64,000 nucleotides of DNA from Psammoneis japonica. Its lineage: Eukaryota. Positions 1 to 64,000 of the stretch are shown one piece after another (positions within the stretch are counted from its first letter, which is position 1; each line of letters opens with the position of its first letter). Both the position numbers and the translations under genes were made by a program. The notes beneath the pieces were generated by a model. The model did not search any database and was not told where the DNA came from. It was given only the letters and a program-made list of their open reading frames with translations. The stretch lies in assembly GCA_008632985.1 (NCBI GenBank), contig QPGO01000090.1:186001-250000 (forward strand), given 5' to 3'.

Positions 1-441
1 GGCGACGCTTTTCAGTCTGTCGTTGAGAATGAAGACGAATGGGTGCAGGAACACGTATTTATGACTTCAAGTGCACCATATGCGTGGTTACTGCCATGGT
101 GCAGCATGATGCTGTGTCACGGCGGAGCAGGCGTTGTCATGGCTGCTCTCAAGGCTGGTGTCCCACCCGTGATTAGTCCATTCATGGGTGACCAGTTCTT
201 TTACGCCAAGCTGCTAGACGCAAAGGGCCTTGGTGCTCAAGCTGGATCCAATCTTGCGTCCGTCGGTACCAGCGACCTTGTAAAAGGCATCGAGCACGCC
301 CGCGAATGCTACGACAGCTGCCAATCACTAAAGGAAAGTTTGAAAGACTCACCAAGTGGTCCTCACCGGCTACAAGGAGTTATTCAAACTACATGGAAGC
401 AAATCATGAGTAAGGTAAATAGATTTCAACGCTTATTCTAG
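1..441 (+). CDS. 3' end of UDP-glycosyltransferase (GT1, sterol 3-beta-glucosyltransferase-like); 5' part outside window
   Basis: C-terminal GT1 motifs APYAWLLP..CHGGAG..AALKAGVP...PFMGDQFF; open frame runs from the window edge to TAG at 441. Confidence 0.8.
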   Translation, partial: GDAFQSVVENEDEWVQEHVFMTSSAPYAWLLPWCSMMLCHGGAGVVMAALKAGVPPVISPFMGDQFFYAKLLDAKGLGAQAGSNLASVGTSDLVKGIEHARECYDSCQSLKESLKDSPSGPHRLQGVIQTTWKQIMSKVNRFQRLF

Positions 442-497
442 ATGCTCCTGTCTGGTATTGTGTTGCCCATTCCCATTTACTGCAGTAACTGACATGT

Positions 498-2414
498 TCA
501 CTTCATTCTCTTACGGAACTGGTTCAGGTACTCGCGAACACTAGCCAGAATGCTAACCACAAAAAAGATGTAAAGGACGTGTAAATGCAATCCAAGCGCC
601 TCTTGAACCTTTCCACCAAGGCTTGATTGACAACCTCAGGTGCCTCCTTCAAATCTGATAAATTGAAACTGATGCGATTGCGCTCAAGCTGCTCAAAAAA
701 GAAATGATTACAAAGTGTAAGATAAGGCTCAGTGTTGGTGAGTCATCCCCCCAACTCGGCATGGTAACGACTTACGATACGAGTAATCCTGGAATCGGAA
801 AGGATAGGCCGAGCCATGTGGGCACATTCCGAGCTAGTCATGCCACGGGGAATGGCCAAGGTGACCTGACTCGACGCCTTGCAGAGCTCCGAAACTGGAA
901 GAGACTTGTTTGGCTCCTCCCCATTGATATCACAGATACCCGTGTAGAGGGTTTGCAAGACACTGCTGTCGGTCACCTTTGTGATTGCCTTGAGCAAAAT
1001 GTCGCCGACGACGTCATTCTTTGCATCTGTTTTGACCAGAGACAGCTCGAAACGTAGAGACGATGGATTCACAAAGAGCACAGCAATCGAGCATGCGTTG
1101 CCGCATGTGTTGCCGAGGCTTCGCATCCTAGTCGTCGCTTCGTCGACATTCGTAGTCTCAACAGAATGAACTTGAATTCCATTGGACTTAAGCTGCGCGG
1201 TAAGAGAGCAGAAACATGTGAGAAACTGAGACGCATGGAAAAGGCCTACCTGCTGTACATTGCTCAGTGAGTCTATGAGACTGTGGACTCACCATACGCG
1301 CCACCTTGATATTGGACAGGATATTCCGTGCCATCCTTGCGCACTCGCCGCCCGTCATGTCTAGCGGCATGGCCAACACGACTTGACTTGCAGTCTGCAA
1401 GAGCTCTGGAGTGAGCGGGGCGTCCCCCAGTTCTTCGCCATTAACATCACAGAGACCTGCGTAATGAACTGCCGACATGTTGCAGTCTTTTGCCGTCTCG
1501 ATTGCACGTGATAAGACAGTATGGGCCGTCATTGTCTCGGGGACAAGCTTTATCAAGGAAACCTCAAATTGACGAAGGACGGGATTCATTAAAAGAACAG
1601 CAACTGATACCTTTTCCTTCGCATGGGTTGCATTGATGACCTCGGGCCTAATCGTAGCAGCGATCCCGATTGAATCCTGCTCGCAATCCGAAACCAAGTC
1701 TTGGAACCCGCGTGGCTCCGGCGCCTTTTCACGTTCGTGGGTAGTAGCAGGGTCGTCCGACTCTTCTGTTTTTCCATCTTTCGCCTCCATATCGCGCTGA
1801 AAATAATCGATTTCCTCGGTATCCATAGTCAGGTGACTCATTGGTTGCTCAAGAACATCGATGGACTCCTTGGACTCCGGTGCATCCAATTCCACCAAAT
1901 GTGTATCGGGAGAAGTGACCGCTTCGTCTTGTGGCGTGTCATCGACCAGTTCGAACGGTGTGGGGGCTGTGGCAGATGCAGCTGTATTGTTTCTTTCGCT
2001 TTTCTTGGACGCTTCATCTTGTCGGATGCAATCATCTTTGGTCGATAAAGCATGTTCGTCGACTTCGAACGAGCCGCCTTCAACCTCGTGAGCACTGAAC
2101 GAAATCAACACTTCCGCAGGAATGTCGTCCCTCTTGCTAGCAGGCCTCTCGGGAGCATCAACCGTCTCTGGACTTTCTCCTGACAGTGATATCTTGTCTT
2201 CCAATGATTTCTGTTCTGCGTCATTGGAAGGTTTTGATCCGGTGCCTCGCGTCGAAGAGATCGACACCGAAGGAGGCGATTGCTCTCGAACGGGACTGTC
2301 GTCCGCAGTCGAAATCAAAGATAGGCTTTGATCTTTGCACAAGCTCTTTCCAGAAATGGCTTTGCGAAGCCGTCCAGCTGCTTTTCGAATCTTCCGCAGT
2401 GGCTTCTTTGGCAT
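498..2414 (-). CDS. Multi-exon hypothetical protein: acidic disordered N-terminus plus two tandem copies of a ~95-aa domain
   Basis: ORFs 1188-2414 and 743-1126 share a repeat: VAVLLMNP..RQFEVSLIK...YAGLCDVNGEE...VVLAMP..M...ECARMARNILS vs IAVLFVNP..LRFELSLVK...YTGICDINGEE...VTLAIP..M...ECAHMARPILS. GT-AG introns near 1200-1290 and 695-765; last exon ends at TGA ~498. Confidence 0.65.
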
Positions 2415-2870
2415 GGTGGTTGTTGATCCGTCGGTGTTTCGATTTCTGTTCCTGGTTGATGCGATCGTGCAAGTGATTGTGAGTTGATCAACATTGTGTT
2501 GTTATTTCGTTGCTACTCTTTACGATGGCAAGTGCGTTGGATATTAGTTTCGTGGCACCATTGACGTTTCTTCATAGTTTACTTTCAAGACTGCCATCTT
2601 ATTGAGCTCTACGAGCGAATTTTGGTCCTGTCGGTCTGTCTGTGTGTCCGGTCGATTGAGGAACTGCCACGTGAGAGCACGAGCGCGAGGAACTCTTTCG
2701 AAATCTCCAAGACAATGAGTACAAACTAAAAGTAAATAAATCTTTTTACTTATTCAAATTTCAAAATGCTTGTTTCCCTTTTTACTAGTAAAATTCGTGT
2801 GAGTTCGTGCAAGTCCCGCACCTACCGAGCCTACCCGCACCTCATTTGTTTCTGCCTCCGACGTTCAACC

Positions 2871-4139
2871 ATGGCGGCTGCAAGCGGTGCATTCCGTTCT
2901 CATCTGATGCAGCAGTTTGCATCAGCTGCACGGACACAAAGTCGCCCACCACTGGCGCTACTGGGGTTGAAAAGCAGAGGATCTTTGCCAACATTGAAAG
3001 AAAGTCCCTCATCCGATGAGCAAACTGAGGAAGAATCATCTGCTCAGTACGCTCAAGTCTACCAATCCTTACAGCTGGCAGCAGCAAGAGATGTTTCTCC
3101 ATCCCCATCCAGACGCCAACCTATTCCTTCTGTAATGTCTGATCCGGTTTTTAATAATCACTTTGTTCTTAACCCGTTAAACGCGCAAGACGATGTTTCC
3201 AACCAAAACGATGATTCCTCTTTTACCTCGGCGTTTGATATGCAAAGCATGATTCAGAATCGCCGTACCGTTTCCAACTTTGACAAGTCTTCACGAAATA
3301 TCAAGGAGGCGCTCGAGCGAGCGGTACTATGTGGTCTTAACGCTCCCAATCATCACAATACACAACCTTTCACCTTTAAGCGTCTCCTATCGCCATCGGA
3401 AAGTACCGATCGGCTAGCTGACATCGCTTACAATGTCAAGTAAGTAGAGTTGAAGTAGAAAGAAAGAGAGCGAATCCGATTTCGGCTGGAAATGTGGCAT
3501 ACTCATCTTACGCTGTCTATTGTTTCCTTGAAAAATACTAATGCAGACTCCGGAAGAAACCAGACTGTGAAAACAACCAACGACTGGCTGAACGTAAAAG
3601 GGATAAGTGGAGCCAGATTCCAGGCTTTCTCGTCACATTGGTGGATGGTCAACCAAAACAACAAGGCGAGGACCAGGAGGAATATGATGAATGTCCCTTT
3701 GTAGGACCCGCCACGGAGAAACAACTAGAAGACGTGAGTGCCGGAGGGTATGCAGTTTTTTGTTTTCTTGGCGTTGTGTGCAATCTTGCTCACTGTGTTT
3801 TCCTCTATTGCGTCAATCTACAAACCGTAGTATGCAGCAGCATGTGCTGCTGTTCAAAATGTTTTGTTATCCTTGCACGCGGAAGGAATTGGGGCCAAGT
3901 GGGCAACGGGGGTAAGTGGAACTTTTGCTACTTCTTCTCCTTATATGCTTGCTCAATCGTCCTCATGGCACTCTTTTTTATGCTCTTTATAGCCGGTGAC
4001 TCGCACACCTGCCTTTCGTTCCTTGGTACAGCACAACAAGATGAGAGAGTGGTTGCGTTAATCATGGTGGGACATCCTCGTCGTGTACCCAGAGCACCGA
4101 GAAGGGACGCCCATGAAAGAACTCTTTCAAGACTTGTAG
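2871..4139 (+). CDS. Nitroreductase-family protein (multi-exon, organellar presequence likely)
   Basis: MIQNRRTVSNF...ALERAVLCGLNAPNHHNTQPFTF; later exons give YAAACAAVQNVLLSLHAEGIGAKWATG and ERVVALIMVGHP; several GT-AG introns. Confidence 0.75.
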
Positions 4140-4374
4140 TTCCAGTGCGGAGGCCAGCTGCTCGCCACGCGGCGACACACACAAGTCGCCATAATGTACA
4201 TAATTCACATGCTTTTTCTTTCCATTCAGTGGAACCACCAGGTAGATGATCTGAAGATAGGCCCAGCTAAGACCAGCTACGTTGATGGGGAAAGATACAA
4301 GAAATACAATTCGAACGAAGTTTCTTAGAAACTACAGTATACGCCGTCATCACCATTCCTCTCTCATGGCAACA

Positions 4375-4975
4375 TCAATTCCAGCAGTCAATTACTTTTC
4401 CCACAGTCACTTGAGCCGACCACAGAACAACCAAGGCTCCAATACTGGAGGCCGGATTGGGAATGCCGAACCGTGAGATCTTCATACCCACTCCGACGTA
4501 GGAGATTGGAAACAGCATGGCATTCAAAAAGCCGGCTGCTCCGTCTTGTGCACTCGAAACGACATCGGGTGACGTCTCAACTCTCATGCCGTCAATTGTC
4601 AGCAGCGAAATTCCATAATAGGTCAAAAAGACAGTCCCATACAAGACGTATCCAGCAGTGCGTGACAATTTTCTAAAGCTGCAATTTTCTCATCTCGTGC
4701 TACTTGAAACTTGGCCAACTCTTTTTCTTTGTTCAATACAACTCGTTCCAATTTGGACGTTTCGACAAACGCCGAAGGACCCAGCCGTCTCTTTTTTGCA
4801 GCCTCGTATTTGGCGGTTCGCAATTCGACTTCCGTTTTGCGTTCTGATTTGATTTCGATTTGCTCAGCGTCACGGAACCTCGTACCACGGCTTCGTAGCA
4901 TGCCCCAACCACCAGCAAGAGCCAAAGATCGAGTGGGCGAACTTGATCTACAGGAATTGGGGCGTGTGGAATCAT
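4375..4975 (-). CDS. Get1/WRB-like small membrane protein (apparent frameshifts)
   Basis: N-terminal TM, coiled coil with PSAFVETSKLERVVLNKEKEL, further TMs; spread over three overlapping ORFs. Confidence 0.45.
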
Positions 4976-5385
4976 GGTGATAGTGGCAGAGCGGTTATTG
5001 TGATGGATTGTGTGACAACAGCGCCATTGCCGGACGTCTTGCTTATGTTGACAGGTGTTGAGCTCAAAAAGGTCGTTCTGTCCGACGTACGAAGCTCTCT
5101 CCGACGCGTGCGCAAACTACAAAAGTGCGCGCAATAAAACTCCCTCCGACGCGACTGTGGACGGCCATGGCTGGCCCACATTTTCGTTCGCCGTACTTGT
5201 AGCTTTTCTGTTGCTGCATGAGTAGCCGCCGGGTTGTAAACTATTATTTGAGTCGCTCTCATTTTATACAAAAGACCTCTTTTCCCGGACGTAATCCTGG
5301 GCGCATAGGAACTGGAATCCATAGAACTTGGAGCTCCACAACTGAAACTAGTTTCACCAGAGCATTCGTTTGTTCGAAGTCAACC

Positions 5386-6978
5386 ATGAGCAGCGGAAAC
5401 GGATCCGTGGCTATAGCTCCCGAAGCGGGCACACAAGAGAAATTTGAGGAATGCACTACTACTGCTGCTACACCTAGTGAGAAAATTTCACCAGCCGCTT
5501 CTACTGCAAGTTCTTCTCCGAGTAAGAAGAGAAAGAAAACAGACTGGTTTGGAAGCAAGAAGAAACGCGGCGGAGGAAAGAAGGACGGAAAAACAAAGAA
5601 CTGTCGCAAGCCAACCGATCCAGAAAGCTTAAAAGATCAAACACCACATGGAGGTTCTTTTGCGAATGAGTCAATGCGAAAATTGTTCGGCATTGAAATG
5701 AAAGAACCGGCTTCGAACAGTAGCGTGCCAGAAAAGCCGGAGAGTGACGCGCAAGTCGTTGCAGAGGCAGAAGAGAACAATACTAACGAAGAAGGCAATG
5801 ATTCTAATACTGCTACCAGTAGTGGTCGATATCCAAAACGCAAGGTGGCATTGTTATTGGCGTTTGTCGGTGAAAAGTATGCGGGTTTTCAAATGAACCC
5901 CGGGCAAAACACCATACAGGCCGCGTTGAAGTTGCGCTGTATCAGCAAACTTGTTGAGCAAGGATAACTTTGGTTACCCGGGAAAGTATCAGTGGTCTTC
6001 ATCCGCACGAACAGACAAGGGCGTTCATGCGTGTGCTCAAGTATGTTCTGTCAAGATTCAGTGCCCGTCCATGGATATGGATGTGATTCGAGAAGCCATC
6101 AATGAGCAGTTACCGTCCGACGTGAGGGTTTTGGATGTCGTTCGCACGACGAGATCCTTTCATGCTCGGACGCAACGTGACCGTGTCCGTTATCAATACA
6201 TGCTCCCAACCTTCTTGCTGCAGGATCGGCAGAAAGCAAGAGCCTTGTTTGAATCATACAATTGCCACGAAAACGATCTGCGTCCGGGGGAGCTATTGAC
6301 ACCAGACAAGTCAGGCTGTTACAAAAAGATCTTGCTTCATTCCGTATTGACAAGGATCGTGCAGAACGACTACGAACCGCTCTAGCCACCTACGAGGGGA
6401 CTCATTTGTTTCACAACTTTACAAGCGGAAAGACAAGCCAAGACGCGAATAGCACGCGATATATTGTAAAGTTTGAAATGCAAGATCCCGTCGTCTTGGA
6501 GGACGGGACCGAGTGGATCGTGACAAACGTGACGGGTCAGTCGTTTTTGTTGCATCAGATTCGAAAAATGATTTCCCTTGCCGTCGATGTGGCACGAGGG
6601 TCCGCCGAGCTTGACCTTATGAAACACGCCATGTCCAAGCATCAGGTGCGTCTCAATATCGCTCCGGCTCAGGGACTCTTTTTAGACATGAGTTTCTTTG
6701 GTCACTACAATAAAAAGAACAAGCAAGGTGAAGACCTCAACTGGACACCTCCCTCATCAGCGGATGAGACTCTCACACCGGCCATGGCCCGTTGGAAAGA
6801 CTTCAAGGAAAACATAGTTGAGAGACACATTGTCAAGGAAGAAGCCCGAGACGCGAACTTTATCAAGTATCTGTTTGTTCAAGAGTACGTCTTTGAGTTT
6901 GAACAGCATTATCAAATCACTCCTGAAGAGGGGAAGGACGAGGGCAAGTCGGCAGGGGATGCCGCGACAACAGGTTGA
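5386..6978 (+). CDS. PUS1: tRNA pseudouridine synthase, TruA/Pus1 family (two apparent frameshifts, near 5930 and 6300)
   Basis: KRKVALLLAFVGEKYAGFQ, catalytic SSARTDKGVHA, YEGTHLFHNFT, GQSFLLHQIRKMI. Confidence 0.9.
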
Positions 6979-7054
6979 AAGCTAGCAACTAGAAACAATC
7001 GCTCCAATCTAGGGTATGCAGATAATGGTTTGGTAGCGTTATAGCTTTATCAGT

Positions 7055-8618
7055 TTATGCCACTGTGGGCTTCTTGAAGGCAGACGCAGGTAAGCAAGCT
7101 GCTGCATCTGCGTTGTCGCAATCAGCGGGCACTTCAACGTCGACAGGAATTCCCTGTTTGTTAATGTCGTTGTGCTTGGGAGTTTCATACCTTGACACTG
7201 TCACCGCGACACCACCATTATCATTGGAGAGCTGACGAATTGTCTGAACAATACCCTTACCAAAGGTTTGTTCACCAGCCACAGTCGCACGACCATTTTC
7301 CTTGAGAGCCGCGGTCATGACTTCGGCTGCAGATGCCGTGTTGGAATTGACAAAGACGACGAGTGGACTTTCCAGGTCGATTCCTGGTGCCAGTGATGCC
7401 ATGGAGTCTACGACACCCTTTTTGTTTACAACAAAGACAACAGGCTTGTCGGCGTCAAGAAAGAGCGACGCTGTATCGACGCCGCCCGGAAGGAGACCGC
7501 CGGGGTTGCCTCGAACGTCTAAAACAAAGGCATTTGCTCCTTTCTTGGTTAGATCCTTGACTGAATCGGAAACCGTATCGGCGGTTGTACCCGAGAAGCT
7601 CTGAGCGTGTTTGTTAGAACTCCTTTGGGAGATAGCTGAAATGGCACACACGCCCACATCCCACTCAATACATTATACTTGCACTCACCTTGATACGAAT
7701 CACTCCCACTTTTCCTACTCCGCTCTTCTCGGACAAGTAGCTCTTGACGGAAGTAATCTTGATTGGCTCCCGAGTCAAAATGTAATCCAATGTTTTGCCA
7801 TCGCGCTCCATCACAACACCCACCTTGCTTCCCTTTGGACCACGAAGGTTTACAGCAACGTCGTCCGGAGTAGCCTTACCGTCATCAAACCGAGTGCCAT
7901 CCACCTCTAGAAAGATATCTTTGGGTTTGATACCACCGTTGGAAGCCGGGGAGTTGGCCTCGACATCCGAAGCGATTACTTTGCCGTCCTTGTTGGTTCC
8001 AATTTCAACACCTACTCCAAACAAGTTTCCGGTTGCTGTATCCACAATGCTTTGATACTTGGCGGGTGGAAGATAACGAGTATACTTGTCACCAAGACTA
8101 GCAACCATTTTTTCAATGGCTTCTCTTGCCTCGTCCATATTCTTGTATCGTCTCTTCACATTGTCTTGCCTCAGCTGAAACCAATCTTGACCGTTGAAGG
8201 TCCTTTCAAAGTATGAATTATCGACAATACGCCACGCCTCTGCAACAGCCTTTTGCTCGTCTGTCATGGATCCATAGTCGAGAGCACTAGCAACGGGAGT
8301 TTGAAAAGCAGTACTAAATCCGTGATCCACGACAGAAGGCATCGGCAACGGAGCAAGAACCAAGCCAGCCGTAAGAAACAGTGTCCCAACAGCTTTCTGT
8401 GCGGCCACACCCAAATTCTCCAAGATATTGTCATGAGATTCGTCGCTCTTCTTTTCAGTTCTTCTTGGTGAGTTCATCTCTGTTGCATGAAGCAGAGTTC
8501 GTGTTCTCGAAAACTCAACACCATTGTTGTTGATGACAGAAAACGCAGTTCCCGAGTCTGTCTGAAGAAGCAGAGCACAACATGTGCTCACCAAAACACT
8601 AAGGCACGTTGTCGACAT
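7055..8618 (-). CDS. ctpA: C-terminal processing peptidase (S41, D1-processing CtpA), plastid-targeted; one intron ~7601-7689
   Basis: Signal peptide plus TAF cleavage motif, LGDKYTRYL, PDZ domain, LDVRGNPGG, TASAAEV, GEQTFGKG. Confidence 0.92.
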
Positions 8619-11249
8619 CGTCAGTAGTTCTTCTGGAGAGAGTTTCCCTCTTCAGATGCCAGCCGTGACTGAGATCTACCTTTCGATTCAGAGAGACGGA
8701 ATGGCAACAACAAGCATCGCCTGCCACCTGCCATCGCCTCATGTCAACCTCGAGAGGGATCTCGCTCGACCTCTCGGACAAAAACACGTCACTTACCGCG
8801 TGCATCTCGCGCTTCTTTACTTTTAACGTTTGCATCCGGGCACAACCATTGGCTGACCGGCTGACCACTCATTCGATAACTTGTGCTTGGGTCTGATTTG
8901 TTTCCAGAATTCTCACTCAGGTGGCTCTTCTCTGATTTAGAGGCAACACTTCCTGGAACACTTGGCCATGAAACAACAACGCTGTTGTCGTGCGCTTTTG
9001 CTGTGCTCAAGAGCCCTGGCATGTGGGGCTCTTGCACCCCAGAGAAATTGGCTGCCTTTGACATGCTGCAAAAGCCAGTCATCAGAGTGCAAACATCTCC
9101 ACACTTGTGAGTCATGAGCAATGCATGTGAAGTGTTTTGCAGTGCTGCCACAGGTGTGCCCAAGATGCTGTGAAGCGTGGACAACTCTCGGAGAGGAGCG
9201 GAGAGAGAGAGAGAGCACACTTTTGCTCTCTTTCATGTGGCTGTGTTGTTGCCACATCTTTTGCTGGGACCCAAATGTGTTTGGTGTGGCACACTCATGT
9301 CTCTGCTTAGCAGGTTGCAAGGTTGCTTGCTGCAGAAAGTTTTTGAGGTGAGCCTGCTCCTCCTGTGCAATTTCTGACCCTTGCTGAACTCAAGAATGAT
9401 GAACTTGACGAGGTGCACACTGGAGAACAAATCTTGCTGGTGACTGCAGGTCATCTTAAACCCTTGTCAAACCCCACATTTGTCAAGATGCTCAAGGGCA
9501 GTTCAATGAGCACACCAAATGATGGCACGGCTCAACTGGCTCTCAGCCCAGCAACACTGGAGCACCTGCTCCTGCGCAGCCAAACTGCAAGCCATCTTTG
9601 CTGGTTGGTGCCAAATCTGAATCAGCTCATGTCTTGCATCATCCAGAGCAAGCACAAACAATTTTTCATCTCATGCCAGGCCCTGGTGCACTGCTCACAC
9701 CAAACAAAACTTCGTCCAAGCCAATCTGGAGCAAGCTGTGGCCAAACATCCACTCATTCTTGGACAACAGCAAATTGTGCATTGAGTTTCTTGCACGTCA
9801 CCCTCACAACACACAGCTCAATGCTCTGAGTCAATGACATTAGAAGGAACATCATGAGCTCAGTGGAATTTGTCCTTCTCACAACAATTTCCATCTGCTC
9901 AAACCATCTCCTGACAAACAAAGCTGCTGCACTCATGAAAAGAGTTCAACTGTCTTCTCACAATGGGTCCACACAAATCATCTGGGCATGTTTCTCCATG
10001 AGCAGTGAGCACCTCCATTTTGTGGGAAAACCATCAAACAATTGAGTGGGTGGGTGTGTTTCAATGATCATGTCTCTGCCGCAAACCCTGTCATCCAAAA
10101 ACAAACCCTCAGTGCCTTGCCCCCTCATTCAGCATGGACTTGGCACAAATTTTGCAAATGCAGAATTAGCACCAAGTCTGTGCCATTTTGCTCAGATTGC
10201 GTTTCCCGACAAAGAGAGCAAGTGAAACAAATTCCTTGCATGTGAAAAGGGGGGCAAGGCACTGACAGTTTGTTTGGTGATGACACCAGTGTTTGCAGCA
10301 GAGATGTGACAATCAAAACATGTCCATCCACCAGATCATTTGATGGTTTTTTCCCACAAAATGGAGGTGCTCACTGCTTGTGGCCAGCCCAATTTTGCAA
10401 CAACCAAGAGCAGACAAACACACGTGACCAAGTCCCTGTGTCACATTGTGGCATCATCTCATTGCCCCATCTGACAAATGTGAGAATGAACCTGCAGCCA
10501 AAAATCTCTCCCATCTTTTTTTCTCTCATCACATTGGTGCTCAGTTTCACACGCTGCTTGCTGAGACCCAATTGCCAAGGCTTGCTTGTCTGCTCTCCTG
10601 ACCAGCGAGTGTGCGAGTGCAGCACACCACACAGCCACTTTGCTGCCAAAGCACTTCAACCACCCTCTGACCACTTGACAGTCTTCATTTTTATCTTGAA
10701 CCATCCAGTCCTGTGAGAGCTTAGATTTTGAGCTTTTCAAAATCCTCAATGTTCAAAGTTGAGATTCCACCGAAAGCAGCACACCTTGCGGCCCAAAAGC
10801 AGCAGGTGCCACAACATTTTTTTTGCACCCAAACCCTTCAGGTTTTTGCAACCATGCTTTTTTTCCTGTCTGGTCCTTCTCTTCTAATCCCCATGTGCTC
10901 TGTCAGCTTTTCATTGTGATCTTGTCAAAGGCACACCTCTGGCTTTTGGCATCTTTCCTGGGTGGCTCAAAAGTGGAGCTCTCCTTGTCTGAGCTGACAT
11001 TGTCGACCATGAGCCCAAGAAACCACAAGTCGCACGGGCCGTCAATGGTGAGTTCACTGTCGCGGATTCTCCATGTGGGTTTGTCCCATTCTGTTGCTTG
11101 TTGGTTCCAATCGCTGCAGCTGGTGCAGAATTCCGACAGAGACAGCCAAACTGCCGAAGAAAAGGTGGGAAGAAAGCATTCCACAACTGCGCCCACTTGC
11201 TCACGCACACAACACTTCTTCAGCTCTGGCGCTGCTCATCATCGGCGTC

Positions 11250-11700
11250 AAAATGAACAGCATCATGGACGACGTTTCTGCACCATGGATTCCGCGCGAT
11301 TCCTGTGAAGAGAAGAGGCAACGACTCGCAGAGCAGCATGAGGAGGAGGATGGAGGAAACCGCTTTGTTTGATTGTTGCGAGAAGTGTGACTTACATTGC
11401 AACACGTGTGGCTGTCGATTCGAGTTGCTGCGAGAATCATTCGTCGAGGAGATTGAAGAGAACTGGGGAGCAACAATTTTGCACCCCGATGGTGGGAACA
11501 ACGGAGGGCATGTCGCTGCATCCACTGTTCGGAAAGCGCTGCATGGAGCACACTCGAGAATCTCACGTGGGCGTCTTGGAAGGGGCGTCAGGTGCGAGCC
11601 TCCTGCTTGCATCGCGAACGGATTGCGCGAGCTGCTGCCGAATCCAAAAGGAAAGGATTTTGTTGGATGTCATGCTTCTTGGTCGCCAAATGTAAACATT
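11250..11700 (+). pseudogene. Degenerate ORF with P2X7 C-terminal (ballast)-like Cys/Zn domain, probably transposon-associated
   Basis: DCCEKCDLHCNTCGC...RKALHGAHSRISRGRLGRGVRCEPPACIANGLRELLPNPKGKDFVGCH resembles the remembered consensus R..AY..F.....G.LG.G.R...P.C....IR..FP.P.G.Y.GF, with Tyr positions read as His/Cys. Confidence 0.5.
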
Positions 11701-11895
11701 GGCACCACATCATGATTTTGTGAACAAGTGAGTCTTGTGTTTTGCGCATGACATGCAATGCAAATGTGCAAGCATTTGTGTGTAAATGCGATGTTTGCAG
11801 GACTGGCAAGTCACTGACAAAGAATTCCTGATTCCCATGATTTTTGCTGAAAATGCATGCAAAAACGATTTTCACAATTTTCGTCTTGCACCACC

Positions 11896-12293
11896 TTAAA
11901 TGTCACAAAGGGCGTGACAAAAATGACCTTTTGTCTGCATGCATGCTGCATTGTGAATTCACAGCAGAGTGGTTCATCGCAACCATTGGGCAGGAGGCCA
12001 GGGGTTCGAAACCCTGAGTGGGAGTTGTCTGCAGCAACGTTGATCACTGTCGAACGCACAAAACTCTGTGCAGTTCTGTGTGTTCCTTCGTGCGCACCCA
12101 CACTGTTCCGCCAAAACCGTGCAGTGTCAGCACACGTTGGCAAAAAGCCGTGTGAACTCGCGACACATGGGGGAGGAGTGCAACACACAGCTGCTGATGA
12201 CGAGAGTCAGTGTGTCACGGCGACGTGTTGCAGCCTTTAAATGTCACAAAGGGCGTGACAAAAATAACCTTTTGTCTGCATGCATGCTGCATT
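11896..12293 (+). repeat. 57-bp direct repeat pair (11896-11952 and 12237-12293), each with an internal TGTCAC-N7-GTGACA hairpin
   Basis: ttaaatgtcacaaagggcgtgacaaaaat[g/a]accttttgtctgcatgcatgctgcatt occurs twice; the single difference is TG vs TA. Confidence 0.9.
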
Positions 12294-13266
12294 TGCACTG
12301 TACGCCTGAGATCAGATAGCAGTCAAGTCCATTCTTGCAAAAGTTTTGAGAAGACAACAGTTTTGGTGCAAAAACATGTAGATTCTACGTACGTCCTCGA
12401 GAAAATTTTGGGTTTTACGTCACGGGTCATTTTCGAAAGATTCCCATTGATTCATTTTTGTCATGGTCCTGAAATTTGTCCACAAGTTAAAGACAGACAT
12501 AATTACTAAAGAGAATCTTAAGAGCCATGACAAAATAAACCATCGAAAAATGAATAACTTGCACAGCATCTTCCTGAGAACACGTCGTGCGTGCGTCATG
12601 CTGCAAGGCACTGTAGGTGATGATACACTATGATTGGTGTCAAATCATGATGTTGACATACAGTACATACTGTACCTATGCGCGCTTACTGTAAAAGAAA
12701 ACCTCTTGGCAGTCGAGAGACTTATTGACAAAATTGTCGTTTAAATAAACTTGCTGATGTACGTTATGTAGCCCCGCGCAATGGTTGGTTTCGGTTGTCA
12801 TTGACTGCTCATTTTGTGTGAGTCCAGCTAACAAAGCAACCTAAACCTGCAGCCAAGGCAATGTACAATTAATTTTGGAGTCCAGCCTCCAGCCTCCCCA
12901 AATCATAATAAAACAACAACTGAGGAGTAGGACACTTACTGTGCCATACTCTCCAACATTTGTTGCGAGGTGAAATGAATCCATGATCATTGACACATCA
13001 CCACGGCCCAACAGCAGGGAGAACATTTTGTTGTCAGTTGTCGAGAAATGATTTCTTCTCACAATTTCCGCTGAAGGACAACTTCTTGGGCGGATTCACT
13101 CGACAACTTTGGAGTCTTCCAACACTGGAGGACACATTCTTGAAAGACAACCCACTTCAACTTTCTCCATGTGCGCAGGTGCCATCCCTTGATTGGCATC
13201 CCATGTGTCGCTCTTCTGACCCTTTGCTCTTCCTCCGCCGCACTGTTTTGCTAGCCCTCTACTCCC

Positions 13267-14642
13267 ATGACGATCAAATTGATTGGACGGCTTTTCCAAG
13301 CAGCAGTGTGCTCATTGTTCTTGATTTGTCCATCGGCACAAGGTCAGAGGCTCCGTCCGGGCCCTTTGTCTGCTCTTGGTGGCACCCCGGGTGAACGCAA
13401 GTTGAGTGACAATGGATCTCCAGATGTGACACTGGAGTGGAATTCCGTTGCTCTTGAAATGAACGCCCTCGACCACGCGGGTCCAGCGGGTCCAGCGGGA
13501 GACAGCAGCGACACGCAAGGCCCTCCTGCCTCCGCACGAGCACTGGCCATGGTGCACACTGCCATGTTTGACGCTTGCAACGCAGTGGATCGTCGCCACA
13601 CGCCCCACTTGTACCAAGAAACCGATTCTGGCGCCTCTGTCGAAGCTGCCGTTGCCCAGGCTGCCCATGACGTCCTCCAGCTCTCGTTCCTGACTTCGCA
13701 CCACTGCACGCCGATGCTCTTGCGACGACACTCAATCGCGTCGATGATGACGACGAGAGTGGTGACGACGATAAAAGGAAGGAACGAGGAATCCTGTTGG
13801 GCAAAGGGGCTGCATTGGCCATTCTACAGAAACGAATGGAGGAACAAGACTTTAAATGGTTTAACAGCGCAAACATCTCATGCACCCCCACTGGTGTGAT
13901 TTTAAATCATGATGTCGATCCGGTGAATCCAGACCAAGGATTTGATGGTCCCGGTTTTGGGAACATGTCTGCCTTTGGCATCCAAAGCGCCGATGCGCAC
14001 ATGGCCCCGGAGCCACCCACGGCTGACACTGGTGATCATGCTTTTGCATTTGATGAAGTCAAAGAGTTGGGAATCTTTCGCGGTGGTACGACAGGCTCAA
14101 CCGCCCCAACTGATGACCCTGCGTACGTAACTGCGAATTGTTGGAGTTACAATGGAAGCCCCAAGACTGGCACACCTCCACGCTTGTACAACCAAATTGC
14201 GCGTACGATTGCCATCGATCAACGGAACGAAGTTCACGAGAATGCAAGGTTGCTCGCACTTGTCAACATTGCCATGGCGGATGCTGGTGTCACTGCATGG
14301 AAAACCAAGTGTGAACACAATTGTTGGCGTCCAATTTTGGGCATTCGACTTGCAGCCACCGATGGGAATAATGACACCGATGCGGTGACAGATTGGGAAC
14401 CGCTCGGGGGTTCTCGCAGCAATCCAGTCGTTAAATTCCCAGGCGAGAAAAACTTCTCGCCTCCCTTTCCAGCCTACACGAGCGGTCATGCCTGCTTTGG
14501 TGCGGCAATGTTCAAGACGCTTGCCAACTTTTATCAGAGGGATGACATCACTTTCAAGTTTGTTTCGGACGAATGGAATGGTGAGACGCTTGACGTGTTT
14601 GAAAGGGTCCGTCCCTTTATTGAACGAGAACACACTTCTCTT
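13267..14642 (+). pseudogene. Vanadium-dependent haloperoxidase (PAP2 superfamily, bacterial-type), 5' part; disrupted by a frameshift (~13678) and a copia insertion
   Basis: Signal peptide; WNSVAL..GPPASARALAMVHTAMFDA; ARLLALVNIAMADAGVTAWKTK(C)E(H)N(C)WRP; PPFPAYTSGHA; intronless. Confidence 0.88.
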
Positions 14643-14989
14643 TGTGACAACATTCACACTTGCATGTTTTTACAACAACATCGGACCTCCACGATTCAAA
14701 TCAGAGATCCAAGATTCGAACCCCGTGTGCGATGCTCAGTCTCGAATCCCGCGGAAGCCGAGTCACGAATGCGATGTTTGTTCCTAGCTTCGCGCTTGTT
14801 TAACTTCGCGTTTCCTTTAGATGGCAGCTGCATCTGCTCATAAAAACTGCTCATAATCTTTCTAACGCACTGATTATCACCTCTCAACTTTTGGTACAAT
14901 AAAGTTGCTGATTGATTGTTGTGTCGCAATTACAGCTTTTAATCACTGAAAGTGCAGACGAATCACAGAATTCCGGCTACTTTCCCACA
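14643..14989 (+). repeat. 5' LTR
   Basis: Direct repeat of 20873-21219 with 5 substitutions in 347 bp by hand alignment. Confidence 0.97.
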
Positions 14990-15063
14990 CGCTTCCTCTG
15001 CGAAATCTACAAGTTAAGTCAATCGATCTTAAGCTCTCGATTCTACTTTACTTTGCTGTTACT

Positions 15064-16569
15064 ATGGTCACGCAGACACGAACCGCGGCTGCTCTAGCTG
15101 CCTCTGTTGTAGCTCCCGCTGCAGCACCCGCTGCAGCTCCTACCACTGCTGCTGCTCCGGCAACAGCACCTGCTCCTGCAGCCGCTCCAGTTGCTCCTGC
15201 ACCTCCCCCAGTCGTTCCTCCCGGTGTACCTCCAGGAGGAGGTGGCGGAGGAGGTGGAGGAGGAGGCGGAGGTGGAGTCCCACCAGGTGGAGTCCCGCCA
15301 GGTGGACCACCATTGGCACCTCTGCCACCACTGCCGATCTTCGCGTTGACTCCAGGTCAACACCGTCCCAACATCTTCATCGACTACGGCACATCGCAAG
15401 GCCTCAAACTTTGGAACGCCGCTGCTGCACCGCTGCCGCACGAGTTCAACGGCGATTCAGAAGGTCTCAAACGGTTTTGTGAGACACTCAGTCAACGAGC
15501 TGCCGAGGCAGGATGGAAAACAGGGGCAGGAGACATACTTGCCATTCCCGACGCGAATGGAACTCCACGAGATCTCATCTCCGAGTACGGATTACTCACT
15601 CTACAGGATGTTAGAACCCACGCGAACACCTTCGCGAATCTACCTACGCGACAAGCACAGAACAATGTGCAGATGGCCGAGGCGATCTCTCAATCCCTTA
15701 CAGAAGAAGCAAGAGACAAGACATTGGCTGAGATAGATTCCTATACGATCAATGGAAATCAAATCGGCACACTGTTCTTCAAGCTACTTACGCAAAAGGC
15801 CATCGTTGACACACGCTCTACCACCAACTACTTCCGCGAGAACTTGTCAAGCCTGGATACGTACATGGCGGCTGTCAACTCGGACATCGAAGAGTTCAAC
15901 AAGTGCGCCAAGCTCAACGTTGACGGACTCCAAGCTAGAGGAGAGCAGTGCGACGACCTTATCATGAACCTATTCAAAGGATACGCCGCAGCTGCTGACG
16001 AAGCATTCGTCAAGTACATCATGTTACACAAGGACAGGTACGACGACGGTGAGGAATTCACGCCGACGCAAATCATGACGTTGGCACTGAACAAATGTGC
16101 TAACCTCAAGCGCGAGAAGAAGTGGGGAGCACTGTCACCGGCTGAAGAGCAAATCGTCGCGCTTACAGCCAAGGTAGACTCCATCAAGGATCAGAACCTT
16201 CAGCTATCTAAAGCTTTGAAGGCCAAGGCTGGTTCAACCAAGGAAAGAAGCACACGGTCAAGGAAGACCAAGACCACTCCACGTCAGAGACAGAAAGCGG
16301 ACGAAGCCTGGAAGAAAGTCCCGCCTAAGGAGGACGCTCCTAAGAAGACAGTGAACGGTCATCAGTGCTATCACAAGCGCGTCAACAATCGCGACTATCA
16401 CTGGTGCCCATATCACACTGCTTGGGTCATACACTTACCTGATGATCCGGGCAACCAAGGCTGTAGACTCCGCAAGCAACAGTCTGCTCCATCCACAGAC
16501 ACGTCGGACAAGAAAGTCTCCTTCGCAAGTGCTATCTCCACCATCCTAAATGAAGTGGATCAAGAGTGA
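15064..16569 (+). CDS. gag: Gag protein of the copia element
   Basis: 501-aa ORF directly after the 5' LTR; Ala/Pro/Gly-rich N-terminus, basic C-terminus, Cys/His cluster WCPYH..WVIH...GC. Confidence 0.85.
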   Translation: MVTQTRTAAALAASVVAPAAAPAAAPTTAAAPATAPAPAAAPVAPAPPPVVPPGVPPGGGGGGGGGGGGGGVPPGGVPPGGPPLAPLPPLPIFALTPGQHRPNIFIDYGTSQGLKLWNAAAAPLPHEFNGDSEGLKRFCETLSQRAAEAGWKTGAGDILAIPDANGTPRDLISEYGLLTLQDVRTHANTFANLPTRQAQNNVQMAEAISQSLTEEARDKTLAEIDSYTINGNQIGTLFFKLLTQKAIVDTRSTTNYFRENLSSLDTYMAAVNSDIEEFNKCAKLNVDGLQARGEQCDDLIMNLFKGYAAAADEAFVKYIMLHKDRYDDGEEFTPTQIMTLALNKCANLKREKKWGALSPAEEQIVALTAKVDSIKDQNLQLSKALKAKAGSTKERSTRSRKTKTTPRQRQKADEAWKKVPPKEDAPKKTVNGHQCYHKRVNNRDYHWCPYHTAWVIHLPDDPGNQGCRLRKQQSAPSTDTSDKKVSFASAISTILNEVDQE

Positions 16570-19500
16570 CTGCTCTACAGGTTCACTCTGACACTGCTGC
16601 TGTCCTTGCAGATAGCCGTCACTGTGTCAGTGCTCCTCATAGCGGTCGCTGGCGTCATGAAATGTGCAGCATCGATCTGGATCATACTACTGTTCATGAT
16701 GCTGTCCCTTCCTTCAGAAAAGTGTAAGCGCCTGTCACATGCCGTAATGACGCTGGGTGAGTGGGTCATCTCACATATCCTGGCTGAACTGGGCACAAGA
16801 CGAGTTAAGACTTACCAGCGACGGCCAACGACGAGGTACTGCGCACGGTATCATACGTCGACGAGGCCAGGTCACCGCTCCAGAGTGGCCACCAAGAAGG
16901 CTCACTATGTCATTACACGATACAAGACGGTTAGAGCGTACAACTCAACCACACCATACCGTCCCGAGCGAACGGAGCCCACTTACGATTCGGACTCATT
17001 CGTAATCGGTGTCGACTCGCATTCTTCCTGCACCATGTCCAACGACGAGGCACACTTCATTGGTCCTCTTCGCAAATCCAACAAAGTGGTACTCGGTGTC
17101 AAGGGCTGCTTACGTGCTAAGGGAGAAGGAACAGTGCAGTGGGAAATTGAGGACGACATGGGACGAGTGCACAGCATCAAAATTCGAGACGCGCTACTCG
17201 TGCCGGACTTACCTCATTGTCTTCTCTGCCCGCAGCAATGGAGCCAGCAAGCTAATGACCACACGCCAGAGCCTCACGGAACCGTATCTTGGACTAGGGA
17301 CGACGGACTATTACTGATGTGGGATCAACGCAAGTATCATCGCCTGATTCCATGGTCCGCCAACTCTAACGTCGCCAAGATGCGCTCCGCACCCGGTTCC
17401 AACAAATACCGGACCTTTGCAGCCGCTGTCGAAGAACAAACCGATATCGAAACTATCGAGCACGTGGCCTATCAAGCTCACATCATACCACCAGACGACG
17501 AGAGTATTGCGAATGATGACGAGGCTGCAATTGATACAGACGTCTTCAGAAGTCCATCCGAGACACGTCCTTCCGAGACGCAAGACGCACGCAACACCAC
17601 TGATGAGGATGCTCCTGTCTTATTTGAGCCAACAGACGGAGCAAGTCGTTCAGACTCAGACGAGGAAAACCTAAGGGATTTCACGACACCGGAGGTACAG
17701 CAGGACTTACCGGAACCCATCAACATCATACCAAATGATGACGCCCTTGCTGCCACAGATGACCAGGGTGAACTATTGCGTTGGCATTACCGCCTGGGCC
17801 ACATGTCATTCAAAATGATAAAGCTATTGGCCGCCCTAGGCATTCTACCAAAACGCCTTACAAAGGTACACAACCCAAAATGTGCCGGCTGCCTGTACGG
17901 TGCCATGACGAAACGACCATGGCGCTCCAAGTCCAAGCGGAACCGACGAATCCACTTGGCAACTTCGCCTGGAGAAGCCGTATCCGTCGACCAGCTCGAG
18001 AGTCCTACTCCTGGATTGATCCCACAGCTCAAAGGGAGACCTACGAAACAAAGGTATCGAGCAGCGACAATTTTTGTTGATCATTTCAGCGGATTGGGAT
18101 ACATTTATCTGCAGAAAGGACTTACCTCAGCCGAGACGCTCGAAGCCAAGCACGCTTTCGAGGCATTTGCACGCCGGATGCACGTCCGTATTCAACACTA
18201 TCACACCGACAATGGAAGATTCGCTGATAATGCTTTCATACAAGACGTCAGGAAGCAACAGCAAACAATATCCTATTGTGGGGTCAACGCCCACTTCCAA
18301 AACGGCATCGCGGAGAAAAGAATAAGGGACCTCCAAGAGCAATCTCGGAAGCAACTCCTGCATGCAAAAGTGAGATGGCCAACGGCTATTGAGTTGAACT
18401 TATGGCCAAGCGCTCTCAGGAACTCAAACGAGATCAAGAATCACTTACCGAATCACGAGGACGGTTCTTCTCCGCTGGAACGTTTCTCGTCCGTCAAGGT
18501 CCAGCCTAATCTCAAACAACACCATACCTTCGGCTGCCCCGTCTACGCCTTGCACAACCGGTTGCAGGGAGGAGGTAGGCTGCCTAAGTGGGACCCAAGG
18601 GCAAGGTTAGGAATCAATTTGGGACCATCAACAAGACACGCAGGTTCAGTTACCTTGGTTTTGAATTTGCAGACCGGACTCGTATCGCCGCAATTTCACG
18701 TACAATTTGACGACTTCTTTGAGACTGTTCGTCCATCTGCTGGGAATCCTCCTACATTCTCACAATGGCAAGGCATTACAGGTTTCAGACAACTCAAGAC
18801 AAGGAGTACTTTCAACATCTTTGGGAAATCAAGTGACGTACCGGTTGAGGGATCAGTCCCTACCACAACGGAACCACCTGAGCCGAATTCGGATGTCCCG
18901 TCTCAGCTGCTGCATCCTACTGATACGTCTACCACTGATGACTCATTTGATAATGCCCAACCGGATGATGAAATGCTATACACGCCTCCAGATGATTCTG
19001 ACGCACCATCTGAGCCACAGCGCACTATGGGTCAACCCAGTACCAGTAGGTCCGGCCGACAACGACGCCCGACCGAAAGGATGCGCGAGAGCCAACTACA
19101 ACGGGCTCAAGGCATTGTCTCCTACAATGCAGAGGCAGAGGCATATTATGATGCGATGCACGAGGATGATTACAAACTGCAGGACGACATGGACTCACCT
19201 ATCTCTTTTCTGGCCAGCTCGGACCCCGACACCATGTACTTTGATCAGGCTATGCGTGAACCTGACAGAGACGAGTTTATCAAAGCCTGTGTTAAGGAGG
19301 TCAATGATCATATTGAAAGGAAACATTGGATACTCATTCCAAGAGAGGACGTACCTGACGATGTTGATGTTCTCCCTTCGGTATGGTCTATGAAGCGCAA
19401 AAGAGATATTAAGACCCAAGCCGTCTACAAATGGAAGTCCCGACTTAATGTGCACGGCGGAAAGCAAGAGTATGCTGTCAACTACTTCCAGACCTACTCT

Positions 19501-20829
19501 GCCGTGGTCTTCTGGTTCACTATCCGGCTCCTACTGATCATTGCCATTCTTAAGAAGTGGCATACACGCCAAGTCGACTTCGTTCTGGCGTATCCGCATG
19601 CCGATATCGAATATGATATGTACATGGAATTACCTGCAGGAATTGAAACAAAATATGGCAATGGTAAGACTCATGTTCTGAAGTTGCTCAAGAACTTATA
19701 TGGACAAAAGCAAGCAGGGAGAGTATGGCAAGAACACTTACGTGATGGATTGTTAAGGATTGGTTTCGTACAATCGGCAGTTGATGAGTGCCTGTATTTT
19801 CGTGGCAATGTCATTTTCATTCATTATGTCGATGACGGTATCTTTGCATCCCCTGACAAGTCTGCTATTGACAAGGCGATACAGGATATCAGAGATGAGA
19901 ATTTTGATATTGATGATCAAGGCACTCTGGACGACTATCTCGGTGTCAACGTCGAGACACTACCAGACGGCAGAATGAAACTTACCCAACCTCACCTTAT
20001 CAATCAGATACTGGAGATGGCCAATATTCCAAAGAGACTACCAGATAAGTCTACTCCTGCTCCTTCCTCCAAGATCCTCCACGGGCATATGAGTGAGCCT
20101 GCTTTCCAAGGGAGCTTTCATTACCGATCCATCATCGGCAAGCTCAATTTTCTGGAGAAGAGCACTCGACCGGATATCGCTTACGCGGTGCACCAAGTCG
20201 CACGCTTTTCTTCCGATCCCAAGGTTTCTCACGGTGAAGCCGTACTATGGCTCTGTAAGTACCTAAGGTCAACCAGAACTGAAGGTATTATACTACAGCC
20301 CTCAACGGACAAGTCCCTTGAAGTTCACGCCGACGCGGACTTTGTGGGCAATTGGAATAAGCTGACTGCACCCGATGACGTCGGCACTTCCAAATCTCGA
20401 ACTGGGTTTGTCATCACCTATGCAGGATGTCCGATTGTCTGGACGTCCAAGCTACAGACTCAGATCGCGCTCAGCACTACTGAAGCTGAATTTATCGCTC
20501 TTTCGGAAAGTCTTCGAAGCGCCATCCCAATTATGAACCTCATTCAAGAATTTATGGATCACGGTCATAATGTCCCTTCTAAGACACCAGTCGTACATTG
20601 TAAGGCTTTTGAAGACAATTCTGGAGCATTGGAGATCGCGAGATTGCCTAAGATGCGTCCTCGGACAAAACACTTCAACCTCACTCTCCACCACTTTAAA
20701 GACCATGTTCGCAAAGGTCTCATATCAATCCTACCAATTGATACGGCGGATCAGATTGCAGACATTTTCACCAAACCTCTACCACAGAATCTCTTCGTTA
20801 AACACAGGAAATCGCTCCTTAAGTGGTAA
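16570..20829 (+). CDS. pol: Pol polyprotein (protease, integrase, reverse transcriptase, RNase H), in frame with gag after a single TGA
   Basis: PR VDSHSSCTMS; IN WHYRLGH..CAGC, VSVDQL/HTDNG/NGIAEKRIR; RT KSRLNVHG, QVDFVLAY, LYGQKQAG, YVDDG; RH ADADF, STTEAEF, EDN, DQIADIFTK. Confidence 0.97.
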   Translation: MLYRFTLTLLLSLQIAVTVSVLLIAVAGVMKCAASIWIILLFMMLSLPSEKCKRLSHAVMTLGEWVISHILAELGTRRVKTYQRRPTTRYCARYHTSTRPGHRSRVATKKAHYVITRYKTVRAYNSTTPYRPERTEPTYDSDSFVIGVDSHSSCTMSNDEAHFIGPLRKSNKVVLGVKGCLRAKGEGTVQWEIEDDMGRVHSIKIRDALLVPDLPHCLLCPQQWSQQANDHTPEPHGTVSWTRDDGLLLMWDQRKYHRLIPWSANSNVAKMRSAPGSNKYRTFAAAVEEQTDIETIEHVAYQAHIIPPDDESIANDDEAAIDTDVFRSPSETRPSETQDARNTTDEDAPVLFEPTDGASRSDSDEENLRDFTTPEVQQDLPEPINIIPNDDALAATDDQGELLRWHYRLGHMSFKMIKLLAALGILPKRLTKVHNPKCAGCLYGAMTKRPWRSKSKRNRRIHLATSPGEAVSVDQLESPTPGLIPQLKGRPTKQRYRAATIFVDHFSGLGYIYLQKGLTSAETLEAKHAFEAFARRMHVRIQHYHTDNGRFADNAFIQDVRKQQQTISYCGVNAHFQNGIAEKRIRDLQEQSRKQLLHAKVRWPTAIELNLWPSALRNSNEIKNHLPNHEDGSSPLERFSSVKVQPNLKQHHTFGCPVYALHNRLQGGGRLPKWDPRARLGINLGPSTRHAGSVTLVLNLQTGLVSPQFHVQFDDFFETVRPSAGNPPTFSQWQGITGFRQLKTRSTFNIFGKSSDVPVEGSVPTTTEPPEPNSDVPSQLLHPTDTSTTDDSFDNAQPDDEMLYTPPDDSDAPSEPQRTMGQPSTSRSGRQRRPTERMRESQLQRAQGIVSYNAEAEAYYDAMHEDDYKLQDDMDSPISFLASSDPDTMYFDQAMREPDRDEFIKACVKEVNDHIERKHWILIPREDVPDDVDVLPSVWSMKRKRDIKTQAVYKWKSRLNVHGGKQEYAVNYFQTYSAVVFWFTIRLLLIIAILKKWHTRQVDFVLAYPHADIEYDMYMELPAGIETKYGNGKTHVLKLLKNLYGQKQAGRVWQEHLRDGLLRIGFVQSAVDECLYFRGNVIFIHYVDDGIFASPDKSAIDKAIQDIRDENFDIDDQGTLDDYLGVNVETLPDGRMKLTQPHLINQILEMANIPKRLPDKSTPAPSSKILHGHMSEPAFQGSFHYRSIIGKLNFLEKSTRPDIAYAVHQVARFSSDPKVSHGEAVLWLCKYLRSTRTEGIILQPSTDKSLEVHADADFVGNWNKLTAPDDVGTSKSRTGFVITYAGCPIVWTSKLQTQIALSTTEAEFIALSESLRSAIPIMNLIQEFMDHGHNVPSKTPVVHCKAFEDNSGALEIARLPKMRPRTKHFNLTLHHFKDHVRKGLISILPIDTADQIADIFTKPLPQNLFVKHRKSLLKW

Positions 20830-20872
20830 GACGTTTTCGAGTCATCATTCCACCCGACATTGTTGAAGGGAG

Positions 20873-21219
20873 TGTGACAATATTCATATTTGCATGTTTT
20901 TACAACAACATCGGACCTCCACGATTCAAATCAGAGATCCAAGATTCGAACCCCGTGTGCGATGCTCAGTCTCGAATCCCGCGGAAGCCGAGTCACGAAT
21001 GCGATGTTTGTTCCTAGCTTCGCGCTTGTTTAACTTCGCGTTTCCTTTAGATGGCAGCTGCATCTGCTCATAAAAACTGCTCATAATCTTTCTAACGCAC
21101 TGATTATCACCTCTCAACTTTTGGTACAATAAAGTTACTGATTGATTGTTGTGTCGCAATTGCAGCTTTTAATCACTGAAAGTGCAGACGAATCACAGAA
21201 TTCCGGCTACTTTCCCACA
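20873..21219 (+). repeat. 3' LTR
   Basis: Preceded by polypurine tract, followed by TSD CTCTT. Confidence 0.97.
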
Positions 21220-21224
21220 CTCTT

Positions 21225-21461
21225 TCGTTTGCGGAGGCCGAGAATGCCGCATCCCGTGTCTTCAACGGTGTGCACTGGCGCTATGATGGCAGCGAAGCTT
21301 GCATTGCCGGCAACGGCATTGCCAATGAGATCTTTGACCACATCTTGAGGCCTCTCGACGGCGGAGATAATGCCACACCTGATGTGGACATCGAAGCTGC
21401 CATCAATGCCATTCTTTTGGATGCCAGGAATGCCATTCACAACAATGGCTCTAGCGACTGA
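21225..21461 (+). pseudogene. Vanadium haloperoxidase, 3' part (resumes in frame after the TSD)
   Basis: Removing the element and one TSD gives ...EREHTSL|SFAEAENAASRVFNGVHWRYDG..., the third active-site motif SRxxxxxH. Confidence 0.9.
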
Positions 21462-21739
21462 GTTGAAATGGTGTCGGCTGCTAGCTAGCATGATAACAAA
21501 AAATTCACTAGTCTGATTATGTTTAGTCTGATTTCATCCTGCTCTTGGGAACGCTCCTGAGACATGCGTGGTGATTGAGGACCTCTTTAATGCGCGAGAA
21601 GTCGCAGTCCATGCCCCAGCGCATTCGCTCTCATGCCACTACAGTCCAAGCTGTAGTGTGCAGTCGCGAGGAGTGTTCAAGCTTCTCGCCAGCCAGCTGA
21701 AGCATTCCCAATGCGAAAGTAGATTTTGCGAATGTGACC

Positions 21740-24700
21740 CATTGACTTTCGGTGCTTTAACGTCTTTGTCTGATGTCCCACGTTTTCCCAAGAATGCAAG
21801 CAACCATTTGCGATGGGCCTCCCAAGCTGGAGGCGACACCACCATTTGCAACAAATGATTGAGAAACATTCTTCTTGAGCAATGCCAAGGCCCACTGCTT
21901 CTCCCTTTTCCACCCACTCTGCATTGATGAGAGTTGGGTGATGGGGTGTTCCAACAAGAATGCCATCATCTGTCTCCAGAGCAGCCATCAGAATTGTCAC
22001 AACCTTGGTCATGGCTGTGCTTTCTTCACAATTCCAGCACCCTCTTTCCAGCTCCCATGAGAATGTGACCACATTCCTGAACCTCAGAGAGGGGTTTCTT
22101 GGTTCCATCAGCTGTGGTCATGAGAGCATCAGCTGTGAAAGAAACACAGGGAGGAGAGCACATTGTCAGGGCCCGTGCAAACCAACTCTTCATTGCTGTT
22201 CTTGGAAATGCCGCAATGTGTGCTGACAGTTTGTGTGTCGCAGGGTGCGAGGGTGTTGTTTCTTGTTGCTCTCTCCAAGCACAGTTTCCAAAGCTTTCTT
22301 TGGTGCACAAGTTGTTTGTGCGGGGCAGTGGGTGTTGTGCCACACCAGGCATGTCCCCAGGAATGCTGCATGTTTGTGACAGGATGACTTGGGTTGTGGG
22401 GCACCAGAGGGCTCAAAATTGTTTGGGCAAACACACACTGGACACACAGGGGTGTCGCCACATCAGAGGACCTGTCATGGTGATTGAACCTGCTTGTCTC
22501 ATGGTGCTCATTCAACCATTTTACAGTCAATGGTTTGTGCTGTGACAGACAGACAGTTGTGCAGCACATGTTGAACCTTTGTCAACTGTGACAGACAAAA
22601 GCTTTCAAGCCATGGGATTTCACCTTCCCTCCCCCCCCAAAAAACTTGAATCAGCAGTGTGAAACAACAAATCATTTTTCCTGTGAGGTTGCTCACCATC
22701 CACCCCCACAAAGTCTCCAAACCAAAATCATTTCATTTGTGACACAGTGCATGTTTTAAATGAGTGCCAGTGATTTTCCAAGTTGCTGCTTTGCCACTGG
22801 CTTCTGTGGATTTCTACAAGTGAGTGCATCGCAGCCAAGAGGTGTTGTTCCCATGCCAGAATGCAGCTTTTTTCATGGCTCTGCATTTCTTGCTTTTGAT
22901 GCTCTTTTTTATGATCATTTTCAAATTCAGCAATGGCTGTTCACGTTGTGGCCACAAGTTCATTGGCAGCCAAACCAAGAAATGCTCCAGCCACATCTGA
23001 ATGCGTGCATTGAAAAAATGACCATTGCACAATTTCTGGCAGGTGATCAAGTCATGATTGATGATTTGTTGACCAGAGAAATTGTCTTTGCACAAGTGTG
23101 CATGTTCACCATCTCACCACATTTTGCTGTTTCCTTTCACATGTGCTTCATTTGCAATTGCACCAGACACACCAGGTGCTTGGAGCAACTGTTTTTCCCC
23201 AGAGGCGCCAGCCGTCTGCTCTGCCATGGTGGAAGGAGATGATGAGAAGTTTGGCATGAAATGCACAAACATTTGAGAGGCTGTCACAACAACCATTGGG
23301 TCAATTCCAACAGCTGAAGTGTCAATCCTTTCCTGTGCTTTTGAACATGGTGAATTCCACCATGGGGTCTGTTTCAAATGATGTCTCTGTCATTGAAGGT
23401 TTGGGAAATTTTGCAGCCTGCATCTGATGCAATTGGCAGCACCAAGACAATTGCAAAAGAGTGTGATTGGCATGTGAGCTCCTGGTGTGAAATTGTCATT
23501 TTGCGCATCACCTGTGTGGCACTGGAAAACATGTCCCAAATGAAGTTGGCAAATCCAGTGCACACAACAAAAACAATGTCTTTTTTTTAAGAATGTCTCA
23601 AAAGTCATTTAGTTTTGTGGGGAAAATGGGTGTTGTGCAGTCAACACAGCAGTGGAAGCAAGGGGTGGCTGTTGTGTGCATTTTTCTTCATCTGTGTGCA
23701 GGGATTTTGAGTGGATTTTGGTGTCATGACCATTGCAGTGGTGTGGATGTGGTCATTGTGAGGGCATGTTCTCAGCTGCATCTGATGACAGAGGGTTGGA
23801 GGGATTCTGTCCTGCAGGGTGAGGCTTGGCTCAAGCAAGGCCTTTGGTGCTGGCAGAGTGACAGATCAGTGCCATCCTCCCACTGGGGCGGATGCCTGCA
23901 ACTGATCTGAAATGAGGGGATGCGCGATCCTCTGATGCAGCAATGAGCTGCTCACACCACCATGATGCTCGTTCCAGTGGTGACACAGCTGCAAATGCCT
24001 CAGAACATGGCTTCTGCCGCTTGTCAGCCAGTCAAGAAGAGATCATGTAAAGCACTGCTTTGGCCTCTTTGCCAATTGGCTCATCACATGACACAACAAA
24101 GGGAGCAAAATGGCATCTTTGCTCAAGGCAGGGCTTGAGGCACTTGCACTTTTTCTCACACTTGTGGTCTGCCAGAAGCAACAAGGTCAGGGCATGGGTG
24201 GACATCCACAACAGTGTCTGTTCTTCCATCCCAAAATCTGCATGCGCAGCAAGAAGATCTCCATGGTCTCCATCCCACAACATGTTGGAGGCAATGGGAA
24301 TCTTTCAAAAATGACACATGACACAAAAGACACAAATTGATTGAGGACATCCACAGAATCTGTGCGTTTTTGTTCAAAAACTGTTGTCTTCTCAAAACTT
24401 GTGCAAAAAAGAACTTGACTGCTGACTGATCAGGTGCATTTCCGCAAACATTTAAAAGGACACGCCTGACCAGTTTGCAGTCAAGTCCATTTTTTGCAGA
24501 ATTAAAATTCACTGAGGGTTGACAGACAGTTTGACATTTTTTTCACCCATGGAGATTTTTTTCTCATGTCTGGTGGTTGAAGGGTTGACAAACTAGAAAC
24601 TTGGGCCATGGACACTGGCACCACATGCCTTCAAAGCGGCAACCAGGGAAAAATTGCACATCGTGGTGGGTGTCAAACTTGGGGGCTCAAAGGTCACATT

Positions 24701-25920
24701 CTCATCATCCATTTTCTTGACACAAACTCCTCATGCAAACTGGTTCTCCAAGAAGCCAGCCACCATTGAGTCTGCAACCCATGAGTTTGAGTTTGTTGCT
24801 GCAAGGGGGCTTGTGCAGAGCAGATCATTGAACTCTGAACCACATTGCATCACCTTGGTGTCCCAGCCCGTGATGCTGGTTCCATGCTTGGTGACAAAAA
24901 CAAGGTTGTGGACAGTGCCACTGTCCCACACTCCCATCCACACAAGTGACATGCCACCACCCTCTTGTTCCACTGTGTTTGCATGGTGCAATTGCCTTGC
25001 TGAATTCCTCCTCAAGCTCCACTTTCTTGAAGAAGGCTTCTGCAGCCCAGGCCCTGCTGATGTCCTCACAAAGTGCTGGGGCCGCTGTCAGATCCAGAAC
25101 CTGCTTTGTCCCCTCATGTTCTGGAATTTTGATTCCAGTGCATTTCTTGACCAACATGATGTTGAGTCTGTTTCTGCAGCCACTCAATCAAGCAAAATAA
25201 AGAGTGACAGGATTTTAGTGCAATTTTGGCTGTGCACAATTTGTTTGCATGCTCTGTGTGCCTCTGTGCAGTGCATTTTTGCTCTTTAGCTGCTTGACTC
25301 ACAAGAACAATGACAGCAGTGCCAACATCATGACACATGTCTCTCAGCTGCTCCTGCAATGGTTTCTGCATGATGGAGACTCATCTGCTGTTTGGACAGC
25401 AGCAAGGGTCAATTGTTGCTCCACCACCACACTCTTCTTCAAATTCTGACACACTGTGCAACAGTGCATTGTCATTTTTGACCAGCCATCTTCCGCTCAG
25501 GTGACTTTTTCCAGAGTTTGCAGTCCTCACTCAGGCAGATGGGTCTTCTCTGATTTGGAGGCAACACTTCCTGGAAAATCCATTCCTGAAAAAGCACCCT
25601 CCTGTGTTTTTGCCACTCCCAGGTGCACCAGCTTGCACAGCTTGCTCTTGCCTTCCAAGAGAGATCAAATGCCTGCCACTCACTGCAGATTCCAGTCATT
25701 GTCAGAGTGCAAACAGCTGCAGCCACACTTGAGTTGTGACAGAGCAACAAGTGCAAAAATGTTTTGAAACCTCATCTCCAGCCTGGTTTCTTCCCAGTCC
25801 CAGGGCACTGCAACAAATTGTGGAGAAAGTGCACGGGTGTGCAAAAATGCATTGAGAGAGGGGGAGAGAGAGAATGCTTGTCCTCTCCTTTTTTGTGGCT
25901 GTGTCATCGTAGCATCTTCT
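21740..25920. pseudogene. Island 2: heavily mutated repeat/pseudogene DNA lacking TpA and CpG
   Basis: Compositional signature, no credible long ORF; right end homologous to the left end of island 1. Confidence 0.7.
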
Positions 25921-26074
25921 ATCATCGTCTGCCATTTTTGATTTTTCTTTTTTTCCCGTCGTATGAGTAGCTTCCACTCACTGCAGCTACATACTAGCTA
26001 GAGAGCAATGTAGGAAGCATTTGGCAACCTCTTGTACATTTATCAGCACTATATCTTTTTAAGTTGAGTGCCAA

Positions 26075-29000
26075 TCATTTACCATGGGTGTAATCGGAAG
26101 ATTCTTTGCGTACCACCCGAGAAACGAAGAGAGTTGCCGCCGGGTTATGACGTAAAATAGATGCTGAGATTTCCAACGACTGGGACGGGTCACTCTTATG
26201 CGGAAACATTCGATGAAGAGAACGGTAGTCATGCCTCCTTGACGTAAGAGCCAGTAATTCAGAATGCATGTCACTCACAATCACGTGCAAGACGCTGTCG
26301 TCTAGGAACTCCCTTGCAAGGACTTGGAAACGACGATTCCCGTACCGATTCATTGTTTTCTGACAGCACGTTAGGTATCCTACTTTGTCTCTGCCTGGTG
26401 AATTAGCCAACCCCTCAAATATTTCAAGGTAGTCGCATATTTTCTTCGCAAAATCATCATCTTCGTTGTTTCCGGCAACCGTCTGCATAATCTTGTCAAA
26501 TCCTTCACGTTCGAAAACATCAAACTCACGTGTCTCTTCCGGAGCGGAACTCAATGTAGAATTCTCGTCGCTTTGCAATTGCTGAACGTTTCTCTCCGAT
26601 GAAACTCGTTTAACTGGCCGTGACGAACCGGTAATGTCGAAGTCTCGGGTCTTCGGGACAATTGCAGTCCCCTCTGCCTGCTCCTCCGAATTCTGGGTTA
26701 ACTTCGTAACAAAAGCTGTAACGTCAAACGACAAGCAGTCAGCAAAACAAATCCTGATAACGAGGTCGATCAAAACAGAAGAAATGCCTTCAATAACTTA
26801 CTTCCGACAAAGAACGCGGTCAACACATTCAGTACAATGCTAACCATCACAAGGTTTCCTCCCATGAAAAACGGAAACACAATGTAAGGATGAGAATTGC
26901 GTGCTGCGTGTAGAAAGACTTCAGCAATTGCGTGCCAATCGTTCACAACAAGGACCTGAAACATGGCCACAATTCCAGATAAGTACGTATTGAAATTGTT
27001 AAGATCATATAGAGGTTCAATCGCGGCAGCCGCCAAACCGACTTTTACTGCGTCTCCCCAGAGGGCCATACCGGCATAGGTGAAGATATGAATCGTTGAT
27101 ACAATCAGAACTAGAGGCCCCAACAAGGCAGGAAATACTTCTGCACTTCGTCGGATAACCTCTCGAAAGATTCTGAAAAAGCGCATGATGCGAATCATGT
27201 CGATTGCTCTGCCCATAAGAAGAAAATCGCCGCCCGTACCGATGCAGTAATCATATATCCCTGTTAAAACATGAGAACGGAACATTAACGAATTTCCATA
27301 CCGGTAGGATTAACACTTGTCTCTTGATCCTTTCGACAGTCTCACCTTTGCAAGAGACTGCGGCAGCTACTGCGGCGAGGCCATCAAAAGCTCCACTCAG
27401 CCTTGTCAATGGTGTGAAGTACTTGCAAGGATCAAACCTTGAGACCAAATCAAACATTCCAAGTATTGTAATGGCAGTACCAGCCGGGAACTCGATCGCA
27501 TCAAGCCAGTGCGTCTCAAATGATGAGGTTAAAAGAATGACGTAAACGAAATTGGAAATAGCAACTACAGCTGCCATCAGCTCTATGAAGAGAGAGAATG
27601 TTGTTGCCGATCGAGTCGATCGAATTGACGCGTTGAGCGATTGTCGTATCTTGGTTCGAAACGTCGGGAAATCAATGTACTGTTGGTCTCCCGGGTCTAG
27701 GATCTGAACTAGAGCATTTATCTTTCCATAAACAAGAGAAACAAACTATGAGTCACACTGCGTACACGACATTATGATGATACCAATGCGGTTTTGATCA
27801 CACCTTCATTGCATTGTAGTGTGGACGAAGATACTTCAGAGTCTTTCTGACATTTGTGACGGCGACAAGCCGTCCTGCTTGAACTTCTCGGTCATGCGTA
27901 GGGTTGCTGATACTTTGAAGCGCCATGAATGCTAGTTTCAGATCGTCCTCACGATCAGAGACGTTTCGATCGTGTATTTCTGTAGCCGCTTGAATGTAGC
28001 TCTGGAACACGACAGAGAGTACTGAACCGGATGGATGAAACAAAAACAGTTAAAGGCGCGTGTCCAAAACACAAGTTGCTACAGGCAAGTTTTTGGACGT
28101 ACCTAATGAGTGCAAGTAAAACACACTTGTCACCACAAATATGACAAAAAATATAGCAGCCGATCGAGACTTGTTGTACATGGCATCCAAAGGCTTGGAT
28201 TCACCACGGTGGTCGACACTGGTAATAGAGAAGAAAGAGGAAGAGTTAAAACGGATAGAGAACAGACTTCCAAAAATGGAAGCGGCACTTACGCTCAAAC
28301 AGTGATATGAAGGAAACTGAAAGACTTTGAAACGAATCAAAGGGATTGTAAAGACGGCATGCAACTGCGGCGAAGCATATATCAAGAAGAGCTCCATCAC
28401 GATAACTCGAATGACGATCGGAGCTATGGCGTTAAGTGCTTCCAATGCATCTCGAGCTTTCGTGGAGATGTAAAAGAGGGCAATCGGCTTTAGGGTGCTG
28501 GACCACATGGCGATCCTATGTTCATTGCAAAGAATCCCCTGGTGCACAACGCGGTTTCGACAGAGATTGAGACCAAAAATATGGTAAGGGGCATCCTCCA
28601 CTTCTCCGTCCGAGAATGTCGGACGTGAAACCCGCTGTCGCGCGGTGTGGCTGCTTTGAACCGAGTTGTCCTCAACGTGAGAATTCGATTTTCAATACTT
28701 CTGGGTTCTCTTTGGTCTGATATTGCTTGGTGACTAGTAAATCAACGGCAAGCACCACAACAGCATAAAAGTTAAGAACTGCCGCAAAGTGGGGATTTCC
28801 GTTGGTCCCTTCAAAGCATGATGAGACAAAGAGAGCAAGACCTGCCAACCTCAGGCACGTCTGCCAATATATTGAATGCATCACCTGATGCAATCCTAAC
28901 TGGACATTGGTTACCTTTGTATGTCAGATGGTAGCTCGCTGGTCTCCCACCTTCATAATCCATAGGAAAGATGCCGCAATGGTGATTGCTCGTTCTCGCT

Positions 29001-29672
29001 TCAGTCTCATCTGGAATAGCTTTTCAGACACATCAGTGTCGTTTCTACTAAGGATAGGATCTGGATTGGCAATTCGTCGTGATTTGCAATAAGAGGGGTG
29101 TGCTCAGCAGCATGGTCGCGGCCGAAAGCGTGTTCAAAGGAGACGTGATGTGGGTACTCCAATGTATCACCAGAATGTGTGTTTCTATGATGCTTGTGTG
29201 TCGTTGGATGCGGAGATCTATTGACGGCGTGTGCAACTGTTGACACCACTTTGAATAGATTGGAAGTGAGGGTAGACGACGAAGGTGACTCCGCTTTCTG
29301 ATCGATCGACTGGTCCAACGTCGAATTCTCCAAGAACACCTCGTCATCATCCTCATATTCCATGTCATCGTACGAAGAACTCCTCAAAGATGCTAATGCG
29401 GGAGACGATGGTCCAAATCGGACTACACGAGAATCCTTACTCTTCGCATCACTTCCGCGCCGAAACGTAGACGAGCCTGTCAAAGCATGATCCAACAGTC
29501 TCGGAGGAGATAGGTCACCTTCTCTGTGGTCGTCACTCGATTCTGAATACTCCATCGGCAAAGAAAAGTCACTTTCGCTCATAGTAATGTCACTATGTTC
29601 GCTGGATTGTCTTACGTTCCGTCTTTGTGGCGGAAATTTGGGGTGTGAGAGCCCCAAATGTTTCGAGTACAT
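26075..29672 (-). CDS. Two-pore-channel-like voltage-gated cation channel (multi-exon, some apparent frameshifts)
   Basis: Two TM blocks; pore-like segments (..TTVVNPSLWMPMYNKSRSAAIFFVIF and LNNFNTYLSGIVAMFQVLVVNDWH); S4-like RAIDMIRIMRFFRIFR; several GT-AG introns. Confidence 0.75.
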
Positions 29673-30329
29673 GATGTATGATGTGTGATGTACTTCTCGG
29701 TTCTCGGTATGACAAAATGGAAACTTAGGCCACGTTTCGTGTTATCGTCCTCGAAAAAAAGCCTATAGTATCGGCTCACTATTGTTGTGTCGCTTGTCAC
29801 TACGACTTCGCCAAACACAGCTTCTTTGTTCTCTTGGATCGACGGGAAGCACTTTGTTCGATGTTCGATGAAATGCCATCGAGCAATCGTCGGACGCCGA
29901 AAAATACGGTACTTACGAGTACATAATGTACTCGAGTACGTACGTATTGTTCTTTCTATCTCATAGTAATTTAAGTACCAGTATCACAACGGAAAGAAAC
30001 ACGACTTAAATCATTGGGTTGTTTATATGAATGTAGGATTTAATACCCATAAGTATACTGAAGAAGTTTGATTACTTGGAGGGCGGACATTAAATAAAAA
30101 AAATACATGAAGGAATGGGCAATAAAGTAATTCCTAAGTAAATACTTATGGAATTCTGCCCCGCCCAACGTCGACGAAAATTTGTTCCCGCGCAAACCTA
30201 CTGTACGTACCGGCAGAGCGCGTCGCCACATGCTTTCTGGACCGTTGCGTTTGTTTGGGCGTTGGTCGGCAGGCTCACCCAAACGTCCTTTGGTCACACA
30301 AATAATCCACAAGGAGACGATGAAACAAC

Positions 30330-32223
30330 TTAAGAAGTCCATATTTCCTCATCAGAAAAGTCAAAGTCTTCCTCCATCTCTGCTTCATCCAACAAGTCCC
30401 AGTCTCCAGAATCGTTGAATCCGACGAGTTCTTCTACATCCACGTCAAGGAATCCTCCCTGAGGAAACGGTCTCCATGGCAAATCTTCTTCGCTCAAGGG
30501 CTTTTCCTCTGGTTCCATTTCATACATGGCGTCCTTCTCCAGCAACTCAGCAGGGAGGTAAGGATTTGTCAGGCCTGGAGCAAATTCAAAGTCGTATTCA
30601 TCCACCATGACTAAATCACCATCCACAGCACCCCTCCGTTGAAGCTCCTCCGCGATACCAAGAGAAGAAAGCTGTCTTCCAAATCTCTCTACCGCTTCGG
30701 GGTATTCCCAATGCGTCATTTTCGCAATCTGTTCAATGTACTCGCCCTTGACACGGAACTGTCCAGGGTAAGCCGGGTCGCTCAATATTTCTGTGGTGTC
30801 AATGCAAGTTTAGTTGAAGCAAATTTGGTAAGAGATTAGAAAAGATTTGGCACGTGTCGATACCAGTATACTCACCAAAATCGTCACTGTCGTAGTCAAG
30901 TGCCGCCTTGGAAAAGTCAATCTCAGGCGGGGGTGGTAAGTCTGACTCGGGCTGCACTGCGACAAACTTTTTCAATCGACCCATGAGCTCCTTGACACGC
31001 TCCGTTGTAGCAGCCGATATGGAAAGAACTCTGGAATGACCCGCGGCTTTTTTTAGCTCCTCAATGAGTTCTTCTTCTCGTTCCTTCACCTCGGGTACAT
31101 CGATTTTGTTCAATACCACAACCTGCGGTTTTTGCGCTAGAAAATCGTCATATTTTTCCAATTCTTGATTGATGGTATGAAAGTCTCCTAATGGATCTTC
31201 TGAAGTCCCATCCACAACATGCAGTAGCACCTTGCACCGTTGAACATGTCGCAAAAACGCTGGACCCAATCCGGCACCACCGGCGGCACCTTCAATGAGA
31301 CCGGGAATATCACAAAGGACAAGACCGGCGCCTTCATCCCCTAAATCACAAACGCCGAGATTGGGTACAATGGTTGTGAAGGGATAATTGGCAATCTTGG
31401 GTCGGGCAGCCGACGCGGCGGCAAGCAAAGTAGATTTGCCTGCATTCGGGACTCCCAAGAATCCCACATCCGCCACGAGTCGCAATTCGACAGACAGCCA
31501 TCGCTTGGCGCCCGGTTCTCCCCGCTCGGCAAGCTTGGGTGATGTGTTGCTGTGCGTCATAAAGGCGGCATTGCCTCTTCCACCGCGACCTCCCTTTGCG
31601 ACGAGGAGTGTCTCGCCATCCTTTCTCAATTCTCCAGCCAGCTTTTGCGTTTTCAATTCACGAACCATTGTTCCAGGAGGAACAGAAATCATGATATGTT
31701 TACCCTTTTGACCGTCCTTATTTTTACCAAGTCCGTTGCGTCCTTTTGTGGCTCGCACATGAACGCGGTTACGGAGTGGCGCCAGCGTGTTGAGACTCTC
31801 GTCACACACGAGATAAATAGATCCGCCCCGTCCACCTCGACCACCCGACGGACCTCCGAGCGGCGCCCCCTTTTCTCGACGAAATGCCACACAACCGTTT
31901 CCGCCGTCTCCACCCGAAACATGGATTCGTGCGGTATCAAAGAATTTCCATTCCTCATCATTCTTTTCCGTCGCTCCGTTGGATTTGAGAGATTTCTCAC
32001 GTCGTTTCTTCATGGCACGTCTCTTGGCTTCTTCGGCAGCCTCTCGATCGGCATCAAACACATCGGTTGTTTGAAGTCGAGTAGGGACTTTGTTGCTCAC
32101 CATAAGGAGACTACTTTCTCTTGGAACGAACGTGTGTTGTGCCTGAAAAGCTTCTAATCTCAAAACAGCCGACAGAAAAACTACCACCGCGGCAATGATA
32201 CAATCTCTTTGTCTCCAAATCAT
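30330..32223 (-). CDS. obg: Obg/CgtA GTPase, plastid-targeted; intron ~30800-30877
   Basis: FFDTARIHVSGGDGGNG Gly-rich Obg fold, GVPNAGKSTLL, YPFTT, DIPG, NKID, C-terminal OCT domain; presequence with EAF motif. Confidence 0.93.
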
Positions 32224-32658
32224 TTTTTTATTGTTAAAGTAGGTACAGGGAAGGGGGGTAGCTATGGGAATAAGGTGTTAACAATAACTGCACCGATGCT
32301 GCTGCCATCCATCAAAGCTGCATCAGCGATTTCGAGGTTGTTGTGATGCTTTTGTTCTTTTGCGGCTTTCTGCGGTGAACGGCTGAACGGTCGCACAAAT
32401 TTTTGTGCTCATAACCGGATGACTCACTCAGAAAAGTACTCACGCCTAAACTCTATCAAACCGTATTCGCGAATGTTTAGTCGTGTCGTGTGAGGACGAC
32501 TCGTGACTGTTCGTGCTCTCAAATTTTTTCCGCGTTCACTGTTCCCGCTTCACATCGCGACGCATTCTCAATTCCAAAACGCGTTTCGCATCGACGTTCT
32601 TTTTTCTTTCCCAGCACAAACCACGTCATCAAAGGCTTTTTTAAAAGTACATTGCATC

Positions 32659-33861
32659 ATGTTGTCTCCACGCCTGCAAGTTCAATCGAAAATGGATTCC
32701 GAGTTGAAGGAAATTATGAACAAGCGACGTGATTTGCACGGTGAACGTCACTTGTCTTCTGATAAACTGCAAGAGGCCGAAAATCAAAAGGCTTCGGTTG
32801 ACAACCATCACCACGAACCACATAAAATTGATCGACGAGTCTTGGATCAATTTGATGATACGGGTGATCCAAGAATTGATGAAGTGCGAGAGAGGGTAAG
32901 GCGGCATTTTAGCTTGATTTCCAAGGCGTACGAAAAAGGCGACGGCCCTGCCCAAGATAATAATAACTCGGACGACGCTGAGAAAAAGGAGGAACCAGAC
33001 TCAGTCAAGTTGACAACAATTACTTCTCGTGATCAAGAGGAAAGCCAAGTCACACAGATCGCGAATGACATAGATTCCAATGAAAACGTAGACGACAGCC
33101 CCGGCCCAGAGATTATCCAAGACAATGATTTTCCTACTGACACCATCGAGAAGAGGGAAGAATATGGCTCAGGTGATTTGTCAGCACCAGATGAAAACAA
33201 CATTGACCATAACGAGGAAAAGAAGACGAGTGACGGTCGCCACGTCGACGCAGATTCATCAGAGATAGACAATGGCACCGTCCATGTGGAAAATGTCTCC
33301 ATGGTCGATGCAAATGGCGTATCGGGAGTCTACTCGGGACAATTCTTGGAGAATAAGCCTCACGGTGTCGGTATTATGAAATACAGTAATGGCAATACGT
33401 ACGAGGGCACTTGGAAACATGGCAAACGAAACGGAAGTGGATTCTTCAAATTTGCGTCTGGAGACACGTTTGAGGGAGAATTCAAGTTGGACAGCCGTGA
33501 TGGGCATGGTGTGTACAGGTGGAAAGATGGACGCACCTATGAAGGTGACTTTGAACTCAATGAAAGAGAGGGTTGGGGAACTTTCACATGGCCAAATGGT
33601 TCAGAATACAATGGAGAATTTTCACAAGGCCAACGAAGTGGAGGAGGGACATATCTATTTTCGGACGGGACTGTGTATGTGGGAGAGTTTAAAAAAGGAA
33701 AATTTCATGGTTGTGGGAAGGTAACTTTCCCGGATGGAAGGACGTATCGAGGTGACTGGCGTAAAGGAAGTGCCGAGGGAACGGGAGTAGGAAAGCGAGC
33801 TGACGGTTCTATTCTTCATGATGGTGCATGGAGCAAAGATGCGCCTGTCAAACAGAGTTGA
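32659..33861 (+). CDS. MORN-repeat protein
   Basis: About 7 repeats of YEGxWxxGxRxGxGxxxxxxG in the C-terminal half; start codon uncertain. Confidence 0.85.
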   Translation: MLSPRLQVQSKMDSELKEIMNKRRDLHGERHLSSDKLQEAENQKASVDNHHHEPHKIDRRVLDQFDDTGDPRIDEVRERVRRHFSLISKAYEKGDGPAQDNNNSDDAEKKEEPDSVKLTTITSRDQEESQVTQIANDIDSNENVDDSPGPEIIQDNDFPTDTIEKREEYGSGDLSAPDENNIDHNEEKKTSDGRHVDADSSEIDNGTVHVENVSMVDANGVSGVYSGQFLENKPHGVGIMKYSNGNTYEGTWKHGKRNGSGFFKFASGDTFEGEFKLDSRDGHGVYRWKDGRTYEGDFELNEREGWGTFTWPNGSEYNGEFSQGQRSGGGTYLFSDGTVYVGEFKKGKFHGCGKVTFPDGRTYRGDWRKGSAEGTGVGKRADGSILHDGAWSKDAPVKQS

Positions 33862-33979
33862 AGTTGATAAAAGCGACCATCAATTGCTTCAGAGCTTTGG
33901 GAAAGCTAGAAAAATCATCGTCATGGGTTTGTGTCATTGTCTTAATAGCAATTTTGTTTTTGTACGTTTTGAGTTGCCG

Positions 33980-34639
33980 TCATGACTGCGCGACAATCTT
34001 GGAAAGTACAGGCCGCGAGGCGTTGCTTCGTTTCGACTTTCTCGACACCGCTCTGCCTCTATAACAACCCGAACCGAGCACTTGAGCAACGTGATGCCCC
34101 ATGTGCTCACGATAAAACCGTGCAGCCTTTGTTTTGTAACGAGCCACAATAGATGAGTCTTCGTGAGAGTAAAAATGTGAAGTCGACGAAAGTGCATGTC
34201 GTTCGAAAAAATTGTCCAGCTGAGTATTCCCTCCCTCCAACATTGCCAATAGCTGCGAATGAGACCAATGGTCCATCCGTAAGGATCGGACGCATGATGT
34301 CTATGCAAACGAAACGAGGCTCAATCGTGAGAAAAAAGGTTGATACAGGCACATTATGCGCTAAAAGTGTAACAACGTTCTCACCCTCACGCCAAGACCA
34401 CGGTGTTCACCACTGCACTTTAGACACATCAACGCTCCGTAACTGACTGAAGCCCATTCAGGGTTCCTTTCGCCACAATCGATGCACTTGTGATTTCCCG
34501 AGAGAGCCTTGATCAAGCCCAGGCACGCTGGCGGAATCGGATGCAATCCATTGTTGCCACGGTCGTTTCTTATGCACTCCAGCTCCCGAGATGCTTCTTC
34601 CAAGGTCGAAGACTGCTTCCCATTGCATATGGCAACCAT
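33980..34639 (-). CDS. ArfGAP-domain protein (one intron)
   Basis: [37 protein letters not shown]...MDHWS...MLEGGN...[11 protein letters not shown]. Confidence 0.9.
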
Positions 34640-34954
34640 GGTTCCAATAATTTGTGACCCACGAAGCTCCTTGCCGTCGTTGTGCTGTGTTGATGGTTTG
34701 TGACACCGTCGCTGTCAATCACGAGCTGATAGTTTTGGCGGGATAACGGTTGTGCTTGTTCCTTTCGCGATAATCGCCAATCGTGCGTTGTCCGTTGAGC
34801 ATGTAGAAGGCTACCTGAGATGCTGGTACGTGACAGGTACAAGAATGTCATACCGAAAACGGTACTAACTACTGTAACTGCCTGCCCTGGCAGACAACGT
34901 CTCCGTCCGTACGCCCCCCGTTCACATCACGCTTTCCCCGCTGTGGATAGGTTA

Positions 34955-35025
34955 GAACTCTCTACTCTACTAGCTCTAGAGAGTTAGTAGATAGAGCTCT
35001 CTCTACTCTAGAGCTAGAGTTCTTC
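34955..35025. repeat. CTAG/TAG/CTCT-rich low-complexity intergenic tract
   Basis: ctctctactctactagctctagagagttagtagatagagctctctctactctagagctagag. Confidence 0.7.
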
Positions 35026-35072
35026 TCACTCGCCAATCCTTGGAATAGGCATTAATAGATTTACTTATGGCC

Positions 35073-36776
35073 CTAGTTAGTATCGGTTATTGTACCACCT
35101 GAGTCTGAGGACTCCCTCAAGAATCCAGTTGTAGTAAGCCGCTGCAGGTCACGCCAGGTGTATTGAGTTTCTGGAGATACAACAGGTTGCATGTCGCGCT
35201 GTCCGAAATCCCACGGTCGCAAAAACGACTCTTCGCCTTGAAGCAATGCAAGCTTTGGTAGCCACTTCTTTACATAGGTACCATCCGCGTCATATTTGAA
35301 GGCCTGTGAAACCGTTCGAAAGTGGCGTTGTTTCGGATCCGGTCCGACTCCCGAAAAATACAACCAGTTGCCCCAATTGGCTCCAACACAGTGATCCTCC
35401 AACAGGAACTGAAACCATTCCGCACCAGCCCTCCAGTCAATACAGAGGTCTTTTGTCAGTACACTAGCCGCATTTTGGCGAACTCGATTAGAACAATAAC
35501 CAGTCGTCCGAAGCTCTGTCATTGCTGCATCAACAAGAGGCAATCCAGTTTTACCCATGGCCCACTTTATCCAAAGCTCATTGTTCGCTTTATCGTTTAG
35601 GCTATTCCATACAACTGGATCTCTTTTGCTCGAAATCGGAATGCCGTCTCGACTATAGAATGAAACGTTAGTCGCCAAGCATGTATACAAGAAGAAGTCC
35701 CTCATGGTCATGTGACTGATAATCCAGTCACAACCTTTCCCATTTGCTTGTGCCTCCTCCACGACTCGTCTCGGACTAAGACACCCAAACGCCAGATATG
35801 GACTGAAATGCGAGCTCTGGTTGTTGCATGTATCAGCCAAGCTCCGTTTCGCACATGCTGCGTGATTGGTGCAAAAATACTGAAGCCTTTTCAATCCGTG
35901 ACTTTCGCCTCCCCGAGGAATCGAGGGGTCAGCCACATCTTTGGAACGCGTCAAAGCAGCCTCGACAACACTGAGAATCTCTTCATGAGAAAACCCTAAA
36001 ATAGGATCCTCCGACTTTGTCATTGGCTCCAATAATTCATGTAGAGTTGGAAGAGCGCCCATGTCAATCTGTGGCAGTGAGATTGATGAGGAGATTTGAT
36101 CGGGCGCAGACAAACAATCCCGTGGCTTGGTCTTTGCTCGAGCTGCTTTTCAAAAATCTCCCATGATTCTACACATCCCTTTCCATCGTTCTGGTGACAC
36201 GTTGACAGCTTTGTCGGATAGGGTTCTTGTCGCATACGAGGCGTTGTCCTTTTTGTTTCGTTTCTTTTTCTGTTTTGGATGAGCGAGTTGATCCCACTCT
36301 TGGCCCGATGTTGGCAAATCATTTGGATGATACAACGTATACTGCATATCCGTGCATATCTCAACGTTGGGACACAAAGTTTGAAATGCTGTTGCGACTC
36401 GTCGCGAAGTTCTGGCTTCATACACACCGGGCTCTTCGTTCCAACACACGCTCGTCGCATCGAGCTGCTTGATCAGTTCCGGGACAACGCTGGCCGGATC
36501 TCCATGACGGACAATCAGAGTGCCCCCAATACATTCCAGATTATTCTTCAAATCCGAGACACTCTCCAGCAGGAATCGACAAGCATGCGGTCCAACATTG
36601 ACAGCGTTCCACCCACGCTTCACAGTGGAGGGCCGCGGAGAAAAGTCGGCGTGATCAAAAACGTATAAAGCAATGATTCGATCTGCTGTATTATACATCC
36701 AATTGTCATGGAGACGAAGGTCCCGCCGATGCCATACCAATCGAAGGCATGCCATAATGACGAATCCTATTCTCAT
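35073..36776 (-). CDS. Cryptochrome/photolyase family protein, CRY-DASH-like (apparent frameshift near 36150)
   Basis: VWHRRDLRLHDN, SSHFSPYLAFGCLSPR, GKTGLPLVDAAMTELRTTGYCSNRVRQNAAS, DWRAGAEWF, NWGNW.Y.SGVG.D. Confidence 0.9.
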
Positions 36777-37047
36777 CGCTCATCGTGTCGGCTCGGCACT
36801 TCATTTTTCTTTGATGATGAGTGATGAGTTTTAGTAAATGAGTCAGTCAGCCAGATCGAGAGCTCAGTCGTGCTTCAACCGGAGAACCAATCCAAATTGA
36901 ATTCGGACAAGCAGATAAAATTTGAATCGAACCATTCAAACAGATTCCAGAATTCAGCTTTTTCGCGACGCGACGAAGACGGCGGCAGATGGCGAATGAC
37001 ACTCTCTGCTTCGCCGCACCGTCACTTTGAATCATTATTGCGCCGCC

Positions 37048-37646
37048 ATGACCATGATGTTGTCTTTGTGTCGAACGTCCGCATCAAGACTGGCTCGTCA
37101 GCAGAGCAGATACCGCCTATTATCCACTACAAAAAAGGCAGTGGAACCCAAAAAGACAGAATATGTTCATCCGCTCAGTCAGATTGTTTTGGAACATTTG
37201 CAAAACAGCAAAAGTGATTGGGTCGTTAGCCAGGGTCTCGATAAGGGATTGGCCTTTCACAGAGACGGCACGTTTGTTTTGAAGTTTCCAACCTACGACG
37301 AGGATGAGTCGAAAATCTGGTAAGTCTCCAAGACGGCGTTTATGGAAGAAAAGATCTCGGATTCTGATGGGTGCCGAATCTTTGCACGAGAATCGATCAT
37401 TCTAACATATATTGTTGACATCCTCGTTTTGTTCTTACATAGGACGAGTTATGATCCAGAGGAAAAGAACATTGGTTAACCGTGCATAAAGCAAACTTGG
37501 TAGGACGGTTCCTTTTGCAAGATAATCTGAAACCTGCATGGCACAGCGACCGCCGAAGTCTGCCGGAAAGAATTCAAGATGCGGTCGACGAAATGATTCA
37601 AAAGATTGACGAAGAAAAGGAAGATTCCGCAAAGGAAGCCAAGTAG
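37048..37646 (+). CDS. Small hypothetical protein with mitochondrial-type presequence; intron 37320-37442
   Basis: MMLSLCRTSASRLARQQSRYRLLST; GTAAG...TAG intron; frame continues to TAG at 37646. Confidence 0.6.
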
Positions 37647-37731
37647 TGAACAAGACAAAACGTCTGATTTAGAGTTGAATGAGTTCATATTTATTGTACA
37701 AATAATAGTAATAACATCATGTTCTCTAGTC

Positions 37732-38547
37732 TTAGCTTGATTCGTCACTCGAGTACTTGATGATATGACATCCCAACAGACCTCGTCCTTCCCATGGTCT
37801 AGGCACGAGTGTTACAGATCGTGCAGGCGCCCCCGGCTGCTGCACCGTGATAGGAATGCCTTGCTGGTCTGCTGCGGCAGCAGGAACTAATTCGCCAATA
37901 GCGGCAAGGTCGCGATGATTGGTGTGGTTGACGGTTCCAAACTGAATCACCAAATCACCTTCCAAAAGCCCAGCTATGGCGGCCGGAGAATTTGCAGCCA
38001 CAGCATTGACCTTACAAAACGGTGGAGTAGTAACCTGAGAAATACGAGTCGCTGACATTGCCGATTGAGCCTCGCTTACAGAAGTGTTGGACTCTTGCTC
38101 GAGATTATCAAAAGATCGTTCATGTCCACCCTTGATACCCGACACTGTCCCATCCCAGTTTTTGACTACCCACTTTCCAGTCACAGGATCTAGCTTGGGT
38201 TTGGGTTTAGGTGCTCTTCGTGCCGCCATTTCAGCCTGATCCTCTTTTTCCGAATCACTCGCAGTCACAAGTCCCTGACTGAGTTGTCTCATGAGATTTG
38301 AATGGTCCGTCTTGATTGCTGCCAATCTACCCCGCAACGTACGAGCTCGATACACATCAATATCTCCACGAGGATACCCATCCCGATCTACCAAGGGCGT
38401 ATCAATGCCCATGGGCTCTCCTCCATCGGGCGGAGTTGCCAAGAGTTCGTCTGTAATGGCAGCAGCTTCAACTTCAAGTACTTTGCGTTGTTCATCCAGC
38501 GCTGCGAGAGCCTTACGGGCCTCCTCTTTTTTACTTTCATCCGACAT
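37732..38547 (-). CDS. PSMD9: 26S proteasome assembly chaperone p27/Nas2
   Basis: GIDTPLVDRDGYPRGDIDVYRARTLR, PDZ-like domain, LVPRPWEGRGLLGCHI. Confidence 0.92.
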   Translation of the reverse strand: MSDESKKEEARKALAALDEQRKVLEVEAAAITDELLATPPDGGEPMGIDTPLVDRDGYPRGDIDVYRARTLRGRLAAIKTDHSNLMRQLSQGLVTASDSEKEDQAEMAARRAPKPKPKLDPVTGKWVVKNWDGTVSGIKGGHERSFDNLEQESNTSVSEAQSAMSATRISQVTTPPFCKVNAVAANSPAAIAGLLEGDLVIQFGTVNHTNHRDLAAIGELVPAAAADQQGIPITVQQPGAPARSVTLVPRPWEGRGLLGCHIIKYSSDESS

Positions 38548-38805
38548 ATCAATATTGTTTGAGCCCTTGCTTTTTGTTAGCTTTTTTATGTGATCTTGAT
38601 GTTGGCATCAAATCCAAAATTCCAAAAAAATCGTCGTGCTTCGTTGATGTTCTGAAAAGTTTAATAGGCTTCCGTGCTCTTTTACCGTCAGTCCATCCAT
38701 GCGTCGTACGTCCATCCACCCACTCCGTTCGCGCGACTTTGTGCGCGTGATTTCTGGCAGCTGTCAATCTGTCACAAAAAACAAAGCGGCATCAAAAATC
38801 TGACC

Positions 38806-40035
38806 ATGACGTGGAAACGACGAAACAGCGGCAGCATCGGCCTAATACTTTTGGCGTGCCTACTTACTACTTCAGTGGCATTTACTCCTTCTTTTCATAG
38901 TCATGCCGTCCTGACACCCCGTCGAAAGTGTTTTCAGAGCCGAAGTTGCAAATGGGCAACGCCTCCGCGTGAGTCAGAGACTGAAATTGCAGTTCCCATA
39001 GCGACTACTACTACAAACAGCAATACAGAAGAAGAAGAACATCATGAGCATCATTTGACTGCACTTGAAGCGGCTGAACGTTCCGTATCACCAGCGTCTT
39101 ACTCGTCCGCTCTTCGCAACACTCTAATTTCCGTGGGAGCCGCGGTCGCCTTTGGTGCTGGCTTGTGGTTTGCAGTAGGCCCCACGACGGGCGAAGAATT
39201 TTTTGCCGGATATCTTTTGGAACAGAGCTTGAGTGTGGACAACCTATTTGTATTTTTGCTCTTGTTTGAGTTCTTCAAAGTCCCACTAGCCTATCGTAAT
39301 CGTGTATTGAACTGGGGCATTTTGGGTGCGGTTGTGATGAGAGCCATCATGATTGGATTGGGAGCGGCCGCGTTGAAAACCTTTCACGGGATTTTACTGG
39401 TCTTTGCCGGTATTTTGATTTACAGTGCAGGACGGGTGCTCTTTGATGTAGAAGATGAAGAGGATGATTTAAACGACAATTTGGTAGTACGGTTTTCTCG
39501 GAGCTTGTTTCCATCTACGGATACATATGACGGAAACAATTTTTTTACAGTGCAGGATGGAATCAAAAAGGCAACACCGCTCTTTATCTGCATGATTGCG
39601 GTAGAACTTAGCGATGTTGTATTTGCTGTCGACAGCATTCCAGCTGTGTTTGGTGTCACCGAGGTGAGTACTCTCATTGTGTATGTGTGGATTTGAAGAA
39701 CAAGAGACGATTTTGTTCTCAACTCGTTCGCTTCCGTCTTTTCCTGATTGCGTTTTAAGAATCCACTTGTTGTCTTTTCGTCCAACATGTTTGCCATTTT
39801 GGGACTGCGTAGCCTTTACACGGTTCTCAGTAAAGCAGCGACTGATCTTGTTTACCTGGAAGAGGCTGTCGCCGTGGTACTCGCTTTTATTGGGAGCAAA
39901 ATGATTGCTGAGTACTTTGGATACATTGTGCCAACCAAGGATGCGTTGGCGGTCGTTGTTATTGTGCTGACGATTGGTGTAGTTTCGTCCATTTACGCCA
40001 AACGACATCACAATGAGACTAATGAAGACTTGTAG
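38806..40035 (+). CDS. terC: TerC/Alx-family thylakoid membrane protein; intron ~39664-39759
   Basis: EFFAGYLLEQSLSVDNLFVF, ELSDVVFAVDSIPAVFGVT, SSNMFAILGLRSLY; signal peptide plus VAF motif. Confidence 0.92.
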
Positions 40036-40349
40036 TGTTGGTGCATTATTGACAGAGACTTGCTGGCAACGAGATTGCCCACCTTGACGTTTTACTTGAC
40101 CCAGGTAGTTAACGTACGGCAGTTTTGGTCAGTTCAACAAGGTAGTTGGACTTTTCTGGGGACAAAACTTCAAGGAAAGGGGCGCTCAGCAATACCGGTA
40201 CGTGACTAGAGTGGTCGAAGATGGACCGAAACACGAAAAGAGATCTTCTGCTCGAAAGCTTGTCGCAAGGCACCGCACAGAGATTCGATAGGGTGAGTTC
40301 AGCTCCTTGTAATCAAAATATAGTATCCTGATTAGTAACTGCAACTGAT

Positions 40350-41336
40350 CTAATCTACAAGTGCAGTTGGAGAATGCGCAAGAGTAGCGTTCCATTCAGC
40401 ATGCTGCCACATTGCTCCCGACTCTGTTGAAATCGAAGACCGAGGTTGCCATTTGCAGGATTTGCCAGCCAGATGCCAGTCTGACCACGACGTGAAATTC
40501 CTTGACGGTGAAAGCACATTCACAGACAGCTGCCACGACGGTGGATAATTCTTTCTGGAATGCATGCCGTAGTTTTCGAGACAGGACCCGACAATCACAT
40601 TGCTGTAGATTGATTCACTCCACCTTCTGGTCGACTCCACTAAACCCATGAAGGGTCTATCTGCAATCACCAGTGACGTTCGAGCTGGTGGAGAAATATC
40701 ATTGTTTTCTCCTACGACACTCATTCTTAAATGCCACTGCCAGCCTACAAGCTCAATTGTAGTCTCGACAATTTCACCCGGCTCTACTGGCACTAGCTTT
40801 CCAGTGGCGGCGTGTCCAATCCAAGTTTCCGGGCGGCAATCAAAAGTACCATTTGCTACTTTTGGACACGTCCCCATAAAGTATTGTGCTCCAATATGCC
40901 ATTTTTCGAGCTGAATCCACTGAGGAACATAGTGGGGATGATTGGTGGAATTGGCCAGAGCGTTTCCAAGCATCAATTGAGGGACCAACTGGTTCATGTA
41001 GCCTCCGGCAGGTTGAGGTCCACCCCAGTAAATATTCAGATAGTCGTAATAAGTGGTCTCGACCAAGTCATATTCTTTTGGAAGATCCGGAACTTCAAAA
41101 TAGGACTGGAACAGTACTCCTTGTTGTCTACCAATTGGGTAGCTGCGACCTGGGCCGACGCAAATCGCACCTCCGTGGCAAGGCTTGCTGCGTAAGAACT
41201 TTTTGTCTTTTTTACCAGGAGGCAATCGATTTCCAACGATTTTGGAAAAGACATCGTGCTCAGCTTGAATGGAGAGGTCGACAAGGAGTGTCCAAACAAG
41301 GCCAACAGCGATAAAACAATTGAAAAAACGTGCCAT
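40350..41336 (-). CDS. Secreted hypothetical protein
   Basis: 328-aa ORF with signal peptide; beta-rich and aromatic; no family recognised with certainty. Confidence 0.65.
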   Translation of the reverse strand: MARFFNCFIAVGLVWTLLVDLSIQAEHDVFSKIVGNRLPPGKKDKKFLRSKPCHGGAICVGPGRSYPIGRQQGVLFQSYFEVPDLPKEYDLVETTYYDYLNIYWGGPQPAGGYMNQLVPQLMLGNALANSTNHPHYVPQWIQLEKWHIGAQYFMGTCPKVANGTFDCRPETWIGHAATGKLVPVEPGEIVETTIELVGWQWHLRMSVVGENNDISPPARTSLVIADRPFMGLVESTRRWSESIYSNVIVGSCLENYGMHSRKNYPPSWQLSVNVLSPSRNFTSWSDWHLAGKSCKWQPRSSISTESGAMWQHAEWNATLAHSPTALVD

Positions 41337-41449
41337 GATTGATAGAAAAAATGTTGTGAGAAAGCTGTTCGCAGCTACCGTAACGACCTATCTTGTTCAA
41401 GAGAGGCGATTGTGCTTTTCTATCAGCATTTGGCAGTTAGTAAGGGGCC

Positions 41450-41630
41450 CTCTACTAGCTACTAGAGAGCTAGCTCTAGCTACTAGAGTTAGTTAGTTAC
41501 CAGGTAGTTTAGTTATTTCTACTCTCTTTACTGTCTCTCTACTAGCTAGTAGCTAGCTCTAGAGGAGAGAGCTCTCTAGAGAGTAGAATAGTTGCTATTA
41601 CTACTCTAGAGTAGAGAGTTACTGTAGTCT
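41450..41630. repeat. CTAG/TAG/GAGA-rich low-complexity intergenic tract
   Basis: ctactagctactagagagctagctctagctactagagttagttagttac...ctagctagtagctagctctagaggagagagctctctagagagtag. Confidence 0.75.
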
Positions 41631-41861
41631 TTAGTCTGAACCCGCAGATAAGGCAAAACGTGTATTGCTTCACCGCAGTGGTCATCGCTGATAGCATTCT
41701 TCAATAACAGGTGGATGATCGAGGTATTGCAAAGAGCAATACGAGTTGGGTCCCAGCAGCCGGCAGGGTATGCATGGCGTTGCTTGATTTTCGAACTAAC
41801 TTCTTGTCTTAACTTCTACCTTACTTGATACTTTTCCCAACTGTGTTCATGCTAAAAAATT

Positions 41862-44800
41862 CTAACAAAGTGGTACCTTCACTTTGTTCAACATTTCGAG
41901 CATCTTGTAAATGGCCACCTGGCACCTGCCAACGCTGTTCTTCCACTTTTTGGCCTTACGATTTGCCTTGGCAACTCCCAAGTTCGTGTCGAGTACATTG
42001 CCTAGGAACGCCTCGTCAAGGATACCCTTGCCTCGGTATGCGCTGATAGCATCTTCTAGTAGCGTAATGGCACAGCTACTTGCAAGTCTGCCAACATTAT
42101 TGGAGAATTCAGGGGCGGTCTCTCTGAGTTCTTCGTTCAATCTCAGGGCTTCTTTGAGACTGCTGAGTGACTTGCTCAACCGGCGGTTCTTCTTTATTAA
42201 CGTTTTTGAGGACAATGCCTGGCGTTTCGATTTCAAGAAGATGGCCTTGTCGTCACCGTTACTGTTGAAACCTGCCCCATAGAGTCCTGACACCTTGGCT
42301 ACGCAGGCAGAGTAAGCACACGTGACGTCTTTGAAGTTCCCCGGAAACGGCTCACGCTTATTGGTGTCGAATGAAACTGTCGTACAATCCCGAAAGATAG
42401 TTTTGTCAGGGCCGCGAACCTTGGCACATACCTTGACTTTTGCAGCCGTACCTGCAATGCCATGGCAGGTGAGGACAGGATTGAGGGCTTCGTTATCGTT
42501 AAAGGAGCACTTGCCATTGTCGACAGTCCAACGAAACCGAGCTCCTTCAAAGGCGGTGACCTTGTTAAGATGAATCGGTACATCTTGACTACCACTGTAG
42601 GGTCCCCCCAGCTGGAGCTCAGGAAAACACTCCAGGTCAGGGAATTCACTGCCACGGAACGTCCAGACATCATTATCCCACAGTTTTTTCATCCGACCTG
42701 GCATTTTATCCTCATCAATAATCTTGACCCCACTGTTGCCGCCGGGGGAGTTGCCTATCGAGGGATTCATGGTACAGAAGTTAGTGCGGAAGGATCCAAC
42801 CTGTCCGTCACGGAAGCCCACCAGACCACCCACTTTCCTATCCGCTCCACCTGTAACTGAGCCAGTTGCAAAGTTACCCTCTACGGCACCATAGCCCTGC
42901 TTACCAATGAGCCCGCCACCGGCACTTCCATTAGAGTTCACGTCACCTCGGGAGAAGCTATTTCTTATGGAGTAACGATGAAATGCCTCTCCGACCAGAC
43001 CACCTGCATTCTTTCCTTTGACACTGCCTGTCGCAAAGCAATTGCTTATGTCTGAAGCAGTGAGCGAACCGACCAATCCACCAAAATAGTCACCTTCCTT
43101 CCCAGATGAAACCATAACGTCATTGGCGCTGCATTCTTCCATACGACCACTTCCAAATCCACCCACTAGGCCACCGATGCGACCAAAATAATCGCGCTCG
43201 TTGTCAAACAGGCCACTGACTCTTCCACCAGTTGCGTGGCAACATGATAAGCCCGTCTCGTCCGCATTTCCCATAACCGCACCGACAAAGCTCAATGCGG
43301 ATACAGTTGGACGCCGGATGAATACATTTCGGATTTCAGTCTGGTAAGCCTTTCCAACGGCTCCACCAACTGCGCTGATACCTCTCACGGTTGGGCTATT
43401 GATAACGACATTGTGGATACTTGTGCTTTGCCCAGAACAATGTCCGACAAGTGCCCCAACATCATAAGTTCCCGTCACATTCGGTTTGTCGAGAACGAGG
43501 TTACGAATCTCTGCATTGACGCTGATGCTTCCAAACAAACCCTGCCCAAACCCTTCGCCTTCGTACTTGATGAACAAATCACGAATCGCAAAACCGTTAC
43601 CATCGAATGTTCCAGTAAACTCGTTCACATAAAGCTCGCCGATAGGAACAAAATTATGGTTGGAAGGAGCTTGGATATCATTGGTTAGAATGTAACTTTT
43701 GTCCAGACCACTTTTGGAGATACTTTGCAGGTCTTCATACGTAGATACCTTGCACGGCTTGTTGCCTTCTGTCCCACAATCATCCTCAAACCTAATGGCT
43801 ACAGTCGTACAGTCCTCCACTGTTTGATCGTCATACGATGAAGTCACGCAAACCCCAACGGAAATGATGCCCGCGACGCTCGAAATATCACGGCAGGTGA
43901 GAATTGGATGAAGAACTTGGGCATCAACGAACGCGCACTTGTCATTATCGACCGACCAATAGATGTCTGATGCTGTAGAGGTGGCTTGATCCAGTGGAAT
44001 CTCTGCACCTTCATTCCCATTATACGGCCCTCCAGCACTAACCACGGGCTTATGTGAAGTTACAATTGCCACGTTGGTACAATCACGGAAAATTGTGCTG
44101 TTGGCAAAACTGGCCCTTCTACACGCGAAAACGGAAGCGCCCGACATTTTGTCCATGCCACTGCAGGTGAGGACTGGAGCAACGGCTTTCTCATCGCTGA
44201 ATACACAAATGTCGCTATCGATTGTCCACAGGTAGCTGGCTCCATAAATTGATACGCCATCTAGCGGGATTGGCTTGTTTAGAGACCTGGTTGTCAAGTC
44301 GACGCGTCTACAATCCTCAAACATATCCACATGCGTAGCACTGACTTTAACGCATGCTTTGATATTGCTGGTCTCTACCTCAGTGCCACTGCAGGTTAGC
44401 ATCGGATGAACGCTCTTTGCATCACTGAAGGCACACTTGTCACTATCAACCGTCCATTGGTAATTGGCTTCATCAAGTGAAAGAGATTCACTCAAATGAA
44501 GAGGCGCATCTGGCTTACCGAAGTATGGCCCACCAGCCACGTTCTTTGGAAAGCTCTGGAGACTTGGATAACTGTTTTCTGGGAATACCCATTTGCCGTC
44601 ATCCCATCCTGACATGGGCTTATTATCTCCATCTTGAAAGTATTCTGGATCTGGAACAACCTCGACTTGGTCGTTCTCGGTCTTAGAGTTACCAATTGCA
44701 GGATGCAAGGTGCAATAGTTTTCTTTCAGTACAAGAGGACGCGACGGCACCCGTGTGCCGATCAGACCACCAACTTTCGCTTCGTCGGCTCGGCGGAGCG

Positions 44801-45740
44801 AACCGGTCGCAAAACAGCTCTCTACAAAATTCTCATATCCAGCTTCAGTGCCAATCAAGCCACCTCCCACTCCACTGCCAGACACATTAATGTCACTACG
44901 AGCATAGCTGTTTGATATTGCTTCATATTCCAGGTTGCCAACCAGACCACCGGCACTCTTGCAACCAGTAACGCTGCATGCAGCATAGCTGTTGTTGAGT
45001 TTTTCGCCATGTAGCGAGCCAATCAAGCCACCGCACTTCTTTGCTTCGTTCCCATTGACCTTGACATATTCTGCACTGCATTCGTCAATGAAGCTGCCGA
45101 AGGATGTTCCGATAAGTCCACCGACATCCGACTTTCCAGTAACCATTCCACCGCGGACGTGGCATGCCGTAATTCGAGGCTGAGTGCCGATCCGTTCCCC
45201 GCTGCTTGCATCACCCACAAGTCCGCCGACAGAGCCCTTCAAGGCTTCAACTTGGGGGTTTTCAACCACGATATTATGGATTCTAGGCCGGAGGTTGGTA
45301 TCATGACCCCACGTTGTGCCGACAAGTGCGCCGACACCAGATCGGCCTCTCACACGTGGGTTCTTGAGAATCAAGTTGCGGATTTGCGCATTGTCAAAGA
45401 CGCTCCCGAAAAGTGCCATATTACTATTGCTGCTATAATCAATATTCAGATCACTTATGGAATGACCGTTTCCCTCAAAAAGTCCTCTGAAAGAGCGAAT
45501 AGGGAAAAAGTTATCTCCTGCGGCGACTTTGATGTCATTCATCAAAATGTAGTTCTTTGTTAAGGATTCGCCGGAAAGACTTTTCAGATCTGTGTATGTG
45601 TGTATCTCGCAGGGACTAGTGGATTCTGTCCCACAGTCCTCGGTGAATTTCGCCATTGCGCGTAGCATCATGCGGCTGCTCATCAACAACCAGCATGCTC
45701 TAACAATGCTGCGCACTCCACGGTAAGTCATGCTGGTCAC
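41862..45740 (-). CDS. Large intronless GLUG-motif/beta-helical surface protein with two duplicated modules and Cys-containing GGPY repeats
   Basis: 1292 aa; FxEDCGTE..PC...TY.DL...YIL.NDI...F.G.F.GNG..I.DL.I occurs twice; many VGGLVG repeats; about 4 units of GGPY..W.VD..KC.F.D...P.LTC. Confidence 0.8.
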   Translation of the reverse strand: MTSMTYRGVRSIVRACWLLMSSRMMLRAMAKFTEDCGTESTSPCEIHTYTDLKSLSGESLTKNYILMNDIKVAAGDNFFPIRSFRGLFEGNGHSISDLNIDYSSNSNMALFGSVFDNAQIRNLILKNPRVRGRSGVGALVGTTWGHDTNLRPRIHNIVVENPQVEALKGSVGGLVGDASSGERIGTQPRITACHVRGGMVTGKSDVGGLIGTSFGSFIDECSAEYVKVNGNEAKKCGGLIGSLHGEKLNNSYAACSVTGCKSAGGLVGNLEYEAISNSYARSDINVSGSGVGGGLIGTEAGYENFVESCFATGSLRRADEAKVGGLIGTRVPSRPLVLKENYCTLHPAIGNSKTENDQVEVVPDPEYFQDGDNKPMSGWDDGKWVFPENSYPSLQSFPKNVAGGPYFGKPDAPLHLSESLSLDEANYQWTVDSDKCAFSDAKSVHPMLTCSGTEVETSNIKACVKVSATHVDMFEDCRRVDLTTRSLNKPIPLDGVSIYGASYLWTIDSDICVFSDEKAVAPVLTCSGMDKMSGASVFACRRASFANSTIFRDCTNVAIVTSHKPVVSAGGPYNGNEGAEIPLDQATSTASDIYWSVDNDKCAFVDAQVLHPILTCRDISSVAGIISVGVCVTSSYDDQTVEDCTTVAIRFEDDCGTEGNKPCKVSTYEDLQSISKSGLDKSYILTNDIQAPSNHNFVPIGELYVNEFTGTFDGNGFAIRDLFIKYEGEGFGQGLFGSISVNAEIRNLVLDKPNVTGTYDVGALVGHCSGQSTSIHNVVINSPTVRGISAVGGAVGKAYQTEIRNVFIRRPTVSALSFVGAVMGNADETGLSCCHATGGRVSGLFDNERDYFGRIGGLVGGFGSGRMEECSANDVMVSSGKEGDYFGGLVGSLTASDISNCFATGSVKGKNAGGLVGEAFHRYSIRNSFSRGDVNSNGSAGGGLIGKQGYGAVEGNFATGSVTGGADRKVGGLVGFRDGQVGSFRTNFCTMNPSIGNSPGGNSGVKIIDEDKMPGRMKKLWDNDVWTFRGSEFPDLECFPELQLGGPYSGSQDVPIHLNKVTAFEGARFRWTVDNGKCSFNDNEALNPVLTCHGIAGTAAKVKVCAKVRGPDKTIFRDCTTVSFDTNKREPFPGNFKDVTCAYSACVAKVSGLYGAGFNSNGDDKAIFLKSKRQALSSKTLIKKNRRLSKSLSSLKEALRLNEELRETAPEFSNNVGRLASSCAITLLEDAISAYRGKGILDEAFLGNVLDTNLGVAKANRKAKKWKNSVGRCQVAIYKMLEMLNKVKVPLC

Positions 45741-46299
45741 TTGTTCGAATGTATCGTGTTATCTACTGCGTCAAACTAATCTCTACAGAGAAAAAATGAA
45801 TCAATTGCAAGAGAAAAGAGAGCAGGATAAGATATCTAAGGCATAAAAACACCGTGGAAAGAACAAACGGATTCGACACGGAATTCCGAGATCTTTACGA
45901 CAGCACCGAACGCCACAAACAAAGTGACACGTACGATGCTTCCAACATGAGATAGAGTATCTGTTTCTCTTAACGGCACCACGGATCCAGGATCATCGGT
46001 AAAGCAGCAGCAACCTGTGGTACTCACATCTTTTCAGGGCTGTTCATTCGGCTCTTTGCCTCTATCTCGCTTCGTGTTACAATCTTTGTGTGTGTGAAAA
46101 AAATCCAAAATGTTGAGGTCGGTCTTTTTTGTCACAGGGGCAGTATCAATCCGCGACACGAGATCCGCGAACCATCAAACATTTAACGAAATCTTCAATA
46201 AGTACCTGCAGTGTTGTGTTGATGGATGACTTATTGGTCATTTCTTCATAAATGACAGTACATACAGTAATGGTTATTTTACTTTACCTTGGATGCGGA

Positions 46300-49200
46300 T
46301 GAGATGACTGGAACTGTGTGAGCTCGAAGGGGCGGCAATGCGCGAATTCCGGTTCGTCACTAATGCAACTGGTTCCCATTCGCTCGAGAAGTCCGCAAAG
46401 CAGGTTGTGTTCTTCGTTGTTTTCGAGAGTCAACAAATTTACATTTGACAGCATGGGAGACCACCTGGCGCACCTGACAATCTTGTTGCTGCCATGTGTT
46501 GTGTCCTTAAACACCAGCAAAGCGTGCCAAGATTCAACAGAGTTTTTCTGACAATTGCCAAAGAAACAATGCTCTGTTCTGGCAAATGTTTTTTCAGCAG
46601 CACAGCACTCAAGAGCCCAAATTACCAGCACTCAGAATGCTCAAAGTTGAGCATCATCATGCCATCTGTGCATGCCAGCACCAGCCAGCCACAATCTCCT
46701 GGGACACTTCTTTGCAGAAGCTTGTGTGCCGCTGACAGCCAGAACCGCTGACAGTCAGAAGATGCACCAGCCATTTTGTCTTCTGTGTGACATCATTTTC
46801 TTTTGGGCACATTGGTCACAGAAAAAGAAAGCACAGAGCTGCATGGCACAAAAGTTTGGCACCACCCACACAATGTGGTCTTTGGCATGCTGCGCTGGCA
46901 ATGCCTTTGAGAAGCACATCCCAACACAGCAAAAGAGCCATTGTTTCCTCACCAACAATGAAAAACTGTTGAGTCTTTGGCACTCGGCAGCACTGGCAAC
47001 ATTTTTGAAAAGCACGGCCATGCACAGCTCATTTTTTCAGGCCTGGAGCTGTGCAGGTTTTTTGTGCACTGGCTGTCTTTCAACAACTCCGCCAGCAGCT
47101 GGTCAAAAGCAATTTTTTTCTTGCACATCTCTCTCAAGCTTCTGATTGAGACCCCCCCTGTTCACACACACACTCTCTCTCTCTCTGCTTTTTGTCAGTC
47201 AGCTGGTGTCAGAGCACAGACACGGTGTGAGCAGCAAGCCAAAGAGCACTTGGCAAACCAGAGACAGTGGAGGATGACACTTGTGCCAGTGAGAAAAAGT
47301 GAGAGAAGATCTCAGAGAGATCAACTCATCCATCTAAAAAGCATCTGGCTGAACATCATGCATGCACAGTCTGACTTTGTACAGAGGAGTCAGCTGACAC
47401 CCTCTCCTGATCTGGCATGTCCAACATGGATGATGCAGATCATAGACAGAACAAAAAAGGGAAGGCAACAATCAACCAAATGAAGTGCAAAGCAAACCAG
47501 ATGACTCTTGCAGGAGTCAGACATGACAAAACAACAAAGAGCAATTCTGCAGATGCCAAGAAAAGGCAGAACAGCAACTCAACAGAAGCAACCCATCATC
47601 CCATGGGCATGGCAGGCACAGAGCATTGGCGATCCAAGGAGAGTCTTGGCAAGGTCATTGCTTGGGCCATCAGTGCCAGGAACAAATCAAGAGACAATGA
47701 AACTGGCCTCCTTCCAGTCTTGAAGGGCGAGCCACTGGGGGCACCAATGTGATGAGAGCACTTGGCTGGGATCCGCCAGTCATTGGCAGTCTTGATGACA
47801 GACTCGTTGTTGGCGTGCAAAGGGGCATGGAGCTCTCCTGAAAAAATCCATGTTCATTGAGGACAGAGCAAAGATGCAGGACTTGTTTGGCAGTGGTGCC
47901 AGTGGTGGCACAAAACTCAGCTTCAGCTGAGCTCTTGGCAGTCACTGTCTGTGTCTTGCAAAGATGCAAGAGACAGCAGCACCAGCCAACACACACACAT
48001 GCCCAGCAGTGAAGCAGTGATTGCAAAGATCATTTTCACATGCAGCATCCAAGAAAGTAGGAAGTCATGTGAGAGAGCCAGGAAAGAGGAACTGGGGCAA
48101 GGATTTGTCTGACTCAAGTTGCTCAAAAGGATGCAATGGTGAAGTGGGGTCCTTGGAGTGCTTCTTGCAGTTGATGTTCCAATGCTTTGTGCAACAAAGA
48201 TGCTTGGCAACACCTTCCAATGCTGTGCAATGTGCTGGTGGTGCTGGGGCAGATGCAAACTTTGACAATGTTGTGATGGCATGCCAACAGTTCACCAAGT
48301 GAGTTGTGGCATCCAAAGCCCTGTGCTTTTGCAAGTTTGGCATGGTTGGCTGGGGGTGCCTTCCACAGGAAAAACACCAGAGTGCAACTTGGAGACAAAA
48401 TCAACGGGAGGAAAAGTGGCTGGAGTCCAGCTCATCTGCAGCAGGTTTCAACCAGCCATGCAATTCAGAACATGATCAATGCACCAACCATGACAAGCAA
48501 TGGATTTGGAATCATCACACTGGTGGACATCCACACCATTGAACTCTGCACAGAGGCCCAAATGCTTGAAAGGCATGTCATCCTTGCCAGAGAGCCACAG
48601 TGACTCAACAATTGAATAAAAAATCTTGATGGCTGATGACTCCTCTGGGCAAGCCATTGAGAAATCATTGACCTGTCCAAGGAGGAGGATGCATTTGCCC
48701 TCAAAGGTCACAGCACAAATGCACTTTTGTCATGAGCAGCCAGTGTTCTGAAATGGGAGCTTGCATCTGCCCAAATCATGTTGATGTGAATGTGATTCTT
48801 CTCCCGCAGAACACCTGACTTGAGGTGTTCCTGCAGGGTGTGGAGGATTGGCAGCATTGTGTGGAACAATCCAAGTCATTGCATGGGCTTTGTCCATGTC
48901 AACAAAAACAAGGGTTGAGGGACACAGAGAGTGGGCACACGCATCCTGAGCATTGCCAGAGCAGATTGGCAGCTCATGGAAGCTGACAGAGCAAAAAACA
49001 ACCATTGAATGAATTTTTTCACACATGAAGAATGTGCGAACTGTGGGCAATGCAAAGCAGGAGCAGCTCTGGGAGATCCATCACAACAGTGTCAAGAATG
49101 ACACACACTGTCTGTCTTGACATTGCATTGCCAACGGGGATGCAGGACAACATCACCTGGAGGACAGGGGATTGGTGCACCCCAAACATTCCAAGTGCGC

Positions 49201-52200
49201 AAAAATGACCAAATTGCTTGAACTTGCCTTCATGCCAAAGGGGCCAAGTTGAGAGTGGGTGCTTCTGAGGAAAGCAGCCGCCATCCAACTTTTGTTCCTC
49301 AGGGGTTGCTGAATGAGAAGAAAGGGCAAAAATTTTGAAGGCACCGGCATCATGGTCAATTGTGGGGAGCAACTCCAAATCAACATCATCCAAAGTCCAA
49401 GAAATTAACTTCAGGAAACCACAGTGCTGCAACTGATCACACATCTGCCAATGCAAGCTCAAGAACATGCTCTTCTTCTTCTGCCAGAGGTGGAGAAAAA
49501 ATGTCATGTTCTGCCAAGGCACATTGGAGCTGTTTAGAGTTGAGAATTGTTGGTGTGGCATTCCAGAGCAAAAACAATTTCAAAGTCTGGGTTGTCAGCA
49601 TCACAGAGATGGCAGACCTTGGCAATGACTGTTCATGAGTGAGTGGATCAATGCCATCAATCAATGTGACATGGGCTCCCATGATCTTGTTCTGAGCAGC
49701 CTTGAGTGAGGAGAACAGGTGGGGCTTGGAGAGCTGCCACACTTTGTGCCAGAGAGATGGCACAAGCAGTTGAACAGTGAACAGTTCATTGACAGAGTGT
49801 GATGTCTGCATGCTGAACATTTCATCCAATGGGGAGCATTTCACATGACATGCAAGAGTCTTGGAGAAAGGATTGCCAAAAAAGCGGAACTGGTCCACAA
49901 CAGACTGCATCATTTCAGCCTCAAACGGCTCACAATTCTGAGTGCATTGCAAATCCATGACATTTGGCAGTGTGTCATCACATGGGAGGGCATTCATGCC
50001 TTTGTCAAAGCAAACATGATTGTCAATTTTGACATGGAACTGATGTTCTTGGCAGCATCAGGGGGAGGCAACTGAGAAAAATTCCTTCAACAGAGTTGGA
50101 GCACACAGCAATGTGTGAAGTGCCCAAGAAATCTCTTTCTTTCCTTCAGCAAGAGGAACAGGAGCAACATCTTGACCCTTGGAAGGGAAAGCATTCTTGT
50201 TGATGTGGGTGTGGTGATGGAAAGCATGTGACCAAATTTTGGCAGGCAAATTTGCTCTGATGAGCATGGCACAAATGGCGCTCTGCACACCGTCAAGTGA
50301 CTGCACTCTGAACAGGGTCATTTTGATTGGAGGCATCAGCTCCAGACATCTGAATCTTGCACTGAAAATCATGTTCAAAAAGTCTTTGGACTGCATGGGT
50401 TCAGAGCACAATTTGCCACCTTGGCCCATGAGTGCACATTTGTTGCGACATTTTGATGAGTGCTCATCCAAGAATTGGCAAATTCATGTGATTAGAGTGG
50501 CCTCAGAAATGCAAGTGGCACCATGGAGATGTTGGGTGTGATGATCACAGACAGTCATCCAACAAGTCTTGCCATTGAGACCCGCGCAGTCTGCCACATG
50601 GAGGTTCTTGTTCTTGGGCTTCAAACCAGAGAAAGTGAACAAGATCATGGTTGGGCCTTGATGTGGTTGAGTGGTGGTGCAAGCAGAGTTGAACAGGCCA
50701 GGTTCTTGGCTTGCTTCATTTGAATGCAAGCAGGGCAGGAATCTGAAGGAGAAGCACCGCGAGCAAGCTTGGAACACCATCAAAACACTTGTGAGCATTG
50801 CACAAGCAGTGGTCACTCAGGAGGTGGGCAAGACAATGGTGCCAGAGCAGGCTTTCAGTGTCAGCTTTGAGGGCCTGCATGGGAATCTGTTTCTCAAGGT
50901 GAGACTCAAAAGGGACATCTTGATGGCAGCACAGGATCAACTTCATTTCATCATTGAGCATCTTCTTCTGGTGGTGTTGCTTGCAGAGGTGTCAATCATG
51001 TCATGTGCAATGACTGCGTTGCACTCTTCAGCAAAGGTGGGGTCATTGTCCTTGATTTTGTGGATTGACTCATCAAGTGTCTTGCCTGAGTGTGGGAGCA
51101 TCAAGGGGTGGGCACAACATTTTCCATCAATTGACTGACCATGGATGATCACATCTTGATTGGAGCATGGAGTTGATGTTTCATGACATGCTTGCGGGTG
51201 CCATGATCATGAACTTGGGGCAGGCAATTGGCTGCAAAATCTTTCTTGTGACCACCATTGCAAGCTGTGGGTGACACCAAGTGCACATGGCAACATTTCC
51301 TGCTGATGCTGTTTCCCACTGGAACACAGACATCTGCGGCAATGGGGAGTGGCACCTTTCTCACTGAGAGCTGGGTTGACCTTGAGGGGACATGGGTTGG
51401 AGGGTGCAAATGGTCAGCGTCAATGGAACAGGTCCATGTTGCCAGCACAGGAGACACAGAGGTGCAAGCATTGAACTGAGCACAATTTTCATCTGCCCCA
51501 GACTGTGCCACACTCACCTTGAAAGCCTCATGTTCAGCATCAAACATGGCAGATGGAGACACCCAAGATGATTTGTTGGCAGAGATCCAAGCAGAGTTGA
51601 TGGCAACAAAACCAGCTTCATCAAAATCATCTGAGCATTGCTTTGAGGTCAAAAGGTTCCCCCTCCCCCCCCCGATCTTGACTCCTCCCCTCCTGATTGA
51701 CAGCATGTGCCAACAGATCATTGTCAGGGAGAGTTGTGACACACCAGGCATCATCAGAGAGATGGCAAGATGGGTGGTGTCTACAACAGCTTTCTCAGCC
51801 ACCCTGCTGTCATGTGCATCATCTCAGAGAGGAGAAAACAGGCGGCATTGGAGATCCAAAACTGCCTGCAATGGCCCAACTGAAAATCTGGTGGCAGAGA
51901 ATCAGCAGGTGGATGAACTTGTTCATTCTGTCAAGCAAGCAAGTTTCCTTGGGTGCCAGCAAAGGTGACTGCATGTTGTTGAGCAGCTTTTCACATCAAA
52001 AACTGGCAGAAGCAAGTGTGAAATCTCTTGACACAGGAGCTGTCCTTGAGGATGGGACAATCTTTGAAAAGATGGTCACCAGCACACACCAAGCACGGGA
52101 ATTTGGCAGCCTTGTTGGGAGCAACCTTGAGTTTGAACACCAACACCAATGGCATTGAGTGCAACACAAAAGGTGATCATTGTCAGCCACAGGAATGTTG

Positions 52201-54000
52201 AGAGAGTGCAACTCATCACAAAGACTGTCAAAGGCATCATCATGCAGAACCACCAGCACATTGTCACATGCAAACATGTCATCAGATGCAGCATCCAGGG
52301 GAAGATCTTGAACAACAGCTGGTGGCTCTGCACCATCAAAAGCATTGGTGCCAACAGGATTGCAAGGCAAAGTGTTGTCACAACACTTGTGTTGGCAACA
52401 AGGGGTCTGGACCCAGTTCAAAGAGGCACCCATGTGGGCTGGACTGTCCGCTTGGCTCAAAAACATGCTGAGCATCTCAACATTTGTCTGCTGCTTCTGC
52501 CTCAGTGTGCTTGCACAAGTGAGCTGCTGAGGTGCACTCATTTTTGGCAACTCTCGTTGGGAACTTTGAGCACTTGGTGTTCTTGAAAAAAAAGTCATCT
52601 CGTGGGGGTGCTTTTCATGCAGCATGGTTGTTGTTCAGCGCGTCTGTCAAATCAGAGATGTCAAGAGAACCTGAAGCAGTGGACAATGCTGGAGGAGTCT
52701 TGGAAGCACAAACAAGAGGGCACTTGCAGCATCAGAAAAGTTGGCACAATCCCTGAATGAGTGCTGCACAGCAGGGATGAAGGAGAGATGCAAGATGCCA
52801 ACAGCAACAATCACCTTGGAGTGATCAGGCTGAAGAGGGTCCTCCATTTTGTGGCCCAGAATCATTTGTCAGGACAGAGGATGATCCACTTGGTCAGAAG
52901 ATGCAGGATCAGCAACCTCCTTGAGGGGCACCTTTTGGTGCAACCAGTGGTGAGTTGGCAGGCTCAAAGGTTTCTGGGAGGACAAGCTCTGAAAGGGCAC
53001 ATGCTTCTGAGTCAGATCAATCATGTTTTGTTCTTGGCCTTCGTGTGCTTTGGATCATCAAAAAATCAATCCCCAGATCAATGATCATGGTGCTGCCATG
53101 AATGCTGCTGAAGTGTTTGGTGACTTCATGGCTTTGTGCATGTTGTGCAAAGGCAACAGAAATCTCTTCAATGGTGTCAAAAAGTGCTTCTTGGGGGTCA
53201 AATGTGACATCATGGTTGACGAGGTGTGCAAAACTCATGAGCACCTGGTGTGGTGTGCTGCTCCATCATTGGGCCTGTGCGCCAATGAAGAAATCACTTC
53301 CAGGATCAAAAATGGGGGCAAGCTTGTCCAGCTCACAAACCAAGTGAACCACAGTGGGGCCCACAGCCCATCAGAGAGAGTGCCTTTGTGGCGCACATGG
53401 GCAGTGAGACACAAAAGCCAAAGGAGCCCCCCTTGCAAACCAGCAGCGGCAGAGTGGATGACATGTGCGCTTGAAAGAGTGAGAGAGGAAGCTCTCAGAG
53501 AGATCAACTTGTCCATTTGCAAAGCATCTGGCTGTCTCCAAGCACACTCTGACCTTGTGCAGAGTCAGCTGACACCAGCACCACCACACAAAACTGGGGC
53601 CCTCGCATGGACGAATTCAAAAGAGCCTGCAGCCACGTGCACAAAAGAAGAGCATGACACAATGTCCCCAGGTGTGCACCAAGTGGCTGGCAAGCCCGAA
53701 CATGACATGTTGCAGCGCACGGTGATGGGTGGAACGCGACCCCCAAAAGCAAAAGGAATCAACACCTCCTGCTGGTGAGCCCGGCGGGGCGGGGTGCAGA
53801 TTGACTCTGTCTGTCCGTGGACACTGTACAGAGATGGCAACCGAGCACGTCATGCGTGCAGGGTGCGTGCGATGCGTCGCGCGTCGCGGGCGTCCGGGTG
53901 TCGGCGGCCATGACGGTGAAAAGCCAACGTGCTGACAACGAGATCGCTGCATCTGTTCGTTTTGTCCCAACTGCATTTCATTTGTCCATCAAGGCCTCTC
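46300..54000. other. Island 3: TpA-depleted domain (core also CpG-depleted) containing the decayed copia and flanking degenerate DNA
   Basis: Hand count for 52021-52320: 0 TA and 1 CG in 300 bp; the edges keep CG but lack TA. Confidence 0.8.
47207..53574 (-). mobile_element. Old, heavily mutated Ty1/copia LTR retrotransposon
   Basis: Diverged ~200-bp LTRs (about 47207-47399 and 53369-53574), both starting TGTCAGCTGAC on the minus strand; PPT GGAGAGGG at 47400-47407; relics LWHHCLAHL (IN zinc finger), ANLPAKIWSHAFHH (IN), LLGQVNDF and FNGVDVHQ (RT), KTQTVTAKSSAEAEF (RNase H) in copia order; TSD not found. Confidence 0.85.
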
Positions 54001-54003
54001 AAC

Positions 54004-54407
54004 ATGGTTGTTAGACTCCGCCTCCAGCGATTTGGTCGAAAGCACCTTCCGTTTTATAGAATGGTCGCCGCGGATTCTCGTTCTCCTCGCGATGGCAAAT
54101 TTCTTGAAATTGTACGTGTCGACCTCCCTCCTGTGCTTTGATAAATGTGGTAGAGTGAACTTTACGCGCCTCACTTGTCTTCTTTTCATTCCAGGTTGGT
54201 ACGTACAATCCGATTCCAAACAGTGCAGGTATCAAGGAGATAAGGCTCAAGGCGGACAGAATAAAATACTGGATTTCAGTTGGTGCTCAACCTTCGGACA
54301 GAGTTGCTTGGATTTTGGGAAAGTTTGGTGTGTTACCTCCTCCACCACCGCGATATAATCCTCAGCGCATGATTCCCAAAAAGGACCGAGAATCCTCTGA
54401 GAGCTAG
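54004..54407 (+). CDS. rps16: Organellar (probably mitochondrial) ribosomal protein S16; intron 54112-54194
   Basis: [42 protein letters not shown]...[19 protein letters not shown]. Confidence 0.93.
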
Positions 54408-54511
54408 AAAAACGCATTTGGCGGTCGCCTCAGAAAGTAGTGGCTGATGTTGTGCACCTCAGTTGTTGAAGTTTCATTTTAAAGTAAAAAGACATTGCTG
54501 AGCGACAGTAT

Positions 54512-57102
54512 TTAAATTGAGTCAGGTTTGCGGTTTCGACCGAGGAGTCGCATAATCAAAGATGACAGCGCATCGATGGACGCGTTAACAACCGCAGACG
54601 CTGTTGCAACCACCTTTTCGACAGTCTCTTCAGTAAGACCCAGTGATTTTGCAATGGCACCGACAGCATCTCTGGACTGCGTCAAGACTTGCCCCGCAAG
54701 TGCACTCACATGATGAAACTCCTTACCAACTGAATTTGCAAACACCTGCCAGTTCTCAGACACGGCCTTGAAAAAGGATGAACTGAAAGCGGAGACAGCC
54801 TGACCAAGCCCCGATATGCTAGTCGCAACAGAAGCCAAAATATTGCCCACACCTTCGACACCTTCAGATAGAACTTGTCCAAATGCTGAGGCTGCCGAGG
54901 AAACTGCTGACACGGCGACAGACACAACCTCCACGACCGAGCGAATCGCAGAGCCAACGAAGGAGTCGGAAACAGCCGATATCAGTCCACCAAAAACATT
55001 GGATAATTCGTGTGTCAGCGATTGCCCAGCGCTTACGATAGAAGACCAGACACCTTCGAGTAGAACGACCGGGAAAGCAATAATAGAGGCAATCGCTCCG
55101 GATATGGACCGCGAAGCGGCTTTTCCAACCCTTGAGAGTGCAGAAGCTGCTGCAGACACAAGTTGAAATGGTGCCTTGGCTATGCCCACGATCAAAGCGA
55201 CACAGGAAGACAAGATTCTTCCGGGCAGTGACATCACCGTGGAGACTCCGCTTACTGTGCTGTCTTGAAGAGAACGCGCCATTGACGAAAAAGCTTTGTC
55301 AACGAGTTCAGCCTCTTGCGCCGTTGTCTTTGCGTTGCCAAGCGCCGAGAAGGAAAAGATAATTAGCGCAAGGCCAACGAGGGCCATAACTTAAATTTGA
55401 CACAGTAGCACGGTTAAGGAGTAAGACAACAATTGTATGCGCAGTCACACTGTCCAGATGTCGACACTACCACTCACATGCCGAGAATCCTGGTCGAACG
55501 GCATAGGATACGGTGTTTCTCAATGCCTCTCCTGAAGTTCGCTGCACTACATCATCACCAACAACGTCGGTTGCAAACGCCATTGAGTGGTCAAGAATCT
55601 CGGGGTCATTCAAGGCCTTATGAGCCGATTCAGTCAGGAGCCCCTGTGTCGCTGCCAACACCTAAAGTCATATCCAGAACCAAGTAAGACGGAGACTTGA
55701 GTAAATACTCATTGTCACACACAAGACGGGAGGCGAAGGGAATGGGCAAACTTACCTTTTGTTCGTTTCCGAGACGAATCAGCAGCTGTTGCAATTCGTT
55801 ATATACTTCCTTGTCGTTGATCAACTCTATCACCAGATTTCGAACCGACTTTTTTATTTCCTTGTTTTGTATTCCATTGTGAAGGAGTTCCACCACCTGA
55901 GCAGTTGTTTCTGGGTCATTGATTAGATCTCGCCAAAGTCGTCTCAGCACCCCTTGAAGAGCATCACTGACGCGCTGGCTCTCAATAATCTGTGCAATAA
56001 AACTAGTGACAGCATTTGCAAGAACTTCGCTTTCAAGAATTTCTGTGACGACACTTTCCGTGTTCCTTATTGTTCTAGGGACCTTCTTCCGTCTCTCTTG
56101 AACTGGAGGGCTCTCGGCTGTCAGAGCATCTTCTCCTGTTGCTTTGCCTTCATGGCTACTACGTCGTTCCCTCGATTCCTTCAATTTATCCAAAAGGTAG
56201 ACGCGTAACGATTCTCCCAGGTCTTCAGATACGTGGTGCCGAAAGTTCTTTTCAGTCTGAGCTACAGGATCATCCCATTCCAAGTCCTCATAGTCCTCAC
56301 TCTCGGACTTCCACACGTATCTTGCCGCAAAAGGAGTAATGAGGATTGTAGACAAGAGCGACAAAACGGCCAGAACCGAAAGCAAATCGCCCTTTGAAAT
56401 CGCGGGGACTGTGGCGAGGTTTCTTATAGTCTGGATTGGCGGCACTGCATACTTTTCAATCAATGCACTACTAGCACCAGCAATATCTCCAACTCTTTTC
56501 CAGCTTCTACTTTCACCAGCAGCTGCCATTGTCTTTCTTCGTTCTTCCTTTACTCGTTTCTGAAGTGGGGTCAGTTTCTTGTCCTTACGTCTTCGTCCAG
56601 TCATGGCTCTTCTGTTTGAGTAGGTGAGTCTTTTTCTTGCTAACTTCGTCTTCTTTTTGAGTGGTCGTTTCGTTGACCCATTAGTTCCTTTTGCTTTTTT
56701 ATTGCTTGGTCGTCGTAACGTCCGTATATATCGAGTTTGCATTGGCAAGAACGGAATTTCATGAATCTGCCTCAGCAAATGCACATTATGGGGCGATGAA
56801 ATAACTGACAATCTGTTGGGAAACATCATCCCTTGGATAAATTCGTGCTTTTCGTTACTAGAAGAATAATACCGTCTCGCCGAAGAATCCATCGAGGCAC
56901 TTGAGGTAGAAAAACTAATCCCCACGGGTGATGGATATCGAGCAGAGTTGAGTTCCGCAGAGATCGCCCCTAATCTTACTTCGTTTGCTTTGTTTTGATG
57001 ACTCCTTATCGGTGTTGTAGAAAAACATTTTTGCTTTTCTATATGAATAGCTTTCCTGAACGCGTCCCTCCGAGTAAAGTTACCCGCTGCAACACGAAGC
57101 AT
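54512..57102 (-). CDS. Multi-exon hypothetical membrane protein with organellar-type presequence and Ser/Ala/Val-rich C-terminus
   Basis: ORFs 55630-57102, 55467-55661 and 54512-55387 can be joined by GT-AG introns. Confidence 0.6.
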
Positions 57103-57529
57103 CGCTGCGAAGCTGGAGGATGAATTTACGGCAAGTTCCGTGGTGAGAAAAAGTTACTTTCAATCATACAAAGAGTAGCTTTTCAGATAGATTTCGAGCA
57201 CCTCTTCAATGCTGACATTGGCCGGATGTTACGCTGCACTGCACTCTCGTCGTTAATAATGAAGCGTTCAATCTGATGTCTGATGCTACGGCCATCGAGC
57301 TTATGGCCGTCTTATCATCGGCAAAAAAATCCTAGTATCGGGGTGGTGGCGTCTGTCCATTGGCCGTGGCTTCCACTCGAACCGCAATCTGAGGCCGCGA
57401 AAGTGATCCACTGCCAAGGACTTGAAGACCTTTGGTTCTCTACTCTATAGCCTATCAGCACTTTATTCTTAGGTTAGTACCAGTACACATATTTATAAGG
57501 TGACGACAATCTAAGGTAAGCAAAAAATA

Positions 57530-58813
57530 TCAGCTCGTCCCAGATGACCACAAGAGCCCATCCTGATACTGACATCGAAGATTCCAAACGATTTTTAAGT
57601 CGGCAAGGTGCCTTCCTGTGGGCACACCTAAATAGGACGCCACGGTCCCCTTAAGGCCGGTGCTAGTTTCTTTCCCGCAATCGAGCAACCGCAATGCGTA
57701 GGACCCAGCAGATGAGTCATCTGGTGCAGACGACGACAAATGACGAGTGGCCACAATGCAGCTCAGAAATGTTGTAAACTCAAAATGACGATCAAGACGA
57801 GCTTTCAGTTCCTTATCAAAGCGGTCCACCAAACTTTTCCAATCCGCAAGTCGATATCGTCTGAATCGTTTGTCGAAACCAAGTGTTGTGTAGTAATCAT
57901 GAGCCTTGATGGAAGACAGCAGCACGTTGAATGGGGTTTCCGATGGTGGCGTGAGGGTCCAATAGTGATGGAGGACATGTACGTTACGAAACACAGCTTC
58001 GGACAAGAAATCTTGTTCGTTTCGAATTTCCTCGGGAATAGATTCCCAGACTTGCAGGGTGCTATAACTCACTTCACCATGACACCCCCGAAGACACGAA
58101 AGACAGAATTCCCTGTCCAATGAAAATTGATCGGGAATCGAAAAGCCATTGAGGCTGTGGGATCGAAGGTGATCGTAAAGAAGTCGGCTTTTTGCAAATC
58201 GCTTGGGAATGTCGCTCGAGCTCTCAAGAAGCGGCATCTCATCGTCCATGCGCACATCTAGAAAATGGGACACCACAGCAATGATGTAGTGTTCCTCACG
58301 CAAAACATCCTCTGGGATCGCCTGAAGAAGCCTGGGACTTGGACAAGAATGTGCAACTTTGCAAATGATCCTGTCGTCTCGTTTCATGCTATCAAGAAGA
58401 TTCGAATAGCTGCCGAGCCGAAGCACTTGGAATAAGCCTAAACATGCGACCAGGATAATCTGGCGGTATACTTCGTCATCTATTCCTCTTTTGTACAGGC
58501 ATTGAACAAGGTTGTCGCTGTATCCTTGATCTCGTATTGGAAGTAGGGCCCTCTTGAAACGCCCAATATGTTGGAGTAACACTTCAGGCTGTCGTTGGCA
58601 AAGTCTCTCTATAAGCTTCTCGTAACCTCCACAAGGATCCTTGAATTCCCCAGCTGCGCCAAAGAGACGTCCAGCACCATTTAGGGCGGCTGTGGCGATC
58701 CCATGATCCTCCTGAACTTTCGCGGGAAGATCATTGTACAGAAGAGGGTTTGTCTCCTCGAGATGCCAACGCAAAGCTTCGTAGACAACGGTGCTTGTGG
58801 CTCTGTCTCCCAT
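57530..58813 (-). CDS. Hypothetical protein, DUF4116-like helical repeats
   Basis: 427-aa ORF with recurring IP.....D.EF...AV-type units. Confidence 0.55.
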   Translation of the reverse strand: MGDRATSTVVYEALRWHLEETNPLLYNDLPAKVQEDHGIATAALNGAGRLFGAAGEFKDPCGGYEKLIERLCQRQPEVLLQHIGRFKRALLPIRDQGYSDNLVQCLYKRGIDDEVYRQIILVACLGLFQVLRLGSYSNLLDSMKRDDRIICKVAHSCPSPRLLQAIPEDVLREEHYIIAVVSHFLDVRMDDEMPLLESSSDIPKRFAKSRLLYDHLRSHSLNGFSIPDQFSLDREFCLSCLRGCHGEVSYSTLQVWESIPEEIRNEQDFLSEAVFRNVHVLHHYWTLTPPSETPFNVLLSSIKAHDYYTTLGFDKRFRRYRLADWKSLVDRFDKELKARLDRHFEFTTFLSCIVATRHLSSSAPDDSSAGSYALRLLDCGKETSTGLKGTVASYLGVPTGRHLADLKIVWNLRCQYQDGLLWSSGTS

Positions 58814-59283
58814 GGTCGCTTAACTCATTGATTCCTTTCGTTTCTACTTCACTGCACCGTCGTTGGTAACGATCAGTTGGCCCGCCAGGAGAGCACCGTC
58901 AAAGAAGCGTCATCGCAACGGCAGAGGTGCGCGGTAAAGTAAATTTTGCGACAAAACGAGAAAAGCTTCAACTGCCGCCACGACGCGCATGGCGCGCACC
59001 TTCGGACTTTCGGACTTTCGGATGACCTCCTGGTTTGTCCGATTTCTGGTTTCTCCGCGTCATTCAAAAGCCTTCTCTATTGCGGCGTTAAGTAATATCC
59101 TTGTAGCGAGCACCATCGAAGGTCTCGGACAAAAGTGTCTCGGCTGACGTAAGCGGTGTCACACAGAAAGAGCCTAAATTTTTCGAATTTTCACATCAGC
59201 TCACAAAACCCCTCTTTTCTTTCCCACAAATTTGCAAAGCTTGATCCATCGAATCAACATTACCTCTCCTACCACTAGCAAAA

Positions 59284-60599
59284 ATGACGAGTTCTACCTT
59301 TGACATTGAAAGCCCACCTGTGGCTGCTGACTGGCGCATCGAGCTGTTTGGGCCCAGCATTCAACAGTATGGTGAGCCCAACGACACCGGTCTCGTCCCA
59401 ACGGAGCAAGCACTTGACGCCGACACCTTTGACTATGTCGGAGTATTCTTCGGTGCTGATTATTGTCCCCACTGCAAGCTGTTTGCGCCTAAACTTGTCG
59501 AGGCCTATCAGAAGTCCCTTCAGTTCAAGAAGCTCAAGGTCATCTTTGCGAGTAACGATCGCGATGTTGAGGCATACGATCGCAGTTGTGCGAAACTCAA
59601 GGGCATTGATTCGATCCCTTACGACACCTCCCGTACTCGTCATATGCGCGATATATGGGGATTCAAGACCATTCCCGCCTTTGTGATTCTGAAGAACACA
59701 GACTTCGACGCAGAAGCGCCTCCGGTTGTGACCCTCGACGCTCGTCGTCGACTCGAGAACGACATGCCCGGCATTCAATTCCCCTGGCAAGATCCTGAAG
59801 AAGGGTTCCCAGACAAGAGTAAAAGCCAAAAGGCCGTTTCTGGCTGGGATCGTTTCATTATCAGTGGCGACTACGGCAAGTGGTACAGTCTCGGGCACAA
59901 GACAAACCCCGACAAGCCGGATGAGATGTACATGGACGAACACGCGGTTCGCATCAGGGCCGGAATCCTAAACTCCATCACATGGGTACGTAAATGCCAG
60001 ATGCATATTGCAGCGCCTAAATTACTGTTCAATGCTCTCAACCTATTTGGGCGTTATTGTTGATCTCTTTCCATCGTAGATCGCCCTGATGAATGTATTC
60101 TTCTGGAACAAAACTGATCTCGTGGAAATTTTGTTCCCCATTATTGGTGAGTGATTCCCCTGTGTGCTCACGCGCATGTATTCAAGCAGCATCGTCTGGG
60201 TTCTGATCACTCACCGCTGCCTTTTGTGTCTCTTCCTCGACAGTGTGGGAATTTCTGACATCGAGTTTCTTTGGCTTGACCCCCCTCGCCCCCCTCGGCA
60301 CAATTGCTACTCTCATTGCCATGTTGCTGCAGCCGAACCCACTATGGAAACCCGCTCCACCCAAAAGGTTTGCCTGGATGATTGGCCTCACGTTAGCATC
60401 CATTTGCTTTGCTTTTGTCCAAATTGGCAAAGACGATCTCGGAAACGCGTACAAGCCCTTGGTGGCGACAGTCGTATTCACTTGCAATGTATTTACATGG
60501 CTGGAATCATCTGCAGGGTTCTGCTTTGGATGCTTCGTCTACAACACATATCTGGTCCCCATGATGGGTCTTGAGGAGTGCTCCGAATGCAAAATCTAA
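59284..60599 (+). CDS. Nucleoredoxin-like thioredoxin (CPHC) fused to a DUF4395-like membrane domain; two introns
   Basis: VGVFFGADYCPHCKLFAPKL...VIFASNDRD...IPAFVIL; then DEHAVRIRAG, PKRFAWMIG, WLESSAGFCFGCFVY, C-terminal CSECKI. Confidence 0.8.
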
Positions 60600-60913
60600 T
60601 AGAGATGTAAAGTCTAAAGTAGATGTGAGCTCGCGCACGTAGTGCGCGGTTTTACGTGATGAGCTATTGTGATGTTCAGAGTCCGTGCATTTTTATGCAA
60701 CATAATGCTAAGGGAGACAATGCGTCTGATGTTCAAGACGTACCGATACAGCACTAGGGTTAGTAATGGCCATTCAACTGTTGGTCCATATAGTCACGAC
60801 AAGTCAAATGTTACTAAGAATTAAGTTGCTGCCACCGATGAGCTCTGCTTAAACACTTTCATACAACATGACACAAACAACCGGCCGATCACCACTCTCC
60901 CCTACCTACGCAT

Positions 60914-63907
60914 CTACATGAAGCTTGCACAAGCCTCCGAAAAGGTTCGATCACCTGTAGGCTCCGGCTCGGGGTAGCCGTAGAACAGGGCACAATCACA
61001 GAGAGTCGGTCGCGGCCCACTACCACACGTGTATTGGATCTCGCAAAGGGAACGAGTCGCCGTGTGGCAGTCTACGAAGTTGTTACTCGCAGCCAGACAG
61101 TTGATCCTCTGCACGTTCTTCGCAGTCTCATCAATCATAGGTACAGGGTCGCGATCGGGCTTAATATTGAAGGTGTACTTGTCAAGCTCGTCTACTGAGA
61201 CTGGAGGCTCTAACGTCTTTCTGGTGATGATAGTGTTCGGGCCTATGTAGAATCGAAACGACGTGAAGAAGAAATCGAGTGTCAAACGTACGTGTATGAA
61301 AAGTGTAAGTCGAACATGATGCGAATGTGTGTCTTACCAGACAACCCAATGGCTGGTGTATGAGTCTGGGCACCCGTGATCATTGCCAAGCCTCCTCCCA
61401 AAGAATGTCCAGTTACGCGGAGAGATGGGTACATATCCTTGGAACGGAGCCAGTTCACAAATGCAGTCGTTTCTACGTAAAAAGCAACCTTCTTGAGACT
61501 GGCATTCTGCAAAACACTAATAAATTCTACAAGCTCTTCCATGATGGGATTCCACATTTCGCCAAGAGGAAGGATGTTTCGAACATATTGTGCCAACGCA
61601 GACGCTGACCATAGTTGTGCGTCACTCAACATGTCCCAACCGTTGCTGGAACGCGTGCGCAGGCGAAGCAAAAACGACGTGAGTTCCGAGAACATCAACC
61701 ACGGGGCCTAAAATATCAAGAGGATTTTTTTCTTACTTGGTTCCGCGAATTGAAACAACGGCAAAGTCAGGGTCGCTTGGAAATGTAATCAGCTTGTAGT
61801 GCACAGCCGATTCAGCCCCATATTGGGCTCCGAATTTCGCAACGGTTTCGACATCATCATACGCCACACCCGGCCCAAACCAAGTGTTTAATAGTGCAGG
61901 CATAGATTCTGGCGACGTGTAGGCGATCGAAGCTAGGTACGCATAGTCAGACATGGCGGTTGAGTTGGAGCCCGGAATGGAGAAGTCGGCCGTCATTGAG
62001 CACGTTGGGTACTTGAAGGTTCTGTCGTCGGGAACGTAACGGAAATCTTCGAGCAGGTTCGACGTGTCACTCCTTCCACCACTATTGCTGCCTCCGGCAA
62101 AGGCGTACAAGAAGAGAAGCATAAAGATCACCACAAATGTAGTGATTATCTTGATCCATACATCCCTGCGTCCTCCTTGGCTGATGCTCGCAACAATCTT
62201 GGCCAAACGATTCTTCTCGCGCCAATCTTCTTCGTCGTCATCGAGATCCGTTTCTTCTGGGCTGCACCTCTGACGAATGAAGTCACCGTCCAACAAGTCC
62301 AAGGAACCCAATTCACTCAACACTGCTGGCACACTAAAGTAATGACGACAGGCCGAAAACAATCCCAAAACGAGAAACAACAATGCAATTGCATTATTTC
62401 CAATGTCCAGCAGCATCCAAAGGGGAAAGGCAAAGAGAAATACAATCTCCAGAATAAAAGTAATCCAGCAAACCTTTTGCGTTGGTTCCGTGATCCGATG
62501 GGTTTCTGTCACTTGATAAATGGCCTTGCTTCCCGAATTTGCACTCGTGTCAGCCTCGTTCACCGTGTCGCGATACGTGTCGTAGATTGCGTAGATGCGG
62601 CGAACCGTGTCACGATTGAGAGCCAAAACAAGGACCACCACTACAAGAATCGCAAAAATGGGCAAGCCCATCCAGCGCAAAAAGGCAGTCAACAGGGCGA
62701 GGAGCAGCAGATTCCCAAACACGGCGCAGACCATGCTGGAAATGACCTGAGCAGTTGTGATACGGGAGGGACCATTCACAACCACCACCGCCCGTGCCTT
62801 TTTGCGACGGCAAAATAGCTTTTCCAAGCTCCAAGACGAATCCGTCACAAACAAGGTGCGATCAAGCACGTCTTCGACATTATACTGTCGGACGGGAGTC
62901 TCAAATGTCGTGAACCACGTCTCGGGCATTTTCAAAGTCAATTGGCTATACCAGGAGACCTGTTCGTGTGTGAATTCATGGTCAGCCAGCTGCGATGCGT
63001 CGTAGGACTCATTTGCGTTCGGTAGTTCTTGGGAGCCTTCCACGTAAAACGTGCGGTTTCGGATTCCGGCAAAGCGATGCGACTGGCGCAAAAGAATGGC
63101 TTGCGTAAGAAACTTGCCCAGTTGCATAATGTTAGCATCGCGCAGACCGTACTTGGGATGATGACTGAGCAGTTCGAGGGCGCCCCAGATTTCAAAGATG
63201 AAAACGGCGAATGCAAAGAGACCAAAGGCTACAGTCACGCAGCCAATCCAGACGAGAGCCGTTGTTTCCCACCAATGTTCGCTCGTAAACAGTTGCTTCA
63301 GCATGACTACCAGCGGAATACCCATGAATAGGATAAACGCCATCCAGTCAATGACGACAGGACTGATGCGAATGACGCTCCGAAAGAAGCAATGTCCACG
63401 CCACGTGTCGTGAACAAATTCCGTTGCAATGGTTAGTGCCGAGGCCAAGCCAAAGACAAAAATAGGAATACTAAGAACGGTGCCCAGTAAGTGAAACACG
63501 TTTAAGCGTTGCTTGCTCGACAAACCTCCTTCCACAACGAGCGAAACAAACAAAAACAAAAGCACCTGCAAACAAAAAATGAGCAGAAAGCCCATCATGA
63601 GGACCGTCGCGAGCGTATAAGCACCGCGTAAGAGACTGAGCCCAGAACTACCGTCGGACGTGACCTTGGTCTTGAACAAGACAGAGTGCTCTTTCTCGTG
63701 GTCGCCATCGTGTACATCGCATTCCTGCTCGACAATCTGAAACTGTTCCGTGCCACTGCTGTAGACACGGACGGCTGTTTTTCGAAACCGAATAGTATCA
63801 GATGGCGCTTCGAGGCTGAAATGGTCTACAAAAGTCGATCGAGACTCATAGAGCGACGACGTGCGATCCTGCGAAAGCAACGGGTCACCCTCAGACACCT
63901 CCGCCAT
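60914..63907 (-). CDS. Multi-pass membrane protein with C-terminal class 3 lipase domain (multi-exon)
   Basis: About 9-10 TM segments, AVVSIRGT, LRVTGHSLGGGLAMITG, PDRDPVPMID, DCH. Confidence 0.85.
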
Positions 63908-64000
63908 GGCGATAAGTGATTCTTATGCAACTTATGCTGGTAAGATACTCCTCTACTTCCCTTCGTAGGAGATATGGCCTATATGCACCTTCTGTTTCGC

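Follow-up and report, generated by a model that had tools for sequence, protein, structure and literature searches.

Islands nearly free of TpA in the genome of the diatom Psammoneis japonica, with signs of recent hypermutation at TpA

Why do three stretches of one diatom contig almost lack the dinucleotide TA, when it is plentiful in the DNA beside them? We analysed a window of 64,000 nucleotides from Psammoneis japonica (contig QPGO01000090.1, positions 186,001 to 250,000), for which a sequence-only reading had described three such islands. Depletion was found in all three, in a layout more composite and with borders sharper than described: full blocks that have lost both TA and CG, TA-only zones, a TA-normal insert and a young copia element (Table 1). 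In 500-bp windows over 9001-11000, 22001-25500 and 46501-53500, observed/expected (o/e) values are 0-0.10 for TA, 0.03-0.20 for CG and 1.5-2.3 for TG and CA, against ~0.4-0.9 for TA and ~0.7-1.4 for CG in flanking DNA, and the near absence of TA from the islands is thus confirmed. The earlier hand count of 0 TA and 1 CG in 52021-52320 is also correct (the CG is at 52096). By count, the full blocks contain 30 TA and 94 CG in 13,217 bp, where ~515 and ~745 would be expected at flanking density. Island borders are sharp (resolved to ~100 bp); the CG-poor zone of block 1 ends abruptly at 11004, and TA density is normal again from 54012. All but one of the window's 26 TA-free gaps of at least 180 bp lie inside islands (the exception is 2322-2503), the longest spanning 2045 bp from 51782 to 53827. 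Together with the borders, this bears out the claim that the depletion is confined to local domains.

What was lost is recovered as TG and CA. Per kb, the background holds 39.0 TA, 56.4 CG and 144.0 TG+CA (sum 239.4) and the full blocks hold 2.5, 7.3 and 229.9 (sum 239.7), so that the gain in TG+CA is exactly the loss of TA and CG; the drop in CG is the signature of CpG decay. AA (81.9 per kb in blocks versus 79.8 in background), TT (77.4 versus 77.6) and AT (59.5 versus 62.2) are almost unchanged, and thus TpA alone is affected. TG and CA occur at ~1:1 in every block, showing that both strands are equally affected, as had been proposed. GC content in the TA-only zones (0.518 versus 0.478 in background) matches the prediction for A:T to G:C change. 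When the excess of NTGN/NCAN was compared with the lost NTAN/NCGN, the full blocks gave no clear correlation (r = -0.21) and the TA-only zones a modest one (r = 0.60, p = 0.015). Fungal RIP was rejected as an explanation, given the low TA and high TG+CA of the blocks and its opposite polarity. CpG and UpA are under-represented in many viruses, and one could imagine foreign or viral DNA that already avoided TA and CG on arrival, or was selected to do so. Both the exact mass balance with the background and the reduction to 1.4-3.4 TA/kb in all 16 flanking contexts argue against such an intrinsic composition, which we consider extremely improbable.

Table 1. Features of the depleted islands and intervening DNA (window coordinates)
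Feature	Coordinates	Strand	Evidence
Block 1, full TA and CG depletion	8940..11003		7 TA, 20 CG in 2064 bp; TG 218, CA 245
TA-only zone, CpG normal	11004..12237		4 TA (3.2/kb), 68 CG (55/kb) in 1234 bp; GC 0.511
TA-normal, AT-richer insert with high-copy repeat	12238..12947		39 TA (55/kb), GC 0.407
Partly TA-depleted zone and 5' part of haloperoxidase/PAP2-like gene	12948..14642	+	19 TA (11/kb), 100 CG (59/kb)
Young intact Ty1/copia element	14643..21219	+	TA 39.8/kb, CG 57.5/kb (normal)
3' end of haloperoxidase-like gene (to ~21428) and spacer	21220..21834	+	21220-21760: 14 TA (26/kb), 29 CG; TA mildly reduced
Block 2, full depletion	21835..25907		13 TA, 27 CG in 4073 bp; TG 467, CA 470
Block 3, full depletion; decayed, frameshifted Ty1/copia	46524..53603	-	10 TA, 47 CG in 7080 bp
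TA-only zone, right flank of block 3	53604..54011		1 TA, 32 CG in 408 bp; GC 0.578

The direction of change can be read from block 3. An ORF at 50061-50483 (minus strand) has 20 database relatives, copia integrase regions (best E 2.9e-10). A copia profile built without the window's own row gives colinear minus-strand matches that run from profile position 177 (at 51206) to 1413 (at 47673), with E values of 3e-27 to 3e-3. Judged by these matches, block 3 is a Ty1/copia element on the minus strand, decayed and frameshifted, with a pol relic at 47673-51206; the LTR-like direct repeats (47253-47351 and 53435-53534) are weak. At 28 profile positions with consensus Tyr, the relic has Cys at 10, His at 8, Phe at 5 and other residues at 5. 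The informative part is these replacing residues and not the zero count for Tyr, which is partly forced because TA-free DNA cannot encode Tyr. Arg is kept at 1 of 42 consensus positions and replaced by Cys, Trp, His or Gln at 20, and 309/716 of the remaining positions are conserved. On the same profile, the young copia element keeps 9 Tyr, has Cys or His at 0/28 and retains 11/40 Arg; the difference in Tyr to Cys/His replacement (18/28 versus 0/28) has p = 1.2e-7 (Fisher test). The changes are TA to TG/CA plus CG to TG/CA. For TA, this is the direction proposed by the sequence-only reading, and it is borne out by the mass balance, the fates of Tyr in the relic, and the LTR and read-set differences described below. 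Replacement of Tyr and Arg by Cys, His, Gln and Trp, along with frameshifts, indicates that the sequence is not functional. Thus, the protein comparison rules out intrinsic composition for block 3.

In the full blocks, CpG is lost by a second process that is separable from the TA signature and no part of it. The three TA-only zones (beginning at 11004, 12948 and 53604) have lost TA with CpG intact over 3,337 bp (24 TA versus 200 CG). A single heterochromatin-directed machinery that removes both TpA and CpG, either a deaminase acting on A and C or error-prone repair at methylated DNA, would fit the finding that 3/3 CG-depleted blocks are also TA-depleted, with left borders agreeing within ~100 bp, and that CG-only zones are absent from the window. 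A recent preprint (10.64898/2026.01.13.699255) cites ADAT2 enzymes able to deaminate A as well as C in DNA. Against coupling stand the TA-only zones and two sets of database sequences. In 3/70 database copia polyproteins, Cys or His stands at 11-17 of 25-29 conserved Tyr, and 27-34 of 36-39 Arg are kept; at other conserved positions two of them keep 81% and 91%, versus 90% in intact copies, and the third (P0257) keeps 84%. The reverse, CG o/e of at most 0.29 with normal TA, was found in 6/48 metagenome copia loci. A faster TpA process together with slower 5-methylcytosine decay explains the nesting without coupling, and we consider one shared machinery improbable. TA loss was seen in 0/48 environmental copia loci, and thus the process is not general among copia-carrying algae.

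Neither Pfam nor the copia profile matched anything in blocks 1 and 2, which are mostly without recognisable coding content. Part of block 1 is multi-copy (read-set depth of 477 in bin 9903-10536, versus ~57 for single copy), as is part of block 2 (532-9762 in bins 23851-25752). Depth reaches 61768 in bin 11805-12438, which overlaps the TA-normal insert. A stretch of this insert (12310-12449) recurs in block 2, at 24292-24431, as its reverse complement. The insert copy has 6 TA and 7 CG; the block 2 copy reads TG or CA at 7/7 of the CG and 5/6 of the TA, with TC at the remaining TA. A TA-normal copy of a block 2 repeat in the same window also speaks against intrinsic composition, and the insert is probably younger than the surrounding depletion. 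The earlier description of the process as repeat-targeted holds to the extent that block 3 is a copia relic and parts of blocks 1 and 2 are multi-copy; most of the latter is without recognisable content, and repetition as the trigger is unsupported.

Evidence that the TpA process acts on DNA already integrated comes from the young Ty1/copia element, which encodes gag (14950-16566) and pol (16570-20826, integrase preceding reverse transcriptase; domains RVT_2, gag_pre-integrs and SH3_retrovirus) and is bounded by a 5-bp target duplication (CTCTT at 14638-14642 and 21220-21224). Its LTRs (14643-14989 and 20873-21219) differ at 5 positions in 347 bp, all transitions, and 4/5 fall on the 32/347 bases lying in a TA (p = 3e-4).

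The element interrupts a haloperoxidase/PAP2-like gene (VCPO_N, E 1.9e-7 in Pfam), the 5' part of which covers 13417-14642. Using homologues in tblastn, we mapped the gene to 13417-13677, 13773-14642 and then 21219-21428. Its relatives are mostly planctomycete-like, plus one diatom homologue. The gene retains Tyr at 4 of the 8 columns where this residue is conserved and has Cys or His at 3 and Val at 1. The motif WKTKC..NCWRP had been offered as an example of Tyr to Cys change, and this is right for the first Cys (in a column that is 98% Tyr in 49 homologues) but not for the second (80% Phe). A transposon relic and a disrupted gene are both among the targets, as anticipated from the sequence alone.

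These observations bear on the possibility that retrotransposon RNA or cDNA was edited before integration (A-to-I by an ADAR-like activity preferring a 5' U, or APOBEC-like C-to-U) and the mutated copies were then inserted. Block 3 derives from a retrotransposon, and run X2 contains antisense transcripts of the young copia family that are spliced and could form double-stranded RNA. However, the two LTRs of an element come from one template and yet differ at TA positions, and a non-transposon gene and flanks outside the element are also depleted. Both strands are affected equally, differences between a read set and the window at the same locus are of TA type (see below), and AA is undepleted although ADARs also edit an A preceded by A. 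Even with the preference of ADARs for U before the edited A (10.64898/2026.01.13.699255, available text), we judge editing before integration to be very unlikely.

We compared the window with X1, a public read set that may be the sample behind the window assembly; its depth (~57) and contigs of up to 315 kb suggest an independent platform. Differences are more frequent in islands (34/7304 bases) than in flanks (2/1984; p = 0.02). In 12.7-14.5 kb, 8/9 differences among the best-supported 40 of 484 rows have TG or CA in the window and TA in X1 at full depth. All 8 are one-way, the window having the derived state; at position 13882, for example, the window encodes Cys (TGC) and X1 encodes Tyr (TAC), the residue in 43/50 homologues. 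Such one-way differences would fit a burst in one lineage, and also miscalls at modified TpA in the assembly reads. Together, the LTR-LTR and X1-window differences are signs of recent TpA hypermutation.

Miscalling could be extended to the islands as a whole if modified bases caused TpA and CpG to be read as TG and CA over a true sequence with TA and CG, and the 8 one-way sites are what such an artefact would produce. However, X1 contains 0.96 of sampled 31-mers of 45001-55000, a span that is three quarters island, and X1 contigs on blocks 1 and 2 have 0-12 differences each (4, 7, 12 and 4 over 8001-10030, 21220-22629, 22600-24158 and 24489-25327). Thus, the X1 reads carry the TA-free sequence, and a base-calling artefact is largely refuted for the bulk of the islands. 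Furthermore, strand-wise miscalling predicts a mixture of TA, CG, TG and CA calls instead of an exact mass balance, and the Tyr to Cys/His pattern also occurs in database proteins of other assemblies. We regard an artefact as most unlikely.

The explanation we favour, and hold to be very probable, is that two local mutational processes act on silenced, mostly transposon-derived DNA. The first and faster converts TpA to TpG or CpA, which amounts to A:T to G:C transitions at TpA irrespective of strand, working on chromosomally integrated DNA until TA is exhausted and extending from a few hundred to ~3,600 bases (11004-14642) past the full blocks into adjacent DNA, including a gene. It may be the work of an enzyme directed at silenced or foreign chromatin. 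The second and slower would be ordinary CpG decay to TpG/CpA, for which 5-methylcytosine deamination is the simplest route. Because TpA is its own reverse complement, an attacked A cannot be told from an attacked T. For the chemistry our leading guess, offered tentatively, is that a polynucleotide deaminase converts adenine to hypoxanthine. Alternatively, a TET/JBP-type dioxygenase might oxidise T at TpA to 5-hydroxymethyl- or 5-formyl-uracil, which would mispair with G and give T to C, a change on one strand that is indistinguishable from A to G on the other. Enrichment of 5-hydroxymethyluracil at TpA is seen in dinoflagellates, and 5-formyluracil mispairs with G. The sole published candidate in the available text of the preprint is a putative adenine deaminase (10.64898/2026.01.13.699255), and attack on thymine seems unlikely to us.

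Several known systems resemble parts of this pattern. Fungal RIP (ascomycetes) likewise destroys transposons by local transition hypermutation at one dinucleotide and spills over into unique DNA nearby, but it changes CpA to TpA with an AT-rich outcome, whereas the diatom islands lose TpA and CpA/TpG double. CpG decay of methylated transposons by 5-methylcytosine deamination would account for CG to TG/CA in the full blocks, with Arg codons becoming Cys, Trp, His or Gln; it spares TpA, and here is slower or narrower than the TpA process, as seen in the TA-only zones. ADAR (on double-stranded RNA) and APOBEC3 (on cDNA) also restrain mobile elements by transition hypermutation, but act before integration on one nucleic-acid strand, unlike the changes to both strands of integrated DNA, including a non-mobile gene, in the islands.

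The sequence-only reading knew of no such pathway. Our literature searches for diatoms agree, having found no TpA hypermutation of this kind, but a 2026 preprint by Mettrop et al. (bioRxiv 10.64898/2026.01.13.699255) describes one in Bigelowiella natans, a chlorarachniophyte. TpA erasure has so far been reported only in this one unrelated alga. According to the available text of that preprint, 230/231 new mutations in two integrated viral regions of mutation-accumulation lines were A>G or T>C changes, every one at TpA, arising in some of the lines at ~1e-7 to 1e-6 per site per generation. Its TpA-poor coding sequences are rich in transposon-type domains, and the activity shows signs of being recent and possibly episodic. 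The diatom islands fall within the cluster thresholds used there (Rho TpA <= 0.43, Rho CpA+TpG >= 1.52). In both organisms TpA alone is hit, becoming TpG or CpA by strand, in discrete domains, and by this analogy the diatom process appears to be of the same kind.

The two cases differ in host (pennate diatom, a stramenopile, versus a rhizarian) and in target (copia relic, repeats and a disrupted haloperoxidase-like gene versus a giant-virus or virophage insert). TA o/e is ~0.03 (saturated) in the diatom islands versus 0.45 in the B. natans viral region, and CpG decay accompanies TpA loss here, the term 'CpG' having 0 occurrences in the available text of the preprint. In B. natans new mutations were counted directly, whereas activity in the diatom is read from LTR-LTR and X1-window differences. 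It is conceivable, if rather doubtful, that diatoms possess a genome defence comparable to RIP and still active, which shares ancestry with the B. natans system, edits TpA in transposons once they are integrated and reaches neighbouring genes as well. If so, TpA defence would be old and widespread among SAR algae, and comparison of both lineages could reveal the machinery they have in common, be it an adenine deaminase that acts on DNA or a thymine oxidase, with silent chromatin or small RNA as its guide.

Chromosomal DNA in the window carries a TpA-specific, strand-symmetric A:T to G:C process that is local and saturating, together with CpG decay. In 500-bp windows, the observed/expected (o/e) ratio is 0-0.10 for TA and 0.03-0.20 for CG across 9001-11000, 22001-25500 and 46501-53500, and TG and CA climb to 1.5-2.3 in the same three stretches. 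Over the remainder of the window the ratios are ~0.4-0.9 (TA) and ~0.7-1.4 (CG). Segment borders were set from every TA and CG position (see table). Summed over the three fully depleted blocks, there are 30 TA and 94 CG, versus ~515 and ~745 expected from background densities of 39.0 TA/kb and 56.4 CG/kb. Almost all TA-free gaps of at least 180 bp (25 of the 26 in the window; longest 2045 bp) fall inside depleted segments. The sequence-only reading had counted 0 TA and 1 CG in 52021-52320, and a listing of positions gave the same numbers. A separate patch has only 4 TA in 2001-2500 (o/e 0.13), normal CpG and a TA-free gap of 181 bp at 2322-2503. It sits inside an ORF without a Pfam family; chance or codon usage could explain it, or it could be a small TA-only zone.

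The depletion is conversion, not intrinsic composition. The total of pyrimidine-purine steps is 239.4/kb in the background and 239.7/kb in the full blocks, where TA falls by 36.5 and CG by 49.1 per kb and TG+CA rises by 85.9. Because AA, TT and AT stay the same, the effect on A and T is limited to TpA. The gains of TG and CA are similar in each block (TG share 0.46-0.53), and thus both strands are hit. TA is emptied in all 16 flanking contexts. The GC content of the TA-only zones (0.518 versus 0.478) matches ~30 A:T pairs/kb turned into G:C; that of the full blocks is 0.480 because the TA-derived gain offsets the CG-derived loss.

Coordinates of depleted segments and associated features in the window (segment borders precise to ~100 bp)
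Feature	Coordinates	Length (bp)	TA	CG	State
ORF enclosing TA-poor patch (minus strand)	1188-2501
TA-poor patch	2001-2503
Block 1	8940-11003	2064	7	20	fully depleted
Inverted repeat	9996-10131 / 10243-10383	~140			in depleted block
TA-only zone	11004-12237	1234	4	68	TA-only
High-copy insert	12238-12947				TA-normal
TA-only zone	12948-14642	1695	19	100	TA-only (partial)
Haloperoxidase/PAP2-like gene	13417-14642, resumes 21219-21428				partly depleted
Young copia element	14643-21219				TA and CG normal
Block 2	21835-25907	4073	13	27	fully depleted
Inverted copy of insert repeat	24292-24431				hypermutated
Palindrome	24405-24494	90			in depleted block
Block 3	46524-53603	7080	10	47	fully depleted
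ORF with copia relatives (minus strand)	50061-50483				in block 3
TA-only zone	53604-54011	408	1	32	TA-only

Homology identifies block 3 as a Ty1/copia retrotransposon, decayed and lying on the minus strand. An exhaustive database search with the block 3 ORF identified 20 relatives (best E 2.9e-10). Copia polyproteins have their gag_pre-integrase domain on one side of the matched stretch and SH3_retrovirus on the other, followed by RVT_2 (Pfam). A profile of these relatives, from which the window's own row was excluded, matches eleven colinear minus-strand reading frames (profile positions 177-1413 over 51206 down to 47673; E 3e-27 to 3e-3) with several frameshifts. Matches between 47253-47351 and 53435-53534 were considered as LTRs and rejected as too weak, given that only ~100-170 bp align.

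The direction of change is recorded in the relic's replacements. At 28 consensus Tyr positions the relic has no Tyr but 10 Cys, 8 His, 5 Phe and 5 other residues, whereas the young copia element, used as a control, has 9 Tyr and neither Cys nor His at 28 positions (Cys/His 18/28 versus 0/28; Fisher p = 1.2e-7). The absence of Tyr is itself forced, as TA-free DNA is unable to encode it, and it is the replacements that carry the information: Cys and His are the two products of TAY to TGY and TAY to CAY. Consensus Arg is kept at one of 42 positions in the relic, which has Cys at 9, His at 6, Gln at 4 and Trp at 1, the products of CGN to TGN and CGN to CAN. In the control, 11 of 40 are Arg and 5 are Cys, Trp, His or Gln. 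Other profile positions are kept at 309/716 in the relic and 146/469 in the young element.

The relic, detected solely via the exhaustive search, is assigned on present homology to a copia lineage other than that of the young element. The young gag and pol gave no island match with E < 0.1 (tblastn), a profile from 70 young-element relatives gave only weak island matches (best E 0.039), and the block 3 ORF had no BLASTP match to the young pol. Spurious ORFs of 150-250 aa occur in several frames of the TA-free stretch 46300-54000. Such DNA yields long false ORFs and Tyr-free proteins because it has no TAA or TAG, leaving TGA as the sole stop. Gene predictors are likely to call these as proteins, a caution for annotators.

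For blocks 1 and 2, neither the relic copia profile nor Pfam gave any match. VCPO_N was the only Pfam family above cut-off among 110 island ORFs of at least 80 aa, and a relaxed scan of 20 island ORFs returned nothing usable. No tandem repeats were identified in the islands, and no Rfam families in the whole window. Purine/pyrimidine-recoded word and BLAST comparisons did not find long homology between islands, and gave only a few short repeats besides the LTR pair (the two-letter alphabet inflates E-values, and top matches alone were used). The pair 8918-9084 / 25536-25701 aligns over just ~100-170 bp, too weak to be accepted as LTRs. The recoded comparison also identified the inverted repeat and the palindrome listed in the table, which may be remnants of small inverted-repeat elements.

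Parts of both blocks are multi-copy. In X1, a public read set that carries the window sequence, depth is 477 at 9903-10536 (block 1) and 532-9762 at 23851-25752 (block 2), versus ~57 for single copy. The value of 9762, at 25119-25752, indicates a ~170-copy repeat, and a depth of 61768 at 11805-12438 a ~1000-copy repeat. The TA-normal, high-copy insert is enclosed by the depleted domain between blocks 1 and 2, and its repeat (at 12.3 kb) has an inverted, hypermutated copy at 24.3 kb. The 6 TA of the TA-normal copy are TG/CA (5) or TC (1) in the island copy, and all 7 CG are TG/CA. There is one case in the opposite direction, and the two copies share no TA or CG.

The haloperoxidase/PAP2-like gene (VCPO_N, Pfam) has homologues at 40-52% identity, most of them planctomycete-like and one of them from the diatom Amphora. 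Of its 8 conserved Tyr columns, 4 retain Tyr and the others hold Cys (2), His (1) and Val (1). The gene is split by the young copia, whose LTRs measure 347 bp; its gag and pol are intact, and a CTCTT target duplication flanks the element. One single-copy-depth contig of X1 begins to match exactly at 21220, and its 37 preceding letters do not fit the LTR; it may represent an allele or strain without the insertion.

Contigs from the transcriptome-like run X2 skip at least 14 stretches of 70-113 nt in the young copia at 15432-19738 (minus strand), with 21 further joints besides. On the plus strand all 14 begin with CT and finish with AC (CT..AC), which makes them GT..AG introns on the strand opposite the intact gag-pol frame, and 8 end in the reverse complement of GTAAGT. 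This motif occurs 10 times on the element's plus strand (<1 expected). Numerous well-formed introns in antisense orientation thus appear to be present in the young copia family. To our knowledge, no case of this sort has been described. X2 cover is absent over most island bins, which says nothing on expression.

The process acts on integrated DNA, and has done so recently. Comparison of the young element's two LTRs shows 5 mismatches over 347 positions. Every one is a transition, and 4 affect the 32 bases that are in a TA of either LTR (p = 3e-4). There are also signs that the process is currently active. Between 12.7 and 14.5 kb, 8 of 9 differences from X1 have TG/CA in the window and TA, at full depth, in X1 (among the best-supported 40 of 484 entries compared). 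At position 13882 the window encodes Cys and X1 Tyr, the residue that 43 of 50 homologues have in this column. In the multi-copy young element, TA-type changes account for 8 of 18 differences and CG-type changes for 4 (also among the best-supported 40 of 484). Transitions make up 414 of the 472 kinds of change between X1 contigs and the window, and differences are found at 34 of 7304 island bases versus 2 of 1984 flanking bases (p = 0.02).

It is very unlikely that the bulk of the depletion is an artefact. A word depth of ~57 and contigs up to 315 kb point to accurate reads in X1 and the TA-free sequence is present there, although X1 is possibly not independent of the assembly's own data. X1 contains 0.96 of sampled words of 45001-55000, and its contigs over blocks 1 and 2 show 0-12 differences each. 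The eight one-directional differences could be miscalls at modified TpA in the assembly's reads. If so, they would themselves indicate TpA-directed modification.

TA is lost without CG loss over 3,337 bp of the window. The same pattern was identified in proteins when we surveyed 70 aligned sequences from 120 listed database relatives of the young pol. Tyr columns are Cys/His at 17/25 in P0257, 16/29 in P0251 and 11/29 in P0300, with Arg kept at 27/36, 34/38 and 29/39 and other conserved positions at 84%, 91% and 81%, respectively. The window's young pol has 1/29 Tyr columns as Cys/His, Arg kept at 34/38 and other positions at 90%; the remaining 67 of the 70 relatives have at most 2 such columns. 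Two relatives of the relic lineage resemble the former three (P0365, 5/5; P0368, 4/5 Tyr as Cys/His). We infer that these five proteins are TpA-only hypermutated copia copies from other public assemblies (NCBI, ENA, representative library), whether of the window's species or not. Among 48 metagenome copia loci, none has TA o/e < 0.50 and six have CG o/e at or below 0.29. These six (L022, L023, L029, L032, L035, L040; CG o/e 0.11-0.29, TA o/e 0.50-0.85) show CpG decay without TpA erasure. Given the TA-only zones and proteins and the CG-only metagenome loci, the two processes occur independently. Within the window TA is depleted wherever a block is CG-poor, and its depletion reaches further, a nesting that fits a faster or wider TpA process.

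The process would be enzymatic and aimed at silenced mobile DNA, with probable spill-over into neighbours such as the haloperoxidase-like gene and the 408 bp to the right of block 3. Adenine deamination would be the simplest chemistry; thymine oxidation cannot be told apart from it, because TpA is palindromic. Judged by the layering, the old blocks would have come first, the TA-only zones later (or they were erased faster), and the TA-normal insert and young copia last, the latter bearing the first few mutations.

Genes are dense in the window, and ORFs run long without interruption. The Obg GTPase encoded here shares 70-80% identity with proteins of Nitzschia, Seminavis, Fistulifera, Cylindrotheca and Pseudo-nitzschia and 87-88% with others, and on these identities the host belongs to the pennate diatoms and not to Bigelowiella. 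The sole report of TpA-directed DNA hypermutation to date is a 2026 preprint on the alga Bigelowiella natans. According to the available part of that text, the mutation rate of two integrated viral regions is ~1000-fold that of the remaining genome in mutation-accumulation lines; of the 231 changes in these regions, 230 are A>G or T>C, each at TpA, and the hypermutation is confined to some lines. The genome has 124 TpA-poor, CpA+TpG-rich clusters, transposase and reverse-transcriptase domains are enriched in TpA-poor coding sequences, and an ADAT2-like deaminase is the proposed candidate; this part of the text makes no mention of CpG, 5mC, diatoms or retrotransposons (10.64898/2026.01.13.699255). 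The sequence-only reading, TpA to TpG/CpA hypermutation, was essentially right and the observation is real. The preprint, as far as it is available, now provides a precedent for the pathway, and the reading's view that none is described in diatoms holds: a full-text search, including retrotransposon deamination and CpG depletion, found no report of TpA hypermutation in them.

Within 64 kb the process is seen at its saturated end-state (the copia relic, erased), at an intermediate stage (a gene with three quarters erased) and at an incipient one (the young element, bearing its first mutations). Host genes adjoining transposons can be inactivated by the process. Genetically manipulable diatom species exist, and the mechanism could thus become testable. 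What the diatom case adds to that of B. natans is depletion to saturation, an extension into a host gene and the relationship with CpG decay. That a months-old discovery extends to another, distant lineage of algae suggests that the process is not a one-lineage curiosity, and provides a second, phylogenetically distant genome in which to seek a shared enzyme.

Follow-up and report, generated by a model that had tools for sequence, protein, structure and literature searches.

A Ty1/copia retrotransposon inside a host gene of Psammoneis japonica, and a possible context-specific transition bias at TpA steps in its family

The described elements closest to the one reported here are the Ty1/copia retrotransposons of diatoms (CoDi; e.g., Blackbeard and Surcouf of Phaeodactylum), with which it shares the order of the copia domains, LTRs of short length and a target-site duplication of 5 bp, going by the excerpted text of the source (PMC2806351). 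This likeness is one of features and not one to group reference sequences, and the closest relatives found reached only 58-64% protein identity; these gag and pol relatives came from marine metagenomes and one MMETSP transcriptome. As a mere lead to the host lineage, one host protein had its best feature match in a cluster in which Bacillariophyta is the most frequent taxon. Under-representation of the TpA dinucleotide is nearly universal, and whether its cause is mutational or selective is debated.

The window (i.e., the whole stretch of DNA analysed, 64 kb in length) contains, at 14643-21219, an intact Ty1/copia LTR retrotransposon with the following features:

14638..14642, forward strand: left copy of the target-site duplication CTCTT, the same 5 bases directly following the 3' LTR
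14643..14989, forward strand: 5' LTR, 347 bp, TG...CA
15064..16569, forward strand: gag ORF, 501 aa, open, with nine relatives at 33-59% identity
16657..20829, forward strand: pol ORF, 1390 aa, open, with integrase-related domains preceding RVT_2 (copia order)
20865..20872, forward strand: purine-rich tract GAAGGGAG adjoining the 3' LTR, a likely polypurine tract (putative function)
20873..21219, forward strand: 3' LTR, 347 bp, TG...CA
21220..21224, forward strand: right copy of the target-site duplication CTCTT

The LTRs are direct repeats with 98.6% identity, and the pol domains comprise gag_pre-integrs (365-415), SH3_retrovirus (616-686) and RVT_2 (898-1125). The 501-aa gag product matched no Pfam family. 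Inspection by eye of the sequence 3' of 14989 found no TGG-type primer-binding site, the window containing no tRNA gene for comparison. An antisense gene was considered and rejected, as no ORF in the spliced antisense transcript exceeds 127 aa; a literature search on antisense introns in LTR elements gave no direct precedent, which does not prove that there is none.

The element interrupts the coding region of a PAP2/vanadium-haloperoxidase-like host gene, represented in the window by:

13267-13896: VCPO_N domain of the host gene, further upstream
13836..14642, forward strand: host ORF piece upstream of the insertion, with a weak PAP2 match (profile positions 47-76)
21225..21461, forward strand: host ORF piece downstream of the insertion, with a weak PAP2 match (profile positions 92-119)

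Once the element and one copy of the duplication are removed, the two ORF pieces are in frame with each other, and their PAP2 matches cover complementary halves of the profile, one on each side of the insertion. All three differences found in the flank are synonymous third positions.

Neither the LTR nor the element has a second copy within the 64-kb window. Family variants were taken from one DNA run (X1), the sole run with the family, in the one study that contains the stretch; the element has 1152 matching contigs there (85-100%), whereas run X3 gave none. The summed word depth in this run was about 760-3800 over the element as compared to 57 over the flank, a measure that is not a copy number. 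Protein searches returned no gag or pol of the same family (best gag approx. 58-59%, best pol 64%). Scanning metagenome contigs for pol yielded 11 loci, the LTRs of which are not comparable with those of the window because the pol proteins are only 37-60% identical; the sole LTR pair among these loci (L004) showed, over the 127 bp visible, one transition, which falls outside the TpA class (i.e., TpA vs. TpG or CpA). A 28-base LTR word had no match among the metagenome contigs or the viral contigs, and the latter yielded no pol relatives.

Comparison of the two 347-bp repeats bore out the statement of the first-pass annotation that the LTRs differ at exactly five sites, all of them transitions:

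14651/20881, 14657/20887 and 14659/20889: C in the 5' LTR, T in the 3' LTR (cluster 14651..14659)
14907/21137: G (TGC) in the 5' LTR, A (TAC) in the 3' LTR
14932/21162: A (TAC) in the 5' LTR, G (TGC) in the 3' LTR

It was also correct that four of these sites set TpA against CpA or TpG and that none lies at a CpG, the LTR having 19 CpGs. That all five are transitions (P = 0.45) is uninformative, since 666 of the 781 variable places in the family (85%; run X1) are transitions. The proposal that TpA mutation is faster than CpG decay had as its basis in the LTRs the count of 0/5 CpG hits, for which P = 0.56 (sites inside a CpG) or P = 0.21 (sites making or breaking a CpG). With 81 of 347 opportunities, the TpA class takes in four of the five sites (nominal P = 0.012), as does the context T-[A/G]-Y (hereafter T-R-Y; R-[T/C]-A on the complementary strand; P about 1e-3). 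Three of the sites fall in a stretch of 9 bp (P = 0.013, simulation) and are thus unlikely to be independent; this cluster probably represents a single event, leaving about three independent events. With the cluster counted once, the TpA class accounts for 3/3 events (P = 0.013, post hoc). An attempt to infer the state at LTR positions 9-17 from a contig ending 45 bases into the LTR was dropped, as two alternative branch points would each explain this end.

The same contexts recur outside the LTRs. The 32 transitions considered in flank and element come from the best-supported 40 of 784 variant rows (run X1), none of which is one of the five LTR sites; both the TpA class and the T-R-Y motif were defined after the data had been seen. 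Within these best-supported 40 of 784 rows, the TpA class made up 16 of the 32 transitions, as compared to 22.6% expected (P = 6e-4), and T-R-Y made up 13 of the 32, as compared to 11.5% expected (P = 2.5e-5). T-R-C was found in 12/37 cases vs. 2.3 expected (P = 1.3e-6; post hoc, 16 classes having been examined), and T-R-G showed no enrichment (2 vs. 1.9 expected). Synonymous changes in this best-supported set of 40 out of 784 showed no excess of the TpA class (4/16 vs. 22% expected), and 2/16 were T-R-Y, as counted from their contexts. The interpretation given in the first-pass annotation is only partly supported: the class recurs, in half of the other transitions of this set, but not in excess among the synonymous changes. 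CpG-class transitions numbered 10/32 overall in the 40 rows; relative to opportunity, T-R-Y was approx. 3.5-fold and the CpG class approx. 1.2-fold over, while among synonymous changes only, the CpG class held 7/16 as compared to the 4/16 of the TpA class.

All nine T-R-C changes inside the element (best-supported 40 of 784 rows) are non-synonymous and all are in gag, while none of the ten coding transitions that this set contains from position 16539 onwards (pol, nine; 3' end of gag, one) is T-R-C (P = 0.011; Fisher's test). This confinement to gag counts against a genome-wide mutator, as such a mutator would not be expected to produce it. In four small old repeats from the host part of the window, 3/17 transitions were of the TpA class, which is at expectation. 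Four related copia pairs of other organisms, used as controls, gave T-R-Y counts of 2/12, 43/266, 6/38 and 3/15, near expectation; a fifth pair (L010/L011) had one transition and three transversions. The transition/transversion ratio was approx. 1.6-2.2 in the four control pairs with at least 12 transitions, as compared to 5.8 in the window family. Strand asymmetry is not visible in the family (A>G 187 vs. T>C 178; run X1).

Two gag codons had been flagged by the first-pass annotation as candidate Tyr-to-Cys sites:

15904..15906, forward strand: gag codon 281, TGC, Cys in FNKCAK (relatives: Tyr 6/9, Cys 1, His 2)
16096..16098, forward strand: gag codon 345, TGT, Cys in LNKCAN (relatives: Tyr 7/9, Phe 2)

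Relatives do mostly have Tyr at both codons, but these are old, family-level changes common to other copies and not post-insertion ones. At 15905, run X2 has TAC as compared to TGC in the window. Most relatives have Tyr or Ile at gag codons 108, 158, 281, 318, 326 and 345, and the TG-bearing state occurs in the window or in other copies. When gag codons were polarised by the outgroup, six had changed from TA to TG and none in reverse; this 6:0 polarity alone is not significant, as the outgroup test offers nine conserved Tyr vs. three conserved Cys. In conserved pol columns, the window lineage showed no Y>C, one Y>H and one H>Y change. With the majority state taken as ancestral, the window-private TpA-class sites came to three gains and three losses; polarising by majority state was rejected as unreliable, the outgroup contradicting the assignment at 15386.

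The general under-representation of TpA known from the dinucleotide-signature literature is shared by the window, in which it is strong and the differences lie in the narrower T-[A/G]-Y context. TpA is deficient, with an observed/expected ratio of 0.38 in non-ORF DNA vs. 0.49 in ORFs, and CpA and TpG are in excess; because the deficit is stronger in non-ORF DNA than in ORFs, it does not stem from codon usage. Depletion is weaker in the element (0.64-0.66) than in its surroundings and, among the TAN trinucleotides, is weakest for TAC/GTA (0.52 vs. 0.38-0.42). A literature search on a TpA mutation bias in diatoms and on the T-[A/G]-Y context gave no direct precedent, which does not prove that none exists.

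We propose, at a probability of about 0.45 for the reading as a whole, that a copia element inserted in a host gene, that its LTRs have diverged since then by about three events, and that a context-specific transition hotspot with net TpA loss was at work. The three-site change within 9 bp would be a single event, i.e., either a short conversion tract from a family copy or a multi-nucleotide mutation, and the other two LTR events would be isolated A/G changes. The genome, or at least the element family, would have a context-specific transition hotspot at TpA/TpG steps, and the net direction would be TpA loss, as suggested by the six gag codons and the non-coding TpA deficit, the LTR sites themselves being unpolarised. 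That the transition bias is real and specific to this context is plausible, though unproven; we infer that the excess is mutational and not technical, as well as its direction and its action on host DNA in general. A farther-reaching version, in which an active A:T-to-G:C process at T-A-Y dominates unselected changes (LTR pairs, dead copies, alleles), makes repeated Tyr-to-Cys changes in the retrotransposon and causes the very strong non-coding TpA deficit, appears unlikely; under it, TpA under-representation would be mutational rather than selective in origin, caught in young insertions.

Under ordinary drift, without any particular process at work, a spectrum rich in transitions would have been sampled at just five sites, and the context pattern would have been read post hoc from a handful of sites whose display was not random. 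Such drift would account for the unexceptional counts of transitions (P = 0.45) and CpG hits (P = 0.21-0.56) among the LTR sites. It also agrees with the synonymous subset and the old in-window repeats being at expectation, with the balanced deep-time changes in pol, and with context counts that rest on the best-supported 40 of 784 variant rows. We nevertheless regard drift as a rather unlikely account, given that the T-R-Y excess in these 40 rows (13/32; P = 2.5e-5) is independent of the LTRs, that the T-R-C excess (12/37) survives correction for 16 classes, and that the control pairs of other organisms show no excess. Alternatively, residual long-read consensus errors or mis-polishing within a repeated family, rather than mutations, might have produced the pattern. 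In the excerpted text of two sources, the ONT mismatch that stands out most is TAG to TGG, with TAC to TGC, the systematic mismatch that would be relevant here, in second place (PMC5553090), and ONT substitution errors are biased to transitions (PMC8486125). Further error-like features are the non-synonymous nature of all nine T-R-C changes in the element, several of them at conserved Tyr (best-supported 40 of 784 rows), and the window's TGC at 15905, where run X2 and most relatives have TAC or Tyr. A technical origin is unlikely, however, as TAG/TGG (T-R-G) is not enriched (2 vs. 1.9 expected) and the direction is symmetric, with TGC/GCA in the window at five sites and TAC/GTA at five. In addition, the frames of 501 gag and 1390 pol codons are open, which indicates that indel errors are rare and departs from the homopolymer-indel signature of unpolished nanopore consensus, the X1 variant contigs have depths of about 33-79, near the flank value of 57, and the three flank differences are allele-like.

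Two further explanations concern how the LTR states arose. In ectopic conversion, short tracts from polymorphic family copies would have written their states into one LTR, so that the sites would represent family polymorphism; the 1152 family contigs in the same run, the non-random three-site cluster (P = 0.013) and another contig with a variant (one inserted A) at 14907 are all consistent with such exchange. We find it quite improbable, as the two isolated sites would each require a tract of their own and no copy with the alternative haplotype was seen among the best-supported 40 of 784 rows. The direction could also be reversed, with deamination of CpA cytosines (RIP-like or methylation-linked) creating TpA and the C-to-T trio of the 3' LTR being one processive event. 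Each of the five differences can be taken as C-to-T or G-to-A, CpA being the step affected in four, and three are clustered on one strand; TAC/GTA being the least depleted TAN trinucleotide also fits, as does a Phaeodactylum mutation-accumulation study that, in its excerpted text, lists CG, CC and TG as mutagenic and gives a 2.2-fold GC-to-AT bias (PMC6604790). This reversal is very improbable, however: the six outgroup-polarised gag changes go from TA to TG, variation per site, relative to the window, is slightly higher at A/T (0.111) than at G/C (0.091), the element has a TpA/ApT of approx. 0.65 and a (CpA+TpG)/(ApC+GpT) of approx. 1.2, and its ORFs are intact.

If the proposed hotspot with net TpA loss is real, young datable insertions would show TpA loss in a defined trinucleotide context, making the question of mutation vs. 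selection testable. LTR dating would also be affected, since insertions look older than they are when changes cluster or fall in a hot context. A technical pattern would instead be a warning that long-read assemblies can yield, for repeats, substitution spectra that resemble a biological signature.

Compared to known systems, the pattern resembles RIP of fungi in that CpA/TpG <-> TpA transitions occur in repeated DNA and are clustered on one strand. Repeats affected by RIP have high TpA/ApT and low (CpA+TpG)/(ApC+GpT), and the values of the element are far from these; it further differs from RIP in that its ORFs are intact, its outgroup-polarised direction is the opposite (all six changes being A-to-G, where RIP makes C-to-T or G-to-A only) and its host is not a fungus. 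A-to-I editing of the TadA/ADAT type recodes Tyr (TAC) to Cys in E. coli and fungi and is thus alike in the A-to-G change at U-A-C and its Tyr-to-Cys outcome, but RNA editing cannot make the LTRs of one insertion differ, and the family shows no strand asymmetry. The nanopore mismatch, as described in the excerpted text of PMC5553090, involves the same trinucleotide (TAC/TGC), while the differences found here lack enrichment of TAG/TGG, run in both directions and come with no indel damage.

The element at 14643-21219 is a complete LTR retrotransposon, composed as follows.

Features of the copia element
14638-14642 and 21220-21224: target-site duplication CTCTT, identical 5 bases on both sides of the element
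14643-14989 and 20873-21219: LTRs, two direct repeats of 347 bp each, starting with TG and ending with CA
between the LTRs: gag ORF, 501 codons, open, nine relatives found
between the LTRs: pol ORF, 1390 codons, open, with gag_pre-integrs, SH3_retrovirus, then RVT_2
adjoining the 3' LTR: purine tract GAAGGGAG

In pol, gag_pre-integrs, SH3_retrovirus and RVT_2 follow one another as is typical of Ty1/copia, of which the element is an ordinary member; a profile search matched gag to no Pfam family, and no primer-binding site was recognised in the element. Its best protein relatives are 58-64% identical, and neither its LTR nor close pol relatives were found in the viral and metagenome collections. 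The gag N-terminus (15200-15290) is of low complexity, Ala/Pro-rich with poly-Gly, a feature common to several relatives. One of the gag relatives is an MMETSP transcriptome sequence. Among metagenome loci with related copia copies, an LTR pair in L004 (12952-13078 and 18750-18876, spacing 5798 bp) is cut off at the locus end, and L006/L007 (98.7%) and L010/L011 (99.8%) are pairs of near-identical copies from different contigs.

The element splits a host reading frame, which continues for 78 more codons when the element and one copy of the duplication are taken out. The two host pieces align weakly with successive stretches of the PAP2 profile (upstream 47-76, downstream 92-119; E about 0.07 each), and a VCPO_N domain lies farther upstream. 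X1, the one DNA run with this family, has a single contig over the host flank; its sequence departs from that of the window at 14357, 14375 and 14420 (3 in 331 bp), in each case by a synonymous, third-position C/T before A. These look like real alleles, and the contig, which ends 12 bases short of the insertion point, may be the other allele. The host Obg-type GTPase in the window has a most similar cluster in which Bacillariophyta is the commonest taxon; with the MMETSP gag relative, this makes a diatom source a fair lead and nothing firmer. A host ORF of 1289 codons (41862-45731, minus strand) bears a GLUG motif along with weak similarity to the N-terminal region of M26 IgA1-type metallopeptidases, domains known mostly from bacteria.

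The two LTRs differ, as the first-pass annotation had listed, at exactly five sites, all transitions: positions 9, 15 and 17 (C/T), 265 (G/A) and 290 (A/G; 5' versus 3' LTR). It was also right that four of the five switch between TpA and CpA or TpG, and that none falls in any of the 19 CpGs of the LTR. As 666 of the 781 variable places of the family in X1 are transitions, finding five of five has P = 0.45, and avoidance of CpGs by all five has P = 0.21-0.56; the TpA class, at 4/5, gives a nominal P of 0.012. Three of the sites lie within 9 bp (P = 0.013), and the five differences probably amount to three effective events. If the Phaeodactylum rate of 4.77e-10 mutations per site and generation (PMC6604790) is borrowed, five differences would correspond to approx. 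1.5e7 generations and three events to approx. 9e6. At 1.4%, the LTRs have diverged about as much as the presumed alleles in the flank (3/331), and the element, earlier called young, merits the word solely in the sense that its own frames and the surrounding host frame remain open.

No other copy of the element occurs in the 64-kb window. Contigs of the one study containing the stretch were compared with the 5' LTR and the element interior, skipping 15229-15282 as a repeat; among the 40 of 784 variants listed, none is at one of the five LTR sites, and 32 are transitions. Half of these 32 listed transitions (16/32) belong to the TpA class, as compared to 22.6% expected (P = 6e-4), and 10 make or break a CpG (26% expected). 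The T-[A/G]-pyrimidine context (or complement) accounts for 13/32 of them (P = 2.5e-5) and for 4/5 LTR differences, and T-[A/G]-C, one of 16 classes examined and picked post hoc, for 10/32 and 2/5, i.e., 12/37 versus 2.3 expected (P = 1.3e-6). The pyrimidine-context excess is absent in related copia pairs of other organisms (2/12, 43/266, 6/38 and 3/15), where the transition/transversion ratio is about 1.6-2.2 versus 5.8 in this family. Between small, old repeats in the host DNA of the window, 3/17 transitions are of the TpA class. At synonymous sites of the element (same 40 of 784 variants) there is no TpA-class excess, the observed 4/16 transitions being at expectation, and 7/16 are of the CpG class. 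The T-[A/G]-C changes in the element among these listed variants are all non-synonymous and within gag (9/9), and of the 10 listed transitions in coding sequence from 16539 onwards (nine fall in pol and one at the 3' end of gag) none belongs to this class (Fisher P = 0.011).

Six gag changes could be polarised by relatives and all run TA to TG, in a test that is asymmetric because gag has nine conserved Tyr columns versus only three conserved Cys. Tyr108, Tyr318 and Tyr326, near-invariant in relatives, are TAC in the window and TGC in other X1 contigs; the conserved Ile158 is ATA in the window and ATG in most X1 contigs. Codons 281 (TGC; Tyr in 6/9 relatives) and 345 (TGT; Tyr in 7/9) had been flagged as candidate Tyr to Cys sites. 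However, the G at 15905 is common to every X1 contig covering the site and that of codon 345 recurs in a copy with some 13% divergence (49 further differences in the 363 bases compared), so both are old, family-level changes and do not postdate the insertion. Counts for the window lineage at the 535 conserved columns of pol are zero Y>C, one Y>H and one H>Y. In the second run, X2, 15905 lies in TAC (Tyr), versus TGC (Cys) in the window and all X1 contigs there, and X2 differs further at 15861, 15876 and 15924. It follows that the copy being transcribed is not that of the window and belongs to a minor subfamily.

TpA is very scarce over the window (observed/expected 0.45). Non-ORF DNA, at 0.38, lacks it more than long ORFs do, at 0.49, so codon usage does not explain the deficit. 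Depletion is milder in the element (0.64-0.66) and, among TAN trinucleotides, mildest for TAC/GTA; non-ORF DNA outside 14643-21224 has CpA/TpG at about 1.4 and CpG at 0.68. The context pattern among copies could instead be technical, as TAC read as TGC, the same change, ranks second in prominence among published systematic nanopore mismatches (PMC5553090). However, TAG/TGG is not enriched among the family differences, T-[A/G]-C differences are equally frequent in both directions, the long gag and pol frames are free of indels, and the variant contigs have near single-copy depth. Recent or ongoing TpA mutation, as originally proposed, is plausible, with some independent support from the sharper T-[A/G]-pyrimidine context; against it weigh the few sites, the unpolarised LTR differences, the synonymous sites and the nanopore explanation.

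Contigs of X2, which is transcriptome-like though labelled 'DNA?', skip at least 14 stretches of 70-113 nt on the minus strand (15432-19741; 14 of 16 listed). All 14 listed stretches are bounded by GT..AG when read antisense to gag-pol, and GTAAGT is the donor in eight of them. This hexamer occurs 10 times antisense in the element (1.5 per kb, versus 0.16 per kb in the remainder of the window), in all three sense frames, and just once on the sense strand; in pol matches of L001-L006 it is likewise confined to the antisense strand (11 versus 0), at positions that differ from those of the element. The spliced antisense RNA contains no ORF >127 aa. A literature search found no spliced antisense transcripts of diatom copia elements; for Drosophila TART they have been published.
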